Origin: Candidatus Falkowbacteria bacterium RIFOXYA2_FULL_47_19
Lineage (GTDB): Bacteria; Patescibacteriota; Patescibacteriia; Patescibacteriales; UBA12075
Direction of reading: 5' to 3'
Assembly (NCBI GenBank): GCA_001780275.1
Contig: MFGB01000016.1
Coordinates: forward strand, 92,161 to 156,160
DNA: 64,000 nt
In this document: positions 1-64,000 of the stretch, piece by piece
How positions within the stretch are numbered: position 1 is the stretch's first letter
How the letters are laid out: the number at the start of each line of letters is the position of its first letter
Position numbers and translations under genes: made by a program
Notes under the pieces: generated by a model
Databases searched by the model: none
What the model was told of the DNA's origin: nothing
The model's input: the letters and a program-made list of their open reading frames with translations, nothing else

Positions 1-988
1 GACGCTCGAGGTCGGAGCGATTATCGCCGGTATTTCCCTGGGCTCTTCGGTCTATCAGACCGAAATTTCCAGCCGGATACGCCCTCTTCGGGATTTTTTT
101 ATCGCTCTTTTCTTTATTATCCTGGGATCGGAGATGAGCGTCGGCAGTATAAAATACGCCGTTGCCCCCGGGCTGATTCTCTCCATTTTCGTGCTGGTCG
201 GCAATCCGATAATCCTTTTTTTCCTTTATCGTATGGCGCGCTTTACCCGCCGCTCCAGTTTTTTAGCCGGCCTGACGGCGGCTCAGGTAAGCGAATTCGG
301 TTTTGTTTTCCTCTTCGTGGCCAACCAGATGGGCTATGTTGACAACAACATCCTGTCTATTTTTACGATCGTGGCGCTGGTTACCATCTTCTTCTCGTCT
401 TACATGATAACCTATAATTACCAGATTTATATGGCCCTGCGTCCTTTCGTCAGGAAGTTTTTTGGCAAAGACGGATATAAGGAAAAGAAGACGACAAAAG
501 AGCGTTTCGACGTTTTCGTTTTCGGTTATCATCGTTTAGGCTGGAAGATCTGCGAAGCGCTTAAAGAAATGGGCGCCAATTTCGCCGTCGTCGATTTTGA
601 TCCGCACGCCCTGGAAAAACTCCAAAACCGGCGGATCCCGCATTTTTTCGGCGATGCCACCGACGTAGAATTCCTCGACGAACTCCCGTTGTCGTCCGCC
701 AAGATGATAATTTCGACCTTGCCCAACACCGAGGTACAGAATATCCTTGTTAAACATGTCCGTTTATGCAATTCGAAGGCGCTGGTCATAGCCAGCTTAT
801 CGCACTCCGCCTTGCTCCAGGAACTTTATAAAGCGGGAGCCGATTATATCATGATGCCGCACCTGGTCGGCGGACAATGGCTCGCGGATATTTTAAAGAA
901 TCGGCCCTGGAATCGGGTCACTTTCGAAAAGCTTTGCCGCGACCAAAAAGAAGAAATGCGTCTGCGGTTTACCCTGGGGCATCATTAG
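1..988 (+). CDS. Cation:proton antiporter (CPA2, KefB-like) C-terminal part with RCK/TrkA-N domain; 5' truncated at the window edge
   Basis: The reading frame is open from nt 2 through the stop at 988. It encodes hydrophobic TM segments followed by a Rossmann-like TrkA-N motif (VFVFGYHRLGWKICEALKEMGANFAVVDFDP...). Confidence 0.7.
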   Translation, partial: TLEVGAIIAGISLGSSVYQTEISSRIRPLRDFFIALFFIILGSEMSVGSIKYAVAPGLILSIFVLVGNPIILFFLYRMARFTRRSSFLAGLTAAQVSEFGFVFLFVANQMGYVDNNILSIFTIVALVTIFFSSYMITYNYQIYMALRPFVRKFFGKDGYKEKKTTKERFDVFVFGYHRLGWKICEALKEMGANFAVVDFDPHALEKLQNRRIPHFFGDATDVEFLDELPLSSAKMIISTLPNTEVQNILVKHVRLCNSKALVIASLSHSALLQELYKAGADYIMMPHLVGGQWLADILKNRPWNRVTFEKLCRDQKEEMRLRFTLGHH

Positions 989-1032
989 GATTTTGTTGTT
1001 TATAGTTTTTTATTTATAGGGTTTTGTCGTAT

Positions 1033-1058
1033 CGCCCCGTTTTGGGGCGGTTTTTATT
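1033..1058 (+). terminator. Rho-independent terminator
   Basis: cgcccc-gtttt-ggggcg stem-loop followed by a tttttattt tract. Confidence 0.5.
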
Positions 1059-1090
1059 TGACAAAGAGCGTTTTAAATATTAAAAATTAT

Positions 1091-1099
1091 TGCTATAAT
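1091..1099 (+). promoter_or_regulatory. Extended -10 promoter element (TGnTATAAT) upstream of the G3P dehydrogenase gene
   Basis: tgcTATAAT at 1091-1099. An AAGGAGG RBS lies 9 nt before the ATG at 1167. Confidence 0.4.
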
Positions 1100-1166
1100 T
1101 TCAGCATAAAAAGTTCTTTACAATGTGATTGGTCCTCGTTTTGAGTAAGGGCAAGGAGGTTTAAAA

Positions 1167-2825
1167 ATGGAACGTTATTTGGATGTTTGTGGAAACAGCG
1201 CAGCCGGTGTCTTTGATGTTTGTATAATCGGCGGTGGAATAAGCGGCTCCGCGATCGCCTACACCCTGTCTTTGCTCGGATACAAAGTGGCTTTGTTCGA
1301 AAAAGGTGATTTCGGCGGCGGCACGACCGCAGCGACCACGAAAATGATCCACGGCGGCGCCCGTTATCTGAAAACCCTGGAATTTCGTTTAGTGCGGGAA
1401 TCGCTTCGGGAGCGCCGTATCCTTTGCGATATCGCTCCTAACTTCGTTTACCCGAAGCCCGTATTTCTCACTACCTCGGATTATCCCAAAAGCAACAAGG
1501 GCTTGATCCGCGCCGGCATGATCTGCTATGATCTTTTGTCGTACGATAAGGGCTGGACCCGGGACAAGAGCAAAAAAATCCCGTGGCATAATTTTCTGCC
1601 GGCGGAAGCGGTCTTAGCGGCGGAACCGGCCATTCGTGATGAAAATCTGACCGGCGCTTTCGTTTACGAAGACTGCTTTAATATTTTTCCGGAACGCCTT
1701 AATCTGGCCTTTCTGAAGTCGGCGCTTAAAAACGGCGCTCGGATCGCAAATTATGCCGAAGTGTTCGATTTTTTGTATTCTTCCGGCCGGCGCGCCGTTT
1801 CCGGCGTTAAGGTTTTCGACCGGATATCACGCCAGTCATTTTTGATCCGGTCGCGTTTGACGATCAACTGCGCCGGACCCTGGGCGGACGCGGTTCTAGG
1901 ACTTATCAGCGGCCAGGAAGAAAAACCGGCTCTTACCCGCTCCGAAGGGGTTCACATTATTACCCGTCCGATCTGCCGAAAGAATATGATCGGATTTTTT
2001 CCCCGGGGCGGCAGGCATTTTTTTATTATTCCTTTTCGGGGACACTCCCTGATCGGTACGACCGACCGGCCGTATTCGGGTCATCCCGATAATTATCGCG
2101 TGAGCGCGGAAGGAATAGACGAGCTATTGAGTCTGGTGAACCGGCATGTAAAAGAGCCGATCGGCTGGCCCGATATTAAATACGCTTACGGCGGCCTTCG
2201 GCCCTTAGCAGGGGAAAACGGGGCGGATACCTATAACGCTTCCCGCAGCCACGAGATTTGCGATGCAGCCCGTGACGGACTCGACGGCCTTATTACGGTG
2301 CTGGGCGGCAAATATACGACCAGCCGGAATCTGGCCGAGCGGGTAGCCGGAGTGGTGGCTAAAAAGCTGGGCGTTTATCCCTGGCGGTCTGCCTCCGACA
2401 AGCTGTATTTAAGCGGCTGCGAGATTACCGACATGGAGCTTTTTATGTCAAAGTTGCACGCCCTTTACGATGGGGATTTTTCCCGGGAAACGGTTGAGTA
2501 CCTGGGACGCAACTACGGCACCGAGGCCAAAGAGGTTTTTAGGCTGACCGAGGATGACCCAAGTTTAAGGGAAGTGTTGAATGTCGACGGTGAGATCATG
2601 GCCGAGGTGGTTTACGCGGTTAAATTCGAAATGGCTCGCACGCTCTCTGATATAATTTTACGCCGGACCGGAATCGGCGCCCTGGGAAAACCTGACCGGA
2701 GAACGCTTGTTAAGGTCGCCTCTACCGCCGCCATAGAACTGGATTGGAAAGCTGATAATATTATTGATGAATTGGATAGAGCTTCCCGAATTTATGAATT
2801 GCCGGCCATAATCAAAAAGGAGTAG
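1167..2825 (+). CDS. FAD-dependent glycerol-3-phosphate dehydrogenase/oxidase (GlpA/GlpD/GlpO family)
   Basis: N-terminal dinucleotide-binding motif DVCIIGGGISGSAIAY...EKGDFGGGTTAATTKMIHGGARYL, typical of GlpD/GlpO. Length 552 aa. Confidence 0.75.
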   Translation: MERYLDVCGNSAAGVFDVCIIGGGISGSAIAYTLSLLGYKVALFEKGDFGGGTTAATTKMIHGGARYLKTLEFRLVRESLRERRILCDIAPNFVYPKPVFLTTSDYPKSNKGLIRAGMICYDLLSYDKGWTRDKSKKIPWHNFLPAEAVLAAEPAIRDENLTGAFVYEDCFNIFPERLNLAFLKSALKNGARIANYAEVFDFLYSSGRRAVSGVKVFDRISRQSFLIRSRLTINCAGPWADAVLGLISGQEEKPALTRSEGVHIITRPICRKNMIGFFPRGGRHFFIIPFRGHSLIGTTDRPYSGHPDNYRVSAEGIDELLSLVNRHVKEPIGWPDIKYAYGGLRPLAGENGADTYNASRSHEICDAARDGLDGLITVLGGKYTTSRNLAERVAGVVAKKLGVYPWRSASDKLYLSGCEITDMELFMSKLHALYDGDFSRETVEYLGRNYGTEAKEVFRLTEDDPSLREVLNVDGEIMAEVVYAVKFEMARTLSDIILRRTGIGALGKPDRRTLVKVASTAAIELDWKADNIIDELDRASRIYELPAIIKKE

Positions 2826-2831
2826 GCGCTT

Positions 2832-3872
2832 ATGGAGCTTTTAACCGATCCCAGTTTTGTTACGGCCTGTCCCTGGGCGCTTGTTCCTGATAGTCTGGCC
2901 GATATGCTAAATTGCCAAAAAATACGCGGGCTTAACCTCGTCGGATCCCTTAATCGGCGGGCCATGAAAATATTCAGCGGCCTTGATCTCAATCTGACCG
3001 TTACCGGCGCCGGAATCTTTAAAGACGAATATAACCATTTCCGGCCGGAACGTCTGGAGAAATTCATTGGAAGAAAATGGCCGATTTACGCCTTTCACGG
3101 CGGCCACGAAAATTTACGCCGCCAATTCAGGCACATGGAAACGCGCCTGGAGGACGATTCGGCCATAACCCGCTCCAAGCTTTTTAATCAGATTTGGGCG
3201 GCCCGCCTGTTATCAGCCGCGCCGGAGCCGGTAATAGTTTTTCACCCCGGCTTCCTTAAACAAAAGGCGAAGATCCCCTCGGCTGTTATGAGGAATATCG
3301 GCTATGCCGTCTCTTTGGCCGAAGACCTCGGGGTAACGATCGCTTTGGAAAATATGCCGCGCGCCAGCAAAGGTTATTATATCGGCTCCGACTTCCGCGA
3401 CCTAAAGACGATTTTGCGCGATATTAAGAGCGCGCATCTCGGCGTTTGTTTTGACTGGGGCCACGCTAATAATTACGCGGGCGATTATGCCCGGGAAAAT
3501 AATCGGGGCGGCGATTACATCAACGCCTTCGGCTACCAGCACGAGATGATCAGCGAACTGAACAAGGATATTGTTTACGCGCATCTGCACTTTAATTTAA
3601 ATCATCGCTTAGCCGATCCGTCCGATAAAGACGATGAGCACCTGTCTTTGGTCGGCTTAACACCGGCTGAAAGCGAAGCCTACAAAAAGACTATCCGCGA
3701 TTTGGTGTCGTTTACGGCCATTGAAAAATTCGGTTACGCCCTCCTGGAAGTTTTTCCGAAAAAAGTTTTTGACCTTTATCCGTTCTGGCCGACCGGAAGC
3801 AACCGGAAAAAACAATATGAAAGCGTAAAGATCCTGCGCCGGATGACGGAAGATCCGAACACTTCAAAATGA
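2832..3872 (+). CDS. Sugar phosphate isomerase/epimerase (xylose isomerase-like TIM barrel) family protein
   Basis: The motifs VTIALENMP and CFDWGHAN fit the xylose-isomerase-like / AP-endonuclease-2 TIM barrel. Confidence 0.5.
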   Translation: MELLTDPSFVTACPWALVPDSLADMLNCQKIRGLNLVGSLNRRAMKIFSGLDLNLTVTGAGIFKDEYNHFRPERLEKFIGRKWPIYAFHGGHENLRRQFRHMETRLEDDSAITRSKLFNQIWAARLLSAAPEPVIVFHPGFLKQKAKIPSAVMRNIGYAVSLAEDLGVTIALENMPRASKGYYIGSDFRDLKTILRDIKSAHLGVCFDWGHANNYAGDYARENNRGGDYINAFGYQHEMISELNKDIVYAHLHFNLNHRLADPSDKDDEHLSLVGLTPAESEAYKKTIRDLVSFTAIEKFGYALLEVFPKKVFDLYPFWPTGSNRKKQYESVKILRRMTEDPNTSK

Positions 3873-3882
3873 TTTTTATAAC

Positions 3883-3912
3883 AACCTGACAACCTTTTGC
3901 CAGGTTTTTTTG
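3883..3912 (+). terminator. Rho-independent terminator
   Basis: aacctg (3883-3888) pairs with caggtt (3901-3906) around a 12-nt loop, followed by a T-run. Confidence 0.5.
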
Positions 3913-3997
3913 TTGTCTCAATAAGTAATATATGCCGAAATCCGCGCAAGCGAAATCCGACCGTTTGAGGCGGAGCGTAAAAAACTCTCTTTTAACC

Positions 3998-4026
3998 TTG
4001 ACAAGTCGGAAAATCCGTGCTATACT
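3998..4026 (+). promoter_or_regulatory. Near-consensus sigma70 promoter: TTGACA, 17-nt spacer, extended -10 (TGcTATACT)
   Basis: TTGACA at 3998-4003, a 17-nt spacer ending in TGC, and TATACT at 4021-4026. No protein-coding gene lies downstream on this strand before 5278. Confidence 0.5.
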
Positions 4027-4032
4027 GGTAAT

Positions 4033-4141
4033 ATAGCCTAAAAAATAAGGCGAAAAACAAAAACAAAAACTATGAGCGACTCCAAAAGCGGGTGCATCGC
4101 GCCCAAAGCAAAACCGCAGGTATTCAATGCGGATTTTTTAA
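4033..4141 (+). ncRNA. Candidate small RNA driven by the orphan promoter
   Basis: An A-rich 5' region is followed by the hairpin GGGUGC-AUC-GCGCCC. A terminator-like hairpin ccgca (4113-4117) / tgcgg (4127-4131) is followed by a U6 tract. The only ORF in this span is a weak 70-aa frame. Confidence 0.25.
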
Positions 4142-4290
4142 TGATCGCGATCGCCTCGGTGACAGTGTATACCTATTTTATGGTATATACGATAATTTTC
4201 TTGTCCTCTTAAAAAGCGAAGGCGAAATAAACGGCTCCGACAGGGATAAAATATCGATTTTGTTCCTTCCGGGGCCGTTTTTCTTTTTAT

Positions 4291-4842
4291 TTATTCTTGC
4301 TTGATCACTTCGGCGTTTATGGTAATGCGGACTTCGTTACCGACGACCATGCCGCCGCGATCAAGCATTTCGTTCCAGCTGACCCCGTAATCATGGCGGT
4401 TGATGACGGTAGTCGCCTTGAAGCCGGCGCGGATGGTCGGTCCTTTATCCGGTTCATCTTTAATTTGGGGGGTCCGCCAAATGCCGGAGCTTATGAGGGT
4501 CAGGATGATTTTGCGCGTTATGCCGCGAATGGTCAGGTGGCCGAATAATTTAAATTCATTGGCGCCGATCCGTTCGATCTCGTTCGCCTGGAAAATAAAC
4601 GAGGGATAATTCTTAACGTCGAAAAAAGCCGCGCTTTTTAGATGTCGATCGCGATCCTTATCCCCGGTCCAGATTTCGGTAGCGTCCATGATAACATCCA
4701 CGATAATTTTTTGGGGGTTGTCGAAATCAAAATCAAGCGTCCCCCGGATATTCGGGAGACGGCCGCAAACATCAGTGATCATCATGTGCCGTACGCAGAA
4801 TTCCGCTCCCGTGTGAGCAGGTTCAAAAATCCATTTTGACAT
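4291..4842 (-). CDS. YceI family protein (polyisoprenoid-binding-like)
   Basis: The 183-aa product shows the YceI-like pattern (HxxxExCVRHMMIT...RDRHLKSAAFFDVKNYP). Confidence 0.65.
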   Translation of the reverse strand: MSKWIFEPAHTGAEFCVRHMMITDVCGRLPNIRGTLDFDFDNPQKIIVDVIMDATEIWTGDKDRDRHLKSAAFFDVKNYPSFIFQANEIERIGANEFKLFGHLTIRGITRKIILTLISSGIWRTPQIKDEPDKGPTIRAGFKATTVINRHDYGVSWNEMLDRGGMVVGNEVRITINAEVIKQE

Positions 4843-5277
4843 AATTTTATCGGCTAGAATTAGGGGTCGGGATCGGTTTCTCGGGATTTAAATTAACTTT
4901 AATATATAAATATATAATAAATTTATTAATATATAATTATAATTTTCGCCTTTTCGTTACTAGAACTTAAAATCAAGAAATAGAAATATTTTTAATATCT
5001 CGTTAACGTTTTCACAATATAATCTCATTATAATTAAAAAGCAGGTGATTTAAAAAAAACCTGTCTGAACCGCCGGTCCGTTTGCGGAATCCCAAGATGA
5101 AGCCGGAATCTCCGGATAAATTCGTCTTTCCGCGGGCCGGTCGGTTTTTTTTATTGCCGAAAAATTCCGTTAGCGTGACTAATTTGCGATTAACTATATT
5201 ATAATCGCCTTATAACAAAAATTATATACCATTATAACCGTAAGGATCAGATCATAAAATTATTTAAAATTAAATTT

Positions 5278-6213
5278 ATGAAACCATTCAAAATGAACGA
5301 CGGTTACGGTACGTCCGTCGCCATCGCCCTCGTAGCTTTTGTCATCGCCGCGGGAGCTTTGTATTTTGCCATAGACGCAAATTCGACGGCCTGGACGAGC
5401 CGGGGCGGGGAAAGCGTCAATTTGGATCAATTGGCTGATCTGGGATCGGCCATAATGACCGAGACCGAACTTGAGAATAAAATTACCGCCGCGGTAGAGA
5501 AGAAAATCATCGAAAGCATGGATGATGAGGAATACGGCCGGACGGCGTCGGTTCCGGAATCCGATAAAACCTTTGTTCCGAAAGGACGGTTCGCGGCGGA
5601 CCCGCCGGCGATAGTGCCGGAGGCCGATAATACGGGGGCTGTATTCGGTTTAGCTCCGACGATTCGGTTAACCGACGCTTCCGGAGAAGGGGTTTTAAGC
5701 AAGGCCTGGCTGGCGGTATATAACGGTATCACGTATCATCGGATCGCCGCCCGGGGCCTGGCCGCGCCCGTCGGTACGGATTATTACGAAGGCTGGCTTG
5801 TACGAAATCCGGATACGCTCGATATGTTCTCTGTCGGTAAAATGAAATATGACCCCGGCGCCGCGGACGCCACCCTGTCGGTCAGGGTCACGGGAGACCA
5901 GGAGGCTTACCGCACGGTTTATGTCACCCTGGAGAAGGATGACGGCGACCCTATGCCGGGCAAAGTCGTACTAAAGGGCACTTTTTGGCCCGAGACCGAT
6001 CTAGCCGTTACCGATAAAATGATCGAAAGCTATAAGGCCAATGAAGCAAATAAAGCCGGATTTTCAACTTCCTCGGTCCCTAAAGCCGATAATTCAACCC
6101 AAAGCCTGCTTGAGGCGATGCTAAAAGGCGGGTCCAATAACGATTCTTCGGCCGCCGGTAATTCCGACCCACTAGCTAGCCTAATGCAATTATTGCAAGG
6201 CAGTAAAAAGTAA
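5278..6213 (+). CDS. Hypothetical membrane-anchored extracytoplasmic protein
   Basis: A single N-terminal TM helix (VAIALVAFVIAAGALYFAI) is followed by a 280-aa soluble region with no recognisable motif. Confidence 0.5.
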   Translation: MKPFKMNDGYGTSVAIALVAFVIAAGALYFAIDANSTAWTSRGGESVNLDQLADLGSAIMTETELENKITAAVEKKIIESMDDEEYGRTASVPESDKTFVPKGRFAADPPAIVPEADNTGAVFGLAPTIRLTDASGEGVLSKAWLAVYNGITYHRIAARGLAAPVGTDYYEGWLVRNPDTLDMFSVGKMKYDPGAADATLSVRVTGDQEAYRTVYVTLEKDDGDPMPGKVVLKGTFWPETDLAVTDKMIESYKANEANKAGFSTSSVPKADNSTQSLLEAMLKGGSNNDSSAAGNSDPLASLMQLLQGSKK

Positions 6214-6283
6214 AAAAGTGCCACGAAAAAGCGGCTCACCCAGGGCCGTTTTTTGTGCGGTTATTTTTTGTGGTATAATATTT

Positions 6284-6325
6284 ATAGGCATTAGGTATTA
6301 GGCATTAGGCATTAGGCATTAGGCA
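6284..6325. repeat. Tandem heptamer array (TTAGGCA) x6
   Basis: ataggca ttaggta ttaggca x4. It ends 11 bp before the ATG at 6337, just downstream of a TGgTATAAT extended -10 at 6271-6279. Confidence 0.85.
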
Positions 6326-6336
6326 TTTTAATTTTT

Positions 6337-7143
6337 ATGTATATACCCGCTTCCCTTGATGGGGTCAACAAAAAAAAGAATGCCGCCGTTTTTTTAAAAA
6401 CCGCGGTTTATCGAATGGGCGGTACGGTCGAGATTTTGGCGGTATTGGCGGTTTGGATATTGATATTTTCCAAGCGAGCGGTTCTCGGCGGTTTGACTCG
6501 CGAAGAAATACTTACCTATATCCTGGTCGGTAACCTGATCGGAGCGGCCACGAACCATTTATTGCGGCGGATAGTCGTTCACGACATAAGCAGAGAAAAT
6601 CTTTCCCTGCTCATGAATTCACCCGCGTCTTATTTGGCGAAAATAATAATCAGGGGTTTCGGTCGAAATATCTTGCCGTTCATACTGTCGGTGGCGTTTC
6701 AGATTTTTTTGCTTTATTTTTTTATCGACGATTTTAAAATTAATTCGGATCCTTACTATCTTTCCGTGATCGCGGTCATGCTGGTCCTGGCTTTTTTGTC
6801 TGAATTATTGATTTTGTATTTTCTTCATTTTTTCGTTTTTTGGTCGGTCGAATCCGCCGAAACTTATAATTTTATATTGAGATTGAAAAGTATCCTGGCG
6901 GGTAGCTATTTTCCGCTGGTGATCTGGCCGGCCATCGTCAATATCAGCCTGGTCCTGCCATTCGCTTATTCTTGCTTCGTGCCGGCGGAGCTTTATTTGA
7001 AAAAAATTGGCCCAGGAATCGGTCTTCGGGGAATTTGCGTGCAAGCTATATGGATCATGATCTTGTATATTATCCTTAAAATAGTCTGGATCAGAAAGAC
7101 CGATCGGCATAACATCAGACCGAAGGAAATTTCGATAGAATAA
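6337..7143 (+). CDS. Polytopic membrane protein, possibly an ABC-2-type transporter permease
   Basis: Six or more predicted TM segments. The TREEILTYILVGNLI motif resembles ABC-2 family permeases. No SD sequence upstream. Confidence 0.4.
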   Translation: MYIPASLDGVNKKKNAAVFLKTAVYRMGGTVEILAVLAVWILIFSKRAVLGGLTREEILTYILVGNLIGAATNHLLRRIVVHDISRENLSLLMNSPASYLAKIIIRGFGRNILPFILSVAFQIFLLYFFIDDFKINSDPYYLSVIAVMLVLAFLSELLILYFLHFFVFWSVESAETYNFILRLKSILAGSYFPLVIWPAIVNISLVLPFAYSCFVPAELYLKKIGPGIGLRGICVQAIWIMILYIILKIVWIRKTDRHNIRPKEISIE

Positions 7144-7260
7144 AACCGGCCGGTGGAGTATTAAAAGCCATCTTGACTATTTGTTCGTTGTATGTTAGTA
7201 TAGCGAATGACTCTTTTTATCAGGATGTAAATTGACAATTGCGCTTCGAGGGAGGTTGAT

Positions 7261-7611
7261 TTGCCGGCAGCCGTCATTCTTGTTTTATTCGCGTTTGTAT
7301 TTTATACAACAGCGGTATTTTCGGAAATGATCAGCAAGGGACTCAGCCGCGCCATAATAGCCATATTCGCCCTAGGCTTTTTATTTGATTTGATTGGTAC
7401 TGTCGCCATGTTTATGTCGCCTGGAATGATTTTCGCTAATATTCATACTTTTTTTGGTAGTTTAGCGCTTTTGATAATGACCGTTCATTTTATCTGGGCT
7501 ATCCAGGCTTTTAAGAAACGGAGTCGGGCAGCCGGTTTATTCAGAAAATATTCCGTTTATGCCTGGACGATATGGTTCTTCGCCCTTTGCACCGGTATCC
7601 CGAAATATTGA
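7261..7611 (+). CDS. Small hypothetical membrane protein (TTG start)
   Basis: A GAGGGAGG RBS lies 5 nt upstream of the TTG start. The 116-aa product has three hydrophobic helices. Confidence 0.4.
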   Translation: MPAAVILVLFAFVFYTTAVFSEMISKGLSRAIIAIFALGFLFDLIGTVAMFMSPGMIFANIHTFFGSLALLIMTVHFIWAIQAFKKRSRAAGLFRKYSVYAWTIWFFALCTGIPKY

Positions 7612-7698
7612 TAAATTGAATTTATTTTTAATATATTTATAATCAAAGCGGAATAATATCGAAGCCAGAGTGCCAACCCTCAACAAAAAGGAGAAAGC

Positions 7699-8049
7699 GT
7701 GAACCAAAAAGTTACCGACTTGGCTGGAATCAGGGATATTCTCGAGACGATGGCCGCTTTGGCCGGAATAAAGATCGATCCCGAGAACATTTTCCAAAGA
7801 GAGCTGCGGATGGAAATTGCCGTAAACAGCAAAGAATCCTGTGAGATCAGGGTTCATTACGATGACGGGGCTTACCTGTCGTTCGTTCGTTTGAACAATT
7901 TAAAACCCGAGAACCGATGGTTTTTCCATTACCGGCCAATCGGCGGCAAAGAGAGGTTCGAGCGGATCGAGCCGGAATGCCTTAAGGAGGCGGAAAAGAT
8001 CTTTGCGAAAATGCACGATGAGATCATAACCAACGCGGTAGCGGCCTAG
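7699..8049 (+). CDS. Hypothetical protein (GTG start)
   Basis: An AAAGGAG RBS lies upstream of the GTG start. The 116-aa product is soluble. Confidence 0.45.
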   Translation: MNQKVTDLAGIRDILETMAALAGIKIDPENIFQRELRMEIAVNSKESCEIRVHYDDGAYLSFVRLNNLKPENRWFFHYRPIGGKERFERIEPECLKEAEKIFAKMHDEIITNAVAA

Positions 8050-8082
8050 CTTTTCATAGCTCTTTTATGCGAATAAAAATAA

Positions 8083-8108
8083 CCCCAGTCAAAAGACTGG
8101 GGTTTTAA
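8083..8108. terminator. Bidirectional rho-independent terminator between convergent genes
   Basis: ccccagtc-aaaa-gactgggg, flanked by an A-run upstream and a T-run downstream. Confidence 0.6.
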
Positions 8109-8132
8109 TATACGGAAATCTTATCGATTTTT

Positions 8133-11100
8133 TCAATGAGTCTTCTCGTGGTCTTTCCGGCAGAGGGCGACGAACATGATCGGAACGATATACAGGGTCA
8201 GGATCGTAGAGGCGACCAGGCCGAAAGACAAAGACAGGGAAAAGCCGCGCCAAAGTTCATTGGACCAAATTAGAGGGAAGACGCCGGCTATGGTGGTCAG
8301 GGAGGTAAGAAAAATCGGTTGCATGCGGGAGATGCCGGCCTCGACGATCGCTTCGGCAAGTTCAAGTCCGTCTTCGATATTCTTGTTTATACGATCAATA
8401 AGGACGATCGCGTCGTTGACGACGATGCCGGCCAAGGACACGATGCCGATAAAGGCCAGGAAAGAGAAGGGTTGGCCGAAAACGAGGAGGCCGAAGACCA
8501 CCCCGACAATAGCCAGGGGCAGGGAAAATAGGATTATGAACGGCTGTTTAAAGGAATTAAACTGCAGGACCAGGATAAAGGCGATAAGGATTACGGCCAA
8601 TCCCAGGGACATGAAAGTTTCCCGGAAAGATTTTTCGATGTCTTCGACCTCACCCCCGACCTTGATCGAAAAATTCGGCGGCAGTTCGATTGACGTTCTT
8701 TTCTTTTCGAAGTCGTCAAGGATCTTCTGGAGATTGGCGCCCTCCTTTATGTCAGCGCTGACGGCCGCGTATTTCGCTCCGTCCCGGTGCTGGATAGAGA
8801 GAAGGGCCGGGTTAAAACTGACGCTGGCGACATCTTTCACGGCGATGTATCCACGCGGAGATGGCAGGAGCACTTTTTCAAGATCGTCGACGCCTTTGAA
8901 TTCGTTTTGGTCGTATTTTACCGTTATATCGACATCATCGCCCTCAAGGTTTATCTCGGTCGCGGCATTGCCGAAAAGGCTGGTCCGCAAGGTGGAGGCG
9001 ACGGTAACCATATCAAGGCCGTAATAATCGGCTTTTTGCCTGTCGATCTCGAAAGTGAATTCACCGGCGGCGTCCTCGATATTATCCTTGACATTGAAAA
9101 TATCCGGATTGCCCGCCAATATTTTTTTGATTTTGCCGGCTGTGTCCGTCAAGCCTTCGAGTGTATCCCCGAAGATCCGCACTTCGATCGGGGCGCCGGT
9201 CGGCGGTCCGGCCGAAAGTTCTTCCACGGTAACCTCACCTCCCTGAATCGCGGTAATTTCACCGCGGATCGAATCGGCGATCTCGTAGCTTTTCCGGTCG
9301 CGCAAATCTTTCTCGACCAGGTTTACGGTTATGCCGCCTAAGTTTTCACCCGCTTTTCCGCCCTCGCCCGGATTAACGGATTGGCTCTGGCCGATGTTAA
9401 CGACGTAATTGTCCATCTCCGGGATGGCATTGACGATTTTTTCTGCTTCCCGGACGACCGGACGCGTCAAAGCTAGGGTGGAACCGGCCGGCAATTTTAC
9501 GCTGACAAGGAAATAATCGAGATCGACCTTAGGGAACATTTCGATTTTCATGAAACCGGCGGCCGGTATGCCGACGGCTATGAGAAAAGCCGCGGCGGCG
9601 ATAGCGAGAGAGAGGCGCCTTTTCGCCTTGCTTATAAGCACGCCCTGAAGAAATGGCCCGTAAAAGCCGTGGATCTTAAAAAACAGACCGTCGAAAAAAC
9701 GGTGCCGTTTTTTATTCCGATGGGATCCGTCCGCCGTTTTGATCTTTATGAAGCGGGCGGCTAAAACCGGCACGACGACCAAGGCTACGAAAAGCGAGGA
9801 AATAAGCGTCACGGTGATCGTTTTGGGCAAGACCGAAATATATTGTCCGAGAATGCCGGAAACCAGGAGCATGGGCAGGAAAGCCGCCACAGTCGTCATG
9901 GTTCCGGAAGTGATAGCCCATTTAAAATTCCAGACCGACAGAAGCGCGGCCTCCGCGACGGTTTTTTTATGGCGGGTAACGTATTCGTTGATGCCCTCGA
10001 TGATGACGATCGAGTTATCGACCATAAGACCCAAAGAAAGAACGAGGGAAAAAAGCACCATCGAATTAAGGGTCAGGCCTTCGAGTTTCAGGAACATGAA
10101 AGCCATAAGAAAGGCCATCGGTACGGATAAAGCCGTGATGACCGCTCCGCGGAAGCTTAAGACCAGCATCAGGATTAAGGTTATAAGTATCATGGTCTGA
10201 ATGCCGTTAGCTCCCAAGGTGTTCAAATCTTCTTTGATGAAGACGGAATTGTCGTTGGTTTTCTGAATCTTGAGATCGGACGGCAGAACGCCCTTGGCGT
10301 AAAGATCATCGATTTCTTCGCGGGTATTGTCGACAATATCAAGGATATTGCCCCCGGTCCGCTTATAGACCAAGAGCGAAACAGTATCTTCGGCCGGCAC
10401 GTCCCGGAAGCCGATTTTCGATTCGGTTTTTTTGTCTTTGAACGCATCTTCGATCCGTCCGAGATCCTTAAGGAAGACCGGGGAGCCGTCTTGAGTGGCG
10501 ACGACTATATCATAAAGATCGGTAACGCTTTTGAAACGCCCCTTTACCCGGACGTCATAGTTGAAATCATCAATGCCTATATTGCCCGCCGGAAGGCTCA
10601 CGTTGGCGCGGCCGACGGCCGCCACCACCTGTCCTAACGATAGTCCGTAGTTCGACAGTTTCGTCTGGTCGACCGCTATCCGGAATTCCCGGGTAAGGCC
10701 GCCGGAGACGACGACTTTCGATACGTCCTTGACGTTCTCCAAAGCCTCTTCAAGGTCGTCGGCGATTTTTTTTAAAGCGACTTCGTCATACTGAGCTCCG
10801 ACCAGGGAATAGGTCACGATCGGCATATCAGTGAAGTTTATCTCCGTTACGATCGGCGTTTCCGCGTCCGTCGGCAGTTCCGCTTCGGCATTGTTGGCCG
10901 CCTCCCTAAGCTTGCGGAAACTTTCATCCAGATCGGCTTCGGCTTCGTATTCCACGAAAACGCTCGATACGCCTTGTCCGGAAGTAGAGCTGTATAATTT
11001 GACGTTTTCCAGGTTCTTTATCTCATCTTCTATTTTTCTGGTCACGAGTTCTTCGATATCGACCGGGTTGGCGCCGGGATAAATCGTCGTCACGACGGCG

Positions 11101-11309
11101 TAGGGGATGCGGATTTCGGGTTCCGCCTCTCTCGGCAAGGTGAACATCGCGAAAACGCCGGCTAAGACCAGGCCCGATATCACCAGATAGGTAATACGGT
11201 AATTGATGATCAGAAAGCCCAAAACCGACCGCTTGGTGTCATTAACGGCCGCGTCCAGCTTTTTTGTTTGCCTCTGTTTATGTTCTTCGTTATTTACTGC
11301 TGATTCCAT
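8133..11309 (-). CDS. Efflux RND transporter permease subunit (AcrB/MexB-like, HAE1 family)
   Basis: The 1058-aa product has the 12-TM architecture with two large periplasmic loops and shows AcrB-type conserved segments. Confidence 0.9.
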   Translation of the reverse strand: MESAVNNEEHKQRQTKKLDAAVNDTKRSVLGFLIINYRITYLVISGLVLAGVFAMFTLPREAEPEIRIPYAVVTTIYPGANPVDIEELVTRKIEDEIKNLENVKLYSSTSGQGVSSVFVEYEAEADLDESFRKLREAANNAEAELPTDAETPIVTEINFTDMPIVTYSLVGAQYDEVALKKIADDLEEALENVKDVSKVVVSGGLTREFRIAVDQTKLSNYGLSLGQVVAAVGRANVSLPAGNIGIDDFNYDVRVKGRFKSVTDLYDIVVATQDGSPVFLKDLGRIEDAFKDKKTESKIGFRDVPAEDTVSLLVYKRTGGNILDIVDNTREEIDDLYAKGVLPSDLKIQKTNDNSVFIKEDLNTLGANGIQTMILITLILMLVLSFRGAVITALSVPMAFLMAFMFLKLEGLTLNSMVLFSLVLSLGLMVDNSIVIIEGINEYVTRHKKTVAEAALLSVWNFKWAITSGTMTTVAAFLPMLLVSGILGQYISVLPKTITVTLISSLFVALVVVPVLAARFIKIKTADGSHRNKKRHRFFDGLFFKIHGFYGPFLQGVLISKAKRRLSLAIAAAAFLIAVGIPAAGFMKIEMFPKVDLDYFLVSVKLPAGSTLALTRPVVREAEKIVNAIPEMDNYVVNIGQSQSVNPGEGGKAGENLGGITVNLVEKDLRDRKSYEIADSIRGEITAIQGGEVTVEELSAGPPTGAPIEVRIFGDTLEGLTDTAGKIKKILAGNPDIFNVKDNIEDAAGEFTFEIDRQKADYYGLDMVTVASTLRTSLFGNAATEINLEGDDVDITVKYDQNEFKGVDDLEKVLLPSPRGYIAVKDVASVSFNPALLSIQHRDGAKYAAVSADIKEGANLQKILDDFEKKRTSIELPPNFSIKVGGEVEDIEKSFRETFMSLGLAVILIAFILVLQFNSFKQPFIILFSLPLAIVGVVFGLLVFGQPFSFLAFIGIVSLAGIVVNDAIVLIDRINKNIEDGLELAEAIVEAGISRMQPIFLTSLTTIAGVFPLIWSNELWRGFSLSLSFGLVASTILTLYIVPIMFVALCRKDHEKTH

Positions 11310-11388
11310 GTTTGAGTTGAATTTTTTAATTAAATGACAATTTCCGATCCGAATAAATCCGGATACCCCGAAAAATAATGCGTAAGAC

Positions 11389-13242
11389 TTAATCTGTTAT
11401 CTTCACTTCGTCGCCGTCAATAAGATTCTTGGCGCCGTCAACGGCCAGCGTATCCCCCCGATTAAGACCGCTTAAAACTTCTATAAACTCTGCTTCGGTT
11501 TTTCCCAGAATAACAGGTGTTTTTACGGCCCGATCATCCTTAATTACGAACACATAGCTTTCCGTTTGGGTTACGGTAACTGTTTTTAACGGTACGTAAA
11601 TCGATTCCGCGCCGGTTTTGACGGGAATAACTATGTCAACAAAGGTTTCCTGGATAAGTTCCCCGTTCTTATTGTCGAACACGATTTCCAGCTTCACTTT
11701 CCGGGTAACGGGGTCGGCGGCCGGGTCGATTGACGAGACGACCGCCTTAAGTTCGTTGCCGATGATCGCTTCCTGGCCGATCGCGATCCGATAGATATCT
11801 TCGGAGGGCAGGCTGGTTTCTATTTTCATCATCTCGGCCTGGCTGATCTGGGCGATCGGTTGTCCGGGATTCATTTCCGCGCCGATATCGACATACTTAG
11901 CGGTAATAACGCCGGAAATAGGAGCTTTTACGGAGAGATCTCCGGCCGCTACCCGAGCGAGATTAAGCTGGCTGCGGGCCCCATCCAGGGCGGTTTGGGC
12001 GGAAAGAACCTGATTTTCGGATAAAAGGCGCGCGTTTTCCTCTCCGACAAGCGAGTTGCTGAAGGCGGTTTTGGCGGAAGTCAGGCGGTTATTGGCGGTA
12101 TTAAGAGCGCTCACTAAAGCGTCCCGTTCCTGCGTATTGATGAGGCTGAGGTTTTCCAGGGCCTGTCTGGTGGCGCCGGCGGCGGTCTGAGCACCGACGA
12201 TATTCGCCCGCAGGCCGGAAAAGCTGTTTTTCTGGGCCGCCAAAGCGCTGTCGGGAAATTCCGCGCTTGTGATCGTATTGTCGAGGACGGCTATGGTGCC
12301 GTCAACAAGCTGTTTCGTCAAAGCCAGAGCGTCCGAAAGCGCGGCCATTGCGGAAGTGATCGTGTCTTCGGCGGGGGACAGATCGTTTAAAGACAGGTAA
12401 GATTTTTTAAGTTTCAAATAGTCTTGTTTTGCCGCGCTTAAGCTGGACATATCTTTGACGCCGAGAATATTCTCGACTCCCGGCAGCTGAAGACTGCCTT
12501 CCGCCTTGATCAGATAATTAACCTGGTCGAGAGCGCTCCAGATAGTGTTTAGGTGGCCGTTAAAGGCGATAACGGCGTTATGTTTAGTGTCTTCATCGCC
12601 CTTCCCTCTTAGCGCGTCATAGTTTAAAAGGTTGTTGTTGGCGGCTTCTGCCGCGATCTCCGCCGCCGCCACCCCCTCTCTGGCCGTATCCACCCCGAGG
12701 CTTGCCTGGCGAAGGCTTTGCTCGGTCATGCTTCGACTTAAGATCAGGCTGCTTTGGAGATTCGCGAAATTATTTTCGGCATTGATCAGGTTCGTTAGGA
12801 CGGTATTGTCGTTAAGCGAAGCCAGGATACCCCCGGCGAATACCCGGTCCCCGACCGCAAAAGTCAGATTTTTTATCGTTCCGCCCGCCAACGCGACCAC
12901 GTCTATTTTTGAATCGGCCTTTACGGTTCCGACGGCTTTGATGGCTGTGCGATTTTCCCTATCCAGGGTCATGGTTTTAATTTCCTTTGCCCGTGGATCA
13001 GTAAGGGGCTCTTCCGGTTCGCTTTGTTTTCCGTATTTTGCGGCCGCCCAGATCCCTCCCAATATCAAAAAAAGCAGTAAAGCGGCCGCAATCGAAAAAC
13101 GGCGCCTGGGCCGGAGTAATTTTTTTATTTTATCTCCGAGTTTAGGGCGGGGGACGATCGTGTCAGCAACCGCCGCAATTGAATTCTTCAAGCTCATAAT
13201 GTTGCTTATAAAAAAGTCAGCTAATTCCGTTTTAACTGACAA
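11389..13242 (-). CDS. Efflux RND transporter periplasmic adaptor subunit (HlyD/membrane-fusion family) with long coiled coil
   Basis: The product has an N-terminal TM helix, a long coiled-coil/alpha-hairpin region and a C-terminal beta-barrel motif. The gene lies immediately upstream of, and co-oriented with, the RND permease. Confidence 0.8.
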   Translation of the reverse strand: MSVKTELADFFISNIMSLKNSIAAVADTIVPRPKLGDKIKKLLRPRRRFSIAAALLLFLILGGIWAAAKYGKQSEPEEPLTDPRAKEIKTMTLDRENRTAIKAVGTVKADSKIDVVALAGGTIKNLTFAVGDRVFAGGILASLNDNTVLTNLINAENNFANLQSSLILSRSMTEQSLRQASLGVDTAREGVAAAEIAAEAANNNLLNYDALRGKGDEDTKHNAVIAFNGHLNTIWSALDQVNYLIKAEGSLQLPGVENILGVKDMSSLSAAKQDYLKLKKSYLSLNDLSPAEDTITSAMAALSDALALTKQLVDGTIAVLDNTITSAEFPDSALAAQKNSFSGLRANIVGAQTAAGATRQALENLSLINTQERDALVSALNTANNRLTSAKTAFSNSLVGEENARLLSENQVLSAQTALDGARSQLNLARVAAGDLSVKAPISGVITAKYVDIGAEMNPGQPIAQISQAEMMKIETSLPSEDIYRIAIGQEAIIGNELKAVVSSIDPAADPVTRKVKLEIVFDNKNGELIQETFVDIVIPVKTGAESIYVPLKTVTVTQTESYVFVIKDDRAVKTPVILGKTEAEFIEVLSGLNRGDTLAVDGAKNLIDGDEVKITD

Positions 13243-13396
13243 AAATTAATGAAAAATTAACTTAAACCGATTAAAGGTATTTTTTGGATACTCATGCTAT
13301 TTAATCATACATATTAGCTAAAGTCAAGTGTATGTTTTTTTTGGAGTTTACTAATCCGCGGAATTATTGTAAAATAATTATATACCCATAAAACCG

Positions 13397-14536
13397 ATGA
13401 TAAATTTTATTTTAAAATTATCCGATAAGATCCTTTTGACGGTCTTCCTGTTCGCAACCGGTTTGATCCTGTCAGTCGTTTTTTTTATAGGCGGATTGCC
13501 GGAGCAGATATTGATATTGGGCGAGCTTATATATATTTTCGTGTTTTTAGTGACCCTTACGATCAGCCGTACCCTGACGAAGCGCCTTCGGAGCCTGACA
13601 TTCGAAGTGGAGGAGATGGCGGCCGGAAACCTTTCCAAAAGGCTGCCGGTAGATAATAAAGACGAGATCGGCCAGCTGACAAGCGCGTTAAACGAGCTTT
13701 TAGTGAGACTCCAGACCGGCGTAGCGCAGGATGTCACTAAACACCGGGAAATCGCGCAAGCCAAAACGGACTTCGTGGCGATCGCCTCGCACCAGCTTCG
13801 CACCCCGCTTTCGATCGTAAAATGGTACGTTGATTATGTCGTTTCCGGCGACGCCGGCGAACTCAACCCCGAGCAAACTAAATATCTGCGGGAAGTTTAT
13901 CGGAGCAACGAACGCCTGATCGACCTGGTTAACGCGCTTTTGGATGTTTCCCGCATTGATCTGGGGACTTTTTCGATCGAACCGGAACCGACCGATCTGA
14001 TCGGCCGGGCGGAGAGCGCGCTTAAGAAATTCCTGCCCGAAATTGAATCGAAAAAGATCAATCTGGAAAAGGAGTATGACAGCCTGCCGGAAATAAATTT
14101 AGATCCGCGATTGACCAAGATCGTTTTCGAGAATATCCTCTCGAATGCCGTCAAATATACGCCGGAGAACGGAACTATCCGCGTAGCGATCAAAAAGACC
14201 GAGCATCAGGCGCTTATAAAGATCTCCGATACGGGCTGCGGCATTCCCCGGTCGGAACAGCCGAAGATCTTCACGAAACTTTTCCGGGCGGAAAACGCGA
14301 AGAAAATGGAGTCGGCCGGCACCGGCCTCGGGCTTTATATCTCCAAGGCGGTCATCGAAAAATCCGGAGGGAAGATATGGTTCCAGTCGCCCAGCCTCGA
14401 GCTCCTGCTCAATAAGCCGAATCCGTCGCGCCCGATCGACCAGGAGAATAAAGGCACTACTTTTTTCATTACCATACCTCTTCGGGGTATGAAAAAGAAG
14501 GTCGGGATCAAGAAATTAATGAGCGTGGAAAGATAA
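13397..14536 (+). CDS. Sensor histidine kinase (TM, HAMP, HisKA and HATPase_c domains)
   Basis: H-box IASHQLRTPL, and the N, G1 and G2 boxes (NAVKYT, DTGCGIP, GTGLGLYISK). Confidence 0.85.
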   Translation: MINFILKLSDKILLTVFLFATGLILSVVFFIGGLPEQILILGELIYIFVFLVTLTISRTLTKRLRSLTFEVEEMAAGNLSKRLPVDNKDEIGQLTSALNELLVRLQTGVAQDVTKHREIAQAKTDFVAIASHQLRTPLSIVKWYVDYVVSGDAGELNPEQTKYLREVYRSNERLIDLVNALLDVSRIDLGTFSIEPEPTDLIGRAESALKKFLPEIESKKINLEKEYDSLPEINLDPRLTKIVFENILSNAVKYTPENGTIRVAIKKTEHQALIKISDTGCGIPRSEQPKIFTKLFRAENAKKMESAGTGLGLYISKAVIEKSGGKIWFQSPSLELLLNKPNPSRPIDQENKGTTFFITIPLRGMKKKVGIKKLMSVER

Positions 14537-14568
14537 CCGATCACTAGAAATTTAAATCATAAAACAAT

Positions 14569-14961
14569 ATGGACAAAAAAAGACACATTCTAATCGTAGA
14601 GGACGAAGCGGCTATGCTGGCGGCTTTGACGGATAAATTCGAAGCCGCCGGATATGAAGTATCCCAGGCTTGCGACGGAGAAGAGGGTTATAAGGCGGCA
14701 ATGGAAAAAAAGCCGGACATAATGCTCCTGGACGTGATCATGCCGAAAATGGATGGCATCTCTCTCTTGAAAAAGATCAGGGGGGACGTGAAGTGGGGAG
14801 GCTCCGTGCCCATTATTATGCTTACAAATTTAAGCGATCCGACCAACGTTTCGGAGGCGGCCAGATACCAGGTGTATGATTTTCTGGTTAAAACCGATTG
14901 GCGCCTGGATGACGTGGTAAAGTTGGCGGATGAAAAAATCATCCTTGACAAAAACGATTAA
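14569..14961 (+). CDS. Single-domain response regulator (CheY-like receiver only)
   Basis: ILIVEDE...DIMLLDVIMPKMDG...K; the 130-aa product has no output domain. Confidence 0.85.
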   Translation: MDKKRHILIVEDEAAMLAALTDKFEAAGYEVSQACDGEEGYKAAMEKKPDIMLLDVIMPKMDGISLLKKIRGDVKWGGSVPIIMLTNLSDPTNVSEAARYQVYDFLVKTDWRLDDVVKLADEKIILDKND

Positions 14962-15266
14962 TCTGCTTATAATGTCCGAGTGGTATTATATTTTTAGAAT
15001 AATGAAATTCATAATTTCTTCATTAAATTAATCTGTAGTAACAGTAAAGGCCTTGCCCCTCTGTTGCCAGAAGCGTAAACTATGATTTTTGATCCTGAAA
15101 AAGCCGGAATAAGCTTTCTTAAGATTTTCGTTATCCAATTCGTGGCGATAGGCATAATCGTCGGGCTTTTGATACTAATATAACCGGTAACCTGATATAA
15201 TAAATGCGGACTGGCCGTAGCTTATAGGGGAGCGGTTCGCATTATTTTTATTTAAAGAACGATTTT

Positions 15267-15806
15267 ATGGATATCAAGAGATTTGTTGTCGGAGAAATCG
15301 CGACTAATTGCTATCTCGTAAGTTCCGCCGGGGAAGCGGCAGTGATCGATCCGGGGGATAACGGCGAATTGATCTTGGAAGAAATAAAAAAAGCGCGCGT
15401 AAAACTCGTTTATGTAATAAATACCCATGGCCACTTCGATCATGTTTTGGCGGACGAGTACCTTAAGAAAGCCACTGGCGCGAAAATTCTTATACATGAA
15501 GCGGAAAAGATCCTTATAGATTTTCCGGCGGACCGATATCTTTCCGACGGCGACGTTATCGTGATCGGGGGTGTTGAATTAAAGGTTCTTCATACTCCCG
15601 GCCATACGCCCGGAGGAATCTGCCTCCTGGGAGACGGTTTTATTTTTACGGGAGATACTCTGTTCCTTAACGGCATCGGACGGACGGATTTTGAATGGAG
15701 CTCAGAGACCGATATGGAAGCGTCTTTAAAGCGCTTGGGGGATATTATAAAACCGGGTATGGCGATTTATCCGGGGCACGGGGATTGTGCGATGTTTAAA
15801 AGATGA
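15267..15806 (+). CDS. MBL-fold metallo-hydrolase (glyoxalase II-like)
   Basis: The metal-binding motif INTHGHFDHV and a downstream HTPGHTPG motif. Confidence 0.8.
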   Translation: MDIKRFVVGEIATNCYLVSSAGEAAVIDPGDNGELILEEIKKARVKLVYVINTHGHFDHVLADEYLKKATGAKILIHEAEKILIDFPADRYLSDGDVIVIGGVELKVLHTPGHTPGGICLLGDGFIFTGDTLFLNGIGRTDFEWSSETDMEASLKRLGDIIKPGMAIYPGHGDCAMFKR

Positions 15807-15846
15807 TCCGTTAGGGCCATAGCCGCTACGGAAGAATAAAATCAAA

Positions 15847-15871
15847 GCAGACTATTATAGTCTGTTTTTTA
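15847..15871 (+). terminator. Rho-independent terminator
   Basis: cagact-attat-agtctg followed by tttttt. Confidence 0.6.
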
Positions 15872-16025
15872 TTATCCAAAACCGTTTTTGGTACTCTAAT
15901 ATTCGGGATTGATCACGCGGACGTAACAAAGCTCCGGCGGATTTGTATTATATTACGGCGCGTATTTTTTGCGAAAGCGCCGATATTAATTATTAAAGCG
16001 CCTGGAGCGCGATTTTTAAAAAACT

Positions 16026-17465
16026 ATGAACAAAATCCTATCCATCTTTAAAAGGAAAGATCTTTTAAAGGTTCTTCTCGTCGGCGTCGGCATTCTGGCC
16101 GGCGGCGGATTTTTTTATGCCGTAAAGGCCGATCAGATCCAATATACCTATTATTCCGATGCGGACGGCGATGGCTATGGAGTTACCTCAACCACCACCT
16201 TGGCCACGGAACCGCCCGCCGGCTATGCCCGTAACGGCGGCGATTGCGCCGATACCGTAGCCGCGATAAATCCCGGCGCGGCCGAAGTCTGCGACAATAT
16301 CGACAACGATTGCGACGGATATGTGGATGAAAATGTCCTAATCACCTATTACCGCGATTTTGACGGCGACGGTTACGGATTAACCTCGAGCACCACCCAG
16401 GCCTGCTCCGTTCCGTCCGGATATGCAACGAATCAAACGGATTGCAACGACAGCAATGCGGATATAAAACCGGGCGCGGCCGAAGCCTGCGACAATATCG
16501 ATAACGACTGCGACGGTTCGATCGACGAGAACTGCGATCTTAATACTTACTACCGGGATGCCGATAACGATACGTACGGCAATCCCGGCCAGGCCACGAC
16601 AAGCTACGGCAGCGCGCCCTCAGGATACGTCAGTAATAATAATGATTGCAATGACACGAAAGCGAATATCCATCCGAACGCGGCCGAAGCCTGCGACAAT
16701 ATCGATAACGACTGCGACGGTTCGATCGACGAGTACTGTGCCAGTATGAAAACATACTACCGCGATGCCGATGGGGATACATACGGCAATCCTTCCGTCT
16801 CCACCACGAGCTTAGAGGCTCCCTCCGGATACGTGAACAACGATCGGGACTGCAACGATACCAAGGGCAGCATCAGGCCGGGCGTGAGAGAGATCTGCGA
16901 CGGCATCGATAATAACTGCGACGGAACGGTGGACGAGAACATGGCATCGCGTACTTATTATTTCGATAACGACGCCGACGGTTTCGGTGGTACCGCCACC
17001 ACCAGCGACTGCCGGCTTCCATTGGGATACGTAACGAACAATAAGGATTGCAACGATTCGAACCGTTTGATATACCCGGGAGCCGTTGAAGTCAAGGATA
17101 ACGTCGATAATGACTGCGACGGAAAAACCGACGAAGATGAAGCGGCGAACGCCTCGGAGATCTGCCCATATTTAGGCGATAACCGCCTCGGTACTTTCGT
17201 GAGCTGCGTGAATCATTACCTTAACAAACTCAAGGCGGAAGGCGAACTCGAGAATCCGGAGAAAGCCAGGATCTTAAAGGGATTGATCCAGAAGATCAAA
17301 GAGGTAATAAAGACGGAGAAAGTTGAAGATAAGGCCGAAAAAAAAGAGATAAAAAAGGAAATTAAGGATAAAAAAGAGGAAATAAGCGGGATAAGGGGAG
17401 GGATCAAGGATTTGAAAGAAAAATTTTCCGGCAGTTTTAAAAAGAAAGGGTCCTGCGGAGAATAG
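16026..17465 (+). CDS. Secreted/membrane-anchored protein with six tandem MopE-like Cys-rich putative metal-binding repeats and a Lys/Glu-rich C-terminus
   Basis: An N-terminal signal/anchor is followed by 6 repeats of YYRDADGDGYG...DCND...I.PGA.E.CDNIDNDCDG.IDE (about 68 aa each). An exact 54-bp DNA repeat occurs at 16476-16529 and 16680-16733. Confidence 0.7.
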   Translation: MNKILSIFKRKDLLKVLLVGVGILAGGGFFYAVKADQIQYTYYSDADGDGYGVTSTTTLATEPPAGYARNGGDCADTVAAINPGAAEVCDNIDNDCDGYVDENVLITYYRDFDGDGYGLTSSTTQACSVPSGYATNQTDCNDSNADIKPGAAEACDNIDNDCDGSIDENCDLNTYYRDADNDTYGNPGQATTSYGSAPSGYVSNNNDCNDTKANIHPNAAEACDNIDNDCDGSIDEYCASMKTYYRDADGDTYGNPSVSTTSLEAPSGYVNNDRDCNDTKGSIRPGVREICDGIDNNCDGTVDENMASRTYYFDNDADGFGGTATTSDCRLPLGYVTNNKDCNDSNRLIYPGAVEVKDNVDNDCDGKTDEDEAANASEICPYLGDNRLGTFVSCVNHYLNKLKAEGELENPEKARILKGLIQKIKEVIKTEKVEDKAEKKEIKKEIKDKKEEISGIRGGIKDLKEKFSGSFKKKGSCGE

Positions 17466-17484
17466 TCAGGCACCAGGGAAATAC

Positions 17485-17524
17485 AAAAGCGGTTTCGGCC
17501 TTCGGGACGGAATCGCTTTTGGCG
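17485..17524 (+). terminator. Terminator-like hairpin
   Basis: aaaagcg ... ccttcggg ... cgctttt nested hairpin followed by a short U tract. Confidence 0.4.
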
Positions 17525-17635
17525 TATTGATTTATCCTTAAAAACGAAGTAATATGGTCAAAAGCCATATACTCAATGCTTATTTAGCTGAATTAAAAAT
17601 AAATCCGAAATTTTCGTAACAAATTAGCGAATTTT

Positions 17636-18136
17636 TTGTATAATAATAAGGACATGGCCGGAGATTTCTTAAACTATTACAACCAGTATAAAGACAAGAT
17701 CTTTAATTATTTTTGGTACCGTCTGGATTTTAATCGGGCGTTATCCGAAGATATGACCCAGGATGTATTCTTTAAAGCCCTGGATAAGTTCGATTCTTTC
17801 GATCCGGAACGCTCCTTCCAGGCCTGGATATTCCGGATAGCGAAAAATCACCTGATAAACCATTATCGCGTAGCGCGGCGGGAAACCGCATTGACCGAGG
17901 CGGAAAGCCGGACGATTGACGCCGTGGAGAAACTTAATATCGATCTTGAACTGGAAGACGTTTTCCGAGCGATCAATGTTCTTCCGGAAAAATTCAGGGA
18001 AGTCCTTAGCCTGCGCTACGCTGATTCGCTCGATAACGGTGAAATAGCGTCGATCCTGGAAATCTCCGAGGGGACCGTCCGGACCCGTATTTGTCGGGCG
18101 CTGGAAATTCTCCGCAAGTCTTTAAAAAACCGTTGA
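17636..18136 (+). CDS. RNA polymerase sigma factor, ECF (sigma-70 group 4) family
   Basis: Region 2 motif (AWIFRIAKNHLINHYR) and a region 4 HTH (LRYADSLDNGEIASILEISEGTVRTRICRA). Confidence 0.85.
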   Translation: MYNNKDMAGDFLNYYNQYKDKIFNYFWYRLDFNRALSEDMTQDVFFKALDKFDSFDPERSFQAWIFRIAKNHLINHYRVARRETALTEAESRTIDAVEKLNIDLELEDVFRAINVLPEKFREVLSLRYADSLDNGEIASILEISEGTVRTRICRALEILRKSLKNR

Positions 18137-18176
18137 TCATTGATCGTTTCCGGAGTTTCCGGTTGACTTTAAATTT

Positions 18177-19259
18177 ATGGATAATTTAGAAAAAAAATTA
18201 AACAATCTCCCTAAGGTGCGCTTAAGACGGCGGGCTGATCTTAAGATAAGATTCCGGCTTTACGCGGCTATTCTTAAAAAAAGATTGGCTCCGGAAAAAA
18301 TGCGTTTTAGCTGGAATTTCCGGGCTTTGGCCGGGTCGGTTTTGTTATTAATATTAATAGTTGTTCCGGGATACGCTTACGCGGGCACGAATGTCGTACC
18401 CGGCGACTTTCTTTATCCGTTAAAAATGAAACTGGAGGAAATCGAGCTTAGTCTGGCCCGAAAAAAGAATAAGGCCGAGATCTACGCTGAGTTGTCGGCT
18501 AAAAGACTGGCTGAAGCGAAAGTCCTCGCGACGACCATAGATAAACCAAAAACGGAAGAAAAAATAAAAATAAACCTGGACAAGGCGCTTTTATTGCGCG
18601 AGCGCGCCATTAGCGGATTTTCGAATTCCGGGTCAACTACCCTCAGAATAAAAGCTCTCAATAGCCAGGAAGAAGCTATGCTAACCGACATAGCGCAAAG
18701 CGCCGGAGTAGGAGCCGAAGATGACCTGATCGACAGTATCGCTCTGGCCTTGGATAAGGTTAAGGGGAGAGATAAAGATAGGGAGGGAGCGGAAAAGCGC
18801 GGACGCTTGGACAAGAGCAATGAACCGGAAAAAGCCGGAACCGAGGTCGAAGGCCGGGAAACTTTTTTCTTAGAAGAAAAAAAAGATCCAGAAGTTTGCG
18901 AGGATTGTGATCGCGATCGTAAAGCCGATGAAAAGAGCCTGATTTCCGATTTTGCGCCCCTAACGACCGGAACCACCACAAAGCGCGATGATAATATTAC
19001 GGATCTCAGGGATAATATTGACCGCCTGACAAAAGACCTTAAAAAGCCGGAATTCGAGCAACAAGACGTGGAAAATCTGATAAATAAAATAAACAATAAA
19101 GTGAAAAGAGCGGAAGAGATCAGGGGAAGCGACCAGGAAGGCGCAAAAAATCTTCTCCGGTCCGCGGAAGCTCTTACTGATAACGCCGAACATTTTATCC
19201 GTAAAAAAGACAAGAACGATGATCGGCGGAAAGAAGAGAGGCGGGAAAAAGAAAAATAA
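18177..19259 (+). CDS. Putative anti-sigma factor / DUF5667-like membrane protein with a highly charged C-terminal region
   Basis: The gene immediately follows the ECF sigma gene. The product has a single TM helix (LAGSVLLLILIVVPGYAYA) and a long Lys/Glu/Asp/Arg-rich tail. Confidence 0.45.
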   Translation: MDNLEKKLNNLPKVRLRRRADLKIRFRLYAAILKKRLAPEKMRFSWNFRALAGSVLLLILIVVPGYAYAGTNVVPGDFLYPLKMKLEEIELSLARKKNKAEIYAELSAKRLAEAKVLATTIDKPKTEEKIKINLDKALLLRERAISGFSNSGSTTLRIKALNSQEEAMLTDIAQSAGVGAEDDLIDSIALALDKVKGRDKDREGAEKRGRLDKSNEPEKAGTEVEGRETFFLEEKKDPEVCEDCDRDRKADEKSLISDFAPLTTGTTTKRDDNITDLRDNIDRLTKDLKKPEFEQQDVENLINKINNKVKRAEEIRGSDQEGAKNLLRSAEALTDNAEHFIRKKDKNDDRRKEERREKEK

Positions 19260-19275
19260 TTTTTTATATATTAAG

Positions 19276-19304
19276 TTGACAAAAAATACCGGCAGGATTA
19301 TCAT
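19276..19304 (+). promoter_or_regulatory. Sigma70-like promoter (TTGACA, 17-nt spacer, TATCAT)
   Basis: TTGACA at 19276-19281 and TATCAT at 19299-19304. It lies upstream of the CBS gene, whose RBS AAAGGAGGGGG is at about 19358. Confidence 0.45.
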
Positions 19305-19375
19305 GGACCTGTCCCTAACCGGTGTTTTTTTATTTTGTGTTCATTCAAAATCGCCTCTTAAAGGAGGGGGCGTGC

Positions 19376-19933
19376 ATGCAAACGTCGATCGTGAAAGATA
19401 TCATGGTTCCTCTTGCCGAGTACGCCGTTATAGGCGAAGACGCGTCTCTTTATGAAGCTATCATCGAATTAAAGCGGGCCCAGGAAAATTTTTCGCGGAA
19501 AAACAGCCTTCATGCCCATCGGGCGATCCTGGTTCGAAATAAAAGCGGCCGCATAATCGGCAAAATAAGCCAGATGGACGCCCTGAAAGCGCTTGAGCCG
19601 AAAGCCCGGAATTTAATAAGCAAAACCGCCCGGCGCATCGGTTTCAGCAAGAACTATCTGGTAAGCACCCACGAACAGTTCCGATTGTGGGATATCCAGA
19701 TTGAGCACATATCCAATCAGGCCAGACACATCCTTGCCAAAGACGCCATGTACGCGTTAACCTCGGGGGAATACATCGATTCCGAAGCCACCTTGGCCGC
19801 GGCCACTCACCAGCTGGCGAGAGGCAATCATCACTCCCTCCTCGTTACGGATAAAAAGAAAAACGTAGTCGGCATCCTCCGTCAGGTTGACGTTTTTACG
19901 GTTGTATTCAGTAATATCGGTCCGATCCAATAA
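19376..19933 (+). CDS. CBS domain pair protein
   Basis: Two CBS-like segments (VKDIMVPLAEYAVIGEDASLYEAI... and ...HHSLLVTDKKKNVVGILRQVDV). The start is chosen at the ATG that follows a strong SD. Confidence 0.7.
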   Translation: MQTSIVKDIMVPLAEYAVIGEDASLYEAIIELKRAQENFSRKNSLHAHRAILVRNKSGRIIGKISQMDALKALEPKARNLISKTARRIGFSKNYLVSTHEQFRLWDIQIEHISNQARHILAKDAMYALTSGEYIDSEATLAAATHQLARGNHHSLLVTDKKKNVVGILRQVDVFTVVFSNIGPIQ

Positions 19934-19941
19934 TAAAAAAT

Positions 19942-19970
19942 CCCCCCGATTGATCCGATCGGGGGTTTTA
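19942..19970 (+). terminator. Rho-independent terminator
   Basis: cccccgat-tgatccg-atcggggg followed by ttttaaat. Confidence 0.65.
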
Positions 19971-20439
19971 AATAGGTTGTATAAATCCAGTCTCAGAATA
20001 TCGTTTAATAAAAAACGTACGCCTTGGGAAGCTTACGTTTTTGTAGACTTATTTAAAGTTATTTTACCTTCGCCATGGTTTTCAGGCATTTAGTGCAAAC
20101 CTTTTTTCTGATTCCGTCGACTTTTTTGCTTTGGAGGTTGATATGCTGGCGCTTGATAGTTTTAATATTGGAATGGGAACGGGCGGCATCCTTCATAGAG
20201 GAGCGTCCGCAGATATCGCATTGTTTTGGCATATTCGAAAAAACAGACGACAGTTAACAGACGATAATTCGTTGCTACGTGTATCTGTGTAATTTTATTT
20301 ATGTTAGAATGTTATCATGTTTTGCCGAAAAAAGCAAGATATGATATATTTAATTAAGCATTAAGGAAAAAATATTAAGATTATCTTGAATATTTTCTTT
20401 GAGTATAAAGCATAAGGTTATTATCATTATTTCAATTAA

Positions 20440-21057
20440 ATGTCTATAGATTTAGCGATTTTCCAGATAATCATATTGGTATTTTCCGCCATAATACACG
20501 AATACATGCATGGCTGGATGGCGGACCGGTTAGGCGATCCGACGGCGCGGGATGCCGGCCGTCTGACCATGAACCCGATAGCTCATATCGATCCTTTTGG
20601 GTCGATTCTTCTGCCGCTGCTTATGATCACCATGAATACCGGTTTCGTATTCGGCTGGGCCAAACCAGTGCCGTTCAATCCTTATAACCTGCGCGACGCC
20701 AAATACGGCCCGGCTAAAGTGGCTATCGCCGGCCCTCTGGGCAATTTGATAACCGCCCTGTTTTTCGGACTTATCTTAAGGTTTTCCCCCCTGCCTAACC
20801 CTACCCTAGGGGCTTTATTGGCTCTGATCGTCTGGATCAACCTGTTGCTTATGGTTTTTAATTTGGTGCCGATACCGCCCATGGACGGTTCGAAGGTAAT
20901 TGCCCCCTTTTTGCCCGTAAGCTGGCAGAACCGTTTCGCGGAAGCGGAGCGTTACGGTATGTTTTTAGTGCTTTTATTCGTAATTTTCGGTTTTTTCCTT
21001 ATAGTTCCGATAATCGATCTTTTATTCAAATTAATAGCGGGTTTCCCGCTGTATTAA
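20440..21057 (+). CDS. Site-2 protease family (M50) zinc metallopeptidase
   Basis: HExxH motif HEYMH in the first TM helix. The product is polytopic and carries a second conserved metal-ligand Asp region (NLVPIPPMDG). Confidence 0.8.
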   Translation: MSIDLAIFQIIILVFSAIIHEYMHGWMADRLGDPTARDAGRLTMNPIAHIDPFGSILLPLLMITMNTGFVFGWAKPVPFNPYNLRDAKYGPAKVAIAGPLGNLITALFFGLILRFSPLPNPTLGALLALIVWINLLLMVFNLVPIPPMDGSKVIAPFLPVSWQNRFAEAERYGMFLVLLFVIFGFFLIVPIIDLLFKLIAGFPLY

Positions 21058-21320
21058 TTTGCGTTTTCGGACAATATGTACAGTAATTAAAACTAAGTTA
21101 ACGATTATTTCGGTTTATTAAAAATTTATTTTATATTAGATAAAAAATAATTTATTTTTGGCCTGGATTTTCTTCTCTTGACTAATTTTTATTAATTTGA
21201 TACATTAGAATAAATCTCATAGACAAAAGAATCCCTGTTTATAGGGGTTGTTTTATTAACAGTTGTCGCCCCGCGGGCGAGCTCCACCACAAAACGGGGT
21301 AAACGCGAATAATAATAAAT

Positions 21321-21740
21321 ATGCCAACAGTAAACCAATTAGTTAAAAAGGGAAGAGTAAAAGTAATCAAGAAGAGCAAATATCCGGCCATGCAAACTAC
21401 GCTGGACACTTTACATAGGAAAAGGACCGAGCTTCGCAAAGGCGCCCCCTTTAAACGCGGCGTTTGCCTTAAGGTAACCACTACCACTCCGAAAAAGCCG
21501 AACTCGGCTTTACGGAAGATCGCTCGCGTCCGCCTTTCGAACGGCATGGAAGTAACCGCCTATATTCCCGGCATCGGTCATAATCTCCAGGAGCATTCGA
21601 TCGTTCTTGTAAAAGCCGGCCGTACAGCCGATCTTCCGGGCGTGCGTTATAAGATCATACGCGGGGTTTACGATACTACCGGCGTTGAAAACCGCAAACA
21701 ATCCCGGAGCATTTACGGCGCCAAAAGAGCTAAAAAATAA
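21321..21740 (+). CDS. rpsL: 30S ribosomal protein S12
   Basis: [11 protein letters not shown]...[37 protein letters not shown]... Confidence 0.92.
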
Positions 21741-21765
21741 TTATATAAATTCGATATAAACCAAT

Positions 21766-22233
21766 ATGAGAGGAAAACCAGCCATTAAGAGAAAAATCGA
21801 GGGGGATAGCCGGTATAACGATACCGATATTTCCAAGTTCATAAATTATATCATGCAAAGAGGCAAGAAAACCGTAGCCCAGAATATCGTTTACGGTGCT
21901 TTTGAAGTAATTAAAGAAAAAACCAAGCAGGATCCCAGACATATATTCAATAAAGCCTTAAAGAAGATTTCTCCGACCCTGGAGGTCCGCGGTCGGCGTA
22001 TCGGCGGCGCCAACTACCAGATTCCTTACCAGGTGCGGGGGGACCGGCGGTTTACTTTAGGCTGCCGCTGGCTTATTGGCGCGGCTAAAGAGAGAAAAGG
22101 GAAGCCGATGTACGTTAAACTGGCCGACGAAATATTAGCCGCCTCCGAAGGAGAGGGTGCCGCTATCAAAAAGAAAGAAACCGTCCACAAGATGGCCGAA
22201 TCGAATCGCGCTTTCGCGCATTTCGCCCGTTAA
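21766..22233 (+). CDS. rpsG: 30S ribosomal protein S7
   Basis: A conserved S7 signature (the KRE/GKK region) and the canonical position after rpsL. Confidence 0.92.
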   Translation: MRGKPAIKRKIEGDSRYNDTDISKFINYIMQRGKKTVAQNIVYGAFEVIKEKTKQDPRHIFNKALKKISPTLEVRGRRIGGANYQIPYQVRGDRRFTLGCRWLIGAAKERKGKPMYVKLADEILAASEGEGAAIKKKETVHKMAESNRAFAHFAR

Positions 22234-22276
22234 TTCATTTTCTTTATATAGGTTGTTTGATATAAATATAAAAACG

Positions 22277-22311
22277 GCGCGCTGCCCCGATCTATGGCAG
22301 CTCGTTTTTTT
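22277..22311 (+). terminator. Terminator/attenuator-like hairpin between rpsG and fusA
   Basis: gcgctgcc ... ggcagctcg stem with one mismatch, followed by a T7 tract. Confidence 0.45.
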
Positions 22312-22405
22312 GGAACTGGCAAGACAAGCGAAAAACGTTCATAAAATAATAGCTTTAAAAATAAATAGCATATTTGAAAGTTTTTAAAGTTCTTAAATTT
22401 AAAAT

Positions 22406-24496
22406 ATGGCACGAGAATATAGTTTAGAAAAAACCAGGAATATCGGCATCATGGCGCATATTGATGCCGGCAAGACCACCTTTACGGAGCGGGTGCTTTT
22501 TTATACCGGCAAGAAGCATAAGATCGGAGAGGTGCACGAAGGGGCCGCCGAAATGGACTGGATGGAACAGGAAAAAGAGCGCGGCATTACCATTACTTCA
22601 GCCGCCACCACCGCTTTTTGGAAGAATCATCGCATCAATATAATAGATACCCCCGGCCACGTTGATTTTACGGTGGAAGTGGAGCGGTCGCTTCGGGTCC
22701 TGGACGGCGCTATTGCCGTTTTCGACGGTTCCGCCGGAGTCGAACCCCAGTCCGAAACGGTCTGGCGGCAGGCCGATAAGTACCATGTGCCCAGGCTTTG
22801 TTTCGTGAATAAAATGGATAAATTAGGGGCCGATTTTTTCATGAGCCTGAACTCTATCCGGGAAAGGCTAAACTCTAAGGCTCTCGCTTTTCAATTGCCG
22901 ATCGGCGCCGAAAATACGATGAAAGGCGTGGTCGATCTTTTGACCCGGAAAGCCTATGAGTTCAAGGGTAATTTCGGAGAGCAGGTCGCTGAGGTGCCGG
23001 TTCCGGACGACATGAAAGATAATATGGAAAAATACCGCAATGAACTAGTCGAACGGGTGGCCGAATGCGACGATAAATTGACGGAAAAATATTTAAGCGG
23101 AGAAGAATTGAGCGTGGAAGAATTAAAGGCGGCGGCCCGCAAGGGAGTGGTTACCGCTGAATTATTCCCGGTATTCGCCGGTACAGCTCTCCAGAATATC
23201 GGCGTGCAGCTGGCTTTGGACGCGGTCATCGATTACTTGCCTTCGCCGATCGACGTGCCGCCGATAATCGGGCATGACACGAAAGACGAGGAAAAGAAGA
23301 TAGAGATAACCGCCAACGACGGCGCTCCTTTTGCCGGCCTGGCGTTCAAGATCGCGACGGATCCTTTCGTGGGAAAATTATGCTTTGTCCGGGTTTATCA
23401 GGGGGTGCTTTCCGCCGGTTCTTACGTATTAAATTCCTCGACCGGCAAAAAAGAACGCATCGGCCGTTTGGTCAGGATGCACGCCAATCATCGGGAAGAG
23501 ATCAAAGAGGTTTACGCCGGGGATATCGCGGCCGTCATCGGGCTTAAGGGTACGACCACCGGACATACTTTATGCGACGAGGACCGCCAGGTTCTTTTGG
23601 AATCCATTAAGTTCCCGGAACCGGTCATTAAGATCGCCGTGGAACCCAAAACCAAGGTTGATCAGGAAAAAATGGGCGTCGCTCTCCAGAAGCTGGCCGA
23701 AGAGGATCCGACTTTCCGGGTTGAAACCGACGAAGAAACCAACCAGACCCTTATTTCGGGTATGGGTGAATTACACCTGGACATTATCGTGGATCGCATG
23801 AAACGGGAATTTAAGGTTGAAGCCAATATCGGCAAGCCGCAGGTGTCTTACCGCGAGACCATCAGGCAGATGGCGGAAACCGAAAGTAAATATATCAAGC
23901 AATCCGGCGGCCGCGGTCAATACGGCCATTGCTGGCTCAGGGTAGAACCGAATACGGAAGAAAAGAAGAACGAGTTCGTGGACGCCATCAAAGGCGGAGT
24001 TATTCCAAGAGAGTTCATTCCGGCCATCCAGAAAGGCGTTGTTGAAGCGGCTGATCAGGGCGTAATGGCCGGCTATCCGATGGTGAACATAAAAACGACC
24101 GTTTTTGACGGTTCTTATCACGAAGTTGATTCGTCCGAAGCGTCTTTCAAGATGGCGGCTATATTGGGTTTTAAGGAAGCTTGCCGCAAGGCCAGTCCGA
24201 CCCTTCTGGAACCGGTCATGAAAGTAGAGGTGGTCACGCCGGAGGAATATATGGGCAACGTTATCGGCGACCTGAATTCGAAACGGGGTCAGATCGGACA
24301 GATGACCAACCGTATTAATGTTAAGGTAATTGACGCGATGGTGCCTTTAGCGGAGATGTTCGGCTATGCTACCGCTTTAAGATCGATGAGCCAGGGACGG
24401 GCCCAGTATACCATGGAGTTCGACCATTACGCGGAAGTGCCGAAAAACGTGGCGGAAACGATCATCGGCGAAAGAGGCGGAAGCCGGAGAGGATAG
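22406..24496 (+). CDS. fusA: Elongation factor G
   Basis: G-domain motifs AHIDAGKTT and DTPGHVDF. The 696-aa length is typical of EF-G. Confidence 0.95.
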
Positions 24497-24510
24497 GGGT
24501 AGAAACGGGC

Positions 24511-24539
24511 TTGACATTAAATTTTTAATGTTATAAAAT
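24511..24539 (+). promoter_or_regulatory. Sigma70-like promoter (TTGACA, 17-nt spacer, TAAAAT) for the inserted gene
   Basis: TTGACA at 24511-24516 and TAAAAT at 24534-24539. Confidence 0.45.
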
Positions 24540-24575
24540 AAAACCAGGCTATTTTAACATCAGAATAGATACTAT

Positions 24576-25082
24576 ATGTCGAATCAATTGCAAAAAGCGA
24601 TAAAATTAGCCAAAAAAACAGGAGATAGGTTAATAATTTTCGATTCCGGCAAGACCGATAACGCCTATGTGGTCATGTCCCTGGACGAGTACGAAAAATT
24701 AATTGTAGGTGGTAGTGAAGTAAGGGGATTGACAGAAGATGAATTACTTGATAAGATAAATCGCGACATCGCTATTTGGAAAAGTGAACAGGATTTTGAC
24801 GATTATAAACCGCGTAACAGCCATGGCCGGGATATAAGGGGGATCGAAGAATATAAAAGGACCTACCAAAAAGACGGATATGCCCCTAAGCCGGATTATT
24901 CGCGCCTGGAAGAGGATCGGAGCCGTAAAATATCATATCCTGAAACCGACAATGAACAGGAAAAATCCGCGGAAGTTTACGGTAAAAAAAGACATTGGAT
25001 GATCCCCCGCGAGCGGAAAGAGGGAGCGGAAGAGATAATCGAAGAAGATCGCCAGTATCTGGAAGATGTCGATAATTTTTAA
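24576..25082 (+). CDS. Hypothetical protein inserted between fusA and tuf; N-terminal region is Phd/YefM-antitoxin-like (inference), C-terminal part is charged and low-complexity
   Basis: The 168-aa product has an N-terminus LIIFDSGKTDNAYVVMSLDEYEKL that resembles the Phd/YefM beta-alpha pattern. The gene has its own promoter. Confidence 0.45.
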   Translation: MSNQLQKAIKLAKKTGDRLIIFDSGKTDNAYVVMSLDEYEKLIVGGSEVRGLTEDELLDKINRDIAIWKSEQDFDDYKPRNSHGRDIRGIEEYKRTYQKDGYAPKPDYSRLEEDRSRKISYPETDNEQEKSAEVYGKKRHWMIPRERKEGAEEIIEEDRQYLEDVDNF

Positions 25083-25206
25083 AACATAAATAAATTTTTA
25101 TAAACTTTAATTTATTACGGCTGGGTAGTAACCCCGCAAAATTTGAGGCGCAGGGATCGCGTTTCGATCCTTCTCAAATTTGACGTGGGGGCCGTAGGCA
25201 AGAAAC

Positions 25207-26397
25207 ATGGCAGCAGAAAAATTCGAAAGATCAAAACCTCATGTCAACATCGGCACCATCGGCCACGTTGACCACGGTAAAACCACCTTAACGGCGGCCA
25301 TTCTCAAGGTAATGGCTTCGAAGGGTTTTAAGGCTTCCACCAAGAACGTCGACCAGATCGATGCCGCTCCGGAAGAAAAAGCCCGCGGTATCACGATTGC
25401 GACCGCTCACGTCGAATATGAATCGGAAAAACGCCATTATGCCCACGTAGATTGTCCCGGACACGCTGATTACGTCAAAAATATGATCACCGGCGCGGCG
25501 CAGATGGATGGAGCTATCTTGGTCGTAGCCGCTACCGACGGCCCGATGCCGCAGACCCGGGAGCATATCCTCCTGGCCCGCCAGGTAGGCGTACCGAATA
25601 TCGTTGTTTTCCTTAATAAGTGCGACATGGTGGAAGACAAGGAATTGATCGATCTCGTAGAGGAAGAGATCCGCGATCTTCTTAAAAAATACGAATTTGA
25701 CGGCGATAACATAAAAATAGTCAGGGGTTCCGCCTTAAAGGCCCTGGAGAATCCGGCAAGCGAAGACGGCGAAGCCGTTTTCAACCTGATCAAAGCGGTT
25801 GATGAAACTTTCCCGGAACCGATTCGCGACATAGAACATCCGTACCTTATGCCGATCGAAGACGTGTTTTCGATCGAAGGGCGCGGCACGGTCGTAACCG
25901 GCAGGATCGAACGCGGTATAGTCAAGATCAATGAAGAGGTGGAGATCATCGGTTTGGGAGAAACCAGGAAAACCGTAGTTACCGGCATCGAGATGTTCAA
26001 TAAGCAATTGGACGAAGGCCGGGCCGGAGATAACGCCGGCATTCTTCTCCGCGGCATAAAGAAAAATGAAGTGGAAAGAGGCCAGGTGCTAGCCAAGCCG
26101 GGTAGCGTTACCCCGCACACCGAATTCGAGGCCCAGGTTTATATACTTTCCAAGGAAGAAGGCGGACGCCACAAGCCGTTTTTCAAGGGCTATAAGCCGC
26201 AGTTCTATATCCGCACCACGGACGTTACCGGAGAAGTGGAATTGCCGGAAGGCACTGAGATGGTCATGCCGGGCGATACGATTAATTTCAAGGTAAAGTT
26301 GATCAGTCCGGTGGCTCTTGAAGAAAAACAGAGATTCGCCATTCGCGAAGGCGGCCGGACCGTAGGCGCCGGAGCCGTTGTTAAGATCATTAAGTAA
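25207..26397 (+). CDS. tuf: Elongation factor Tu
   Basis: [21 protein letters not shown] and NKCD motifs. The product is 396 aa. Confidence 0.97.
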
Positions 26398-26516
26398 AGA
26401 TTAGATACAGGGTCCCTCTTTTTAAGAGGGGGATCCGCACCTAATTTTTAATTATTGGTTATTAGTCAATTAGTTAAACGGACAATAATTGTTAACTTAA
26501 CTAAAACGCACATAAC

Positions 26517-26891
26517 ATGCCAGAAGACAAAGTTAAATCAATAAGCAAAAAGGGAGAATCCGAAGCCGACGGCGGCCATAACGAATCCAAGCAGAAGATC
26601 CGCATCAAAATAAAGGCTTTCGACCACAAGATAATCGATCAGTCGACCAAGACCATTATCGATACCGCCACCAGGAGCGGCGCCCAGGTATTCGGTCCGA
26701 TCCCGCTTCCGACCACGAAGAAGAAATATACGGTAAACCGTTCGACCTTCGTCCATAAGAATGCCCGCGACCAATATGAAATGAGGACGCATAAGCGGCT
26801 TATAGATATAATCGAACCGACCGCCAAGACCATCGAAGATCTGACCAACTTAGGCTTACCGGCCGGAGTGGACGTTGAAATAAAAATGTAA
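26517..26891 (+). CDS. rpsJ: 30S ribosomal protein S10 with about 25-aa N-terminal extension
   Basis: [19 protein letters not shown]...RTHKRLIDI. Confidence 0.9.
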
Positions 26892-27141
26892 GAGTTATCA
26901 TAATTTGTATTTTTATATATTATAGATAATAGTGATCGTTGCGGTAACTCCCGAACACAAACGACCGGGAAAGTGCCGTAATAAGAATTATTATCGACAG
27001 GAGGAAATAAACCAACATAAGAAACACGAACTTAAATTTCGGTAAAACGATTTTTTGTGCTAAATAAATTTAGCAAGTTCGCTGGTTTTGTTGCAAGACC
27101 AGTTTTTGTTTTAAAAAATAGGGAATTTTCAATATATATTT

Positions 27142-27927
27142 ATGAAATTCATCATAGGCAAAAAAATAGATATGACCCAGATTTGGCAAGGAGAAGAGGC
27201 CAAGGCGGTAACGCGCGTAAAAGCCGGTCCATGTCCGGTGGTTCAGGTAAAGCGTCGTGATAAGGACGGATATGAAGCCGTGCAGCTCGGATTTGGCGAA
27301 AGGAAAGAAAAGAATATTAAAAAGCCGCAAAAGAACCATGCGCGGGGATTGGGCAATTTAAGGAATTTGCGGGAATTTAATTTATCGCGCCCCAAGAAAA
27401 ATGACGGTTTGGAATTAGATCTCAAACGGGGGGATATTATCGGAGTTGACACTTTCGCGGCCGGGGATATCGTCCAGGTTACCGGCACTTCCAAGGGAAA
27501 AGGATTTCAGGGCGTCGTCAAAAGGCACGGTTTTCACGGGCACAATACTACTCACGGCACGAAAGATCAGGTGCGCCACTCCGGTTCGATCAGCGCCGGC
27601 GGCGTACAGCATGTTTTTAAAGGTATGAGGATGAGCGGCCGGATGGGCGGCGACCAGGTAACGGTTAAAAATCTGCGGATCATAGAAGTCGATGCGGCCA
27701 ACGGTATATTATCGATCGAGGGAGCCATTCCCGGAGCGAGGAACGGCTTGGTACTGATACAGGGAAACGGAAAGCTGGAAATAAGAAAAAAGGAAGAAGC
27801 TAAAGAAACAAAAAAAGATAACATTGATAATAATACGGATGAAGCCGTCGCGTCGGTAACGGAGGAAAAAGAGTCTCCGGCTGGCGAAAAAGCGGAAGCG
27901 GACGATAAAAAAGAGGATAAAAAGTAA
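27142..27927 (+). CDS. rplC: 50S ribosomal protein L3 with Lys/Glu-rich C-terminal tail
   Basis: The L3 core (GKKIDMTQIW...GTSKGKGFQGVVKRHGF) plus an extension of about 55 aa. Confidence 0.9.
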   Translation: MKFIIGKKIDMTQIWQGEEAKAVTRVKAGPCPVVQVKRRDKDGYEAVQLGFGERKEKNIKKPQKNHARGLGNLRNLREFNLSRPKKNDGLELDLKRGDIIGVDTFAAGDIVQVTGTSKGKGFQGVVKRHGFHGHNTTHGTKDQVRHSGSISAGGVQHVFKGMRMSGRMGGDQVTVKNLRIIEVDAANGILSIEGAIPGARNGLVLIQGNGKLEIRKKEEAKETKKDNIDNNTDEAVASVTEEKESPAGEKAEADDKKEDKK

Positions 27928-27932
27928 CCCAT

Positions 27933-28646
27933 ATGTCAATCGAAGTAAAAATATACAACCAAAAAGCGGAAGAAACCGGAAATCTGACCCTTAAGGACAA
28001 GGTATTCGGGGTCAAGCTGAACGAAACTCTGGTGCATCAGGCGGCGGTAACCCAAGCGGCCAATAACCGGCAGGTTTTAGCCCACACCAAAACGAGGGCG
28101 GAAGTAAGAGGCGGCGGCAAAAAACCCTGGAAACAGAAAGGCACGGGCCGCGCGCGGGCGGGGTCTTCGCGTTCTCCGATCTGGATCGGCGGCGGTGTTA
28201 CTTTCGGTCCGAGAAAAGACAGGAATTTCAAGAGGAATATCAATAAGAAAATGAGCCGGAAAGCCGTATTGATGGTTTTGTCGGACAAGGTAAAAAGCGA
28301 TAATCTTATCATACTGGATGAACTGTCCGTTCCGGAATACAAGACCAGGGTCATGGATGATATGTTCAAGAATCTTGAAAATAAAAGAAAGTTATTGGAA
28401 ATCGTAGCGAGCGAAAAGAACCCGGATAAAAAGAAAGAGAAAAATCCGGTTCGAAAATCGGTTAAACGCAGCCTTTTGGTCGTAAACTGCGGGAAAGACG
28501 AAAAAGCAAAATACTCGATTCGGAACATTAAAGGCATAAAAATTATCAATTTGGAAAATATGAATATCCTTGACCTGCTGACCTTCAGAGATCTCATGAT
28601 GACCAGGGAAGGTATTAAAAAATTAGAAGAAAAATATTCATCGTAG
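27933..28646 (+). CDS. rplD: 50S ribosomal protein L4 with C-terminal extension
   Basis: L4 core KTRAEVRGGGKKPWKQKGTGRAR. Confidence 0.9.
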   Translation: MSIEVKIYNQKAEETGNLTLKDKVFGVKLNETLVHQAAVTQAANNRQVLAHTKTRAEVRGGGKKPWKQKGTGRARAGSSRSPIWIGGGVTFGPRKDRNFKRNINKKMSRKAVLMVLSDKVKSDNLIILDELSVPEYKTRVMDDMFKNLENKRKLLEIVASEKNPDKKKEKNPVRKSVKRSLLVVNCGKDEKAKYSIRNIKGIKIINLENMNILDLLTFRDLMMTREGIKKLEEKYSS

Positions 28647-28675
28647 ATTTCAATGTATTTTTAGACTCAATTCAT

Positions 28676-29191
28676 ATGGCATTGTTCAAATGGAATAAAA
28701 AATATCCCGATAAAAAAGAAGAAAAACCGTCCAAGACAAGCGTCGTGAAACCGGCCGGTTCCGGTAATGGCGTGAAAGCGAAAAAAAGCGCGGAGACCAA
28801 AGAACCGGCTAAGGCCAGCATGAAAGATCTGTACGGCGATAAAGAGGCTGCCGGAGCGGAGGAAAGTAAAACCGGGACCAAGACCGATAAAAAAACAAGA
28901 AAATACGGATCAGCTTACCGGGTGATCATAAGACCTTTGATCACGGAAAAAGCCGCTAATTTGGGAGCGGTCAATAAATACGCTTTCGTGGTAAGCGACC
29001 GGGCGAACAAGATCGAGGTTGAGAAAGCGGTCAATGAACTTTACGGCATCAAACCGACAAGCGTGAACATGCTTAAAGTTCTTGGCAAGAAAACCCGCCG
29101 CGGCCGGGTAACCGGTCGGCGCAAAAACTGGAAAAAGGCGATAGTGACGCTGCCCAAGGGCAAGAGTATCAATATTTATGAAGGAGTATAG
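28676..29191 (+). CDS. rplW: 50S ribosomal protein L23 with about 75-aa Lys-rich N-terminal extension
   Basis: The C-terminal 95 aa match L23 (YRVIIRPLITEKAANL...). The true start may be downstream. Confidence 0.8.
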   Translation: MALFKWNKKYPDKKEEKPSKTSVVKPAGSGNGVKAKKSAETKEPAKASMKDLYGDKEAAGAEESKTGTKTDKKTRKYGSAYRVIIRPLITEKAANLGAVNKYAFVVSDRANKIEVEKAVNELYGIKPTSVNMLKVLGKKTRRGRVTGRRKNWKKAIVTLPKGKSINIYEGV

Positions 29192-29282
29192 TGATTTACG
29201 ATTTGCGGTTGAATATTTCAAATAAGCCAATCCAAAAAAAAGTAGTAATACGCGATTTAATTGACGATTTGCGGTTGATATA

Positions 29283-29317
29283 CAATCGGCAATCGCCAAT
29301 CGGCAATCGCCAATCCA
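29283..29317. repeat. Tandem heptamer array CAATCGG/CAATCGC (14-mer x2.5) immediately upstream of rplB
   Basis: caatcgg caatcgc caatcgg caatcgc caatcca. It ends 3 nt before the rplB ATG at 29321. The spacer also holds 17-bp direct repeats (acgatttgcggttga at 29198 and 29263) and 13-bp direct repeats (gccaatccaaaaa). Confidence 0.85.
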
Positions 29318-29320
29318 AAA

Positions 29321-30163
29321 ATGGGAATAAAAAAAGTAAAACCAATCACCGCGGGAAGGCGCCAGGCCAGGTTCGACGATTTTTCGGATATTACCAGGAC
29401 GAAACCGGAGAAAAAATTGATAATGATAAAAAAGAAGACTGGAGGAAGGAATGCCCAAGGCAAGATTACCGTCAGACACCGGGGGGGCGGAGCCAGACGC
29501 TACATCAGGTTAGTTGATTATAAGAGGGATAAATTCGACATTCCGGCCCGTGTCGCTTCGATAGAATATGACCCCAATCGCGGCGGTCGGATATCGCTAC
29601 TTAACTACGCGGATGGGGAAAAAAGATATATTATCTCTCCGATCGGCCTTACAATCGGAGAAACGGTCATAAGCTCAAAAAATCAGATAGAGATAAAACG
29701 GGGAAACGCTTTGCCGATCATGTATATTCCCGCGGGTATCGCGGTTTATAATATTGAATTGACGCCCGGCCGCGGCGGACAGATAGCCAGAGGCGCCGGC
29801 AACGAAGTTTACGTCATGGGTGTCGAGGGTAAATACGCGCAGATAAAGATGCCTTCCGGCGAAATTCGGCTCATAAAAAAAGAATGTTTATGCACGATCG
29901 GCCAGGTCAGCAACGTCGATAAACGCCACATAAAACTTGGAAGCGCCGGCCGGAATCGTCATCGCGGCATTCGTCCGACGGTCAGGGGCACGGCTATGAA
30001 TCCGGTCGATCATCCGCACGGCGGCGGCGAAGGCAACCAGTCGATCGGCTTGAAACATCCGAAAACGCCTTGGGGCAAACCCGCCTTGGGAGTGAAAACG
30101 CGAAACAAGAACAAGGCTTCCACCAAGCTTATAATCAAAAGAAGGGGAAGAAAGCAAAGATAA
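29321..30163 (+). CDS. rplB: 50S ribosomal protein L2
   Basis: Canonical L2 sequence including the GGGEG region. Confidence 0.95.
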
Positions 30164-30194
30164 GAAGATTTAGCAAATAAAGAAATCAACCAAT

Positions 30195-30482
30195 ATGCCA
30201 AGAAGTTTAAAAAAAGGGCCATACGTAAATGAGCGGTTGCTCAAAAAGATCAAAGATCTTAAACCCGGCGATAAAACCGTTATTAAGGTTTGGGATCGTT
30301 CCTGCACCATCACTCCGGAAATGGTCGGATTTACGATCGGCGTCCATAATGGCAGAAAGCACGAACCGGTTTATGTGGTCGAGAATATGGTCGGCCACAA
30401 ACTGGGCGAGTTCGCTCCGACCCGCAAATTCTTGAGTCATGGCGGTAAAATGGCGAAAACGCAGGCGAAGGGAGCCAAATAG
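30195..30482 (+). CDS. rpsS: 30S ribosomal protein S19
   Basis: [10 protein letters not shown]...[11 protein letters not shown]. Confidence 0.95.
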
Positions 30483-30510
30483 CAATGATATATAAAATAA
30501 GGTAATTCAT

Positions 30511-31101
30511 ATGGAAGTAAAAGCGACAGCAAAACATATTAAAATGTCTCCCCGTAAAATGCGGCTGGTTCTGGGCGTCGTCCGCGGCCTCAAAGTGGAA
30601 GAAGCTTTGACGCAGCTTAAGTTCATAAAAAAGCTGGCGGCGGAACCGGTGATCAAGCTCATCAACTCGGCGGTAGCGAATGCGGAACATAATTTCGAAT
30701 TGGAAAAGAGCAATCTATACATAAAAGAATTAAGAGCAGACCAGGGCCCGACGCTTAAACGCTGGAAACCGAGGGCGCGGGGACGGGCTACTCCGATAAT
30801 GAAGAGAACGAATCACGTGAGCCTTATATTGAGCGAAGTGGTGGAAAGCGGTAAGACCGGATCGAAAAAACAGAAGATCGAAGCTCCCGTTAAACTCGGC
30901 CAGCTGCCGAAAGAAGATAAGGGCGTAAAGATCGAAGATAAGAAGAAAACCAAGGAAAAATCCGCTCCGGCCGAAACCGGCAGCGAAAAGAATAAAAAGA
31001 TCGTAGATGTGCGGGAAGAGGGAAAGGGCGGACACGTTAAGCTTGAAGGAAAAGGACGCGCCGGTTTCATGAAGAAGATGTTCCAGAGAAAAAGCGGCTA
31101 A
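30511..31101 (+). CDS. rplV: 50S ribosomal protein L22 with Lys/Glu-rich C-terminal extension
   Basis: An L22 core of about 110 aa, then a charged tail of about 85 aa. Confidence 0.9.
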   Translation: MEVKATAKHIKMSPRKMRLVLGVVRGLKVEEALTQLKFIKKLAAEPVIKLINSAVANAEHNFELEKSNLYIKELRADQGPTLKRWKPRARGRATPIMKRTNHVSLILSEVVESGKTGSKKQKIEAPVKLGQLPKEDKGVKIEDKKKTKEKSAPAETGSEKNKKIVDVREEGKGGHVKLEGKGRAGFMKKMFQRKSG

Positions 31102-31132
31102 CGTTTATTAAATCAATAAATCAAATAAAAAC

Positions 31133-31843
31133 ATGGGAAAAAAAGTAAACCCCAAAGTATTCAGGATCGGCACTACCAGGACTTGGCACTCCAAATGGTT
31201 CGGCGTGGGAAAAACTTACGCGAAGAACGTTCGTGAGGATGTCTTGGTCAGAAAATTCCTCATTAAAAAATTGCAGGAAGCCGGAGTCGATCGGGTAGAA
31301 ATTGAAAGACATACCAACAAGATCAGCGTCGGTGTTTATACGGCCAAACCGGGCATCATTATCGGCCGGGGAGGGTCGGGCGTCGATGATCTAAAGAAGC
31401 AGATACATGATAAATTTTTAAAGACTTTCAAATTGGGCGATATAAATCTTAATATCCACGAAGTCGATCGGCCGAACCTTTCCGCCCAGATTTCCGTTCA
31501 ATCCATGATCATCGATATAGAGAAGAGGATGCCTTTCAGGCGGGTAATGAAACAGGCTATTAACCGCATCGAACGGGCCGGAGCTTTAGGCGTCAAGGTC
31601 ATTATCGGCGGACGCTTGAACGGAGCCGAGATCGCCCGAACCGAAATGCTCGTTTCCGGAAAAATACCGCTGCACACCCTGCGGGCCGATATTGATTATG
31701 CCCGCGGAGCGGCTCATACCACCTACGGAGCTATCGGGATCAAGACTTGGATATATAAAGGCGATAAATTCGAAAAAGAAGAAGAGAAAATGGGGGAAGT
31801 GGTGGGAAAAGAACCGAGAATCAAGCGCCACCGCTATAATTAA
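31133..31843 (+). CDS. rpsC: 30S ribosomal protein S3
   Basis: GKKVNPKVFRIG... KH domain followed by the S3 C-terminal domain. Confidence 0.95.
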   Translation: MGKKVNPKVFRIGTTRTWHSKWFGVGKTYAKNVREDVLVRKFLIKKLQEAGVDRVEIERHTNKISVGVYTAKPGIIIGRGGSGVDDLKKQIHDKFLKTFKLGDINLNIHEVDRPNLSAQISVQSMIIDIEKRMPFRRVMKQAINRIERAGALGVKVIIGGRLNGAEIARTEMLVSGKIPLHTLRADIDYARGAAHTTYGAIGIKTWIYKGDKFEKEEEKMGEVVGKEPRIKRHRYN

Positions 31844-31887
31844 TCCTTGAGCTTAATCTACAATTATTCAAAAGAACAGATTTCCAT

Positions 31888-32295
31888 ATGTTAATGCCAA
31901 AAAAGACAAAATTTAGGAAGTCCCATAAGAGCAAAAGAGGCGGCAAAGCCAGCCGTCTTATCAAGGTCAGCTTCGGACAGTTCGGTCTTAAAGCCATGGA
32001 GGCGCATTGGCTGTCTTCCAGGCAGATCGAGGCCGCTCGGCGGGTAATGACCAAATACACCAAGCGCGGCGGCAAGATCTGGATCAGGATATTCCCGGAC
32101 CGGTCCGTGACAAAAAAAGGCGGCGAGATCCCGATGGGCAAAGGAAAGGGGCCGGTAGACCACTACATAGCGGCGGTTAAACCCGGCATGGTCCTTTTCG
32201 AAATGGACGGCATAGCTTTGGACCAGGCCAAAGAGGCCATGAATCTAGCGGCCCACAAACTGCCGATAAAATGCAAATTTATCGTAAAACATTAA
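31888..32295 (+). CDS. rplP: 50S ribosomal protein L16
   Basis: MLMPKKTKFRKSHK... Confidence 0.95.
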   Translation: MLMPKKTKFRKSHKSKRGGKASRLIKVSFGQFGLKAMEAHWLSSRQIEAARRVMTKYTKRGGKIWIRIFPDRSVTKKGGEIPMGKGKGPVDHYIAAVKPGMVLFEMDGIALDQAKEAMNLAAHKLPIKCKFIVKH

Positions 32296-32332
32296 TCTAG
32301 TTTTTAAAATTAATCAATTTAACATAAATAAG

Positions 32333-32590
32333 ATGGAGTTGAAAGAATTAAAAAAGAAAACCATATCCGATTTGCATAAAATTCTCGCGGAATCAAGGGA
32401 TAAGCTCCGGGATCTCCGGTTTAAAGACGCGAATAAGCAGCTTAAGAACGTACGCGAGATCAGGTCGGTACGGCGGGTGATCGCCTGGGCCCTTATGCTC
32501 ATAAGCGGCGATAAAAACGGGAAAGAAGGAAAAAAGACCGAGGAAGCCAAGGAAGATAAAACCAAAGAAAAAGAAGCGGATAAGAAGTAA
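32333..32590 (+). CDS. rpmC: 50S ribosomal protein L29 with Lys/Glu-rich tail
   Basis: ELKELKKKTISDLHKILAESRDKLRDLRFK. Confidence 0.85.
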   Translation: MELKELKKKTISDLHKILAESRDKLRDLRFKDANKQLKNVREIRSVRRVIAWALMLISGDKNGKEGKKTEEAKEDKTKEKEADKK

Positions 32591-32611
32591 AAAATAATAG
32601 ATTATAACAAT

Positions 32612-32893
32612 ATGAACGATAAAAAAGCGGAGAAACAAGTTAATAAAGCTATCGTTAAAAAACCTGTAACAAAAAAGAAGTTTAGCGGCGTGGTAGTGAG
32701 CGCGAAGATGAACAAGACGATAGTGGTCAGGATCGATCGGGTAAAAATCCATCCAAAATACAAAAAAAGATATACGGTCAGCAAAAAATACAAGGTTCAT
32801 GACGAAAAAAACCAGTTCAAGGAAGATGCTAAAGTTACTTTCATCGAATGCCGACCCTTATCCAAGGACAAAAGATGGAGAGTGGTTTACTAA
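32612..32893 (+). CDS. rpsQ: 30S ribosomal protein S17
   Basis: KKFSGVVVSAKMNKTIVVRIDR... Confidence 0.9.
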   Translation: MNDKKAEKQVNKAIVKKPVTKKKFSGVVVSAKMNKTIVVRIDRVKIHPKYKKRYTVSKKYKVHDEKNQFKEDAKVTFIECRPLSKDKRWRVVY

Positions 32894-32952
32894 TTGGCCG
32901 GGGAGAGACATAAATCTTAAAAAGATCAAAAATTTTCTTACATCCAATTAAT

Positions 32953-33324
32953 ATGATACAAGTACAGACATACGTAAAAGTAGCCGATAATTCCGGCGCC
33001 CGGATGGTGCAGTGCATCAAGGTTTTGGGCGGTTATAAAAAGCGCTATGCCCGGATCGGGGATATTTTTACCGCTGCCGTAAAAGTAGCGACGCCGCACG
33101 CGCCCATTAAGAAAGGCGACGTAGTACGGGCGGTGCTGGTTCGCACCAGGAAAGAGATCCGGCGGAAAGACGGTTCTTATATCCGGTTTGACGAGAATGC
33201 CTGCGTAGTGATCGATAAGGAAAAGAAAGAACCGAAAGGCACGAGAATCTTCGGGCCGATAGCGCGGGAAGTAAGAAAGGCCGGATTCGTGAAGATCGCT
33301 TCGTTGGCTCCTGAAGTGTTGTAA
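32953..33324 (+). CDS. rplN: 50S ribosomal protein L14
   Basis: [17 protein letters not shown]... Confidence 0.95.
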
Positions 33325-33380
33325 TTTACAATTGTCGATCGCTGATTGACGATTGAAATAAATTGAAGAAAATAAATAAT

Positions 33381-33415
33381 CGTTATGCGTTACGCGTTAT
33401 GCGTTACGCGTTATG
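33381..33415. repeat. Tandem heptamer array CGTTATG/CGTTACG (14-mer x2.5) upstream of rplX
   Basis: cgttatg cgttacg cgttatg cgttacg cgttatg. It ends 15 nt before the rplX ATG at 33431, overlapping the SD region. Confidence 0.85.
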
Positions 33416-33430
33416 AGGAATGATATAAAT

Positions 33431-33775
33431 ATGAAGATTAAGAAAGGTGACAAGGTTAAAATACTCACAGGTAAGGATAAGGGCAAAACCGGTAAGGTCT
33501 TGCAGGTTTTTCCGGCACGCGACCGGGTAAGCGTTGAAGGTTTGAATTTATCGATCAAGCATATGCGTCCGCGCCGGCAGAACGAAAAAGGGCAGCGCAT
33601 TGAATTTCCGGCCCCGCTGAACGCATCCAATCTTATGCTTGTTTGTCCGAAGTGCAACAAACCGGCCAGGGTAGGATTTAAGGTCGTGGAAACCAAAAAA
33701 CCGGAAGGTCAGGAAGCTAAGCCGAGTAAAAAGAAATTCCGTGTTTGCCAGAAATGCAAGCAAATAATAAATTAA
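33431..33775 (+). CDS. rplX: 50S ribosomal protein L24 with a C-terminal Cys4 (CPKC...CQKC) zinc-ribbon-like tail
   Basis: MKIKKGDKVKILTGKDKGKTGKV (KOW domain), with a GAGGA SD 10 nt upstream. The tail reads CPKCNKPARVGF...RVCQKCKQIIN. Confidence 0.85.
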   Translation: MKIKKGDKVKILTGKDKGKTGKVLQVFPARDRVSVEGLNLSIKHMRPRRQNEKGQRIEFPAPLNASNLMLVCPKCNKPARVGFKVVETKKPEGQEAKPSKKKFRVCQKCKQIIN

Positions 33776-33793
33776 ACCATTGTTTATCTACAT

Positions 33794-34336
33794 ATGGAAT
33801 CACAAACAGCCTACAAAAAAACCATCCTGCCGAAATTAAAAGAAAAATTCGGATACAAGAACGACCTGGAAGCGCCTCGGTTAAAGAAAGTCGTGGTTAA
33901 CGTCGGTTTCGGCCGGCACATGAAAGAAAAGGCCTATATCGACGCGGTCGTGAGCGGACTTACGCGCATTACCGGGCAGAAACCGGTATTAGCCAAAGCC
34001 CGGAAATCGATTTCGTCCTTTAAGATCAGGGAGGGCAATGTTATCGGCGCTTACGTAACTTTGCGCGGAGCCAGGATGCATGATTTCGTCAATAAACTTA
34101 TCAATATCACATTCCCCAGAGTCAGGGATTTCCGCGGCATAAACGAAAAGAACGTTGATCGGATGGGAAATATGACGATCGGTTTCCGCGAGCACATCTC
34201 TTTTCCGGAGATAAGCGCGGATGAAGTGGAAAACGTTTTCGGCTTGGAAATAAGCCTTTCCATCGGAGCCAGAAGCCGGGAAGAGGGATTGGAACTTTAT
34301 AAATTACTGGGATTTCCCATTAAAAAAGATAAATAA
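33794..34336 (+). CDS. rplE: 50S ribosomal protein L5
   Basis: Canonical L5. Confidence 0.95.
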
Positions 34337-34337
34337 T

Positions 34338-34523
34338 ATGGCTAGAAAAGCGTTAATTGCCAAAGCGAAAAGAAAACCGAAATTTTCCACACGGACCATA
34401 CGCCGGTGCTGGCGGTGCGGCCGCAATCACGGTTATATGCGTGATTTTAATATGTGCCGGATATGTTTCCGTGAATTAGCCGATAACGGCGATCTGCCAG
34501 GATTGACCAAATCTTCGTGGTAA
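34338..34523 (+). CDS. rpsN: 30S ribosomal protein S14, zinc-binding type Z
   Basis: The 61-aa product carries the CWRCGR...CRIC zinc-binding motif. Confidence 0.9.
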
Positions 34524-34596
34524 CGGAATAAAATAAAAAGCTAATAACCGTAATATAAAGTCGTTATAAAATCACTTGAATAAAATATAAAAATAT

Positions 34597-35010
34597 ATGA
34601 CTGATCCTATTTCTGACATGCTTACAAGAATTAGAAACGCTGCCTTAATCGGTAAACCGGAGGTATTGGTGCCTATGAGCAAAATAAAACACGAGATCGC
34701 CAAACTTCTGAAAAAAGAAGGGCTGATTTTGGATGAAGAAATAGTGAAAACCAAGAGCCGTAAGAACAAAGCTTCGCAATTCGATGAGATCAAGTTAGTT
34801 TTGAAATACAAGAAGAGCGGCCGGTCGGCCATAACAAGCCTAAAGAGAATCAGCAAACCAGGTCTTAAGGTGTACGCCAAGAAGACCGAACTGCCGAGAG
34901 TATTGAATAATCTGGGTATAGCGATAATTTCGACACCGGAGGGCCTTATGACCAATAAAGAGGCCAGAAAAAAAGGTTTGGGCGGAGAGGTTTTGTGCGA
35001 AATATATTAA
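34597..35010 (+). CDS. rpsH: 30S ribosomal protein S8
   Basis: MTDPISDMLTRIRNA... Confidence 0.95.
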   Translation: MTDPISDMLTRIRNAALIGKPEVLVPMSKIKHEIAKLLKKEGLILDEEIVKTKSRKNKASQFDEIKLVLKYKKSGRSAITSLKRISKPGLKVYAKKTELPRVLNNLGIAIISTPEGLMTNKEARKKGLGGEVLCEIY

Positions 35011-35045
35011 TAGGTTATAGGGATTAGGGAATAGGGATTAGGATA
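35011..35045. repeat. Tandem G-rich heptamer array TAGGGAT/TAGGGAA between rpsH and rplF, with a partially complementary C-rich segment downstream (35055-35076)
   Basis: taggtta tagggat tagggaa tagggat taggata. The downstream cctctaatccccaaccccctaa is an imperfect reverse complement, so the two can form a long hairpin. Three G3 tracts sit on 4-nt loops. Confidence 0.8.
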
Positions 35046-35084
35046 CGTTTTAACCTCTAATCCCCAACCCCCTAAGCAACACAT

Positions 35085-35624
35085 ATGTCAAGATTAGGAA
35101 AACTACCAATTAAATTACCGCAGGGTACCGAGGCGAAGATAGAGAATGGTTTTATTTTTGTAAAAAGCGGCAAGGGGGAATTAAAGCAGAAACTCTCCGA
35201 TCTGGCCCAGGTCGAGATCGGCGAAGAAGGGATAAAAGTAAGCGTCAAAAATCCGGAAGTGAAGAAAGAAAGAGCTTTTTGGGGACTTTTCCGCAGTCTT
35301 ATAAATAATATGGTTATCGGTCTTAACGATGGCTTCGAGAAGAAGCTGGAAGTGGTCGGCGTCGGATTCCGCGTGAATGTCAGCGGCAATAAGCTTAATT
35401 TGAGTCTCGGTTTTTCCCATCCGGTAGAATTTATTTTGCCGGAAGGAATCACGGCCACGGTCGAAGCTAATATTATTACCGTTAAGGGCGTGGATAAGCA
35501 GCTTGTTGGCGAAACCGCCGCTAAGATCAGGAAAATAAAGAAACCGGAGCCTTATAAGGGCAAAGGAATAAAATATGTTGATGAAGTGATCAGAAGGAAA
35601 GAAGGAAAAACGGCCGCTAAGTAA
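35085..35624 (+). CDS. rplF: 50S ribosomal protein L6
   Basis: MSRLGKLPIKLP... Confidence 0.95.
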   Translation: MSRLGKLPIKLPQGTEAKIENGFIFVKSGKGELKQKLSDLAQVEIGEEGIKVSVKNPEVKKERAFWGLFRSLINNMVIGLNDGFEKKLEVVGVGFRVNVSGNKLNLSLGFSHPVEFILPEGITATVEANIITVKGVDKQLVGETAAKIRKIKKPEPYKGKGIKYVDEVIRRKEGKTAAK

Positions 35625-35645
35625 AAAAGATCGTTGTAATTTAAA

Positions 35646-35668
35646 ATTTAGTTTAGGATTTAGAATTT
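35646..35668. repeat. Degenerate heptamer array (ATTTAGT TTAGGAT TTAGAAT) abutting the start codon of the TlyA-like gene
   Basis: Three 7-nt units with a TTAG(G) core. The ATG at 35670 follows directly. Confidence 0.55.
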
Positions 35669-35669
35669 A

Positions 35670-36266
35670 ATGGAGAGGGATAGCGAAAAAAATGATTACC
35701 AATATGTTGGTCGCGGGGCTTTAAAGCTGAAACACGCCTTAGAACATTTCCGTGTTGACGTCAGGGATAAAACGGCCGCCGACCTGGGGTGTTCGACCGG
35801 TGGATTTACGGAAGTGCTCCTGGAAAAAGGGGCCCGTAAAGTATACGCGGTCGATACGGCTTACGGGCAGCTGGACTGGAAACTTCGGAAAGATGATCGG
35901 GTGGCAGTAATGGAAAGGACGAACGCGCTTCACGCGGAACTGGAAGAAAAGGTCGATCTGGTGGTCATAGACGCCGGCTGGACCGCGCAAAAATTGATCA
36001 TACCGAAAGCCATGGAGCTCCTTAAGGCGCAAGGAGACATAATTTCCCTTGTTAAGCCGCATTACGAAGCTAAGCGCTACGGTCTGGTTTTTAAGGGAAA
36101 AAAATTAACAGCGGAAGAAAGCAGGCGGATACTCGAATCTGTTTTAGAAGATCTGGAAAAAGCTGGTTTTAAAATCAATCTATATACCACCTCTCCGGTT
36201 ACCGGGGAAAAAGGGAAAAATATCGAATATCTTGTATGGATCAACAAAAAAGAAAAAAAACAATAA
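35670..36266 (+). CDS. TlyA-family rRNA 2'-O-methyltransferase (FtsJ-like fold) lacking the N-terminal S4 domain; embedded in the spc operon
   Basis: GRGALKLKHALEHFRVDVRDKTAADLGCSTGGFTEVLLEKGARKVYAVDTAYGQLDWKLRKDDRV matches the TlyA SAM-binding core. Confidence 0.7.
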   Translation: MERDSEKNDYQYVGRGALKLKHALEHFRVDVRDKTAADLGCSTGGFTEVLLEKGARKVYAVDTAYGQLDWKLRKDDRVAVMERTNALHAELEEKVDLVVIDAGWTAQKLIIPKAMELLKAQGDIISLVKPHYEAKRYGLVFKGKKLTAEESRRILESVLEDLEKAGFKINLYTTSPVTGEKGKNIEYLVWINKKEKKQ

Positions 36267-36604
36267 AAACGAGGAAACACGCTAAGATCAGGGCCAAGAT
36301 CCGCGGGATAGAATCACGCGTCAGGCTAAGCATCTTCCGGTCTAACCGGGGATTTTACGTCCAGGTGATCGATGATCGCGAAGGCAAAACCTTAGTATCC
36401 GCGCATAGCCAGGAAATAAAAGGCGTAGAAGATAAGGATAGAAGCGGCAAGACAGCCGTCGGTTTTGCCGTGGGCAAGCTTATCGCCAAGAAAGCCTTGG
36501 AGAAAAAAATAGAAAAAGTGGTTTTTGACCGGGGCGGAAATAAATATCATGGACGGGTCAAGGCGGTAGCTGACGGCGCGCGCGAGGGCGGATTAAAGTT
36601 TTAA
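36236..36604 (+). CDS. rplR: 50S ribosomal protein L18
   Basis: RAKIRGIESRVRLSIFRSNRGFYVQVIDD... The ORF overlaps the 3' end of the TlyA-like gene by 31 nt. Confidence 0.85.
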   Translation: MDQQKRKKTIKTRKHAKIRAKIRGIESRVRLSIFRSNRGFYVQVIDDREGKTLVSAHSQEIKGVEDKDRSGKTAVGFAVGKLIAKKALEKKIEKVVFDRGGNKYHGRVKAVADGAREGGLKF

Positions 36605-36689
36605 GCGCGATTCCGGGCCAGGTCTCGTTCATATTCGCTCCATAAAACGCGAAACAGGCGAAATGTCTTTAGATATAATTTAATCATAT

Positions 36690-37346
36690 ATGGATAATAA
36701 GAACAGCAATAAAAATCAAATGAACAATCCTAAAAACACGGGAACGGGCGGATCGGTTTACGCGTCCAAAAAAAGACAGGAAAGAGGCAAAAGGATGCCG
36801 GCGGCCGGCAGGGATAAACAGGAAGAATTCGACCAGCGCATAGTCGATATCGCGCGCGTTACCAGGGTTATGGCCGGAGGCAAAAGGATGCGGTTTCGGG
36901 CCTGCGTGGCGATCGGCGATAAAAAAGGAAGGGTAGCGATCGGATTGGCGAAAGGCGCCGACGTTACTTTGGCAGTTACCAAGGCCGTCAATAAAGCGAA
37001 AAAGAATTTCATAGAAGTGCCGATGGTAAGTGAAACCATACCGCATGAACTTCGCTATAAATACGGCGCGGCTAAGATCCTTTTGAAACCGGCCCGGCCG
37101 GGCAAGGGGGTTATCGCCGGCGGCGCCGCCCGGATTATTTTTGAGCTGGCCGGGATCAAGAATATCACGAGCAAGATATTGGGCACGAACAATAAGGTGA
37201 ACATAGTGAAATGCGCGATCAGGGCTTTAGATAGCCTCAAGAAGGTGGAGAAACCAAAGAAGCAGGAGATTAAAAAAGAAGCGGAAAAAAGCGACGGTAA
37301 CAAGGACGCGGAGGTCAAGAAAAAGGAAGAAATGAGCGGGAAATAA
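36690..37346 (+). CDS. rpsE: 30S ribosomal protein S5 with N- and C-terminal extensions
   Basis: S5 dsRBD plus C-terminal domain (RVTRVMAGGKRMRFRACVAIGD...). Confidence 0.9.
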   Translation: MDNKNSNKNQMNNPKNTGTGGSVYASKKRQERGKRMPAAGRDKQEEFDQRIVDIARVTRVMAGGKRMRFRACVAIGDKKGRVAIGLAKGADVTLAVTKAVNKAKKNFIEVPMVSETIPHELRYKYGAAKILLKPARPGKGVIAGGAARIIFELAGIKNITSKILGTNNKVNIVKCAIRALDSLKKVEKPKKQEIKKEAEKSDGNKDAEVKKKEEMSGK

Positions 37347-37375
37347 TCGAAATAAGTATATAATTTTAGAATATT

Positions 37376-37849
37376 ATGACATTAGCATTACATACGATCA
37401 AATCGACGGCCGGTACGACCAAGAAGCGGAAAAGGGTCGGGCGCGGCAACGCTTCCGGACACGGCACTTATTCCACTCGCGGGCTTAAGGGCCAAAAATC
37501 CAGGAAGGGCGTATCGAACCTGAAGCGTTTAGGCATGAAGCAGGTACTTTTGCGGACGCCGAAAAAGCGCGGATTCCGGTCGCTTAAGCCGAAGCTGCAG
37601 GTTGTCAATCTGTCCTTGATAAATGATAATTTTAAGGATAAAGACATCATCGATCCCAAAGTTTTACTGGGTAAAAAGCTCATCGATACCGTAAAAACGG
37701 GCGTAAAAGTCCTGGGGCCGGGAAAGCTTATCTTAAAGGGGCTTACTTTTAAGGATGTAAAAATGAGCGGATCGGTCAAAGAAGAACTGGAAAAGGCTGG
37801 CGGAACATGTGTAGTAAAAAAAGAAAAGAAAGTGTATAATAGGAGATAG
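37376..37849 (+). CDS. rplO: 50S ribosomal protein L15
   Basis: KRVGRGNASGHGTYSTRGLKGQKSR. The gene follows rpsE after a 29-bp gap, leaving no room for rpmD. Confidence 0.9.
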   Translation: MTLALHTIKSTAGTTKKRKRVGRGNASGHGTYSTRGLKGQKSRKGVSNLKRLGMKQVLLRTPKKRGFRSLKPKLQVVNLSLINDNFKDKDIIDPKVLLGKKLIDTVKTGVKVLGPGKLILKGLTFKDVKMSGSVKEELEKAGGTCVVKKEKKVYNRR

Positions 37850-37870
37850 ACTATCTTTAAACACACAAGT

Positions 37871-39145
37871 ATGATATTAGACAAATTGGTACAAATCTGG
37901 AAAGCCAAAGATCTAAGGAAAAACATCCTTTTCGTTTTAAGTATGCTGATCATATTCCGTTTTGCGGCCCATATTCCGGTTCCCGGGGTCGATACCGCGG
38001 CTCTGCGGGATTTTTTCGCGTCAAACCAGATTTTGGGTTTATTGAATGTCTTTTCCGGCGGCGGCATGGAGAATTTTTCGATCGTCATGATGGGTATCGC
38101 GCCCTACATTACCGCTTCCATCATTTTTCAGCTTTTAGCCATGATAATTCCGAAAATGGAGGAGATGCAGAAGGAAGAAGCCGGGCGGCAGAAGATAAAT
38201 ATGTGGACGCGCTGGTTAACAGTTCCTTTGTCCGCCATGCAGGCTTTCGCCATGATCACGCTTCTTAGGCGCTCATCCGCTAATATTTTAGGAGAAGTTT
38301 CCGGTTTTAACCTATTCACCATGATCTTAACTATTACGGCCGGCACTATATTCCTGATGTGGATCGGCGAGCTTATTACGGAAAAGAAGGTCGGCAACGG
38401 CATTTCCCTCCTGATCTTCGCCGGTATCGTCGCAAGTCTTCCTTCCGCGATCCAACAGGCGATCGTTCAGTTCGAAGCGGGCGACCTTTTTGTGTTGATC
38501 GGTTTTCCGGCAATCGCGATCATTACGGTTATCGGCGTGGTCGTGATCACTGAGGCGCAGCGCAATATCCCGGTCCAGTACGCCAAACAGATCCGGGGAA
38601 ACCGCATGTACGGCGGCACCTCGACCCATCTTCCCCTCCGGGTAAATATGGCCGGCGTCATACCGATAATCTTCGCGATTTCCGTGGTCTTATTCCCGCC
38701 TATGGTCGCCCAGTTTTTCGTCCATGCCCGTTCGGCCTGGATCGCGAAATCGGCCGAATGGATTATTACCCTTTTTAATAACCAGCTTTTTTACGGCATA
38801 TCTTATTTTCTTCTGGTTTTTGCTTTCACTTATTTTTATACGGAAGTTATTTTCCATCCGACCCAGATCGCCGAGAATCTCCAGAAGCAGGGAGGGTTTA
38901 TTCCCGGTATCCGACCAGGCCGGCATACTAGTGAATATTTGGCTAACACTACGCATAAAATTATATTCGTGGGCGCTTTATTCTTGGGAGCGATCGCCAT
39001 CCTACCTCTTATTATGCGCTATTTTACCGGCATGCAGTCTTTGGCGATCGGCGGCACGAGTCTTTTGATCGTCGTGGCCGTGGTCATTGAAACCGTCAAA
39101 CAGGTAGAATCGCAGCTGACCATGCGCGAGTACGAAGGGATGTAA
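37871..39145 (+). CDS. secY: Preprotein translocase subunit SecY
   Basis: A 10-TM topology and conserved SecY segments (GIAPYITASIIFQLL, GGFIPGIRPG). Confidence 0.95.
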   Translation: MILDKLVQIWKAKDLRKNILFVLSMLIIFRFAAHIPVPGVDTAALRDFFASNQILGLLNVFSGGGMENFSIVMMGIAPYITASIIFQLLAMIIPKMEEMQKEEAGRQKINMWTRWLTVPLSAMQAFAMITLLRRSSANILGEVSGFNLFTMILTITAGTIFLMWIGELITEKKVGNGISLLIFAGIVASLPSAIQQAIVQFEAGDLFVLIGFPAIAIITVIGVVVITEAQRNIPVQYAKQIRGNRMYGGTSTHLPLRVNMAGVIPIIFAISVVLFPPMVAQFFVHARSAWIAKSAEWIITLFNNQLFYGISYFLLVFAFTYFYTEVIFHPTQIAENLQKQGGFIPGIRPGRHTSEYLANTTHKIIFVGALFLGAIAILPLIMRYFTGMQSLAIGGTSLLIVVAVVIETVKQVESQLTMREYEGM

Positions 39146-39172
39146 TTGTGTTTTTGAATAGTTTATATTAGT

Positions 39173-39199
39173 TCCGGCCCAACGGCCGGTTTTTGTTTT
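39173..39199 (+). terminator. Rho-independent terminator after secY
   Basis: ccggcc-caac-ggccgg followed by tttttgtttt. Confidence 0.6.
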
Positions 39200-39336
39200 A
39201 TAGTAATCATATAAAAAACTTTTTTATAATTTACCGTAGATACTGCCATTAGCGGAAGCCAGCGGAGAGTGTTAGTATTTTTTTAAAAAGTATTGTATAA
39301 TAAATTTACATTAGAATTTATAATTTATAAAAATTT

Positions 39337-40200
39337 ATGAAGAAAAAGATAATTTATCTTTTTATTATTTTATCGTTGCCGATTTTGTTTTCGGCTTGTT
39401 CCCGGGTAACTTCGATCGAGAAGGAGGGCGCTCCGGAGCTAAAGAAGATCAGGATTTCCGGATCAGGATCGGGTTTGAATATATTAAGCTCGGTAATAGA
39501 GCTTTTTAAAGAGGATAACCCGGACATTAAAATCGAGATCTTGCCCGGTACCGGCACGGGCGAAGGGATTATCGGTGTGGACCAGGGAGTCCTGGATATT
39601 TGTTTGGGCGCCAGAGAAATGAACGAAGAAGAAAGGGGGAAATACCCCGACCTGACGGAATCGACGTTCGTTCTAGATGCCATGGTCTTAACTATCCACA
39701 ATTCACAGAGCATAGATAATTTAAGCAAAGAGAATATTGTCGATATTTTTTCCGGACGGATAAATAATTGGAAAGAACTCGGGGGCAATGACGCCGAGAT
39801 AGTAATACTCGATCGGGAGGAAAGCGAATCCAGCAAGCTTTTGTTGAGAAAATACATCCTGGGCGAAGATCTGGAGGTAGATAAGGACGCGGTATTGATC
39901 CACAGCGCGGCATCGATGGACGAAGCGCTTGAATTATCGGTTAACGCCATGGGCCAAACCTCTTTAGGGATGATAAAATACAAAAAATTACCGGTCAAAG
40001 CTTTGTCTATAGACGGAATTTCGCCCAACGAAGAAACGGTAAGGAGCGGCAGCTACGAGATGGTCCGTCGGTACGGCATAATATATGATCAGGTCAAGTT
40101 GACCCCGGAGGCAGAGAAATTGATCGATTATCTTCATAGTCCGGAGGTAAAGAGCGCGTTAAGTTCATTCGGGTTTTTCCCGGAAGATGACGAATTATGA
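39337..40200 (+). CDS. Lipoprotein, periplasmic-binding-protein fold (PstS/phosphate-binding-like substrate-binding domain)
   Basis: A lipobox (LFSAC) and PBP type-2 motifs (ISGSGSGLN ... LPGTGTGEGI). The promoter is TGTATAAT at about 39294. Confidence 0.6.
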   Translation: MKKKIIYLFIILSLPILFSACSRVTSIEKEGAPELKKIRISGSGSGLNILSSVIELFKEDNPDIKIEILPGTGTGEGIIGVDQGVLDICLGAREMNEEERGKYPDLTESTFVLDAMVLTIHNSQSIDNLSKENIVDIFSGRINNWKELGGNDAEIVILDREESESSKLLLRKYILGEDLEVDKDAVLIHSAASMDEALELSVNAMGQTSLGMIKYKKLPVKALSIDGISPNEETVRSGSYEMVRRYGIIYDQVKLTPEAEKLIDYLHSPEVKSALSSFGFFPEDDEL

Positions 40201-41177
40201 AATTCAAGATATTCCACAAGATAATCGTCAGTTTTTTATCGCTGATCCTTTTATTTACCGGGGCGATATCGTACGTGATTTATAACACGAAAACGACATT
40301 TGAAGAGGTTGAAAGAAATACGGAGCTCGTACACGGTATTTACGAGCTGACCATAGTTTTGCATCAGCTATCAAACGTTACTAAGGACTACACTCTCAAC
40401 AGGGAAAAAGGAACGGCCGAAGGATTAAGAAGCATGTGGGTGAATTATTTTTATAAGATGAATTCAGCCTTGGAATATCTTAAGGATAATGGATCATATC
40501 CGGAAGCGGTCGGTTTGATCGAAGAAAATATATTGATCGTCAATAATAACGTCGATATGGTGGTCGATATCAATGCTCTTTTGTCGGTTACTTCGGACGA
40601 GGGCAAAAAGGAAGAGCTTATTAAAGAGCGGGAAAACGCGTTGGGCGAGCTTAATGTCCTGCAGAAAAAGATCTCCGGTATAGTCGAGAATGTCAACGCG
40701 GAGGCGGAAGAGGAATACCACCTGTCCATGCGCAGGAACCAGGATATTATCACGGCCGCTTATTATATATTCATGTTCGTGATCATTCTCTCGTTCATCC
40801 TGGCGGTGCTTATCTCTTATTCGATATCGATCCCGATACATAAGCTCTATAAAGGCACGGAGGCGATCGAAAAGGGGAATTTAGATTTTAAAGTAGGCAC
40901 GGACGCCGGCGACGAGATCGGCCAACTGTCACGTTCTTTCGACAAGATGGTATCGGCCTTCAAGAAATCCCTGCAAAAAATAGAATCGCAGAACAGGACC
41001 CTGGACGAAGAAGTGAAAATAAGGACAAAAGAACTCGATGAAAAGAATAAAGAGCTTGAGCGGACACTGGAAGATTTTTATACTATCCGTTTGGGCATGC
41101 AAAGAGATCTGGAAAAAGGAACCGTCAGCGAGGAAAATAAAAAAATAAGGGAAAGGCTGGATAAGCTCAAAAGGTAA
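40197..41177 (+). CDS. Membrane protein with periplasmic domain, HAMP domain and C-terminal coiled coil; no kinase or MCP output domain
   Basis: Two TM helices flank a periplasmic region of about 150 aa. A HAMP domain (IHKLYKGTEAIEKGNLDFKVGTDAGDEIGQLSRSFDKMV) is followed by about 80 aa of coiled coil. The start overlaps the upstream lipoprotein gene (ATGA). Confidence 0.6.
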   Translation: MKFKIFHKIIVSFLSLILLFTGAISYVIYNTKTTFEEVERNTELVHGIYELTIVLHQLSNVTKDYTLNREKGTAEGLRSMWVNYFYKMNSALEYLKDNGSYPEAVGLIEENILIVNNNVDMVVDINALLSVTSDEGKKEELIKERENALGELNVLQKKISGIVENVNAEAEEEYHLSMRRNQDIITAAYYIFMFVIILSFILAVLISYSISIPIHKLYKGTEAIEKGNLDFKVGTDAGDEIGQLSRSFDKMVSAFKKSLQKIESQNRTLDEEVKIRTKELDEKNKELERTLEDFYTIRLGMQRDLEKGTVSEENKKIRERLDKLKR

Positions 41178-41284
41178 TTTGACGGCACCGATTGACAACG
41201 CAGAAAAACTCAGGTTATACTTAAAATATCCATAAATATCGCTTTTTTAACTTTAATAGAAGCTCGGGCAAAAAGAGGTGAAAA

Positions 41285-41482
41285 ATGGACGAGAAAACCA
41301 GGGAACTTTTCGGGCAATTCGTGGGTAAACACGTTTTTTTTGAAGGTAATGAGTATATTTTACGGGAAGTCGGCGAATTTTGCGGCCTCTCCGGCCAATG
41401 GCTGGCGAATGAACCGAACTGTTATTACGAAAAAGTGAATGTCTGGGTCCATTACAGCCGCTTGGTCCTTTGGGGACTGTAA
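41285..41482 (+). CDS. Small hypothetical protein (65 aa)
   Basis: An AAGAGGTG RBS lies 6 nt upstream, and a TTGACA-17-TTATAC promoter lies at about 41193-41225. No known motif. Confidence 0.3.
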   Translation: MDEKTRELFGQFVGKHVFFEGNEYILREVGEFCGLSGQWLANEPNCYYEKVNVWVHYSRLVLWGL

Positions 41483-41509
41483 AGGTCCCGAATTTTAAAA
41501 ATTCCGTTG

Positions 41510-41538
41510 ATCCTTCCGCAAATCGGAAGGATTTTATT
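41510..41538 (+). terminator. Rho-independent terminator
   Basis: atccttccg-caaat-cggaaggat followed by tttatt. Confidence 0.6.
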
Positions 41539-41639
41539 ATTGAACGCATTTATTTGAAATTCGACAATCATTTATGTTATAATAAAAGCAATCGCGAAAT
41601 AGCCGAAGAAAGGCCTTTTAACGCAAAAAAAGAAAAATC

Positions 41640-43343
41640 GTGGATCCGATCATCAGCCTCAAAAATATAAATTTCGTCTATAATAAGGGTAAGGACAATG
41701 AATTCCAGGCTCTTATTAACGTTAATCTGGAAATTTACCCCGAAGAATTTATAATTATCTTCGGGCCTTCCGGCTGCGGCAAATCTTCCCTTTTAAACGT
41801 TTTGGCCGGACTGGAAACGCCCGATTCCGGCACGATCTCTATTTTGGGCAAAGACATGATGACCTTAAGCAAGAAGGATTTCGCCTGGTATCACCGCAAC
41901 CAGCTAGGCATGATCTATCAGGCTTATAACCTGATCACGAGCCTGACCGTTCTTGAAAATGTCGCCCTGCCCCAGATATTCCTCAATGTCCGTAAGAGAA
42001 AGAGAGAGAAGTGGTCATTATCGCTTCTGGAGCGCTTCGGGATCGTTAAACACGCCCAAAAGATCCCCACTGAATTATCAGGCGGCCAGCAGCAGCGGAT
42101 CGGCATCGCCCGGTCGATCGTCAATAATCCCAAACTTATATTGGCGGACGAGCCCGTCGGCAACCTTGACTCTGTTTCGGCCCAGAACGTTTTCGATATC
42201 CTGGAAGAACTTAATGAAAAAGAAAAAAAGACCATTATTCTGGTTACCCATAATCCTGAAAATCTCGACTACGCCGATCGCATAATCTACATGAAAGACG
42301 GGATCATAACCCGTGAGGTCGTTAACCGCGAAAAACACAAGAAAGAAAAGAAGGTCGGACCCGGAGCTGAGGTTAAAAGCGCCATAAACCAGATGGAGGA
42401 CCTCATGCGCGCTTATCACGGTCTGTCGCCGGAACAGATCAATATCCTGATCATGCCCTATAAGGCCAAGGTCTTCGCGCACCATTTCATAACCACGCGG
42501 AACATGGAGGAAACCAGGGTCTTCGAGGAATCTATCCAGCGTCGGCTCCTGGGCACGATCTCGCAGGAAGAATTATATGACATACTTAACCGCAATTCAA
42601 GCGACGGCGGCGTCGGTTTCGATAAAAGAACGACCGATAAGATACTGCGAAGGGTTAACCGTATTATCCGTATGGCCTACTTCGTCTATCAGAAAGATCG
42701 GCAGAGAAAGGATGTGGGCGGGGAACACGTGAAGATCGACTGGGACGAGAAAACGGAAAAGCTGACAAGCTACCTCCTTATGTCTTGCTATCAGGAATAT
42801 TATAAGCATTTGGAAAAAGAGCAGACGGAGCGTTTAAAGAAGGTGGTGCACGACCGGATCGTGGGGAATATCAACAAGATCCAGTTTTTCGGATATCTTG
42901 ATCAACCGTTTCATGACGGGGGAGTGGGGCTTAACAGGAAAACCGCCAGAGCCATCACCGAAGAGATCGAGCTTATATTGATATTGGGATTCGGCATAGT
43001 CGAGATGATGCACCAACGGCAGTCGTTCATGAACCGCAATGCCGTCGGGCAACCCCCCAAACCGGAACCGTCGGGCAAAGAAGAAATAACGGCATCGGCC
43101 GCGGAAAAAAGCGAAGCGGAACCGGTTAAAGCCCCGGCAGCGGAGATGCCTCCGGGACCGGAGGAGATTATAGACCCCAAAGAGGCGGAAATCATCATTA
43201 ACGATATCGTAAGCCCCATCGGCGATGTCGGCATGAAAGATTTTGCCAACGTTATGAATCAGGCAAGATTGAAGCTTAAGGGTTCTTTGTCGGATGATAA
43301 GCTGGGCGACTTGGTAACTAAAGCGATTTTGTCGAGAAAATAA
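41640..43343 (+). CDS. ABC transporter ATP-binding protein (MacB/LolD/FtsE-like) with about 330-aa C-terminal extension
   Basis: Walker A GPSGCGKSS, signature LSGGQQQR and Walker B LILADEP. The extension holds a duplicated DGGVGF/L-(D/N)-(K/R)-(K/R)-T-(T/A) motif and a tail resembling the GatB/YqeY C-terminal domain. Confidence 0.8.
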   Translation: MDPIISLKNINFVYNKGKDNEFQALINVNLEIYPEEFIIIFGPSGCGKSSLLNVLAGLETPDSGTISILGKDMMTLSKKDFAWYHRNQLGMIYQAYNLITSLTVLENVALPQIFLNVRKRKREKWSLSLLERFGIVKHAQKIPTELSGGQQQRIGIARSIVNNPKLILADEPVGNLDSVSAQNVFDILEELNEKEKKTIILVTHNPENLDYADRIIYMKDGIITREVVNREKHKKEKKVGPGAEVKSAINQMEDLMRAYHGLSPEQINILIMPYKAKVFAHHFITTRNMEETRVFEESIQRRLLGTISQEELYDILNRNSSDGGVGFDKRTTDKILRRVNRIIRMAYFVYQKDRQRKDVGGEHVKIDWDEKTEKLTSYLLMSCYQEYYKHLEKEQTERLKKVVHDRIVGNINKIQFFGYLDQPFHDGGVGLNRKTARAITEEIELILILGFGIVEMMHQRQSFMNRNAVGQPPKPEPSGKEEITASAAEKSEAEPVKAPAAEMPPGPEEIIDPKEAEIIINDIVSPIGDVGMKDFANVMNQARLKLKGSLSDDKLGDLVTKAILSRK

Positions 43344-43368
43344 ATAAGATCATTATTTTGGATAATTT

Positions 43369-44571
43369 ATGTTAATCACGGATATTTTCAGATTAGCGAC
43401 CAGGATGTTCCGGACCAATCGTTCCCGGACGATCCTTACTATCCTGGGTATAAGCGTCGGTATCGGGGCCATTCTTTTTTTGGTTTCTTTAGGTTATGGT
43501 CTTCAGGAGATGATTTTAAGGCAGATCACGACCTCCGAAGCTCTTTTAAGCCTCGACGTTTCTACCGGCGATCTTGAGAACCTGAAGATCAATAAGGATA
43601 CTATCGGTGACATAAGCTCGATTCCGGGTGTGGAAAAGCTAAGCCCTCTGGTGTCGGTCCAGGTGCAGATGGGGGTCGAAGACATATCTTCGGAGTTGAC
43701 CGCTAATTTCGCGGACAGCAATTATTTCCGGCTCGACGGAACGACGCTTAAAAAAGGCTCGTTCTACAAAGACGAGCCCGGAGACGTGAAAAAGGTCATT
43801 ATTTCCTCCTCGGCCCTCCAGCTTTTTAATTTAAGCGAAGACGAGGCTTTTGGAAGATTGATAAGGTTTTCCATATTTTTGCCCGAAAAGGAAGAGGATA
43901 AGATCATCCGCGAATCCGTGGAATTGGGCCAGGACTTCCGGATCGTCGGCATTATCGAAGAAGAGGGATCGAACTACGTTTATCTTCCTTTCGCGATCAG
44001 CGAAAAAATGGAGATATTCGATTATAGCAAGGTTAAGGTCAAGGTCGATAGAAAAGAGAACCTTGATATCGTCAGATCGGCGGTTATCGACAAGGGCTAT
44101 ATCGTAAGCGCCCTCTCGGACGTCATCGAGCAGGCGAATCAGGTTTTCGGCATCGTCCAGATAGTTTTAGCTTCGTTCGGCATCGTCGCTCTTATAGTTT
44201 CCGCTATCGGCATGTTCAACACCATGACGATCGCCCTTCTGGAGCGGACCCAGGAGATCGGCATCATGAAAGCTCTGGGCGCGACCAGCCTCGATATCTG
44301 GAACATGTTCCTGGCCGAATCGATAATCATCGGTTTCTTCGGGGGATTGGGAGGAATTATCATCGGCATGGCCGGAGGCGAGGTTTTTAATTATGGCGTC
44401 AATCTTTTGGCCGGAGCTTTGGGCGGGGAAAAGATCGATATGTTCTTTACTCCTTACTGGTTCGTTTTGCTCATCATCTCTTTTTCGACCATTGTCGGCC
44501 TTCTAACCGGTTTTTATCCGGCCCGCCGCGCCGCCCGCATCAACGCCTTGGAAGCGTTGCGGTATAAATAA
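43369..44571 (+). CDS. ABC transporter permease, FtsX/MacB-like (4 TM with large extracytoplasmic domain)
   Basis: TM1, then an extracellular domain of about 220 aa, then three C-terminal TM helices. The protein ends with the characteristic FtsX-family motif (GFYPARRAARINALEALRY). Confidence 0.8.
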   Translation: MLITDIFRLATRMFRTNRSRTILTILGISVGIGAILFLVSLGYGLQEMILRQITTSEALLSLDVSTGDLENLKINKDTIGDISSIPGVEKLSPLVSVQVQMGVEDISSELTANFADSNYFRLDGTTLKKGSFYKDEPGDVKKVIISSSALQLFNLSEDEAFGRLIRFSIFLPEKEEDKIIRESVELGQDFRIVGIIEEEGSNYVYLPFAISEKMEIFDYSKVKVKVDRKENLDIVRSAVIDKGYIVSALSDVIEQANQVFGIVQIVLASFGIVALIVSAIGMFNTMTIALLERTQEIGIMKALGATSLDIWNMFLAESIIIGFFGGLGGIIIGMAGGEVFNYGVNLLAGALGGEKIDMFFTPYWFVLLIISFSTIVGLLTGFYPARRAARINALEALRYK

Positions 44572-44589
44572 TTTTTTACATTTTGAATT

Positions 44590-45366
44590 ATGCTTAATCC
44601 TAAAATAAAGATCAATAAGCGGGACGCTTTGAAGAAATTGACCAAGATCCCCGGACTACTGACGCGATTCGGCTATGGAAAAATAGGGGAGCTCGCGCAA
44701 ACAGTAAGCGACAACGGTTATTATAAAGAACGCATCAAGGCTTATGAAAAGGAACACGGTTTGGACCGGCAGATGATAAAAAAGATCGAAGAGGGCTTGG
44801 GCGAAACGGAAAAAGACCGGTCCCAGATAAGCCGGGAGTATAAGTGGGTGCGGAATAAGGTTGACGGCTATATTAATCCCACGATCGACCAGAAAATCGT
44901 TGAGTCGATCAAGGAGGGGAAAAGCAGTATCAAACAGATAATCAATCAGGCGAAGCGCGATCAGGCGATATACCATCGCCGCCTTAAGGCGGGACATAAG
45001 GATTACGCCCGGAATCTCCAAAAGGGGCGGTTCGCCATAATGGCGGAACGGAAAGCGAGCGCTCTGGATAAAGCTTTGACGAGCGGCACCGGAGAGATCC
45101 AGCGGCGCAAAGCCTTGGGCTTGTCTTATGGCGGCGGAGATGTTTCCGCTTTGAGCGGTGATCCGGAAAAAACCGCCTCTTTGACGTCGCAGGGAGGTTC
45201 GGCGACGGCGGTCAATACCGAAGCCCACGGAGTCGCGGCGGCTATCGGTTCGAAACAGGAAAAGACGAAGGGGAATCCGGGGGGGTTGCCCAGCTCTTTA
45301 GGCGGCAAACTATCGCCCTTCGCCGGCGGCGGTGTTCCCCCGATCGGTTTTTCGAAGAAATTTTAG
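44590..45366 (+). CDS. Hypothetical soluble protein, Lys-rich N-terminal half and Gly/Ser-rich C-terminal tail
   Basis: The 258-aa product has no TM helix and no recognised motif. It is co-directional with, and 18 bp after, the permease gene. Confidence 0.45.
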   Translation: MLNPKIKINKRDALKKLTKIPGLLTRFGYGKIGELAQTVSDNGYYKERIKAYEKEHGLDRQMIKKIEEGLGETEKDRSQISREYKWVRNKVDGYINPTIDQKIVESIKEGKSSIKQIINQAKRDQAIYHRRLKAGHKDYARNLQKGRFAIMAERKASALDKALTSGTGEIQRRKALGLSYGGGDVSALSGDPEKTASLTSQGGSATAVNTEAHGVAAAIGSKQEKTKGNPGGLPSSLGGKLSPFAGGGVPPIGFSKKF

Positions 45367-45403
45367 CCGGTTAATTTTTTATAGCGGGCATAGATCATAA
45401 TTT

Positions 45404-46279
45404 GTGTTTATGCCGAATATCGATATGATCAGAATAAAAACCAAAGCGGAAATCGAAGTATTAAGAGAGGGGGGCAAGAAGCTGGCCTCCGTTTTAAATA
45501 TGGTGGCGAAAAAAGCCGTGCCGGGAGCGACCACGGGAGAGCTCGAAGATCTGGCCTGCGCTTTGATAGAAAAAGCCGGCGGCCGCCCGGCTTTTAAGGG
45601 TTTATCGATGGGGAACGGCGATATTTTTCCGACCGCTTTATGTACGTCGATCAACGACGAGATCGTGCACGCCCCGGCTAAGCCCGGTCGCGCCCTTAAA
45701 TCCGGCGATATTGTCGGGATCGATATCGGCATGGAATACCCCGTCCGCGCCGGCGTTTCGGCGGGCCAGATCCCTGATGCTTTGGATGGGGGTATGCCGC
45801 GCAATAGGTATTCTCCCCGGGGCGGATATTTTACGGATATGGCCGTAACCGTCATGGTGGGACCGGTCGATAAAAAAGCCAGACTGCTTGTCGAGACGAC
45901 TGAAGCGGCCCTGTTTTTGGGGATAAAAACGGTCAAACCGGGAAGTACTTTAGACGATATCGGCCGGGTCATCCAGGGTTTCGTGGAAAAAAGGGGGTTT
46001 TCCGTGGTGCGGGAATTGGTCGGCCACGGGGTAGGGCACAAGATCCACGAAGATCCGCAGGTGCCGCATTACGCCATAACGGACAATAGCGTCAAAAACG
46101 TGGTTTTAAAACCCGGGATGGTCATAGCGATCGAACCGATGGTCAATACCGGCACATGGAAGATCAGGCTCGGGAAAGACGGCCTTACCTATTTGACGGC
46201 CGATGGCGGGCTTTCCGCTCAGTTCGAGCATACGGTCGCCGTCACTCACGCGGGATACGAAATATTGACCGCGTTATAA
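45404..46279 (+). CDS. map: Methionine aminopeptidase, type I (with an internal insertion)
   Basis: Pita-bread fold motifs (IRIKTKAEIEVLREGGK..., DIVGIDIG, HGVGH, IEPMV). The start may lie at a downstream Met. Confidence 0.85.
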   Translation: MFMPNIDMIRIKTKAEIEVLREGGKKLASVLNMVAKKAVPGATTGELEDLACALIEKAGGRPAFKGLSMGNGDIFPTALCTSINDEIVHAPAKPGRALKSGDIVGIDIGMEYPVRAGVSAGQIPDALDGGMPRNRYSPRGGYFTDMAVTVMVGPVDKKARLLVETTEAALFLGIKTVKPGSTLDDIGRVIQGFVEKRGFSVVRELVGHGVGHKIHEDPQVPHYAITDNSVKNVVLKPGMVIAIEPMVNTGTWKIRLGKDGLTYLTADGGLSAQFEHTVAVTHAGYEILTAL

Positions 46280-46283
46280 CAAA

Positions 46284-46679
46284 ATGAACATGGATAAAAA
46301 GACAACTAGATATTTAGGGATCGATTGGGGAGAAAAACGGATCGGGCTGGCGCTGGGGGATGACGAAACCGGGATTGCGACGCCCTGCGGGGTAGTCGAT
46401 TCGGTTGCCGGTATTTTGGATTTGACGAAAGAAGAGGAAATAGATAAGATCATAATCGGGCTTCCGGTCAAGATGTCGGGCGCGAAGAACGAAACTTCGC
46501 CCGCTTTCGATAAGTTCGTAAAATATTTGCGGGATAATTCCGGCGTTCCGGTCGAATTCATGGACGAGAGGCTAACGAGCAAAGCCGCAGACGCGTTACC
46601 GGGAACTAAAAAGACCAAAGCCGCCCGCGACTCTATCGCGGCCATGCTTATCCTCCAGGCTTATCTGGATAAATCTTAA
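46284..46679 (+). CDS. ruvX: Holliday junction resolvase-like protein RuvX/YqgF
   Basis: YLGIDWGEKRIGLALGDD...IIIGLPVKMSG. Confidence 0.8.
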   Translation: MNMDKKTTRYLGIDWGEKRIGLALGDDETGIATPCGVVDSVAGILDLTKEEEIDKIIIGLPVKMSGAKNETSPAFDKFVKYLRDNSGVPVEFMDERLTSKAADALPGTKKTKAARDSIAAMLILQAYLDKS

Positions 46680-46693
46680 TCCCGTCTATCGCC

Positions 46694-47422
46694 ATGGAAG
46701 AAACTTACGCCACTCGGGCCATAATTTTAAAACGGGAACCGTTCCGGGAACGCGACAGCCGAATCGTCGTACTCTCTCCCGACCGGGGAAAGCTTGAGCT
46801 TATCGTTCGCGGCACCAAGAACTTAAAATCGAAAATGGCCGGCCATATCGAGCCGGTAAGCCTGGTAAATTTCATGGTAGTGCGCGGGCGTATTTGCGAT
46901 TACGCCGGGAACGCGATAAACGAAAAAAGTTACGCGGGGATAAAAAACGACCTGTCCAAGCTCGTTTGGGTCGGAAAATCCTTTAATTTTTTGGAAAAGG
47001 CCATAAAGCCGAACGAGACCGTCGACGCTGACCGTTTCTTCGCGCTTCTGAATGACTATCTGGAAATTGTCGATCGCGGCCTAAAGCCGGAGAATTACGA
47101 AATTTTCCATAATTTTTTTCTGCTTAAATCCATGTCGCTTTTAGGATACGCTCCGGAATTGTATAATTGCTTTCGCTGCCGCGAAAAGATCCTGCCGCAA
47201 GGGAATTATTTTAAGCCCGCTCACGGGGGTATCGGCTGCGGCAATTGCCGGGAAGCGCGCGGCCAGGATGATCCGGCGATTTCCGACAACTGCGTAAAAG
47301 TCTTAAGATCGGTCCTGAAAGACGGATTAAGCCGTTTGGCCAAGTTTAAAATCGACAATGGTCTGGGAAGGGAAACGATCAATATTATCGGTTCGTTTAA
47401 AAACTATCACGCGGATTTTTAA
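46694..47422 (+). CDS. recO: DNA repair protein RecO
   Basis: An N-terminal OB fold (AIILKREPFRERDSRIVVLS) and a C-terminal Cys4 zinc finger (CFRC...CGNC). Confidence 0.8.
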   Translation: MEETYATRAIILKREPFRERDSRIVVLSPDRGKLELIVRGTKNLKSKMAGHIEPVSLVNFMVVRGRICDYAGNAINEKSYAGIKNDLSKLVWVGKSFNFLEKAIKPNETVDADRFFALLNDYLEIVDRGLKPENYEIFHNFFLLKSMSLLGYAPELYNCFRCREKILPQGNYFKPAHGGIGCGNCREARGQDDPAISDNCVKVLRSVLKDGLSRLAKFKIDNGLGRETINIIGSFKNYHADF

Positions 47423-47452
47423 AATTTTTAGCCGCGGAAAACCGGAGGGCTC

Positions 47453-47660
47453 GATGTTAAAAGCAGTGGTGATTTTTTTTATCTTTTTTGGTTTCTTGGT
47501 TTGGTTTTTTTTGAGGGGTCGGTCTTGTCCGGCCTGCAAATCTACCGATATCGATATCGATATTGAAAGATGCTTCGGACTTCCCATGCGCGAGATCCAT
47601 ACCTGCGAAAAATGCGGTTACCAATGGAAAAAGAATATTCGCGGGGAGCGAAATTTTTAA
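47453..47660 (+). CDS. Small membrane protein with C-terminal Cys4 zinc ribbon
   Basis: MLKAVVIFFIFFGFLVWFFL, then CPAC...CEKC. Start chosen at an internal ATG of the 100-aa ORF. Confidence 0.4.
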
Positions 47661-47683
47661 ACGCCGCCTAACGCGAGTAAAGC

Positions 47684-47710
47684 CTCCGGCATTTAAGCCG
47701 GAGTTTTTAT
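47684..47710 (+). terminator. Rho-independent terminator
   Basis: ctccggc-atttaa-gccggag followed by tttttat. Confidence 0.7.
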
Positions 47711-47797
47711 ATATTATCAGTCTTTGATGATTTTATGCTAATATTAAATAATATATATGTATCTGGGACGACGGAAGTATTGATTGTGAAGATTAAT

Positions 47798-47826
47798 TTG
47801 ACATTTATCTTTATTTTGGATAATAT
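47798..47826 (+). promoter_or_regulatory. Sigma70-like promoter (TTGACA, 17-nt spacer, TAATAT) of the aspS leader
   Basis: TTGACA at 47798-47803 and TAATAT at 47821-47826. Confidence 0.45.
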
Positions 47827-47839
47827 TATTTATAACAGC

Positions 47840-48020
47840 CGACAAATTGTATAGCCAGATGATCCCGATCGTGACAGCCGGGTGATGGCAGTAAAATAAA
47901 CATTAAAGAGGTTTCGGGCGAGCGTTCGCTTACCCGGGGCAAACGGGGTGGCACCGCGGATCGTAAAATTCGTCCCTGAATATCAACCATATTTTGGTAT
48001 TTAGAGACGAATTTTTTTAT
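47840..48020 (+). promoter_or_regulatory. T-box riboswitch leader (putative Asp specifier GAC) upstream of aspS
   Basis: The conserved T-box sequence GGGGUGGCACCGCGG at 47945-47959, where the UGGC bulge is complementary to the GCCA acceptor end of tRNA-Asp. A candidate specifier GAC-A lies at 47873-47876. A K-turn-like GAUGA/UGA pairing flanks the specifier region. The terminator is aaattcgtc (47966-47974) pairing with gacgaattt (48007-48015), followed by T7. Confidence 0.72.
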
Positions 48021-48072
48021 TATAATTAAGCCTCGTGTCACGCGTTTCCGCGTTTCATGCGGCCTGAAACAT

Positions 48073-49848
48073 ATGTTGCGTACGCATACCTGCGGGGAGA
48101 TGACTAAAAAAAATAACGGCGAAACTGTTACGCTTTGCGGCTGGGTGCACCGGCGGCGGGACCACGGCGGAGTGATCTTTATCGATCTTAGGGACCGGTA
48201 TGGGCTTACTCAGGTCAAGTTCGATCCGGAAAAAGACAAGAAAGCCCATAGTGAGGCCGAGAGTCTCCGGAGCGAATGGGTGATCGCGGTAAAGGGCAAA
48301 GTCGCCCTGCGGCCCGGCGACATGATCAATCCGAAGATGAAGACCGGAGAGATCGAGATCGAGGCGGGCGAACTATCGATCTTAAACCAATCGAAAACGC
48401 CGCCTTTCGAACTTGACGAGGAGAAGGCCAAAGAGGCCAACGAATCGGTCAGGCTCAAATACCGTTTCGTGGATCTGCGGCGCAATAAGCTTCAGGAGAT
48501 CATGAAAAAAAGAGACGATGTGATCCGCTATATCCGGGAGTACTTCCACAAGAACGACTTTATTGAGGTCCAGACACCGATATTGGCAAATTCATCTCCC
48601 GAAGGCGCGCGGGATTTTCTTGTGCCTTCCCGCCTGCATCCCGGAAAATTTTTCGCCCTGCCTCAGGCCCCGCAGCAGTTCAAGCAGCTTCTGATGGTCG
48701 GCGGCCTTGACCGGTATTTCCAGATCGCGCCCTGCTTCCGGGACGAGGATCCGCGGGCCGACCGGCATCCGGGAGATTTTTACCAGGTTGACATGGAAAT
48801 GAGCTTCGTCGTCCAGGAAGACGTCTGGAACATGTGCGAACCCCTGATGATAGAATTAACCGAAAAATTTTCCCATAAAAATGTTTTGAATAAAAAGTTC
48901 CCGCGCATCCCTTATCGGGAGGCGATGGAAAAATACGGATCCGACAAGCCCGATCTGCGTTTCGGTCTGGAGATCAGGCCGATTACCGACGCGGTCAAAG
49001 ACTGCGGCTTCGGCGTTTTCGCCGATACGGTCAAAGCGGGCGGCGTAGTTCATGCCTTAAAAGTTGACGGCGGCGCCAAATTCACGAGAAAAGAGATTGA
49101 CGATCTGACCGATCTGGCAAAAAGCAAGGGCGCGAAGGGATTGGCTTATATTCAGATCAAGGAAGATAAACTGCAATCGCCGATCATTAAATTCTTGGGC
49201 GAGGATCTGGCGCGGGAGATAATCGCTTCGGTCGGGGCCGCTTCCGGCGATATCGTCTTTTTCGGCGCCGACAAATGGCGCGCTGTCTGCGACGCCTTAG
49301 GCGTAGTCCGGAATAAATGCGGTGAATGGCTTGGACTCAAGGATAATTCTCAGGCGGCCTGGGTCTGGATCGTGGATTGGCAGATGTATGAATATTCGGA
49401 ATTGGAAGAAGGGCGGATAGATTTTTCCCATAATCCGTTTTCCATGCCCCAGGGCGGTTTGGAGGCATTGAATACCAAAGATCCTCTCGATATCTTAGCT
49501 TATCAATACGACTTGGTTTGCAACGGCTACGAGATATCTTCCGGCGCGATCAGGAACCATGATCCCGAGATCATGTACAAGGCTTTTGAGATCGCCGGTT
49601 ACACGAAAGAACAGGTGGACGAAAAATTCGGCGCCATGATCAGCGCCTTTGAATATGGCGCTCCGCCGCACGGCGGCATGGCTCCGGGCCTGGATCGGCT
49701 TCTCATGATCTTTTTTGACCTGGACAATATCCGCGACATCTACGCTTTTCCCAAGGACGGCCAATGCCGCGACCTTATGATGAATTCCCCGGCGGAAGTG
49801 GACGAGAAGCAGTTGAAAGAATTGCATGTCAGAATAGCGAAAACTTAA
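48073..49848 (+). CDS. aspS: Aspartate--tRNA ligase (bacterial type)
   Basis: Full-length colinear similarity to bacterial AspRS (FIDLRDRYG, LPQAPQQFKQLLM, FRDED.RADR, GLDRL). Confidence 0.95.
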   Translation: MLRTHTCGEMTKKNNGETVTLCGWVHRRRDHGGVIFIDLRDRYGLTQVKFDPEKDKKAHSEAESLRSEWVIAVKGKVALRPGDMINPKMKTGEIEIEAGELSILNQSKTPPFELDEEKAKEANESVRLKYRFVDLRRNKLQEIMKKRDDVIRYIREYFHKNDFIEVQTPILANSSPEGARDFLVPSRLHPGKFFALPQAPQQFKQLLMVGGLDRYFQIAPCFRDEDPRADRHPGDFYQVDMEMSFVVQEDVWNMCEPLMIELTEKFSHKNVLNKKFPRIPYREAMEKYGSDKPDLRFGLEIRPITDAVKDCGFGVFADTVKAGGVVHALKVDGGAKFTRKEIDDLTDLAKSKGAKGLAYIQIKEDKLQSPIIKFLGEDLAREIIASVGAASGDIVFFGADKWRAVCDALGVVRNKCGEWLGLKDNSQAAWVWIVDWQMYEYSELEEGRIDFSHNPFSMPQGGLEALNTKDPLDILAYQYDLVCNGYEISSGAIRNHDPEIMYKAFEIAGYTKEQVDEKFGAMISAFEYGAPPHGGMAPGLDRLLMIFFDLDNIRDIYAFPKDGQCRDLMMNSPAEVDEKQLKELHVRIAKT

Positions 49849-49885
49849 AAAATATAATTTTGTATAAGCAACAGGAAATAAAAAT

Positions 49886-49910
49886 GACTACTTTTTGTAG
49901 TCTTTTTTAT
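49886..49910 (+). terminator. Rho-independent terminator after aspS
   Basis: gactac-ttttt-gtagtc followed by ttttttatt. Confidence 0.6.
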
Positions 49911-50211
49911 TAACTAAAAATTTCCATATTGACGGGATGAGCGGGTTTTACCGCAAACTGTTTCGGGGATGTATTAATGTTAAAATTTTATTTACGGCAG
50001 ACGCCGCTGCCGCGGGGGCCTTCTTTTCGTAACCGAAAAGAAGCAAAAGGTTTTGGGGGCCTCAACTCGCTATCACATTGATTTATCTTATTTGGGTCTC
50101 GCCTTGACGCTCGGTTCGGCCCCCAAACCCCACGGAGGTCTCTACATGAAATAATAGCGAAGCCCGCCCTATGAAATTTTTTAACACCTTAATCCCCGTC
50201 GGACAAATAGA

Positions 50212-50244
50212 TGATAAAAGCCCCCGGCGTTTAGCTGGGGGCTT
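50212..50244 (-). terminator. Rho-independent terminator of the minus-strand oxidoreductase operon
   Basis: The plus-strand sequence agccccc-ggcgtttagct-gggggct is preceded by aaaa, which gives a U-tract on the minus strand. Confidence 0.6.
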
Positions 50245-50249
50245 AATTT

Positions 50250-50774
50250 TTAAATAAGGTTTTGCCCTTGTTCGTATTGGCGTTTTGTTTCTTCAGGGGA
50301 TGTTTTTTTGAAATTTTCTTTGATTATTTCCCAAAGACAATCTGATTTAATTTGCGGGACAAGTTTTTGGATCGCTCCCAGTACGACCAGGTTGGAAAAA
50401 GGTTCGGTTACGAGCCCCTTGATTTCGCGTTCCCGGGAGACGCAGGGGAGATTACTCGGGCGCGTTTCATAGGCGACGATCGTTCGCGGCCCCAGTTTGG
50501 AGTATTCCCGTCCGTTTATAACCGGAAAGAGGAGCTCCGCAGGCAAAGGGTCGGAGAGGATCAGGGTGACATCGGCAATTTCCACCAAGGGATAGATCAG
50601 GGGGCGGTCGGAAATGACTATGGAAGCGACAATGTCGCCGCCGCGGGCCTGAGGCGTATAGATCGAATAATCGGCCGGATAAAGGCCCTGTTTGGCGGCT
50701 GCCTTGGCGAGAATATCGCCGATCGTTTTTATGCCCTGGCCGCCGGTGCCGGTGATCAGAATTTGTTTTTTCAT
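50250..50774 (-). CDS. 2-oxoacid:ferredoxin oxidoreductase gamma subunit (PorC/KorC-like)
   Basis: ILITGTGGQGIKTIGDILAKAAAKQG motif. Confidence 0.8.
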   Translation of the reverse strand: MKKQILITGTGGQGIKTIGDILAKAAAKQGLYPADYSIYTPQARGGDIVASIVISDRPLIYPLVEIADVTLILSDPLPAELLFPVINGREYSKLGPRTIVAYETRPSNLPCVSREREIKGLVTEPFSNLVVLGAIQKLVPQIKSDCLWEIIKENFKKTSPEETKRQYEQGQNLI

Positions 50775-51670
50775 ATTGCCCCTCCGACGAGCCGCTCATA
50801 TTCTTCCTTGCTTTTAAAAAGGCCGCAAAGCTGTTTTCCTGCCCTGTCCGTCAGCGGCGTTTTGGTTGCTTTGGACGCGGAAATATAGTTGGCGTTGAGA
50901 TAGGCCTTGAGATCGGTCACGGAATAGATCCGGTTTTTGCGGTTGAAATGCGTGGCGCAGGGCGCGATCAGCTCCACAAACGAGAATCCTTGGTGTGCGA
51001 GTGCTTTCTCGCAGGTTGAGATAACTCTCTGCGGCTGGCGGGTAAGCACGATTTCGCGGGCGGCGAAACGTCCGCTGGCGATGAGCATATCGCTCTCCAC
51101 GGACGCGTTTAGGCCTTCGGCGCCACCTTCAGCCTCGGTCCGGACGCGTCCGCCGGCGGCGAGCACCAGGGATATGAGATCAAGCGGTTTTTCCGCGTGG
51201 CCGGCGGGCGAGGTTGAAGTGACTGCGCCGGTCGGAGTCGTACCGCCGGCCTGGCCGCCGGTCATGCCGTACACGAAATTGTTGACGCAGAAGACCGTGA
51301 TATCAAGGTCGCGCCTGGCTGCGTGGATAAGATGGCTCGTTCCGATCGTGGCCAGGTCTCCGTCTCCGCTTATCACTAAAACGTTCAATTCCGGTTTTGC
51401 CAGTTTAACGCCGGTCGCGAAGGCGATCGGACGGCCGTGGGTCGTGTGCAGGGTGTGGGTTTGCATGTATTGGTCGGGAATCCAGGCGGCGCAGCCGATG
51501 CCGCCGACAGCCACGGTCAAAGAGGGGTCAGCGCCGGTTTTTTCCAGAGCCCGCGCCAGGTAATTAAGAATCGTGCCGTAGCCGCAGCCCGGACAGAAGT
51601 CAGTCTGGCCCGGTCTTATCCAACGCTCGGGCGAGCGCTCATCGTTTTTGTTCATGATCGTCTCTCCCAT
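50771..51670 (-). CDS. 2-oxoacid:ferredoxin oxidoreductase beta subunit (TPP-binding, PorB/KorB-like)
   Basis: N-terminal CPGCGYG and TPP-binding GDGD...N motifs. The start overlaps the gamma subunit gene. Confidence 0.85.
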   Translation of the reverse strand: MGETIMNKNDERSPERWIRPGQTDFCPGCGYGTILNYLARALEKTGADPSLTVAVGGIGCAAWIPDQYMQTHTLHTTHGRPIAFATGVKLAKPELNVLVISGDGDLATIGTSHLIHAARRDLDITVFCVNNFVYGMTGGQAGGTTPTGAVTSTSPAGHAEKPLDLISLVLAAGGRVRTEAEGGAEGLNASVESDMLIASGRFAAREIVLTRQPQRVISTCEKALAHQGFSFVELIAPCATHFNRKNRIYSVTDLKAYLNANYISASKATKTPLTDRAGKQLCGLFKSKEEYERLVGGAI

Positions 51671-53028
51671 TCTTTGTTTAGAAAATAATCGATTATCCGC
51701 CGCGGCTCTATCGCCGTGCCGGTATTCTGCGTAAGCGATAAGGCGGCTGGATAAACCGCGCGCACCAGGTGGATCAATTGGCCCTGGTTCATTTCTATAA
51801 CATGCACTTCCGGGTTGTGAAGCAGGGCTTTTTCCAGTTCAAGGTCGGGGAAGGGGGAGAGGAATTTTATCGGGATCAGGGCGACGCTTTCGCCTTGCCG
51901 GGCCAGGCGCCGGACCGCTTCCTCCGCGGCGCGAACTACCGAACCGCAGGCGATTATCACGTGTTTTGTGTTTTTCTTTATTTTCGGGGCGCGCCAGTGG
52001 ATGTAAGCCCCCGCTTCCTGTATTTTTCTGGCAATACTATCCGTCGTCCATTGTTCCATATCGGGATTGGATGCGGCTCTGGTTCCGCTTTGGTCGTGCG
52101 TAGAGCCGGTAACGTGCAGAAGTTCCCGCCCGCCGAAAGGCGGCAGGGAAGCGGCGCGCCGTCCGTAATTTGACGGCGGTCCGAAATGGCGTTCATTCGG
52201 ATCATAAGCCCGATCATAAACCAGGTTTCTTTCCGGTATATCAACGATTTCTTTCAGGTGGGCGATAATTTCGTCGATCAGGATTATTACCGGCACCCGG
52301 AACATTTCCGATAAGTTAAAGGCCTCTATGGTCAGAGAATAACAATCCGCGATATCGACCGGGGCGAGCACGATCTTGCGGGCATCGCCGTGTCCGGACC
52401 AGATCGCCGGCATAATATCCCCCTGGGCCGGGCGGGTAGCCTGGCCCGTGGAAGGACCGGCGCGCATGACATCGACAATGACGCAGGGCGTTTCGGTCAT
52501 GACGGCGAAGCTGATGTTTTCCTGCATTAGCGACAAGCCCGGACCGGAAGTGGCGGTCATCGCCTTTTTTCCGGCGAGAGCCGCTCCGATCACGGCCGCC
52601 AAAGACGAGATTTCGTCTTCCATCTGGATAAAGCGGCCGTTGGGAATATTATTAAGTCCGAGCATTCCGTACATAATCTCCGAGGCCGGCGTGATCGGAT
52701 AACCGGCATAGAAGCGGCAGCCGGCATCCAGGGCGGGCAAAGCGATCGTTTCGTTGCCGGACAAAAGGTGGCGGCCGGGTTTTTGCGTTTGGACTTTATT
52801 CCAGCCGCCGCTTCCCGGGCCGCTGGCGGCTTCCGGAATGGATTTTTCCGTATTGTTTTCGTCAAGCACGATCGCTCTTTCCGGACAGATAAGCGCGCAG
52901 AGGCCGCAATGCCGGCATTCGGCCGGATTTTGCAGTTCGCCGTTCGGACCGAAAACATCAGTCGGACAGACGCTGGCGCAGTAGCCGCATTTTTTGCATA
53001 GCTCGCGCTTAATCGAGATTCTTTCCAT
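51652..53028 (-). CDS. 2-oxoacid:ferredoxin oxidoreductase fused delta (2x[4Fe-4S] ferredoxin) and alpha subunit
   Basis: The N-terminus has two clusters, CKKCGYCASVCP and CRHCGLCALICP, followed by an alpha-subunit domain of about 390 aa. Confidence 0.85.
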   Translation of the reverse strand: MERISIKRELCKKCGYCASVCPTDVFGPNGELQNPAECRHCGLCALICPERAIVLDENNTEKSIPEAASGPGSGGWNKVQTQKPGRHLLSGNETIALPALDAGCRFYAGYPITPASEIMYGMLGLNNIPNGRFIQMEDEISSLAAVIGAALAGKKAMTATSGPGLSLMQENISFAVMTETPCVIVDVMRAGPSTGQATRPAQGDIMPAIWSGHGDARKIVLAPVDIADCYSLTIEAFNLSEMFRVPVIILIDEIIAHLKEIVDIPERNLVYDRAYDPNERHFGPPSNYGRRAASLPPFGGRELLHVTGSTHDQSGTRAASNPDMEQWTTDSIARKIQEAGAYIHWRAPKIKKNTKHVIIACGSVVRAAEEAVRRLARQGESVALIPIKFLSPFPDLELEKALLHNPEVHVIEMNQGQLIHLVRAVYPAALSLTQNTGTAIEPRRIIDYFLNKEWERRS

Positions 53029-53280
53029 TTCTCTTGTCCTTTCCGATATGTTCTTTCGAAATTTTTAAATTGTCAAAATTCTATTTTTGCTTATATTACC
53101 AGAATATTATTTTTTTGACAAGAACTTTTAGCAAATTTTTCCGTTGCCCTTGTTACTTGAATTAAATATGGATATTTGCTAATATTAAGATAATGCGATC
53201 ATGATAACGCGTCAGCGCCAAAGAGGTGGTAATCGGACGGGATAGCCGGTATAATAAAATTATAAAATAGGTAAAAAAAT

Positions 53281-54672
<1,392 letters not shown>

Positions 54673-54673
54673 C

Positions 54674-54701
54674 GCGTAACGTGGAACGCGTAACTCATAA
54701 C
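54674..54701. repeat. Heptamer array GCGTAAC GTGGAAC GCGTAAC TCATAAC immediately after the asnS stop
   Basis: Four 7-nt units that share the ...AAC ending. Confidence 0.6.
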
Positions 54702-54730
54702 ATTTGTTTTTGCGATTATTAAATTTTTTT

Positions 54731-54756
54731 GTCATTCCCGCGCAAGCGGGAATGAC
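54731..54756. promoter_or_regulatory. Perfect 11-bp stem hairpin with GCAA (GNRA) tetraloop
   Basis: gtcattcccgc-gcaa-gcgggaatgac. T-run upstream, A-rich downstream. Confidence 0.7.
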
Positions 54757-54788
54757 AAATTATAAAAATTATTAATAAAAATAATTAT

Positions 54789-55673
54789 ATGGGAATTTTA
54801 GAAAAATTTTTCGGAACCAATAAAAAAGCGAAAGCGGAGGGATTCGACCGGTCGGAACGGGCCGCGGACGAAGTCTTAAGAGAACCGGCCGAGAAGCCGT
54901 CAGCGCCGGAGTCGGGAGAGGCGGAACCGAAGCCGGAGGAAACTCTGCCGGATATGGAAAAAGAGGAAGAATTGCCGTTTCATATCGATACGGCGGCGGA
55001 TTTTATCCGTCTGCTCGAACTCAGGTTTAAAGAAGCGCAGGAGAGCAAAAACAATGAAAACGAAAAAGATCTGTTTTATCAGATCATTAAGATCAAAAAC
55101 GGCCTTAATACCGCCGGTTTATCCGCAGACGAGGTGCGGGTCCGGGAGATGCAGCCGGGCGTTTTAGGCACGTTCGATCCGGGCAACCGCGAGATAGCGG
55201 GAGCTAAGGCCATGTTCGATGATTTCGGGAGCGACGAACGGCTATTCCGCACCGTGTTCCTCCACGAAGCCACGCATCGCGACCGGATCGCCGACGAGGG
55301 TTTCTGCGAACTCTCGGTCGAGATGAAGATCGACGCCGTACCCGGAATTTATAACACCGAAAAACAGAAAGCGAAAAAAACCTTTAATGATCTTTTGGGT
55401 ATGAGCGACGCGATCGAACTTTATAATATCGACGAGCCGGAAAAGCTGGCCGAGAGCTATATCGCGGCTAAGCTCGAAAAAGAGCTGGGAGTCAGGAAGG
55501 CCCAGGAAATCTTAGCGGATAAGAAAAAATTAGGCAACAGCATCAATAAGCTTAAAACAGAGGTGGGTGATAACCTGGAAAAGGGCGCGCCGCGCTTGTA
55601 CGAGAAACTCAAATCCCGCGGTTTTGATTTTAAAAAGAAGATCACGGCGGCTTTGGATAAGATGGGGAAGTAA
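54789..55673 (+). CDS. Hypothetical protein with an acidic N-terminal region and an HEATH (HExxH-like) motif
   Basis: The 294-aa product contains FLHEATHRD. No other recognised domain. Confidence 0.4.
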   Translation: MGILEKFFGTNKKAKAEGFDRSERAADEVLREPAEKPSAPESGEAEPKPEETLPDMEKEEELPFHIDTAADFIRLLELRFKEAQESKNNENEKDLFYQIIKIKNGLNTAGLSADEVRVREMQPGVLGTFDPGNREIAGAKAMFDDFGSDERLFRTVFLHEATHRDRIADEGFCELSVEMKIDAVPGIYNTEKQKAKKTFNDLLGMSDAIELYNIDEPEKLAESYIAAKLEKELGVRKAQEILADKKKLGNSINKLKTEVGDNLEKGAPRLYEKLKSRGFDFKKKITAALDKMGK

Positions 55674-55674
55674 A

Positions 55675-55730
55675 AAAATGCAAAATGCAAATCTCAAAAT
55701 GCAAAATGACAATGTAAAATTTAAAATGAA
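55675..55730. repeat. Tandem heptamer array AAAATGC (21-mer x about 2.5) upstream of the flavodoxin gene
   Basis: aaaatgc aaaatgc aaatctc aaaatgc aaaatga caatgta aaattta aaatgaa. It runs into the ATG codons at 55726 and 55735. Confidence 0.8.
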
Positions 55731-55734
55731 TATT

Positions 55735-56220
55735 ATGAAAGTATTAGTTATTTATTATTCCCGGACCAAAACGACTAAAAAGGTGGCCGAGGCGCTGGCC
55801 GAAAAATTAGGCGCCGATCTCGAAGAGGTCATCGACAAGAAAGACCGAAGCGGAGCCCTGGGCTGGCTCTCGGCCGGCCGGGACGCGACCCGGCGGTATT
55901 TGACCGATCTTGAGCCGGCGAAAAAAGCGGCCGGCGATTACGACCTCGTTATGATCGGCACGCCGATCTGGTCCTGGAACCTGTCCACCCCGATACGCAC
56001 CTATCTTTCTGAGAACAAAGAGGTTTTAAATAAAATAAAAACCGCTCTTTTCTGCACGATGGGCGGGTCGGGGCACGAACGGGCCGGCCGCGAGATGGGG
56101 GGCATTATCGGCCGGGAACCGGCCGCCACTCTCGGGCTTTTGACGAAAGAGGTGGTACAGGATAAATTCGCGGAAAAGCTGGAAGAATTTATTAATAAAA
56201 TCAATCAGACGATAAAATAA
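55735..56220 (+). CDS. Flavodoxin-like protein
   Basis: MKVLVIYYSRTKTTKKVAE...LVMIGTPIWSWN. The start is chosen downstream of the repeat array; the longer 55567 ORF reads through the repeats and the upstream gene. Confidence 0.7.
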   Translation: MKVLVIYYSRTKTTKKVAEALAEKLGADLEEVIDKKDRSGALGWLSAGRDATRRYLTDLEPAKKAAGDYDLVMIGTPIWSWNLSTPIRTYLSENKEVLNKIKTALFCTMGGSGHERAGREMGGIIGREPAATLGLLTKEVVQDKFAEKLEEFINKINQTIK

Positions 56221-56231
56221 TTTTTAAAAAA

Positions 56232-57332
56232 ATGGAAAATTTAAACAAAATAAAAAGCGCCGATTTTGTGGTAAAGCCTGAAAAAATCGTTTCCCGGAAC
56301 GCCACCCAGATAGTGGCCGCAGAAATGATAGATGATATTTCGGTTTTTTCCGACGAAGATAGGGTAGTAGTAGAAAAGAAATTAGTAGAGGACGAGCCCC
56401 TGGATGCTAAAGAACAAAAAAAATTTGATCAAGCTCGGAGCGCTTGGTGGTACAATAAATACGGTTTTTCATATACAATGAAAGAGGCGCGCCAAGAAAC
56501 TTTGATTAGAAAATATGAATCTGACAAAAAAACAAAAGAAGAAAAAATTTCTTTGCAGCAAGATTTATTTTTAGCTTTTAAAGATGGCGACAGTGAACAA
56601 ATAGCAAAACTTAAAGAAAGATATGAAGGCGAATTCCCGGATCAATGCGAGGGCATAGCCGCTTTATTCGGATTAGCGGATTATTTAAAAATTCAGGAGA
56701 AATTATATTCTCAGGACACGATAGAAAGAGAACGGAGAGGGGATATGATCAAAGGATTAACTGAATACCAGTTTCTTTTAGCGCATTTTATCAGTTTAAA
56801 TGGGCAAAATAAAGAATTTTTGCGGATTTTTTGGGAGGTAATGGAAAAATCTGCCGACGCCTGCGGCGAATTAAAACAATTTAATGTTATGCGCCAAGGG
56901 GTATTAAGCCAAGTGGCGACTTTTAAAATTTTTGAAGCTATAGGCGCGAATCCGAAATTGTCGCATCCGCGCGAAGACGCTTTTGAAGCCATAGACATGT
57001 GGAGCGACGATAAAAATGCTATTCAGATCAAAAGCAATAAACGTATCACTGAACCCATGATCGTTGAAGCTGATAGCGTGGTTTTTCCAGGCATAGAAAC
57101 AGAAAATGAGAGGCGAAAGAATTATTTTAATTCTAAATATTTTATCGACACGCAGAGATTTAAGGGTAAATTAAAACAGTACGGATTGCTTTTGGGCAAG
57201 GAATTAAAGGGTTATTTATTGGTCGTACCGACCGCGCAATTCGACTTCATTACCGGCGAGCCGAGCGAAAAGATCGTTGAATTCGTCCGGGAGCATATTA
57301 ACCGGAAGAAAGAAGCGGAAAACAATAATTAA
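56232..57332 (+). CDS. Hypothetical protein (366 aa)
   Basis: No recognised motif. A weak PD-(D/E)xK-like pattern (AIDMW ... AIQIK) lies in the C-terminal third. Confidence 0.45.
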   Translation: MENLNKIKSADFVVKPEKIVSRNATQIVAAEMIDDISVFSDEDRVVVEKKLVEDEPLDAKEQKKFDQARSAWWYNKYGFSYTMKEARQETLIRKYESDKKTKEEKISLQQDLFLAFKDGDSEQIAKLKERYEGEFPDQCEGIAALFGLADYLKIQEKLYSQDTIERERRGDMIKGLTEYQFLLAHFISLNGQNKEFLRIFWEVMEKSADACGELKQFNVMRQGVLSQVATFKIFEAIGANPKLSHPREDAFEAIDMWSDDKNAIQIKSNKRITEPMIVEADSVVFPGIETENERRKNYFNSKYFIDTQRFKGKLKQYGLLLGKELKGYLLVVPTAQFDFITGEPSEKIVEFVREHINRKKEAENNN

Positions 57333-57343
57333 TTTTATACTTT

Positions 57344-57940
57344 ATGCTCATAGCCATCGACGTCGACGAGGTGCTGGCGGATTTCTCGAGCGCCCTGGTC
57401 GAATACCATAACAATAAATATCATCGCGGTCTTTTAGGCTATCGGCCGGAGATGAAGCACTGGTGGCAGGCCTGGGGAAAAACCAAGGAAGGGGCGATCG
57501 GCCGGGTGTACGAATTCATAAATTCCCGGGAGGTCCTTAAGATCGACCCGATCCCGGGAGCGGTCGAGGGCGTAAGGGCCCTTAAGGAATCGGGGCATGA
57601 CCTCGTCGTGATCACCGGCCGGCCGATCGAGGCCATGGACGAAACCTGGGCCTGGCTCAACGTCCATTTTCCGGACATGTTCCGGCGGGCCTATTCCACC
57701 GACTTCCATCTCGTTAACCGGGGAAAAGAGAACAAAGGCGATATCTGCGCCCGCAGAGGCGTCGACCTTCTGATCGACGACTTTTACGAATATTGCCTGG
57801 AAGCGGCCGGACGCGGCGTTCCCGCCCTGCTTTTTACCACCCCCTGGAATAAAAAACTTGATCTGCCGTCCGGCATAACCCGGGTAAACGACTGGGCGGA
57901 AATAATCGATTATGTCAGAAGTAACGGGAAAGCGCTTTAA
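57344..57940 (+). CDS. HAD-superfamily 5'(3')-deoxyribonucleotidase (NT5C-like)
   Basis: DxD motif IAIDVDEVLADF and the later HAD motifs (VVITGRP, LLIDDF). Confidence 0.7.
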   Translation: MLIAIDVDEVLADFSSALVEYHNNKYHRGLLGYRPEMKHWWQAWGKTKEGAIGRVYEFINSREVLKIDPIPGAVEGVRALKESGHDLVVITGRPIEAMDETWAWLNVHFPDMFRRAYSTDFHLVNRGKENKGDICARRGVDLLIDDFYEYCLEAAGRGVPALLFTTPWNKKLDLPSGITRVNDWAEIIDYVRSNGKAL

Positions 57941-58003
57941 TTAATCTTTTTGTAATAATAAGTTAATATAATAAGAAATTAACCTTAATCATAATAAAAA
58001 TCT

Positions 58004-58942
58004 ATGACTAACGCAAATACGACCGACAACGCCGCCAAATTCGCTTTTTTCTACATGCTTTCCCTGGTGGCGCTGGTATTCATGGCCCTGTCCACGGGCA
58101 TGATCATTTTCCAGGTGATCAACAAGAACATCATGGACACCCTTCACGAAGGCAGCGGACAATTCTCTTCCGAGGCGCTTAAATTCGCCATTTCCGCCCT
58201 GATCATATCCGCACCGGTCTTTTTCGCCGCCAGCCGCAGCATCTATCGGAGCCTTTTTTCCGGCGCGCTTAACCGCGAATCGGGTATCAGGAAGTGGCTC
58301 ACTTATTTCATCCTTTTCATAGCTTCCGTCGTGATGATCGGCTGGCTCATATTCACGATCAATAATTTCCTTAACGGCGAACTGACGCTTAAATTCCTTC
58401 TTAAAGCCGTAACCGCCATCGGCATCGCGGTAAGCGTTTTCACTTTTTATTATTACGATATCCGGCGCCCGGAGGTGATCGATAAGAAAGACCGGGTAAT
58501 AAGCGTTTATTTTTACGGAACCCTGGCCATAATAATCGCCGCTTTCGTGTCCGCGCTCTTCGTGGTCGAATCGCCGACCATAACCCGCAACCGGAAGCTC
58601 GACAACGCGATCCTCGATTCGTTCAACCAGATCGATCAGGCAATAAGCGAATATTATCGCGAAAACAGCCGCCTGCCGGAAGATCTCAATGTCCTGCGCG
58701 AGGAATATCCCTACATAACCGATGAAGATATCAGAGACAAGGAGACCGGCGCCTTTGAGTTTAATATTAAAGGCGACCGGGCTTACGAATTGTGCGCGGT
58801 TTTCCGCACGTCCAATACCGACGAAAGCGGTTCTTACGAATGGTATAAGGAGCGCTGGCCCCATGAAGCCGGAGAGCAATGCCTGAAGCAGAAGGTTCTG
58901 TACCTTGAAGAGGAAAAAGCCATACCCTTGCCGATAAGATAG
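58004..58942 (+). CDS. Hypothetical polytopic membrane protein
   Basis: Five or six TM helices. It is co-directional with its neighbours. The overlapping minus-strand ORF has no features. Confidence 0.5.
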   Translation: MTNANTTDNAAKFAFFYMLSLVALVFMALSTGMIIFQVINKNIMDTLHEGSGQFSSEALKFAISALIISAPVFFAASRSIYRSLFSGALNRESGIRKWLTYFILFIASVVMIGWLIFTINNFLNGELTLKFLLKAVTAIGIAVSVFTFYYYDIRRPEVIDKKDRVISVYFYGTLAIIIAAFVSALFVVESPTITRNRKLDNAILDSFNQIDQAISEYYRENSRLPEDLNVLREEYPYITDEDIRDKETGAFEFNIKGDRAYELCAVFRTSNTDESGSYEWYKERWPHEAGEQCLKQKVLYLEEEKAIPLPIR

Positions 58943-58993
58943 TCGAATAATATAAATATCAATAAGCCGTTCATTGACAAAGGAGCATTACCC

Positions 58994-59599
58994 ATGAAAG
59001 CGTTATTGGCAATACTGGCCGGTTTATTGTTGGTTTTGGCGATTAGCACTCTGCCCGCATCGGCTAAGGAGCCGGGCGATACTCTCGTAAGATCGATCGA
59101 GCGGACCTTATCCATATTAAGAGCGGATGACGCTCCCCCCGTTAAAAAAGCCAGGATCCGGGAAGTCATCAACGGTCTTTTTGATTTTGACCTGATGGCC
59201 CAAAAAGTAACCGGTCATCACTGGAATGATTTCAGTCCGGAGGAAAAAAAGGAATTTACCGCCGTGTTCGCGGATCTGGTGGGCGATATTTATCTTGATA
59301 AACTTAAGTATTATCGAAACGAGAAGATCGAATTCATCGGGCAATATCTTAGAAGCGAACGTGATGGCCGTTCTTTTTATCTTGTCTCTACGATGATCAC
59401 CAAGATAGAGCAGCAATTCCGCGTGAATTACGGAATGTACGTTTTTGCCGGACAAGGACGCGTTTATGACGTCGAGATAGAAGGAGTCAGCCTGGTGCGG
59501 AGCTTCCGCACCCAGTACGCCAACCTGCTCGAGAAAATGACGCCGGCAAAATTCATAGATAATATCAGGGCCCGGCTTAAAGAGAGGCGAGGACAATGA
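58994..59599 (+). CDS. MlaC/Ttg2D family (ABC-transport auxiliary, lipid-binding) periplasmic protein
   Basis: A signal peptide followed by the MlaC-like pattern (VINGLFDFDLMAQKVTGHHWNDFSPEEKKEFTAVFADLV). Confidence 0.65.
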   Translation: MKALLAILAGLLLVLAISTLPASAKEPGDTLVRSIERTLSILRADDAPPVKKARIREVINGLFDFDLMAQKVTGHHWNDFSPEEKKEFTAVFADLVGDIYLDKLKYYRNEKIEFIGQYLRSERDGRSFYLVSTMITKIEQQFRVNYGMYVFAGQGRVYDVEIEGVSLVRSFRTQYANLLEKMTPAKFIDNIRARLKERRGQ

Positions 59600-60372
59600 A
59601 AAAGCCCTTAATCCCCGCATTGGACGGACACAGGACAAAAGCCGATATTATCAAGGCGGCTGTCGACATCGGCCATTCGCCCTTATCCGGCATTATCCAT
59701 TACTGGAAGATAAATGACGCGGCCCATCTTGAGCGTTCCACGGGGCAAGCGGTTATAAAGGCTTTGCGCCGGGCGATCGGCAAAGACCGGAGCTGCGGCA
59801 TATTTCTGGATCTGAAATTGACCGAAACGAACGGCAGTCTGGGCAATATAGCGCGCCATTATGCCGATTCCCGTCCGGACATATTGACCGTTACCGGAAA
59901 GGTTTCGACGCGCGGATTCATCGAGCTCCGCCGGATATTGCCGAAGACCAAAATCGCTCTGGTAAGCGTTTTAAGCGATATTACGGAAGAAGAGTGCCGT
60001 TTCCGCTGGTGTAAATCCGTCCAAGACCTGATGATCTCGGAAATAGAGGGGATCCAGGATTATTATCGTCGGCTTAAAAGCTATACCGATCCGGCCACGG
60101 CCTTCGACATGGTGGTTTGCTCTCCGGACGAGGTCGGCAGTTTAAGCCGGCGTTTTTCGTGGCTCGAATTCGTGGTTCCCGGCATCCGCGACGCCTGGAT
60201 GGTCAATGGCCAGCAGGCCAGATTCTCCGGCATCGTCCGGACGCTCGATAACGGCGCCGATTACGTCGTTATAGGCGCGCAGATCGCGCGGGGCAATCCG
60301 GAAAAAGGCATAACAGCCGAAGAGAGCCGGAATCTTACTCTGAGCGAACTTGAGAGGAGGGGGAAGGCATGA
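59596..60372 (+). CDS. pyrF: Orotidine 5'-phosphate decarboxylase-like protein
   Basis: PALDGH..., IFLDLKLTETNG, VVCSPDEVG and VPGIR...ADYVVIGAQI are colinear with PyrF. Confidence 0.7.
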   Translation: MKKPLIPALDGHRTKADIIKAAVDIGHSPLSGIIHYWKINDAAHLERSTGQAVIKALRRAIGKDRSCGIFLDLKLTETNGSLGNIARHYADSRPDILTVTGKVSTRGFIELRRILPKTKIALVSVLSDITEEECRFRWCKSVQDLMISEIEGIQDYYRRLKSYTDPATAFDMVVCSPDEVGSLSRRFSWLEFVVPGIRDAWMVNGQQARFSGIVRTLDNGADYVVIGAQIARGNPEKGITAEESRNLTLSELERRGKA

Positions 60373-60942
60373 ATTTAAGGGATGAGCTTGCGGATATGCT
60401 TCGCCTGAAATCCTGCCGCTACAGCGATAGACCGGAATTTAAGCTGGCTTCCGGTAAGATGAGCCGTTATTACATAGACTGCCGGCAAACGACTTATAGC
60501 GCCCGGGGGAATGTATCTGGTCGGCCACGTGATTTTCCCGCTCGTAAGGGATATCGGCATAACCGCTATCGGCGGGCTTACGCAAGGAGCGGATCCGATC
60601 GCCGCCGCCATCGCTTATACTTCCGTGCTTTACGGCGAACGGATCGATTCTTTTTCGGTCCGGAAAGAAAAGAAAGGCCACGGGGTTGGCGGCTGGATAG
60701 TCGGCGGCGTAGCGCCCGGCGCCCGGATCGCGATCGTCGAAGACGTGATCACAACCGGCGATTCGACGCTTTTAGCTATAGAACGGGCGCGGGAAGAAGG
60801 ACTTGATCCGGTCAAGGTCGTTATCCTGGCCGACCGCCGGGAAAACTGCGCCTTGGACCGGATCAGGCGGCAGGTTCCGGACGTATCGGCCATATTTACC
60901 CGGGATCAATTGTTCGCGATCTCAGGAAATTATGGACTTTAA
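60369..60942 (+). pseudogene. pyrE: Orotate phosphoribosyltransferase interrupted by a +1 frameshift in a CCCGGGGG homopolymer (about 60502-60509)
   Basis: The N-terminal PyrE segment (FKLASGKMSRYYIDCRQ) is in frame 3. The C-terminal PRTase segment (IAIVEDVITTGDS, from 60490) is in frame 1. Confidence 0.6.
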
Positions 60943-60953
60943 AGGAGAAAATA

Positions 60954-61442
60954 ATGGAAGAAATCGCGCGGATCGTCCAGAAATATTTCAACACCTGTTC
61001 CGTGTGCCTGACAAAAGGGCTTGAAAGCTTCGAAGTGAAACTCGATCCGGCCGGCCGGATCGTGTGCGCGAACGAATGTTCGTGCCAGAAAAGACAGAGG
61101 GAACGGAACTTCGCGTTCCTGCATTTCGCCCGGCATAATTTCAGTCCGGAAAATATCGTCGATTTCGGCCCGGGCTTCATAATCCTAAAAAAATCCGGGG
61201 CCGCGGACGATATTCCCGCCCTGATCGACTCGCTCATAACGTATTTTTTCCGGAATTTCTGCGCCGTCCGGAGTCTGGAACCGTCCAAAGAGAGTCTCGA
61301 ACTTTTTGACGCCACCTCTGACTGCCGGCTTTTATCGGTAAGCCTCGGAAGAGAGCGGGTAAAGGGAGTTTTATCCGCCTTGCTGCCCGCAGCCAAACCG
61401 AAAAAAACCGTAAAACCGAAAGCGGCCGCGGCCGCACCCTGA
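60954..61442 (+). CDS. Hypothetical Cys-rich protein
   Basis: AAGGAGA RBS. CSVC...CANECSC cluster. No known domain. Confidence 0.45.
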   Translation: MEEIARIVQKYFNTCSVCLTKGLESFEVKLDPAGRIVCANECSCQKRQRERNFAFLHFARHNFSPENIVDFGPGFIILKKSGAADDIPALIDSLITYFFRNFCAVRSLEPSKESLELFDATSDCRLLSVSLGRERVKGVLSALLPAAKPKKTVKPKAAAAAP

Positions 61443-61476
61443 AAAAGCCTGAATTCGGGCTAAAATAATTTAAATA

Positions 61477-61503
61477 GTTAGCTAAGATAAGCTAACTTTT
61501 TTA
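61477..61503 (+). terminator. Rho-independent terminator
   Basis: gttagct-aagata-agctaac followed by ttttttatt. Confidence 0.65.
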
Positions 61504-61636
61504 TTGTCTAGGAATTTCTATTTTTAGTTAATTTCGTGATCATTCGTTATTTTCGTGTTTTCGGCTTAAAAAAGCTAAACACGAAAGCAACGAAAAAATA
61601 CGAAATAAACAAAAAAAGCCGAAGGTTTATTTTATT

Positions 61637-61665
61637 TTGCTTTTCGCGGCGTTTTAAGGTATAAT
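61637..61665 (+). promoter_or_regulatory. Sigma70-like promoter (TTGCTT, 17-nt spacer, TATAAT) upstream of scpA
   Basis: TTGCTT at 61637-61642 and TATAAT at 61660-61665. Confidence 0.4.
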
Positions 61666-61707
61666 ATTAACAGGTTAACCGCCGTTCTCTGACGGCTATT
61701 TAGTTTA

Positions 61708-62421
61708 ATGATAGAATTCAAACTGGAAAAATTCGAAGGGCCGCTTTCCCTGCTTTTGAAATTAATAGAGCAGGAAGAGATGGATATTACCCAGGTCAGC
61801 CTGGCTAACGTCGCCGACCAATACGTAGAGTATATCAAAAGATCACCGGAGATCGATGCGGAAGAAGTGGCCGATTTTTTAGTGGTGGCCGCGAAGCTCC
61901 TGCTTATAAAATCAAAAGCGCTCCTGCCCTATCTTTATCCGGAAGAGGCGGAGGAGATCGACGACCTCGAGAAGCAGCTGCGGATGTACAAGGAGTTCGT
62001 CGAAGCCGCCCGCAAGATCAACCTGATGATCGGCAAGAAGAAATTCATGTTCACCCGCGTTTTTAACCGCCGGGCCATGCTCGCCGACGCGAATCTTTTC
62101 TCCCCTCCGGCGAAGATCGGAAGCGATGATATGAGGATGATCTTCCGGGACCTTTTGGCCCGCCTGCGCCCTCCGGAAGCGCTTGAAGAAAGGACGATCA
62201 TAAGCAAGGTTTCGATCGAGGATAAGATTCTCCATATCCAGCAGATGCTCGTTACCAGGATTAAGATGAGTTTCAATAAGGTACTCGCGCGCGCCAAAGA
62301 CAAAACCGAAATAATAGTGAGTTTCCTGGCCATGCTCGAACTTATGCGCCAGCGGGAAGTGGTATTGGAGCAGGAAGAATTATTCAGCGAGATTTTTATT
62401 GAAAAAATAGTTAAAGAATAA
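61708..62421 (+). CDS. scpA: Segregation and condensation protein A
   Basis: FEGPLSLLLKLIEQEEMDITQVSLANVADQY. Confidence 0.85.
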   Translation: MIEFKLEKFEGPLSLLLKLIEQEEMDITQVSLANVADQYVEYIKRSPEIDAEEVADFLVVAAKLLLIKSKALLPYLYPEEAEEIDDLEKQLRMYKEFVEAARKINLMIGKKKFMFTRVFNRRAMLADANLFSPPAKIGSDDMRMIFRDLLARLRPPEALEERTIISKVSIEDKILHIQQMLVTRIKMSFNKVLARAKDKTEIIVSFLAMLELMRQREVVLEQEELFSEIFIEKIVKE

Positions 62422-62538
62422 TAATTACAAATACACCAATCAAAACACAAATTCACAAATGCCGCACTAACATGTCCGTTGAATATTTGTGATTTAATTC
62501 GTGAATTCGTGATCTTATTGTGAATTCGTAATCCATTT

Positions 62539-63483
62539 ATGGGCGGAATAAAGAGTAAAATTGAATCCTTATTGTTCATCTCGGCTAAACCGATGACGAT
62601 AAGCCAGCTGTCCGGCCTGCTTAAGAAGAACGCGAAAGAGGTCGGCACGGCCGGGGACGAGCTCGTGGAGGATTATAAGCAGAGCGGGGGCGGTATTCAG
62701 ATAATCAAAAACGGATCAAAGTATCAGATGGTCAGCTCTCCCGAAAACGCCCACCTGGTCCAGGAGTTCATAAAGGACGAAACGACGGGTGAACTTTCGC
62801 GCCCGAGTCTCGAGGCTTTGACGATCATTGCTTACCGTGGGCCGATCACCAAGATAGAACTTGACCGGATCAGGGGCGTCAATTGCGCCCTTATCATAAG
62901 GAATCTTCTTCTGCGCGGCCTGATCGAGGGCCGGGCGGACAAGATCAAGAAGGAAACCTATTACCGAGTTACATTGGATTTTATCCGGTTTCTGGGCATT
63001 AACGATATCAAGGAGCTTCCTGATTACGAAAAGCTCAATCAGGACGATACGATCGACCGGGTTTTGGCCGGCAGCGAAGGAGGACAGGCCGGACCGGCGG
63101 CCGGTATCGGATCATCCGATGGCGATAATGAAGAAGGGATCCCGGTAGGCAGAAACGGCGAAGGCGAAGATCTATCCGAAGATGACGCGGATGAGGAAAC
63201 GGAAGATACTGGCGAAGAGGAAGAAAGCGCCGATGATTACACGGAAAACACGGACGCGGAAGAATACGGATCCGATGAAAGCGAAGCGGGCGAAGAGGAT
63301 GATGATTATGAAGAAACGGTGGAGGAAGACGGATCAGAAGAGGGGGCGGATCTTGTTTCGGGAGATGAAGAGGAAGAAAGCGCCGATCCATACGCGGAAG
63401 AATACGGATCCGATGATGACGAATCGGGCGAAGAGGATCCGGAGGGCGACGGCAAAGAAGAAAACGAAAAACCGGAAAATTAA
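62539..63483 (+). CDS. scpB: Segregation and condensation protein B with about 130-aa poly-acidic C-terminal tail
   Basis: Two winged-helix ScpB domains (IESLLFISAKPMTISQL..., LTIIAYRGPITKIELDRIRG), then a D/E-rich tail with an internally duplicated segment. Confidence 0.85.
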   Translation: MGGIKSKIESLLFISAKPMTISQLSGLLKKNAKEVGTAGDELVEDYKQSGGGIQIIKNGSKYQMVSSPENAHLVQEFIKDETTGELSRPSLEALTIIAYRGPITKIELDRIRGVNCALIIRNLLLRGLIEGRADKIKKETYYRVTLDFIRFLGINDIKELPDYEKLNQDDTIDRVLAGSEGGQAGPAAGIGSSDGDNEEGIPVGRNGEGEDLSEDDADEETEDTGEEEESADDYTENTDAEEYGSDESEAGEEDDDYEETVEEDGSEEGADLVSGDEEEESADPYAEEYGSDDDESGEEDPEGDGKEENEKPEN

Positions 63484-63536
63484 ACGGACTGTTTTACGAA
63501 TTTTATCAATATTATACTAAATACCAGATACTAAAT

Positions 63537-64000
63537 ATGAAGTTCCCCATGCTTTCTATTTCAGTGCTTCTTGTTTTTACTTTGTTCATCTGCACTTTAT
63601 TCATTAACGACAAGGATACCGCTTCGAAGATCGTTTTGGACGGCGATTTTTTCGATACGGGGCGGGTTTTGGGCGTGAGCGAAGCCCTGCCTATCCCGGG
63701 GGCGGAGGGCCTTTACCTCGGGCTTTATGACCGGGCCGGAATAGACCCTCTCGACAAAAAAAAGCCCGCACCGCAAAGAACCGGCGCCGAAGCTGATTTT
63801 ATATTGCCGGCCGGCCGGGGAGCGGTTTTGGATTCCTTAAGCGGAGCGGTCCTTTACGGACAGGCGGCCGAGGAAAAAGCGCCGATCGCGAGCCTTACCA
63901 AGCTGGCCACCGCCCTGGTCTTTCTCGAGTATAACCGCGGCTGGGAAGAGATCTATGAACTTAAGCCGGAGGACCGGACCCTGGGCGGCATGATCTATCT
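63537..64000 (+). CDS. D-alanyl-D-alanine carboxypeptidase (serine-type, PBP5/6-like), 3' truncated at the window edge
   Basis: A signal peptide and the SxxK active-site motif APIASLTKLATALVFLE. The frame is open to the window end. Confidence 0.7.
   Translation, partial: MKFPMLSISVLLVFTLFICTLFINDKDTASKIVLDGDFFDTGRVLGVSEALPIPGAEGLYLGLYDRAGIDPLDKKKPAPQRTGAEADFILPAGRGAVLDSLSGAVLYGQAAEEKAPIASLTKLATALVFLEYNRGWEEIYELKPEDRTLGGMIY

Follow-up and report, generated by a model that had tools for sequence, protein, structure and literature searches.

What are the short tandem arrays, each with a period of 7 nt, that lie close to start codons in Candidatus Falkowbacteria bacterium RIFOXYA2_FULL_47_19, how did they arise, and do they act on the genes that they precede? 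A first-pass annotation had listed nine such loci in the 64,000-nt stretch of contig MFGB01000016.1 that was analysed as a whole (the window; all coordinates below are window positions on the + strand) and had offered several readings of them.

Period-7 arrays in the window and beyond

Four of the nine loci were called as strong period-7 arrays by both Tandem Repeats Finder and a self-match detector: TAGGCAT in 6.1 copies at 6285–6327 (94% matches), the 14-mer CAATCGG/CAATCGC in 2.4 copies at 29283–29315 (100% matches), CGTTATG/CGTTACG in 2.5 copies, or five heptamers, at 33381–33415 (100% matches), and TAGGGAT in 3.6 copies at 35018–35042. Two more, at 35638–35669 (77% matches, 14% indels, score 36) and 55675–55728 (75% matches), were weak and were found by Tandem Repeats Finder only. 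The remaining three were rejected as period-7 arrays: 54674 comprises four ill-matching units under both detection thresholds, the locus listed at 62496 (62485–62533) has a period of 8/19 according to Tandem Repeats Finder, and 63511 is a 10-mer present twice, 4 nt apart. Over the entire window, the self-match detector returned four period-7 arrays and one period-6 array, where the chance expectation is ~0.0–0.04 arrays per period (100 Markov-2 simulations). Six independent assemblies from different samples are identical through the arrays, with a few mismatches at contig ends only, so the arrays are not the assembly artefact that had been considered as a possible refutation.

In a scan of ribosomal-operon loci, 43 period-7 arrays were present in 870 kb of Patescibacteria-like sequence (20 of 53 loci) and 42 in 608 kb of metagenome loci, compared with 2 in 489 kb from other phyla, in agreement with a lineage-typical, non-random class. 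The preferred period is strongly 7, and periods 8–10 are less common; period 8 accounted for 18 arrays in the multi-locus scan, and periods 5, 6, 9, 10 and 11 for 0 to 6 each. The scanned sequence is 87% coding, and 43 of 49 period-7 arrays and 17 of 18 period-8 arrays are intergenic; all ten period-12 arrays are coding. Since a period of 7 is not a multiple of three, the arrays would be confined to non-coding DNA. They are present in nearly all spacer types, with many in a few genomes and none in most, and conservation of their positions among spacers across genomes was not seen.

The first-pass annotation knew of no described family of this kind, but there are precedents. Among long repeats, heptanucleotide simple sequence repeats are reported to outnumber all other classes in most prokaryotic genomes and to be mainly intergenic (Mrazek 2007, summarised in PMC4679880 and PMC4692102). 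The published GGGAATC arrays of Xanthomonas are paired heptamers, and the published TAACTGA arrays of Beggiatoaceae abut start codons and also occur within ribosomal-protein operons. We consider it probable (about 0.65) that the arrays are members of this known class of heptanucleotide repeats, situated in non-coding spacers of a Falkowbacteria genome in which Shine-Dalgarno sequences are scarce. New here are the lineage, the diversity of the units and indications that the hairpin-type members are constrained.

The units had been described as particular to each locus, and this does not hold, as unit families recur significantly both within genomes (19 unit-sharing pairs vs 4.2 expected) and between them (251 vs 166±12). 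In the window, the CGATTGA/CAATCG family occupies two spacers, and TTAGGCA, TAGGGAT and TTTAGGA differ only slightly from each other. No core common to the units was found beyond A+T richness. The earlier argument that a single sequence-specific binding protein is unable to explain the arrays is supported.

Inverted partners and stem-loops

The inverted pairing of arrays had been missed. A reverse-complement partner array is present in the same spacer for 46 of 76 arrays at p<=0.05 (~60%), and for 39 at p<=0.01; in the resulting hairpins, the array forms the 5′ arm in 19 cases and the 3′ arm in 27. With paired arrays in one spacer, the spacer is therefore predicted to fold as a stem-loop from stop codon to start codon: the inserted 60–110 nt folds on itself, its base flanked by the stop codon of the preceding gene and the start codon of the following one. 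In 31 of 40 hairpins, the arm nearer the start codon is rich in A+C, matching the G-poor leaders of the window genome. The sense strand folds no better than the antisense strand (summed −342 vs −393 kcal/mol, with 25 vs 36 G.U pairs), and the hairpins have no Rfam family.

Window arrays with a significant partner are those at 29283, 35018, 62485 and 61577, and stem-loops of the paired-array type are found at the rplB, rplF and scpB loci and at an unlisted site. The rplW–rplB stem-loop (29252–29310; partner p=0/500) has a 5′ arm of GATTGAC GATTTGC GGTTGAT (about 29261–29280) and, as its 3′ arm, the CAATCGG/CAATCGC array, terminating 5 nt upstream of the rplB ATG; the module has a shorter copy further upstream (29200–29232). 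The rpsH–rplF spacer is filled by a stem-loop (35014–35077; partner p=0.03) that is formed by the TAGGGAT/TAGGGAA array in the 5′ arm and its C-rich imperfect complement CCTCTAATCCCCAACCCCCTAA in the 3′ arm. The long imperfect stem-loop before scpB (62424–62532; partner p=0/500) has arms with a period of 8–10 (ACAAAT/CACAAAT in the 5′ arm, ATTCGTGA in the 3′ arm) and shares its element class with the period-7 hairpins, though its period is not 7. The unlisted stem-loop (61521–61615; −35 kcal/mol; partner p=0/500), with TTTCGTG/CACGAAA arms of period 9–10, lies between divergent genes, ahead of the one at 61708, and Tandem Repeats Finder made a call at 61577–61617. Folding also placed a 12-bp hairpin made of units of the CGATTGA family at the 5′ end of the spacer between rplN and rplX (33329–33355), orthologous to CGATTGA arrays of four copies in comparison locus L002 and three copies in L003, and a degenerate periodic hairpin in the tuf–rpsJ spacer (26458–26516), which reads TTATTGG TTATTAG TCAATTAG ... 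TAATTG TTAACT TAACTAA.

The arrays at 6285, 35638 and 55675 have no partner, and the rplX array at 33381 pairs with itself only, being self-complementary with ACGCGT cores. The TAGGCAT/TTAGGCA array at 6285, whose spacer contains no complementary partner array (p=0.53), accounts for most of the 5′ leader of a gene for an ABC-2 membrane protein (ATG 6337; Pfam match), downstream of an intrinsic terminator (6226–6254) and a TGGTATAAT −10-like box. Both weak arrays are unstructured. The TTTAGGA-like one at 35638 abuts the ATG of the TlyA-like methyltransferase gene (fold z=+0.57), and the AAAATGC-like one at 55675, with a 21-nt super-period, occupies the entire spacer before the flavodoxin gene and can be read in the frame of that ORF from ATG 55678 on (fold z=+1.49); arrays of ATTTTGC, the reverse complement of its unit, occur in L014 and L051. 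The element at 54674–54701 (GCGTAAC GTGGAAC GCGTAAC TCATAAC), undetected by both array finders, is a doubtful member; read in reverse complement, its units give the GTTAYGC family to which the rplX array belongs.

Persistence and turnover among relatives

Comparison was made with the closest relative, L007 (91–95% nucleotide identity to the window), and with L002 (L6 protein 73% identical). It bears on the tentative possibility that selection maintains the hairpin-type members as intercistronic RNA elements of operons poor in Shine-Dalgarno sequences, in which the stop-to-start stem would divide the long ribosomal-protein transcript into segments, as a double-strand RNase site or a stabiliser, or would mask the next start until upstream translation. 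This is compatible with the heptanucleotide-repeat reading because it concerns function and not origin. Consistent with such selection, L002 has homologous elements in the same three spacers as the window, despite the small compact genome, with units and copy numbers changed; one of them is in the rplW–rplB spacer. The rplF hairpin differs from that of L007 at 0/60 arm positions and 2/4 loop positions, where third codon positions differ by 13.2%, and its apex is conserved in L002, where the arms have changed on both sides. Operon spacers are, however, all similarly conserved between the window and L007 (5.2% divergence), so the hairpins are not special in this respect, and the rplF hairpin is only marginally above the average spacer (p about 0.04). 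In the hairpin at 33329–33355, both arm substitutions relative to L007 preserve pairing in the sense RNA (A-U to G.U and U.G to C-G), and a further one is in the loop, but the covariation comes from three sequences only. The 59 nt of the tuf–rpsJ hairpin are identical in L007, with all three differences of that spacer upstream of it. The rplX array is of equal length in L007 and carries 4/35 substitutions, near the neutral rate. The hairpin-type members thereby look constrained, and the unpaired rplX array appears to drift neutrally. The A+C-rich start-proximal arms also fit an RNA element, whereas the equal or better folding of the antisense strand, the missing Rfam family and the unconserved positions across genomes do not. 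Of the four ribosomal-operon arrays, L007 keeps two at the same length (rplX and rplF) and has a different or unalignable spacer at two sites, with no visible consequence; its rplW–rplB spacer is an unrelated 46–51 nt, and the spacer carrying the 35638 array is absent.

Such replacement of entire spacers would also be expected of miniature hairpin elements, mobile or dispersed (REPIN- or MITE-like), in which the tandem-repeat nature of the arms is incidental; copies would insert into spacers and then diverge by concerted evolution within each copy. We regard this as a slightly weaker possibility. It agrees with the recurrence of the same unit, loop and ends in several spacers of one genome (GTAGTGA twice and CTAATAAG five times in L034, TTCGTAT twice in L108, AACTACC four times in L134, and an element in three spacers of L014), with the excess of unit sharing and with the CGATTGA/CAATCG family in two window spacers. 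Nevertheless, no transposase or REP-associated tyrosine transposase-like gene was present among the window proteins checked, target-site duplications and conserved termini were not found in the window elements, most of these share nothing beyond unit-level sequence, and the unpaired arrays would be left unexplained.

Start codons, leaders and slippage

The arrays had been placed 0–15 nt upstream of an ATG. This is correct for 6285 (9 nt), 29283 (5 nt), 33381 (12 nt), 35638 (0 nt) and 55675 (6 nt), but not for 35018, located 42 nt away from the start of rplF and 7 nt from the stop of rpsH, or for 54674, which is directly 3′ of the asnS stop, with a strong terminator hairpin (about 54728–54760) between its units and the next ATG. 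The rplX array ends at a GAGGAA Shine-Dalgarno sequence, and the 12 nt are counted to the true start at 33428; the ATG at 33413 is inside the array. A profile search confirmed the gene identities given earlier, and the array-bearing ribosomal-operon spacers are indeed enlarged (129, 103 and 74 nt vs 18–44 nt for their neighbours). Because native spacers are just 10–35 nt, adjacency to the start codon is mostly a matter of geometry. The start codon or ribosome-binding region is therefore not the common property it was taken for: arrays fill short stop-to-start spacers, and ~60% constitute one half of an inverted pair. Shine-Dalgarno cores are rare (7 of 51 starts) and the leaders have an A+T content of 76%, so an array abutting a start disrupts nothing sequence-specific.

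We think it unlikely that the arrays are 5′-leader platforms for a periodic single-strand RNA-binding protein, the reading named first in the first-pass annotation. Candidates would be a HutP-like factor that reads UAG-N4 repeats, or S1, Csp or CsrA, which have been proposed as binders of the TAACTGA repeats. In the sense strand, the TTAGGCA, TAGGGAT and TTTAGGA arrays do follow a UAG-N4 pattern, unpaired arrays have less structure than shuffled sequences (z=+0.6 to +1.5), and window arrays are start-proximal beyond uniform placement (p about 0.04, estimated from spacer and array lengths); against this, other window arrays are devoid of UAG, the units have no shared core for a protein to read, most arrays are base-paired arms, those adjoining stop codons are as frequent as those adjoining starts, judging by the counts of 5′ and 3′ arms, and no protein emerged as a candidate. 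Repeats of the contingency type, in which copy number would switch downstream expression (phase variation), are highly improbable: the location between promoter or stop codon and start codon resembles that of the AGAT repeats of Moraxella uspA2, and the CGATTGA array differs in copy number among the window, L002 and L003, but array length does not vary across the six assemblies, the rplX and rplF arrays are unchanged in length in a 5% divergent genome (L007), and the downstream genes encode ribosomal proteins and housekeeping functions.

For the heptanucleotide repeats that we favour, the local slippage process named among the earlier options is the best-supported origin in light of the published 7-nt slippage bias, itself a hypothesis and not a demonstrated mechanism. 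Replication slippage would build each arm, and the frequent two-unit (14-nt) alternation would fit duplication of unit pairs. Arm complementarity may be kept by selection for pairing or by intrastrand template switching at quasi-palindromes, and entire elements would be gained and lost through spacer-sized indels. The array-bearing spacers are non-coding and presumably transcribed, and may fold in vivo and influence expression. As the arrays lie within polycistronic transcripts, they would act, if at all, as intercistronic stem-loops, with possible roles in segmental mRNA stability or processing, or in unmasking of the next start by translation of the upstream cistron, and would not serve as sites for a sequence-specific factor. 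Copy-number variation of the arrays was not seen among the six assemblies of one population, in which consensus sequences hide minor variants, though active slippage predicts some. The same-unit copies in several spacers of L034, L108, L134 and L014 are more easily explained by element dispersal than by independent slippage.

Period-7 arrays in the window and in related genomes

Tandem Repeats Finder confirmed arrays with a period of 7/14 at positions 6285–6327, 29283–29315, 33381–33415 and 35018–35042 and returned weaker arrays at 35638–35669 and 55675–55728. At 62485–62533, before scpB, the reported period was 8/19, and there was no report for 54674 or 63511. The first-pass annotation had listed nine period-7 loci, of which four are strong, two are weaker and three lie outside any period-7 family; the genes that it had named (rplB, rplX, rplF, TlyA-like methyltransferase, asnS, flavodoxin and scpB) were identified correctly. 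Our own detector, which counts self-matches at a fixed lag for periods 4–12 with one score threshold for all, found four period-7 arrays and one period-6 array in the window, and 100 second-order Markov simulations of the window yielded ∼0.0–0.04 arrays per period. The window arrays are real and non-random. Contig MFGG01000035.1 of assembly GCA_001778165.1 matches the window with 100% identity, and the arrays of the ribosomal operon are the same in Logan, JGI, ENA and NCBI contigs of different samples (six independent assemblies), with the few mismatches all restricted to contig ends. Since independent assemblies are identical through the arrays, an assembly artefact, which the first-pass annotation had named as a possible refutation, is ruled out. 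Copy-number variation, one of its proposed checks, was not seen: the six assemblies, all of one population, contained no length variants.

The same detector was run on ribosomal protein-centred loci from other genomes, one genome per species, and from metagenomes (L-numbers below denote these loci). An excess of period 7 is present in related genomes, which the first-pass annotation had suggested scanning. In 870 kb of Patescibacteria-like loci there were 43 period-7 arrays (20 of 53 loci positive), and 42 were found in 608 kb of metagenome loci, compared with only two in 489 kb from other phyla. Seven is the commonest of periods 5–11 in the Patescibacteria-like loci, where periods 5, 6, 7, 8, 9, 10 and 11 gave 0, 1, 43, 18, 5, 6 and 4 arrays, respectively, against ∼0.3 in simulations. 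About 38% of the sampled candidate phyla radiation species carry at least one array in the ribosomal protein region alone, so arrays are common in genomes that are usually considered to be stripped of non-essential DNA. Among the sampled loci, organisms other than Patescibacteria contributed just two period-7 arrays (CCCGTCT/CCCGTCA), both at 15152–15346 of L075, a G+C-rich gammaproteobacterial genome from a metagenome. Locus L003 and several other loci (L6 protein 50–73% identical to the Falkowbacteria query) have ribosomal protein operons of the Patescibacteria type, and the label of these records, 'uncultured Gammaproteobacteria bacterium' (binchicken co-assemblies), is probably wrong.

According to a crude ORF map, arrays of period 7 (43 of 49) and of period 8 (17 of 18) mostly fall outside ORFs, although the sequence is 87% coding, and all 10 period-12 arrays are inside ORFs. 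Repeats with a unit length indivisible by three are thus kept from coding sequence. The window also contains a longer coding repeat, a 204-bp tandem repeat (16440–16834, 1.9 copies, 79% matches) within ORF 16026–17465, a gene that encodes five MopE-type putative metal-binding motifs.

Stem-loop partners and position within spacers

The usual layout in relatives is a stop codon, three to five copies of a unit, an A/U-rich loop, an array of the reverse complement and, after a few nucleotides, the start codon. Examples are L004 7516–7588, L022 970–1049, L021 6324–6390, L046 3130–3185 and L034 6647–6734 and 8502–8570, and others are found in L108, L113, L128 and L154. Each array was compared with the reverse complement of what remained of its spacer, with shuffled sequences serving as controls. 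A significant partner was present for 46 of the 76 arrays at p ≤ 0.05 and for 39 at p ≤ 0.01, including three of the window loci that had been listed without their partners. The 29283 array pairs with a 5′ arm at ∼29261–29280 (GATTGAC GATTTGC GGTTGAT), the 35018 array with the 3′ arm CCTCTAATCCCCAACCCCCTAA, and the 62485 array with a 5′ arm at ∼62425–62460. A further paired element, at 61521–61615, had not been listed at all. The 33381 array is self-complementary. For 6285, 35638 and 55675, no partner was detected within their own spacers, and they fold more poorly than shuffled sequences. The paired arrays comprise 19 stop-proximal and 27 start-proximal arms, numbers that are not significantly unequal.

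A sense-strand RNA signal was sought in 15 hairpins and was not found. There was no folding advantage of the sense strand, and the antisense strand was slightly more stable (summed −393 versus −342 kcal/mol) and contained more G·U pairs (36 versus 25). Of 40 hairpins, 31 have an A+C-rich start-proximal arm, in agreement with leader composition. This is uninformative about a choice of orientation because a palindrome shows the same arms whichever strand is read, and a keto-rich first arm was dropped as a sign of such a choice for the same reason. No covariance model of Rfam 15, including those for ribosomal protein leaders and other cis-regulatory RNAs, matched the whole window at the gathering score, and a further search returned only two chance-level matches, both in coding sequence; known RNA families and tRNA-linked elements were not found. 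The array hairpins are not intrinsic terminators, as what comes after their arms is an A-rich leader and an ATG, with no U tract, and a consensus scan placed no terminator there; true terminators are located elsewhere, at 6226–6254 and ∼54728–54760. In the rplX spacer, promoter-like matches number 33 versus 24 ± 5 expected, which is background level. Two further readings were rejected: stop codons in all three frames, which only TAG-containing units would provide, and a G-quadruplex, as G3 tracts occur in one array only.

The adjacency to start codons that the first-pass annotation had emphasized holds in part. Four of six window arrays end 0–9 nt before a start codon, but the 35018 array lies 7 nt after the rpsH stop codon and 42 nt before rplF, and 54674 directly follows asnS, with a strong terminator hairpin between it and the next gene. 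Native spacers in these operons have a median length of ∼10–35 nt and array-bearing spacers measure 65–135 nt; with native spacers this short, any insert ends a few nucleotides from both a stop and a start codon. Under uniform placement, the probability that at least three of the four informative window arrays would lie within 15 nt of a start is ∼0.04, as estimated from array and spacer lengths. Unpaired arrays in relatives also tilt toward the start codon (∼13 versus 5, counted by eye with no formal test). The arrays may thus tend weakly toward the start side, but start-side position is not what defines them. A Shine-Dalgarno core (GGAG, GAGG or AGGA) is present 4–20 nt upstream of only 7 of 51 window starts, and the leaders are 76% A+T and 11% G, so the genome appears to start translation largely without Shine-Dalgarno pairing. 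As such pairing is hardly used, no specific signal need be lost when an array adjoins a start codon.

The arrays lengthen spacers and hold in-frame ATGs, by which gene callers are misled. Profile coordinates and gene calls place the real rplX start at 33428; the earlier ATG at 33413 belongs to the array itself, and the start had been called 15 nt too early. The AAAATGC array (55678–55734; super-period 21 nt) shares the reading frame of the flavodoxin ORF, counted from ATG 55678, which is preceded by GGGGAAG. An N-terminal extension of flavodoxin by 19 residues (MQNANLKMQNDNVKFKMNI) could be encoded there, possibly a false one; homology favours a start at 55735.

Unit families and persistence among relatives

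Apart from A+T richness, no core is common to all units, which rules out a shared core motif and, in line with the earlier view, makes it unlikely that a single sequence-specific protein explains the arrays. The accompanying claim that each array has its own unit did not survive, as units recur beyond composition both within and between genomes. When units were matched within one mismatch in any rotation on either strand, 251 between-genome pairs were observed versus 166 ± 12 for shuffled units, and 19 within-genome pairs more than 300 nt apart were observed versus 4.2. The window hairpin at 33329–33355 (GATTGAC GATTGA) is of the same family as the rplB arms (CAATCGG, GATTGAC), on opposite strands; TTAGGCA, TAGGGAT and TTTAGGA are 1–2 bases apart; and the rplX unit family reappears in reverse complement at 54674. 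Whole elements with common loops and ends occupy several spacers of L034, L108, L134 and L014, a pattern that points to dispersal of elements alongside local growth.

In L014, a ∼45-nt element (AATAAATTTCCGCTTGGCGGAATACCTAAATTTTGCATTT), consisting of a small G+C hairpin with heptamer arrays on either side, is present in the rplV/rpsC (5970–6050), rpsC/rplP (6765–6830) and rpsH/rplF (9901–10000) spacers. A separate G+C-rich repeat, CCGCCGTCGCTAAAGCTATGGCGTGGCGAAGTA, is double in the rplF/rplR spacer of L095 (7541–7642) and single in L096 (2187–2255). The rplN/rplX spacer of L091 (4835–5305) is 471 nt long, opens with a GTAACAT/GTAACTC array and holds a small, seemingly inserted ORF with GAGGAGG ahead of it.

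The nearest other genome, L007 (JAZDLN010000028.1), is 91–95% identical to the window at the nucleotide level over the common region. Third codon positions of thirteen flanking genes are 13.2% divergent between the two and eleven spacers are 5.2% divergent. Both arms of the rplF hairpin are identical in L007, with changes confined to the loop (2/4 positions); zero changes in 60 arm positions has p = 0.0002 against the third-position rate and ∼0.04 against the spacer mean. In the hairpin at 33329–33355, two changes fall in the arms (A-U to G·U and U·G to C-G) and a third in the loop. The rplX array retains its position and length with 4 substitutions in 35 positions (11% divergence), which is not distinguishable from neutral; the rplF array likewise has an equal length in the two genomes. 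The window rplB spacer (124–129 nt) is replaced in L007 by an unrelated spacer of 46–51 nt, and the TlyA spacer, which is shorter in L007, cannot be aligned between the two genomes.

In the more distant relative L002 (L6 protein 73% identical), homologous elements occupy the same three spacers. The arms in its rplW/rplB spacer are AATCGGC/ATTCGAC and TTTTCGA/TTTCCGA; CGATTGA in the rplN/rplX spacer is present in four copies in L002, three in L003 and about two in the window and L007; and the rpsH/rplF spacer has an apex in common with the window (GGATTA..TTTTAACC.TCTAAT) and arms that are different on either side. The equally close loci L001, L089 and L169 have short spacers at these three sites, and across all loci arrays were found in almost every spacer type. 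Comparison of orthologous intergenic regions, as the first-pass annotation had suggested, therefore shows partly conserved array position within the closest clade and excludes it at long range. Relatives with an L6 identity of 78%–99% were absent from the genome, metagenome and protein collections; loci L169–L174 supplied further examples, none with intermediate L6 identity. The elements can persist for long, change their units and copy number, and come or go as whole spacers. Hairpin-type members are constrained at least like ordinary leader sequence, and some of them are conserved like functional leader sequence.

Relation to known repeats and origin of the arrays

The earlier statement that no such family had been described does not stand, as the period-7 bias, intergenic site, inverted pairing and start-codon position have all been published in other phyla. 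In the accounts that PMC4679880 and PMC4692102 give of the work by Mrazek, Guo and Shah (2007) on long simple sequence repeats, units of 5–11 nt form tracts longer than chance, with heptanucleotides as the most abundant class; these tracts are mainly intergenic and phylogenetically patchy, slippage tied to the ∼7-nt polymerase footprint has been proposed as their cause, and the 10 genomes listed there as richest in them belong to Burkholderia, cyanobacteria, actinobacteria and Xanthomonas. The arrays described here resemble these tracts in their head-to-tail units beyond chance (four strong period-7 arrays in the window versus ∼0 simulated), in the dominance of heptamers and in the exclusion of non-multiple-of-three units from genes, but their site is a ribosomal protein operon in a highly compact genome, and the majority are paired. 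A literature search for heptamer repeats together with Patescibacteria found no report that links the two.

Pairing has its closest precedent in the GGGAATC repeats of Xanthomonas, which form 70–75 convergent inverted pairs of arrays able to fold into stem-loops (Rehm et al. 2015, PMC4692102). The modal length is ∼4 units both for these repeats and for GGGGA(C/T)T in Nostoc PCC 7120; they are intergenic and transcribed, and sister species carry them between the same genes, their length and sequence being variable (PMC4692102). The rplF array at 35018–35042, with three G3 tracts, is the sole window array that fits the heterogeneous consensus GGGANTN. In those genomes, however, one G-rich, G-quadruplex-capable unit is dominant, whereas here there are many unit families, mostly A+T-rich. 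Position has a precedent in the TAACTGA repeats of marine Beggiatoaceae, in which 2–6 copies lie a few nucleotides upstream of start codons of genes without Shine-Dalgarno sequences, some of them internal to ribosomal protein operons, and for which translational roles have been proposed (MacGregor 2015, PMC4679880). Four of six window arrays share this placement, but the Beggiatoaceae repeat is a single forward unit with inverted pairs essentially absent (one indirect repeat in 170), and TAACTGA occurs in the window only as two single copies and is tandem in no locus.

None of TAACTGA, STRR1–3, GGGAATC or GGGGAYT is ever tandem in the window. The cyanobacterial short tandemly repeated repetitive (STRR) heptamers are high-copy families used for fingerprinting, and in Calothrix PCC 7601 several different units are tandem in the non-coding DNA of one genome; we know of no report of their systematic pairing. 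A cyanobacterial origin is dismissed, as there are only four GCGATCGC (HIP1) sites and the ribosomal proteins match Falkowbacteria. For the window L6 protein, the closest relatives are in Candidatus Falkowbacteria and other Patescibacteria. REP/REPIN elements are high-copy and near-identical, with a cognate REP-associated tyrosine transposase (RAYT) and arms that are not tandem repeats (Bertels and Rainey 2011, PMC3116915). Like REPINs and MITEs, for which roles in mRNA stability have been proposed, the present elements are short self-folding intergenic insertions inside operons, and in some relatives (L034, L014) they are dispersed in multiple copies. The window elements, however, share a unit family at most, their units differ between loci, and no transposase was detected among the 20 window proteins scanned. 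The Patescibacteria arrays differ from all these systems in lineage and in the number of unit families per genome, and their unit diversity is much greater than in known cases.

Most likely, the heptamer arrays arose through slippage and are, as a rule, inverted pairs that form stem-loops between cistrons. The earlier observation is confirmed in part; of its interpretation, the existence of the arrays, their period and their non-protein-specific nature are supported, and novelty and start-codon targeting are not. That the hairpin members are selected RNA structures is a real but unproven possibility. We consider it rather unlikely that the Falkowbacteria/Buchananbacteria group possesses an undescribed class of intercistronic stem-loops with tandem-heptamer arms, kept complementary during sequence turnover through slippage plus template switching or through selection, and under purifying selection as organisers of processing or translational coupling in long operon transcripts without Shine-Dalgarno sequences. 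The arrays offer natural material for asking why bacterial slippage favours 7-nt units and whether the hairpins are tolerated parasites or operon-organising RNA structures.

A TlyA/FtsJ-family rRNA methyltransferase gene (35670–36266) lies inside the spc operon between rplF and rplR; it covers profile positions 53–227 only, and so is without the N-terminal S4 domain, and overlaps rplR by 31 nt. L007/L082 and L169 share this arrangement; L170, L172 and L173 do not. At 37346–37376, rplO directly follows rpsE with no rpmD (L30) between them, an arrangement characteristic of genomes from the candidate phyla radiation. Downstream of secY, about 2 kb (39200–41174) encode a PBP-like solute-binding protein and a HAMP-domain protein, and this region is represented by ∼70 nt in the 91–95% identical L007 genome (an indel). 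In L170, a Falkowbacteria-like contig, a RelB/YafQ toxin-antitoxin pair (8622–9157) is located just downstream of secY.

Follow-up and report, generated by a model that had tools for sequence, protein, structure and literature searches.

Gene order and transcription around orfX

In the window, which is the whole stretch of 64,000 nucleotides analyzed here, we found the gene order fusA-orfX-tuf. The middle gene, orfX, is an ORF of 168 amino acids with an ATG start (24576-25082, + strand), which an earlier note on this DNA had already reported between the two elongation factor genes; the ORF list, homologues and synteny indicated that it encodes a conserved hypothetical protein of Patescibacteria. 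Its upstream neighbour is fusA (22406-24496), and synteny revealed that tuf (25207-26397, + strand), the gene for EF-Tu, is the invariable downstream partner of both orfX and an RNA motif located in the spacer between them.

Homologues of orfX in relatives were likewise embedded in the str operon. First, tuf lay directly downstream of orfX in all of the 75 reference loci (GTDB-species loci with both flanks present). Second, orfX kept its position before tuf in at least 168 species genomes, and in three loci that lack fusA (L073, L078 and L080) orfX was still paired with tuf. Finally, a metagenome scan for the motif plus tuf yielded 120 matches, most of which were due to chance; the 33 with tuf came from close relatives, a bias that places lineages without orfX outside the reach of the scan. 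Among the metagenome loci that were positive with the covariance model of the motif and had enough upstream DNA, orfX preceded tuf in 27 of 27. The gene and the RNA element are carried by a large group of ultra-small Patescibacteria/Candidate Phyla Radiation (CPR) organisms, with genomes named Falkowbacteria, Parcubacteria and Buchananbacteria.

Upstream of orfX lies a sigma-70-type promoter, TTGACA-N17-TAAAAT (24511-24539, + strand), which the earlier note had described and which departs from the consensus at only one position (an 11/12 match). Since 11 promoter-like sites were found in the region compared with 9.7 expected by chance, this single match in the window is not above chance, and the weight rests on the conservation of the promoter across loci. 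Of 75 related loci, 61 have a match of at least 10/12 ahead of the orthologous ORF (16 of them perfect), compared with a best score of about 8.1 in shuffled sequences. In the main group, promoter scores between orfX and tuf were not above background, giving no sign of a promoter of tuf's own, whereas the divergent group (L072, L074, L076 and L077) has a dedicated tuf promoter, with the RNA motif downstream of it. Terminator-like hairpins were rare in the fusA-orfX (1/60), orfX-tuf (2/73) and tuf-rpsJ (4/71) spacers in contrast with the rpsJ-rplC spacer (41/64), and none was found in the orfX-tuf spacer of the window. These data showed that a conserved strong promoter reads orfX, without a terminator-like hairpin before rpsJ; the promoter at 24511-24539 probably drives orfX-tuf(-rpsJ).

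The orfX protein and its likeness to Phd/YefM antitoxins

Our results showed that orfX is a real, strongly constrained protein-coding gene. With a cut-off of E <= 1e-3, database searches returned 653 homologues, and at 50% identity there were 1,223 clusters; all of these are unnamed. Comparison with the closest relative (L001) revealed 20 synonymous and 11 non-synonymous codon changes; all 11 of the latter fell in the linker described below, and none occurred in aa 1-75 or aa 139-168.

Alignments and an AF2 run on the orfX monomer (mean pLDDT 67, only moderate confidence) outlined the architecture of the protein, all parts of which are encoded on the + strand. The N-terminal core (aa 1-45; 24576-24710) is Phd/YefM-like according to alignments, AF2 and a sub-threshold Pfam match, and is predicted to adopt an alpha-beta-beta-alpha arrangement (H2-15, E19-22, E30-33 and H36-45; pLDDT 83-88), with T15, G16, D17, Y39 and E40 invariant in alignments. 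It is followed by a nearly invariant helix, SEVRGLTEDELLDKINRDIAIWKSEQ (aa 47-73; 24714-24794), which was supported by alignments and AF2 (helix predicted at residues 54-76). Ten residues of this part (L52, T53, E54, L57, D59, N62, R63, D64, A66 and W68) were invariant in 120 sequences, and the helix was kept even in the most divergent loci (L072-L080). Next comes an acidic, Tyr-rich and variable linker (aa 74-138; 24795-24989), predicted to be disordered from its variation in length and sequence and from its low pLDDT (~46-61). Finally, alignments revealed C-terminal linear motifs, W-x-I-P-x-x-R-K-x-x-A-E-E and E-E-D-R-Q-Y-L-E-x-V-x-F (aa 139-168; 24990-25079), which appear in changed order or singly in other orfX subfamilies. 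The earlier note had regarded everything after residue 40 as a probably disordered tail, which turned out to be wrong because the helix at aa 47-73 is nearly invariant and the last ~28 residues contain conserved motifs; variability or low confidence is confined to residues ~75-138.

The longest members of the family contained no domain fusions, just longer linkers, and a PDB sequence search with the family profile gave chance matches only. Searches of PADLOC and PHROGs with orfX returned no match, which sets it apart from known defence and phage proteins. A full-text literature search found nothing on the orfX gene or the tuf-leader motif, and neither appears in titles or abstracts on Patescibacteria ribosome structures.

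A Phd/YefM-like N-terminus, as had been proposed from the sequence, proved to be the only recurrent family signal, and this part of the proposal was partly supported; the signal was consistent but below every curated threshold, and fold searches gave nothing significant. PF02604 matched orfX of the window at E = 0.0018 (18.5 bits, compared with a gathering cut-off of 29.8) and 42 of 120 family members at E < 0.01 (best E = 2.6e-5), and TIGR01552 matched 3 of 120 members. Hhalign gave a probability of 56% over 30 columns against a low-diversity YefM alignment, which is suggestive only, and 33% against a single YefM sequence. Several features of orfX are shared with Phd/YefM proteins (PF02604; E. 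coli YefM and phage P1 Phd). These include local similarity of sequence in the beta2-beta3-alpha2 core (VVMSLDEYEKL in orfX, VLMSLEEYNSL in YefM), a small N-terminal module followed by a disordered C-terminus with a binding motif (putative in orfX), and a gene located immediately before that of the presumed partner. On the other hand, orfX scores below the Pfam cut-off, has neither a toxin gene nor a conserved operator, and adds the invariant helix and the long acidic linker. The first beta-strand of the dimer-forming Phd/YefM fold, beta-alpha-(alpha)-beta-beta-alpha, is also missing from its predicted alpha-beta-beta-alpha secondary structure. Moreover, orfX occurs in one copy and has a fixed place in the str operon clade-wide, instead of being patchy and mobile.

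Could orfX then be a working type II antitoxin, or the remnant of a toxin-antitoxin module recently inserted between fusA and tuf? The weak PF02604 and TIGR01552 matches are all that speaks for this, and we consider it very improbable. In 75 loci, no toxin-like gene (YoeB, Doc, RelE or ParE type) adjoined orfX, which is followed by tuf and preceded either by fusA or by an unrelated gene; this contradicts a functional antitoxin. The position of the gene is fixed across species genomes, unlike that of mobile toxin-antitoxin modules; defence and phage collections gave no match; and YefM has no counterpart of the conserved helix or the C-terminal motifs. With no toxin gene and no conserved operator, orfX is not a working toxin-antitoxin module.

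A related possibility is that orfX is a transcriptional autorepressor, whose YefM-like domain would bind an operator in the orfX-tuf promoter with EF-Tu as a co-repressor recruited via the C-terminal motifs, forming a feedback loop on EF-Tu synthesis in the style of toxin-antitoxin systems. The YefM-like N-domain and the order of genes, regulator then partner, as in toxin-antitoxin operons, would fit such a role, as would an 8-bp dyad between the -35 and -10 elements of the window, ACATTAAA-TT-TTTAATGT (24514-24531, no strand assigned), read directly from the sequence. This dyad is imperfect already in L001, and dyads were not enriched across the 61 orthologous promoters (mean arm 4.98, compared with 4.73 in shuffled sequences; 3/61 at p <= 0.05). 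The dyad in the window is thus probably not functional, and the operator hypothesis for the orfX promoter was dropped for lack of conserved dyads. In addition, the N-terminal strand of Phd/YefM proteins, which contributes to DNA binding, is the one missing from orfX, and the N-domain is ~70% identical between loci whose promoter spacers are unrelated in sequence. Autorepression therefore appears quite unlikely to us.

The RNA motif in the tuf leader

The RNA motif before tuf (25117-25195, + strand) was identified from instances collected by eye and by script, and supported by RNAalifold, a covariance model and covariation. In the window, it consists of the 5' strand of helix P1, ACGGC (25117-25121), an invariant UGG (25122-25124), a junction GUAGUAA (25125-25131), helix P3 (25132-25190) and the 3' strand of P1, GCCGU (25191-25195), all on the + strand. 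P1 and P3 were shown to stack via a continuous 3' strand. RNAalifold on the motif instances recovered P1, P3 and an additional hairpin, P2, which is optional and is absent in the window, L072 and L076. Main-group loci have 10-16 nt between the 3' end of P1 and the tuf AUG, and loci of the divergent group have 19-22 nt. The motif forms a GC-rich island within AU-rich sequence, and it stays beside tuf even where tRNA genes or other DNA have been inserted after orfX (L014, L020 and L025).

The earlier note had pointed to two nested hairpins as the structured element before tuf. Both can be read from the sequence and also form in the MFE fold: an outer stem, AAAUUUGAG/CUCAAAUUU (25139-25147 and 25173-25181), and an inner hairpin, GGAUC-GCGUUUC-GAUCC (25154-25170). 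The leader of the window folds at -40.5 kcal/mol (z = -3.66), and none of 200 shuffles was as stable. The hairpins themselves (25139-25181, + strand) are a lineage-specific distal extension of P3, one arm of the larger conserved motif, and are not conserved; this extension has another length and sequence in every other locus, and its outer stem already carries an A-C mismatch in L001. The larger motif had escaped the earlier note, whose proposal of a structured element before tuf was supported, with covariation.

The covariance model (R1) gave one match per locus in 64 of 80 loci (~80%); in reference and metagenome loci alike, every match was located ahead of tuf and on the + strand. It scored 21.8 bits in the window (E about 1e-3), with no second match across the 64 kb. 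Covariation analysis revealed that 96.9% of cells were paired and that 10 of 12 pairs showed compensatory change, which was not equalled in any of 500 shuffles and exceeded all slid controls; G-U pairs were consistent with the + strand only. The junction nucleotides (UGG and AA) were invariant in 67 of 67 sequences, and the first three pairs of P3 kept a strict pyrimidine-5'/purine-3' orientation. In the remaining 16 of the 80 loci, orfX was present and the motif was absent; thus, the conserved parts of orfX cannot depend on the RNA. A fixed position just before one gene family, location on the coding strand and covariation were all found for this motif, as would be expected of a cis-regulatory leader.

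AT-rich intergenic DNA forms hairpins readily, and the two hairpins first described are not conserved, so they might have been explained as chance folding, as a degenerate tRNA or as an intrinsic terminator. Such an origin is extremely improbable, given that the enclosing motif covaries and is matched once per locus by the covariance model. A tRNA remnant had been dismissed from the sequence, and the searches agreed: ARAGORN found no tRNA gene in the window, and RF00005 did not match. For an intrinsic terminator, P1 is followed by A-rich sequence with no U-run after the helix, and the two terminator-like matches among 73 orfX-tuf spacers were both located inside P2.

Comparison with Rfam 15 (4,227 models; gathering score or E <= 10) gave no match for the leader of the window, nor for 16 loci with canonical copies of the motif except a tRNA in L014. 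In spite of this difference, and of its location before tuf, the motif resembles autogenous operators and leaders (the E. coli S10 leader/L4, the S7 site of the str operon, the thrS operator and Rfam ribosomal-protein leaders) in being a covarying RNA that abuts the ribosome-binding site of a translation gene and in having conserved unpaired nucleotides suited to protein recognition.

The 3' strand of P1 has a second potential partner. GCCGU (25191-25195) is complementary to AUGGC (25207-25211), which comprises the tuf start codon and the next 2 nt, and the resulting alternative helix, P1' (25191-25211, + strand), would enclose the A-rich ribosome-binding spacer as its loop; this pairing is contained in the MFE structure of the window leader. 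The complementarity was complete (5/5) in 53 of 57 loci and was retained in the covaried P1 variants GCUAU and GCUGU (L074 and L077). One lineage with P1 AGACC/GGUCU (L072 and L076) has the motif without the complementarity to AUGGC. The two states were predicted to be near-isoenergetic (median difference -0.7 kcal/mol). P1' has only 5 bp and both of its strands are nearly invariant, which leaves too little variation for covariation of P1'; one of the two partners of the P1 3' strand is fixed by the Met-Ala codons of tuf. P3 varies freely, and P1 is nearly invariant, changing almost only between C and U at the one position where both partners tolerate this. Such a pattern is expected when two partners constrain the same strand; sequence-specific protein recognition could account for the near-invariance of P1 equally well. 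As modelled, the dual pairing of the P1 3' strand suggests a translational switch. In this respect the motif resembles the expression platforms of translational riboswitches and T-boxes, in that GCCGU can pair with only one of its two partners at a time, that pairing with AUGGC hides the start codon and that the states are predicted to be near-isoenergetic. The T-box bulge UGG pairs with the tRNA 3' NCCA, and the tuf motif also has an invariant unpaired UGG next to a helix, a likeness that serves as a lead only. Unlike these systems, the tuf motif is 40-165 nt long and has no specifier stem and no recognisable ligand pocket, and its P2 is dispensable.

An alternative reading would make the motif a plain operator that binds a protein and has only one functional fold, the GCCGU-AUGGC complementarity being coincidental; candidates for the binder would be EF-Tu itself, one of the ribosomal proteins from the downstream S10 cluster, and a factor whose usual target is rRNA. 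The invariant junction nucleotides, the nearly invariant P1, the fixed orientation of the first three P3 pairs and the adjoining ribosome-binding site of a translation gene would all suit such an operator. In addition, part of the motif, ACGGCUGG...AAC-CYCC, may resemble the 3' end of 16S rRNA, GCGGCUGGAUCACCUCC (3' strand of helix 45 plus anti-Shine-Dalgarno). What weighs against it is that the motif matches no Rfam leader family, that P2 is dispensable and that the covaried P1 variants keep the dual complementarity. We regard a plain operator as possible, if doubtful.

The motif might also be an mRNA processing or stability element, with a cut in the AU-rich spacer and the P1/P3 stack serving as a protective 5' end; the outcome would be a long-lived tuf mRNA, with little orfX and much EF-Tu. 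Processing of cggR-gapA in Bacillus subtilis provides a model. The main group, in which a single promoter lies before orfX and none between orfX and tuf, is consistent with this idea, and so is a GC-rich motif in AU-rich surroundings that is always found beside tuf despite insertions. Nevertheless, a stabiliser needs no invariant unpaired UGG and AA, and in the divergent group the motif stands behind a dedicated tuf promoter, where processing would be needless. Such a function therefore seems unlikely.

Proposed roles of orfX and the leader RNA

The explanation that we tentatively favor, while giving it somewhat less than an even chance, is a clade-specific, two-part addition to tuf: a domesticated antitoxin-like protein, orfX, and a switching leader RNA that tunes the translation of EF-Tu. 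The earlier reading, in which orfX could be a ribosome- or EF-associated factor or a domesticated antitoxin, is a reasonable hypothesis. In our proposal, orfX would be a domesticated relative of Phd/YefM that has lost toxin neutralisation, designed as a dimeric anchor with a flexible arm bearing a docking peptide. As a regulator or adaptor, it would most likely dock on EF-Tu or on something else encoded by the same transcript; the association with EF-Tu is inferred from gene neighbourhood alone. This design recalls the bacterial SSB tip (DDDIPF) and the tails of the archaeal and eukaryotic ribosomal P-stalk, which recruit translational GTPases. Likeness in architecture and composition extends to an anchor, a disordered acidic linker and an acidic/aromatic C-terminal tip, with E-E-D-R-Q-Y-L-E-x-V-x-F and W-x-I-P of orfX as short movable motifs ending the acidic linker, and the gene neighbours of orfX are two elongation GTPases. 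No sequence homology connects these proteins with orfX; they have only the design in common.

The leader RNA, on the other hand, may act independently of orfX. In an open state, P1 would be formed and the tuf start codon free; in a closed state, the start codon would be paired. Toggling between the two could tune EF-Tu translation, and a putative factor that reads the invariant junction might set the balance. A more speculative version would join both parts in a feedback circuit, in which orfX, or a complex of orfX and EF-Tu, senses the EF-Tu pool via the C-terminal docking motifs and sets the leader ON or OFF by binding the UGG/AA junction. We give this circuit only a small probability. If it were true, the "partner-sensing" logic of toxin-antitoxin systems would have been domesticated, in bacteria with reduced genomes, for control of the cell's most abundant protein.

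Few bacterial proteins are as abundant or as conserved as EF-Tu, and CPR organisms have minimal genomes and unusual ribosomes. To our knowledge, no conserved structured leader and no dedicated partner gene have been known for tuf. Here, a whole branch of the CPR has both: an unnamed protein family locked to tuf (~1,200 clusters) and a covarying motif absent from Rfam. At a minimum, orfX merits a Pfam entry and the RNA motif an Rfam entry. Both ideas can be approached by heterologous reporters and pull-downs, with no need to culture the organisms. Should orfX bind EF-Tu, it would be a new accessory protein of a translation factor and would clearly exemplify the domestication of an antitoxin; should the RNA be a switch, it would place a core translation factor under a translational regulator of a new class.

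Linkage of orfX to tuf and its transcription

The genes of interest in the window all lie on the forward strand in the order rpsL (21321-21740), rpsG (21766-22233), fusA (22406-24496), a 168-aa open reading frame here called orfX (24576-25082), tuf (25207-26397), which encodes EF-Tu, and rpsJ (26517-26891), followed by rplC (27142-27927) and then rplD. The ORF, the promoter-like site and both hairpins described in the earlier note are present exactly as written. A search of a 5.8-billion-protein collection revealed 653 orfX homologues (E <= 1e-3) in Falkowbacteria, Parcubacteria and 'Patescibacteria group' genomes and in many metagenomes, all of them labelled 'hypothetical protein' and without a precomputed Pfam domain; a profile search of 50%-identity representatives gave 1,223 clusters, of which 690 reached E <= 1e-10. 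We confirmed 168 orfX loci in GTDB species-representative genomes and fetched 80 for comparison, placing the neighbours of orfX by tblastn with the window's own proteins. In all 75 loci that included both flanks, tuf was directly downstream of orfX. The commonest order among relatives was rpsL-rpsG-fusA-orfX-tuf-rpsJ-rplC, and several loci had 0.4-2.6 kb of additional DNA between fusA and orfX. Three loci of the most divergent group (L073, L078 and L080) missed fusA and carried 5' of orfX a gene for a 495-aa protein read as NagB-like. Since orfX still adjoined tuf there, the conserved pair is orfX-tuf, not fusA-orfX. Comparison with the closest relative (L001, 93% identical) showed that 24 of 34 nucleotide differences in orfX were at third codon positions and that all 11 amino-acid changes fell in residues 76-138, with none in residues 1-75 and 139-168; such a distribution marks orfX as a translated gene in which two modules are under constraint.

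The TTGACA-N17-TAAAAT site that the earlier note had placed upstream of the ORF (24511-24539, forward strand, by sequence match) was conserved in most relatives. When TTGACA-N16-18-TATAAT was scored within 150 nt upstream of orfX (best shuffle score about 8.1), 61 of the 75 loci kept a match of at least 10/12, and in 16 the match was perfect. Promoter scores in the orfX-tuf spacer were at shuffle level; the exception was L072-L080, the most divergent group, where a separate TTGC...TGnTATAAT promoter lies between the two genes. Terminator-like hairpins occurred in 1/60 fusA-orfX, 2/73 orfX-tuf, 4/71 tuf-rpsJ and 41/64 rpsJ-rplC spacers. We infer that in the main group one transcript carries orfX, tuf and rpsJ from this site, which would effectively be the tuf promoter. 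A rival explanation is that orfX is an autorepressor binding this promoter, the spacer of which holds an 8-bp dyad in the window (24514-24531); the dyad was not conserved, and dyads were not enriched across loci.

Several other features of the region were observed. One subgroup (L011, L012, L014, L015, L023, L024, L027, L031, L034, L040 and L056) had a conserved ATATTCT box about 5-15 nt 3' of the orfX -10 box, after a perfect TATAAT, which may be part of the orfX 5' UTR or an initiation-region signal. The rpsJ-rplC spacer of the window contained a terminator- or attenuator-like hairpin (27081-27103, forward strand), GCUGGUUU-GUUG-AAGACCAGU followed by a U-run, whose sequence was conserved in those 41 loci (also L001, L008-L014, L017, L020, L022, L024 and others); this hairpin may attenuate expression of the L3-L4 portion of the S10 cluster. 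The window S10 (124 aa, the first ~25 residues looking like an N-terminal extension) and L3 (261 aa with a long Lys/Glu/Asp-rich C-terminal tail) are presumably longer than their usual bacterial counterparts. Finally, this Patescibacteria-type cluster occurs in numerous MAG records with the title 'uncultured Gammaproteobacteria bacterium' (L002, L003, L005, L006, L014, L024 and others). Their EF-Tu shares over 80% identity with that of Falkowbacteria, and the organism label looks wrong or a placeholder.

Architecture of orfX and the Phd/YefM question

Alignments of 31 and 120 members, combined with an AF2 prediction, divided orfX into an N-terminal core, a nearly invariant helix, a linker and C-terminal short motifs. 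Residues 1-45 contained invariant T15-G16-D17 and Y39-E40 and were predicted as helix, strand, strand, helix (pLDDT 83-88). Residues 47-73, SEVRGLTEDELLDKINRDIAIWKSEQ, hardly varied between loci, the most distant ones included, and were predicted to form one long helix. The linker (~30 to >100 residues) was acidic, Tyr-rich and of low prediction confidence. The first C-terminal motif was W-x-I-P-x-x-(R)K-x-x-A-E-E and the second an acidic-aromatic tip, E-E-D-R-Q-Y-L-E-x-V-x-F, which in other subfamilies was E-D-x-Y-Y-F-E-x-V, or a mid-linker acidic-Y-Y-Y, or gone. The order of the two varied where both were present; short linear docking motifs, which these may be, typically show such reordering and loss. 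Thus, the disordered tail described earlier is restricted to the middle third of the protein, whereas the helix and the C-terminal motifs are conserved.

The suggestion that the N-terminus resembles Phd/YefM was partly borne out. PF02604, the Pfam family of these antitoxins, was the sole family matched recurrently, but always below threshold: the window protein gave E = 0.0018 (18.5 bits, cut-off 29.8) over profile positions 11-49, and 42 of 120 members matched at E < 0.01 (best E 2.6e-5), with only four members for the next family and three for TIGR01552. Against an E. coli-type YefM alignment, hhalign gave 56% probability over 30 columns, pairing VVMSLDEYEKL of orfX with VLMSLEEYNSL of YefM. 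On the other hand, the orfX core is without the first beta-strand of the fold, and Foldseek with the orfX model yielded no significant match, YefM and RelJ appearing only at E ~0.5-1. Distant homology of the core to Phd/YefM is probable. A role as a true antitoxin, or as a member of an antitoxin family, was set aside: relatives' loci and promoters revealed neither a toxin gene beside orfX nor an operator nor mobility, and no match came from PADLOC or PHROGs.

A covarying RNA motif in the tuf leader

The 124-nt orfX-tuf spacer of the window folded at -40.5 kcal/mol (z = -3.66). ARAGORN found no tRNA in it and Rfam no match at gathering thresholds or E <= 10, which agrees with the earlier rejection of a tRNA remnant. 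When the spacers were compared across all loci, a common element became apparent, 5'-ACGGC-UGG-[P2 hairpin]-aARwAA-CYYY...[P3 hairpin]...RRRG-GYCGU-3', whose helices P1, P2 and P3 were recovered by RNAalifold from 22 short copies. A covariance model built from these copies matched 64 of 80 GTDB loci and 29 of 33 tuf-bearing metagenome contigs, with exactly one copy per matched locus, always on the plus strand and just 5' of tuf. The window copy (25115-25197, plus strand) scored low (21.8 bits) because P2 is missing, and the model found no second copy anywhere in the 64 kb. Rfam had no family for this copy or for canonical copies in 16 loci.

Among 65 distinct sequences, 96.9% of cells were paired and 10 of 12 pairs showed compensatory changes, to which none of 500 shuffles and no slid register came close; chance structure was set aside. 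Frequent G-U pairs fit the plus strand only, and thus the element is RNA. Motif U8, G9 and G10 and two A before P3 were invariant in 67/67 sequences, and the first three P3 pairs kept pyrimidines on the 5' strand. The structured element noted before tuf is therefore a conserved covarying motif, but the nested hairpin itself (25139-25181, plus strand) is a P3 extension private to its lineage and different in every other one. The 3' end of P1 was 10-16 nt upstream of the AUG in main-group loci and 19-22 nt upstream in divergent ones, which places it at the border of the tuf ribosome-binding site.

The motif stayed beside tuf despite DNA inserted after orfX, for example a tRNA gene in L014 (4501-4574; RF00005, 56.9 bits) and two genes in L025. 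At the same place as the former, L020 has a tRNA-like sequence (~4480-4560), probably a tRNA gene, with the motif still beside tuf. The L025 insertion (~1.5 kb, ~4360-5870) has two small ORFs that by eye look like a HEPN/nucleotidyltransferase pair, and is flanked by a truncated 5'-half motif copy on one side and, beside tuf, by the complete one, as though insertion had duplicated its target. AT-rich short tandem repeats (CGAAAAUCGAAAAU / UUACGAUUU) in the P3 loop or just upstream of the motif (L004, L007, L039 and L044) enlarge it to ~160 nt in several genomes.

All motif-positive loci with enough upstream DNA contained orfX, including 27/27 metagenome loci and all GTDB loci, which were chosen through orfX. 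Two tuf loci without orfX (L106 and L155, EF-Tu ~70% identical) both lacked the motif. The motif was missing from 16 of 80 orfX loci, where the orfX proteins were equally conserved, and therefore orfX does not need the RNA.

A possible switch at the tuf start and proposed functions

In the MFE fold of the window, the partner of GCCGU (25191-25195) is not ACGGC but AUGGC (25207-25211), which comprises the tuf start codon and the two bases after it. The P1 3' strand was fully complementary to the first five tuf bases in 53 of 57 loci, and constrained folding put the two states close together in energy, with a start-paired minus P1 difference of -0.8 (mean) or -0.7 (median) kcal/mol, ranging from -6.9 to +4.1. 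The Met-Ala start of EF-Tu dictates AUGGC, and a need to pair with both this and ACGGC would limit variation of the P1 3' strand. In P1, C<->U at a single position accounted for nearly all variation, and P3 covaried freely; of the rare P1 variants, GCUAU and GCUGU remain compatible with AUGGC, whereas GGUCU (L072 and L076) is not. A two-state translational switch would be expected to leave such a pattern in the sequences. Because the start-pairing helix is short and outside the reach of covariation, we propose such a switch on tuf only tentatively. P2 is missing from the window and from L001, and in both the GUAGUAA of the junction is able to pair with an upstream UUAUUAC (window 25112-25131). 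The resulting hairpin is predicted to compete with P1 and, in the MFE fold, to favour pairing of the start codon.

We suggest that the leader RNA controls tuf translation, probably alternating between P1 and start-codon pairing, and that some factor would read its invariant junction. Alternatively, this RNA might have a single state and serve as a protein operator, perhaps by mimicking rRNA, or it might act as a 5' stabiliser after transcript processing. For the protein, orfX may be a domesticated YefM-like dimer whose flexible acidic arm ends in docking motifs and which would target EF-Tu or some other product encoded on the same transcript. EF-Tu or a translational GTPase is a possible target, and S10, the ribosome or DNA are less likely ones.

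Both orfX and the motif are unnamed in Pfam, NCBIfam, PADLOC, PHROGs and Rfam, and full-text literature searches found neither. Reuse of an antitoxin-like fold and structured leaders on translation genes are both of known kinds; what is new is the combination of protein and RNA, tuf as the target and the possible switch. The findings on the gene and the motif are solid and broad, and from them we infer the function of both: a selected clade-wide gene and a selected RNA structure are both attached to tuf, with a common strong promoter, and may act on the elongation factor or its translation.

Follow-up and report, generated by a model that had tools for sequence, protein, structure and literature searches.

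Introduction

REP sequences are dispersed families that share a conserved sequence of ~35 nt, and the STRR heptamers of cyanobacteria, reportedly described by Mazel et al. in 1990, form tandem arrays in non-coding DNA. The closest described counterparts of the locus studied here are the direct repeats of the heptamer TAACTGA that occur in Beggiatoaceae, cyanobacteria and Bacteroidetes (MacGregor 2015, PMC4679880); a role in translational regulation has been proposed for them (PMC4679880). According to Mrazek (2007), as summarised in PMC4679880, heptanucleotides are the commonest class of long simple sequence repeats (LSSRs) in prokaryotes and are ascribed to polymerase slippage. The same work mentions that CspB of B. 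subtilis has been reported to bind direct repeats of heptamers, each unit taking up one protein (PMC4679880), and in Nostoc the deletion of heptamer repeats near start codons alters reporter expression (bioRxiv 10.1101/2022.06.06.494920).

Here we analyse the spacer between rplW (L23) and rplB (L2) in a stretch of 64,000 nucleotides from a Candidatus Falkowbacteria (Patescibacteria) genome, called the window below, which includes the str, S10 and spc operons of ribosomal proteins. Like the TAACTGA repeats, which come in 2-6 or more copies, the spacer consists of tandem 7-nt units, is intergenic and ends a few nucleotides from a start codon that has no Shine-Dalgarno motif; the TAACTGA repeats are likewise found at internal junctions of ribosomal protein operons, and are patchily distributed across phyla (PMC4679880). 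It differs from them in its host, a Patescibacteria genome, and in its unit, which is GATTKRC/CAATCGS, so that it is a member of the class and not of the TAACTGA family. It also differs in pairing forward with reverse arrays in a predicted hairpin, whereas BOGUAY has 169 direct sets and one indirect repeat, and in being invariant in 14 assemblies, whereas TAACTGA repeats show indels in 7-nt steps (PMC4679880).

With the LSSRs the spacer shares short tandem arrays and the preference for 7 nt, since period 7 dominates here as well; the LSSR concept, in the outline that PMC4679880 gives of it, concerns direct arrays and takes in neither inverted, paired intercistronic arrays nor conservation above the synonymous rate. 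The STRR and Nostoc repeats resemble it as heptanucleotide tandem arrays in non-coding DNA near start codons or promoters, but they have other units, occur in another phylum and repeat a small number of fixed heptamers many times over in each genome. The likeness to REP/BIME elements and to coupling hairpins lies in an imperfect palindrome between presumably co-transcribed cistrons, with a predicted hairpin that spans from one stop to the next start and could plausibly influence mRNA stability or coupling; unlike REP sequences, the spacer is built of heptamers and is not dispersed in further copies over the 64 kb. We find that it belongs to a little-studied class of arrays of 7-nt units, often in inverted pairs, which occupy stop-to-start gaps both in this genome and in its Falkowbacteria clade. 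What is new is the GATTKRC/CAATCGS unit family, the systematic inverted pairing into hairpins, the range of hosts (Patescibacteria, Anaerolineales and Verrucomicrobia) and the signs of constraint.

Anatomy of the rplW-rplB spacer

The features of the junction are the following.

29189-29191, + strand: stop codon TAG of rplW (L23), with an in-frame TGA directly after it
29192-29320, + strand: rplW-rplB intercistronic spacer, 129 nt, equal to 18 heptamer registers plus 3 nt
29192-29212, + strand: forward heptamer block 1, TGATTTA CGATTTG CGGTTGA
29226-29238, + strand: 13-mer GCCAATCCAAAAA, copy 1, with one reverse-type unit (CCAATCC) and the start of an A-run
29253-29278, + strand: forward heptamer block 2, CGATTTA (ATTGA) CGATTTG CGGTTGA
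29260-29300, + strand: predicted hairpin of module 2, 15 bp in three helices, loop ATATA
29283-29317, + strand: reverse heptamer array, CAATCGG CAATCGC CAATCGG CAATCGC CAATCCA
29309-29321, + strand: 13-mer GCCAATCCAAAAA, copy 2, at the end of the array and overlapping the A of the ATG
29321-29323, + strand: start codon ATG of rplB (L2), in an A-rich context without Shine-Dalgarno (CCAATCCAAAAATGGGAATAAAAAAAG)

Read in 7-nt register from the rplW stop codon, the 5' part of the spacer runs from block 1 through ATATTTC AAATAAG and CCAATCC to an A-run and linker, and the 3' part from block 2 through TATA, the CAATCGS array and CAATCCA to AAA ATG. Both forward blocks contain the same exact 15-mer, ACGATTTGCGGTTGA (29198-29212 in block 1, 29264-29278 in block 2), whose 5' extension gives an exact 19-mer, ATTKACGATTTGCGGTTGA, at 29194 and 29260 (29194-29212 and 29260-29278). 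The first-pass annotation had reported here a 130-bp repeat-filled spacer with a 17-bp repeat at 29198 and 29263 and a 13-bp repeat at 29226 and 29308; the repeats are real, but the first is exact over 15 nt, the second copy of each lies one base further on, and the spacer, between the end of rplW at 29191 and the start of rplB at 29321, measures 129 nt. Its heptamer array at 29283-29317 was recovered at 29283-29315/17 by TRF (period 7, 4.7 copies; period 14, 2.4 copies, 100% match) and does run toward the ATG as described, ending 3 nt before it, with the second 13-mer including the A of the start codon. About seven forward, GATTKRC-type heptamers compose both of the "17-mers", and about six reverse-complement units compose the CAATCGS array and the GCCAATCC motif. 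Because the 3' array reads GATTGSC in reverse complement, which is the family of the forward GATTKRC units, the three layers of repetition that had been distinguished, all of them real, are one heptamer family in two orientations.

The repeats of the spacer, whose GC content is 36% against 48% for the window, are non-random. No exact direct repeat in 5000 dinucleotide shuffles exceeded 13 nt, whereas the longest in the spacer is 19 nt; same-base autocorrelation peaks at lag 7 (0.475) and lag 14 (0.47), with other lags at ~0.25. An assembly artefact can be rejected, because ENA, JGI, Logan and NCBI together supply 14 independent assemblies in which the spacer is byte-identical; no copy-number variation in 7-nt steps was found among these 14. 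In assembly GCA_001778165.1 both the L2 protein and the spacer are identical to those of the window.

With regard to coding potential, a 108-aa ORF with a GTG start (29191-29517) overlaps the spacer in a frame that neither rplW nor rplB uses. An upstream extension of rplB or a small ORF in its frame was rejected, as the frame read back from 29321 hits TGA at 29276-29278 before any ATG, GTG or TTG. The region is also a trap for gene callers, several pipelines placing the start of rplB 34 codons late.

The spacer contains no GGAG or GAGG motif. The absence of a Shine-Dalgarno sequence before rplB, already pointed out in the first-pass annotation, is correct but not special to this gene: 8 of the 66 genes crudely called in the window have GGAG or GAGG upstream, and not one S10-operon gene is among them. 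Initiation independent of Shine-Dalgarno motifs thus appears, from the sequence, to be the norm of this genome.

Predicted fold

The helices of the hairpin predicted for module 2 pair 29260-63 with 29297-300, 29265-69 with 29291-95 and 29272-77 with 29283-88 (-17.9 kcal/mol, z = -2.44; as stable in 3 of 200 shuffles). Module 1, formed by block 1 and the first 13-mer, gives a weak hairpin (-6 kcal/mol, z = -0.7). Between CGAUUUGCGGUUG and CAAUCGCCAAUCG, 12 of 13 positions pair, one of them as G-U, and the spacer has no exact inverted repeat of at least 6 nt. When the full length is folded, block 1 is predicted to pair with distal units of the array and CAAUCCAAAAAUG to stay unpaired, in a nested structure with its 5' arm at 29191-29212 and its 3' arm reaching 29310, ~10 nt upstream of the rplB AUG. 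The fold of the whole spacer (z = -1.2 to -1.3) is no better than that of shuffles.

Known element classes

A place inside a ribosomal-protein operon directly before rplB, together with a stable predicted hairpin, is what one might expect of an autoregulatory leader that binds L2 or L23, of another structured riboregulator, or of an internal promoter or terminator. We consider such readings highly improbable. Rfam gave no match at gathering score in the window and, between 29100 and 29420 at E up to 10, sub-threshold matches at chance level (E >= 0.16). Scanning of 26000-33000 found neither a sigma-70-like promoter (-35/-10 with 16-18-nt spacing) nor a terminator (GC-rich stem plus T-run) within 29192-29320, and no tRNA or tmRNA was predicted by ARAGORN anywhere in the window. 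A leader is also difficult to reconcile with a sister species that does not keep the sequence, although its L23 and L2, 98-99% identical to those of the window, would need the same site. The spacer is very probably no promoter, terminator, riboswitch or r-protein-binding leader.

The first-pass annotation saw in the spacer an inserted modular element, and a miniature mobile element (MITE, REP or Correia-like) in the S10 operon would account for several of its features: the spacer is the sole break in the collinear alignment with the sister, inverted, if imperfect, arms are present, copies of a 13-nt direct repeat flank a stretch of 70 nt, and MITE-like elements do occur at S10 junctions in some relatives (L074, with ~170 nt at four junctions, and L072). 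What the annotation described is indeed modular, repeat-built and lineage-specific, the sister having an unrelated spacer of 51 nt, but judged from the 64 kb it is not mobile or miniature. No further copies of the 15-mer, a 14-mer or the 13-mer exist within the 64 kb at up to 2 mismatches, so that on this stretch the spacer is not a MITE. One copy of the 19-mer lies outside the segment bracketed by the 13-mers, and the interior consists of heptamer slippage in place of a unique core with terminal repeats; terminal inverted repeats with a target-site duplication were not found in the spacer, and the 13-nt direct repeat brackets no such unit. The matches in metagenomes, described below, are heptamer arrays and not copies of the 129-nt sequence. 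A mobile element is therefore a very unlikely explanation, and the spacer is very probably a member of the heptamer-array class, neither a mobile element nor a known regulator.

Similar arrays in the window and in relatives

Arrays of the same kind occur elsewhere in the window.

6285-6327: TAGGCAT x 6, ending 9 nt upstream of a start codon
33329-33355: 12-bp hairpin of CAATTGT/CGATC and GATTGAC units, of the same family as the rplW-rplB spacer
33381-33415: CGTTATG/CGTTACG with period 14, reaching the start of rplX
35011-35084: TAGGGAT units facing CCCTAA units
35638-35669, 39311-39330, 55675-55728, 61540-61600 and 62422-62538: further arrays or hairpins of the same architecture

Period 7 predominates among them. 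Many unrelated heptamer sequences coexist within the one genome, each spacer tending toward a unit of its own. The exact unit of the rplW-rplB spacer is unique in the 64 kb, but its heptamer family recurs, at 33329-33355.

The genes for L23 and L2, taken in the first-pass annotation to be usually only a few nucleotides apart, are not so in this lineage: in 80 species representatives the gap between them has a median of 33 nt (range 4-241), is at least 40 nt in 32 of 79, and exceeds that of the window in only 2 of 79. Gap lengths at all seven S10-operon junctions behave similarly across the relatives. No conserved sequence or structure was found at the rplW-rplB junction, where the 79 relatives carry unrelated sequences of 4-241 nt; the sequence of the spacer is not kept, but its heptamer family is present at the same junction in three relatives (L005, L012 and L018), which are the only ones with CGATT/AATCG arrays of at least 3 units, all of them at rplW-rplB, and which are not monophyletic.

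What the relatives do share is an architecture, the typical long spacer consisting of tandem 6-9-mers, a loop and tandem reverse-complement units. Among 151 S10-operon spacers of 45-260 nt from the 80 relatives, the z of the fold is below -2 in 42% and below -3 in 32%, and 87 contain tandem arrays, against ~30 of 151 in shuffles; period 7 is the commonest (53 of 129 arrays). Junctions of at least 45 nt make up 58% in the clade of the window and 12% in clade B, the largest other clade. Across the class, the stability of sense and antisense folds shows no asymmetry (73 vs 70, p = 0.52), and within operon spacers the arrays have no bias to the start or the stop codon (median gaps of 11 and 10 nt). 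A weak tendency is seen for G-rich 5' halves over C-rich 3' halves (83 vs 56, p = 0.03).

Comparison with the sister species

The sister species (JAZDLN010000028.1) is collinear with the window over 20 kb at ~94-95% nucleotide identity, and its rplW-rplB spacer is the only break in collinear sequence of 2962 + 3840 aligned bases. Its 51 nt are unrelated to the 129 nt of the window (39 of 129 alignment columns identical) and contain GATT-like remnants and a CCTGCC...GCAGG hairpin, without the reverse array. In window and sister alike, rplW-rplB is the only S10-operon junction of at least 45 nt. No stepwise intermediates between the two spacers were found in the protein database, where the 90% cluster of L23 has 2 members and the next relative is 61% identical.

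We compared 23 spacers between window and sister. Pooled over 14 of the little-changed ones, the replaced ones being left out, identity is 95.1% (893/939), compared with 84.1% at four-fold sites (n = 1526), a difference which suggests that the little-changed spacers are under purifying selection; this evidence of constraint comes from other spacers, the rplW-rplB spacer having no orthologous comparator, and the choice of retained spacers carries an ascertainment bias. Heptamer hairpin spacers among those compared are identical at 71/75 (rpsH-rplF), 81/88 (rplN-rplX) and 116/119 (tuf-rpsJ) positions, and both stem substitutions in the rplN-rplX hairpin leave the sense RNA paired, one turning A-U into G-U and the other U-G into C-G. 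Changes in large steps are seen at three spacers: rpsG-fusA, where the sister is ~100 nt longer, rplF-ftsJ (45 vs 18 nt) and rplW-rplB. These comparisons indicate that arrays come, go or are exchanged for others in large steps and, as long as they are kept, change more slowly than synonymous sites.

The heptamer family in other phyla

An exact scan of metagenome contigs with the 19-mer returned 52 stretches, which represent 41 distinct loci; the window's own locus was not among them, so that the scan is uninformative about other copies in this genome. Further units of the GATTKRC family lie in the flanks of 26 of the 41 loci, against an expectation of ~0.2 per locus. The full layout, stop-[GATTKRC]n-loop-[GYMAATC]n-ATG, is found at three loci (L114, L118 and L134), and in some of these cases the ATG is supplied by the final heptamer unit. 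Flanking proteins place L117 in the Anaerolineales (Chloroflexota) and L134 in the Verrucomicrobiae/Limisphaerales. On these assignments the GATTKRC family fills stop-to-start gaps in Anaerolineales and Verrucomicrobia too, and its recurrence in Chloroflexi and Verrucomicrobia speaks further against a unique sequence. Rfam searches of seven metagenome loci with like arrays found just tRNAs and an FMN riboswitch elsewhere on them; at one locus (L108) the array lies between tRNA genes.

Orthologous junctions vary widely. In Anaerolineales, the rsgA-holB junction exists in three states: a GATTKRC array of 68-89 nt, a 69-nt array of NNACTGA, which is TAACTGA-like, or no spacer at all, the genes overlapping. 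The region upstream of hisG in Verrucomicrobia holds a GATTKRC hairpin, a CAGAATT/AATTCTG hairpin, or nothing. Two loci (L117 and L148) have forward-only arrays without a hairpin partner.

These observations invite the proposal that the spacer is a tandem binding array for a single-strand nucleic-acid-binding protein with a cold-shock or S1-like OB fold, one domain covering each 7 nt. The protein would recruit or license ribosomes on Shine-Dalgarno-less genes, and the inverted arm would serve as a built-in competitor. The strict 7-nt unit, the abutment of arrays on the ATG in Shine-Dalgarno-poor genomes, the presence of the GATTKRC family in three phyla and the forward-only arrays, which are unable to act through structure, would all fit, and the same idea has been put forward for TAACTGA, CspB being mentioned there as binding heptamer repeats (PMC4679880); the effect of Nostoc heptamer repeats on reporter expression points in the same direction (bioRxiv 10.1101/2022.06.06.494920). 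We nevertheless think a binding array improbable, since the many unrelated heptamers per genome argue against one sequence-specific binder and either orientation occurs beside start codons.

Discussion

The reading that we prefer, with a probability of roughly 0.55, is that the spacer is a slippage-built intercistronic heptamer hairpin which acts in cis on the mRNA, a function that we infer. Such an element would have originated by slipped-strand duplication of heptamers, segmental duplication of a [19-mer ... 13-mer] module and inverted copying, and its turnover would proceed by replacement of whole spacers and not by point change. Within the S10-operon mRNA, in which the spacer is expected to be transcribed, the two forward blocks would pair with the reverse array and form a nested hairpin from the rplW stop to ~10 nt short of the rplB AUG. 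On terminating at rplW, a ribosome would then melt the 5' arm, which starts at the stop codon and so lies within the ribosome footprint, and melting would make the 3' array, which is poor in G, and the A-rich region around the start available for initiation at rplB without a Shine-Dalgarno sequence. The element might thus serve translational coupling and act as a spacing device, possibly also as a hairpin for mRNA processing or stability. This specific part, a cis function at the RNA level as a coupling or spacing hairpin, is tentative; we would put it somewhat below even odds. The symmetry of sense and antisense strands, the lack of a start-side bias, the forward-only arrays and the dispensability in relatives are points against a specific RNA role. 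As the sister and many relatives have spacers of 5-51 nt, the element is dispensable for rplB expression.

Alternatively, the array could have no function of its own and be a tolerated by-product of 7-nt-preferring replication slippage and template switching, in a spacer on whose sequence there would be no constraint, since genes here are initiated without a Shine-Dalgarno interaction. Much of the comparative evidence is compatible with a by-product: the array is absent or replaced in the sister and spacers of 5-20 nt are common in relatives; the distribution is patchy and not monophyletic; the heptamer family at the rsgA-holB and hisG-upstream junctions differs between species or is lacking; neither strand nor position shows asymmetry across the class; and the excess of heptanucleotide repeats has itself been attributed to slippage (Mrazek 2007, as summarised in PMC4679880). 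We still hold it to be rather unlikely. The retained heptamer spacers are 93-95% identical, compared with 84% at four-fold sites, the 14 assemblies show no copy-number polymorphism, and slippage from random seeds does not predict that one heptamer family should occupy the same stop-to-ATG position in three phyla.

A more ambitious interpretation than the cis-acting hairpin that we favour would see in the heptamer arrays a conserved, cross-phylum class of cis-elements that replaces the Shine-Dalgarno interaction, and not slippage debris. Its hosts would be Patescibacteria, Chloroflexota and Verrucomicrobiota for the GATTKRC/CAATCGS units, to which the TAACTGA repeats would add Beggiatoaceae, cyanobacteria and Bacteroidetes. 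Each 7-nt unit would dock one OB-fold domain of a Csp- or S1-like protein, which would pass the mRNA on to the ribosome; where inverted arrays are paired, this transfer would depend on translation of the upstream cistron and would thereby set r-protein stoichiometry in genomes without Shine-Dalgarno motifs. This interpretation is a long shot.

Whatever their role, the retained arrays appear to evolve ~3x more slowly than synonymous sites, and the orthologous junctions that hold one heptamer family, another, or no spacer offer ready test cases. If the arrays are products of slippage, they would be markers of mutational dynamics in reduced genomes, useful as fast-evolving strain markers and to be watched for as a gene-caller trap. 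If they are functional, they would represent an undescribed organisation of translation on polycistronic r-protein mRNAs in Shine-Dalgarno-poor bacteria, including the Candidate Phyla Radiation, and would add a new family of units and three further phyla to what is known of the TAACTGA heptamers.

Heptamer arrays in the window and spacers of unequal conservation

A second composite heptamer spacer lies between rplN and rplX. Its sequence CAATTGTCGATC-GCT-GATTGACGATTG makes a 12-bp hairpin from units of the GATTKRC family, the heptamers that fill the rplW-rplB spacer, and 3' of this hairpin a CGTTATG/CGTTACG array (2.5 copies at a perfect period of 14) reaches into the start codon. The fold of the entire spacer has z = -3.05; 81/88 positions are identical to the sister genome (JAZDLN010000028.1), and both of the substitutions that fall in the stem keep the pairing. 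Seven further arrays are built from heptamer or 8-9-mer units, distinct in each, with inverted pairs in several of them and, in most, an array end no more than 10 nt from a start codon.

33325-33415, rplN-rplX spacer, second composite heptamer spacer
6285-6327, intergenic array, unit TAGGCAT
35011-35084, intergenic array, units TAGGGAT/CCCTAA
35638-35669, intergenic array, unit AATTTAG
39311-39330, intergenic array, unit TTATAAT
55675-55728, intergenic array, unit AAAATGC
61540-61600, intergenic array, units TTTCGTG/CACGAAA
62422-62538, intergenic array, units ACAAAT/GAATTCGTGA
26892-27141, rpsJ-rplC spacer inside the S10 operon, 250 nt
25083-25206, spacer 5' of tuf, 124 nt

Only three spacers differ by a large step between the window and the sister, among them rpsG-fusA (22239-22247 in the window, 3471-3578 in the sister locus L147), which is about 100 nt longer in the sister and has irregular GCGGAT repeats there, and rplF-ftsJ, with 45 versus 18 nt in the two species. 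The rpsJ-rplC spacer, unusually long for the interior of an S10 operon, is identical to that of the sister at 243/250 positions, far above the 84% of four-fold sites. It contains a terminator-like hairpin (27081-27103) followed by a T-run and may be an attenuator or leader positioned 3' of rpsJ rather than 5'; it matches no Rfam family. The spacer upstream of tuf agrees with that of the sister at 118/125 positions. Complementary segments are nested in it (GGGGTTAC.../...GTGGGGG and GGATCGCGTTTCGATCC), and it has the look of a structured RNA; neither Rfam nor ARAGORN returned a match.

Gene structure and gene calling

Gene callers disagree at the rplW, rplC and rplV loci, and several pipelines start rplB 34 codons too far downstream (246 aa); the probable cause is the lack of a Shine-Dalgarno motif. 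L23 is called as 89 aa in the NCBI record; the full protein of 171 aa is extended at its N terminus by about 85 residues, many of them Lys, Ala and Glu. In the spc operon, an FtsJ-type methyltransferase gene is flanked by rplF and rplR and overlaps the latter by 31 nt. Repetition is also found within a coding region (16026-17465), where a Cys/Asp-rich tandem repeat of 204 nt (1.9 copies, 79% match) looks like a repeated protein domain.

28676-29191, rplW (L23)
27142-27927, rplC (L3), long charged C-terminal tail
30511-31101, rplV (L22), long charged C-terminal tail
35670-36266, gene for the FtsJ-type methyltransferase, annotated as PF01728 in the sister
16440-16834, tandem repeat

Insertions and heptamer arrays in other genomes

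Among the relatives compared at S10-operon junctions, palindromic, MITE-like elements about 110-170 nt long (example ends TGTCTTTGCGAGGAG...CTCCTCGCAAAGACA) sit as insertions at several intercistronic junctions of this one operon: four in L074, and rplB-rpsS in L072. A small GC-rich hairpin, CCTGCC-loop-GGCAGG, is common to L001, L004, L005 and L018, and a perfect palindrome in the window, TTTGTCATTCCCGCGCAAGCGGGAATGACAAA (54712-54752), resembles the GTCATTCCCGC...GCGGGAATGAC hairpins in the spacers of L011, L038 and L049.

In Anaerolineales, the orthologous stop-to-start gap between rsgA and holB (compared in L148-L152, L117 and L120) is filled by about 10 GATTKRC units in some species and by about 10 NNACTGA (TAACTGA-like) units in others, and is missing in one species, where the genes overlap. 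These spacers are alike in length (68-89 nt) although their unit sequences are unrelated. In L108, and likewise in L116, L130, L132, L140 and L145, a heptamer hairpin of the GATTKRC/GCAAATC type separates tRNA genes of a tightly packed cluster (12 tRNA matches in 1.9 kb), and its units are seen to be shuffled across samples.
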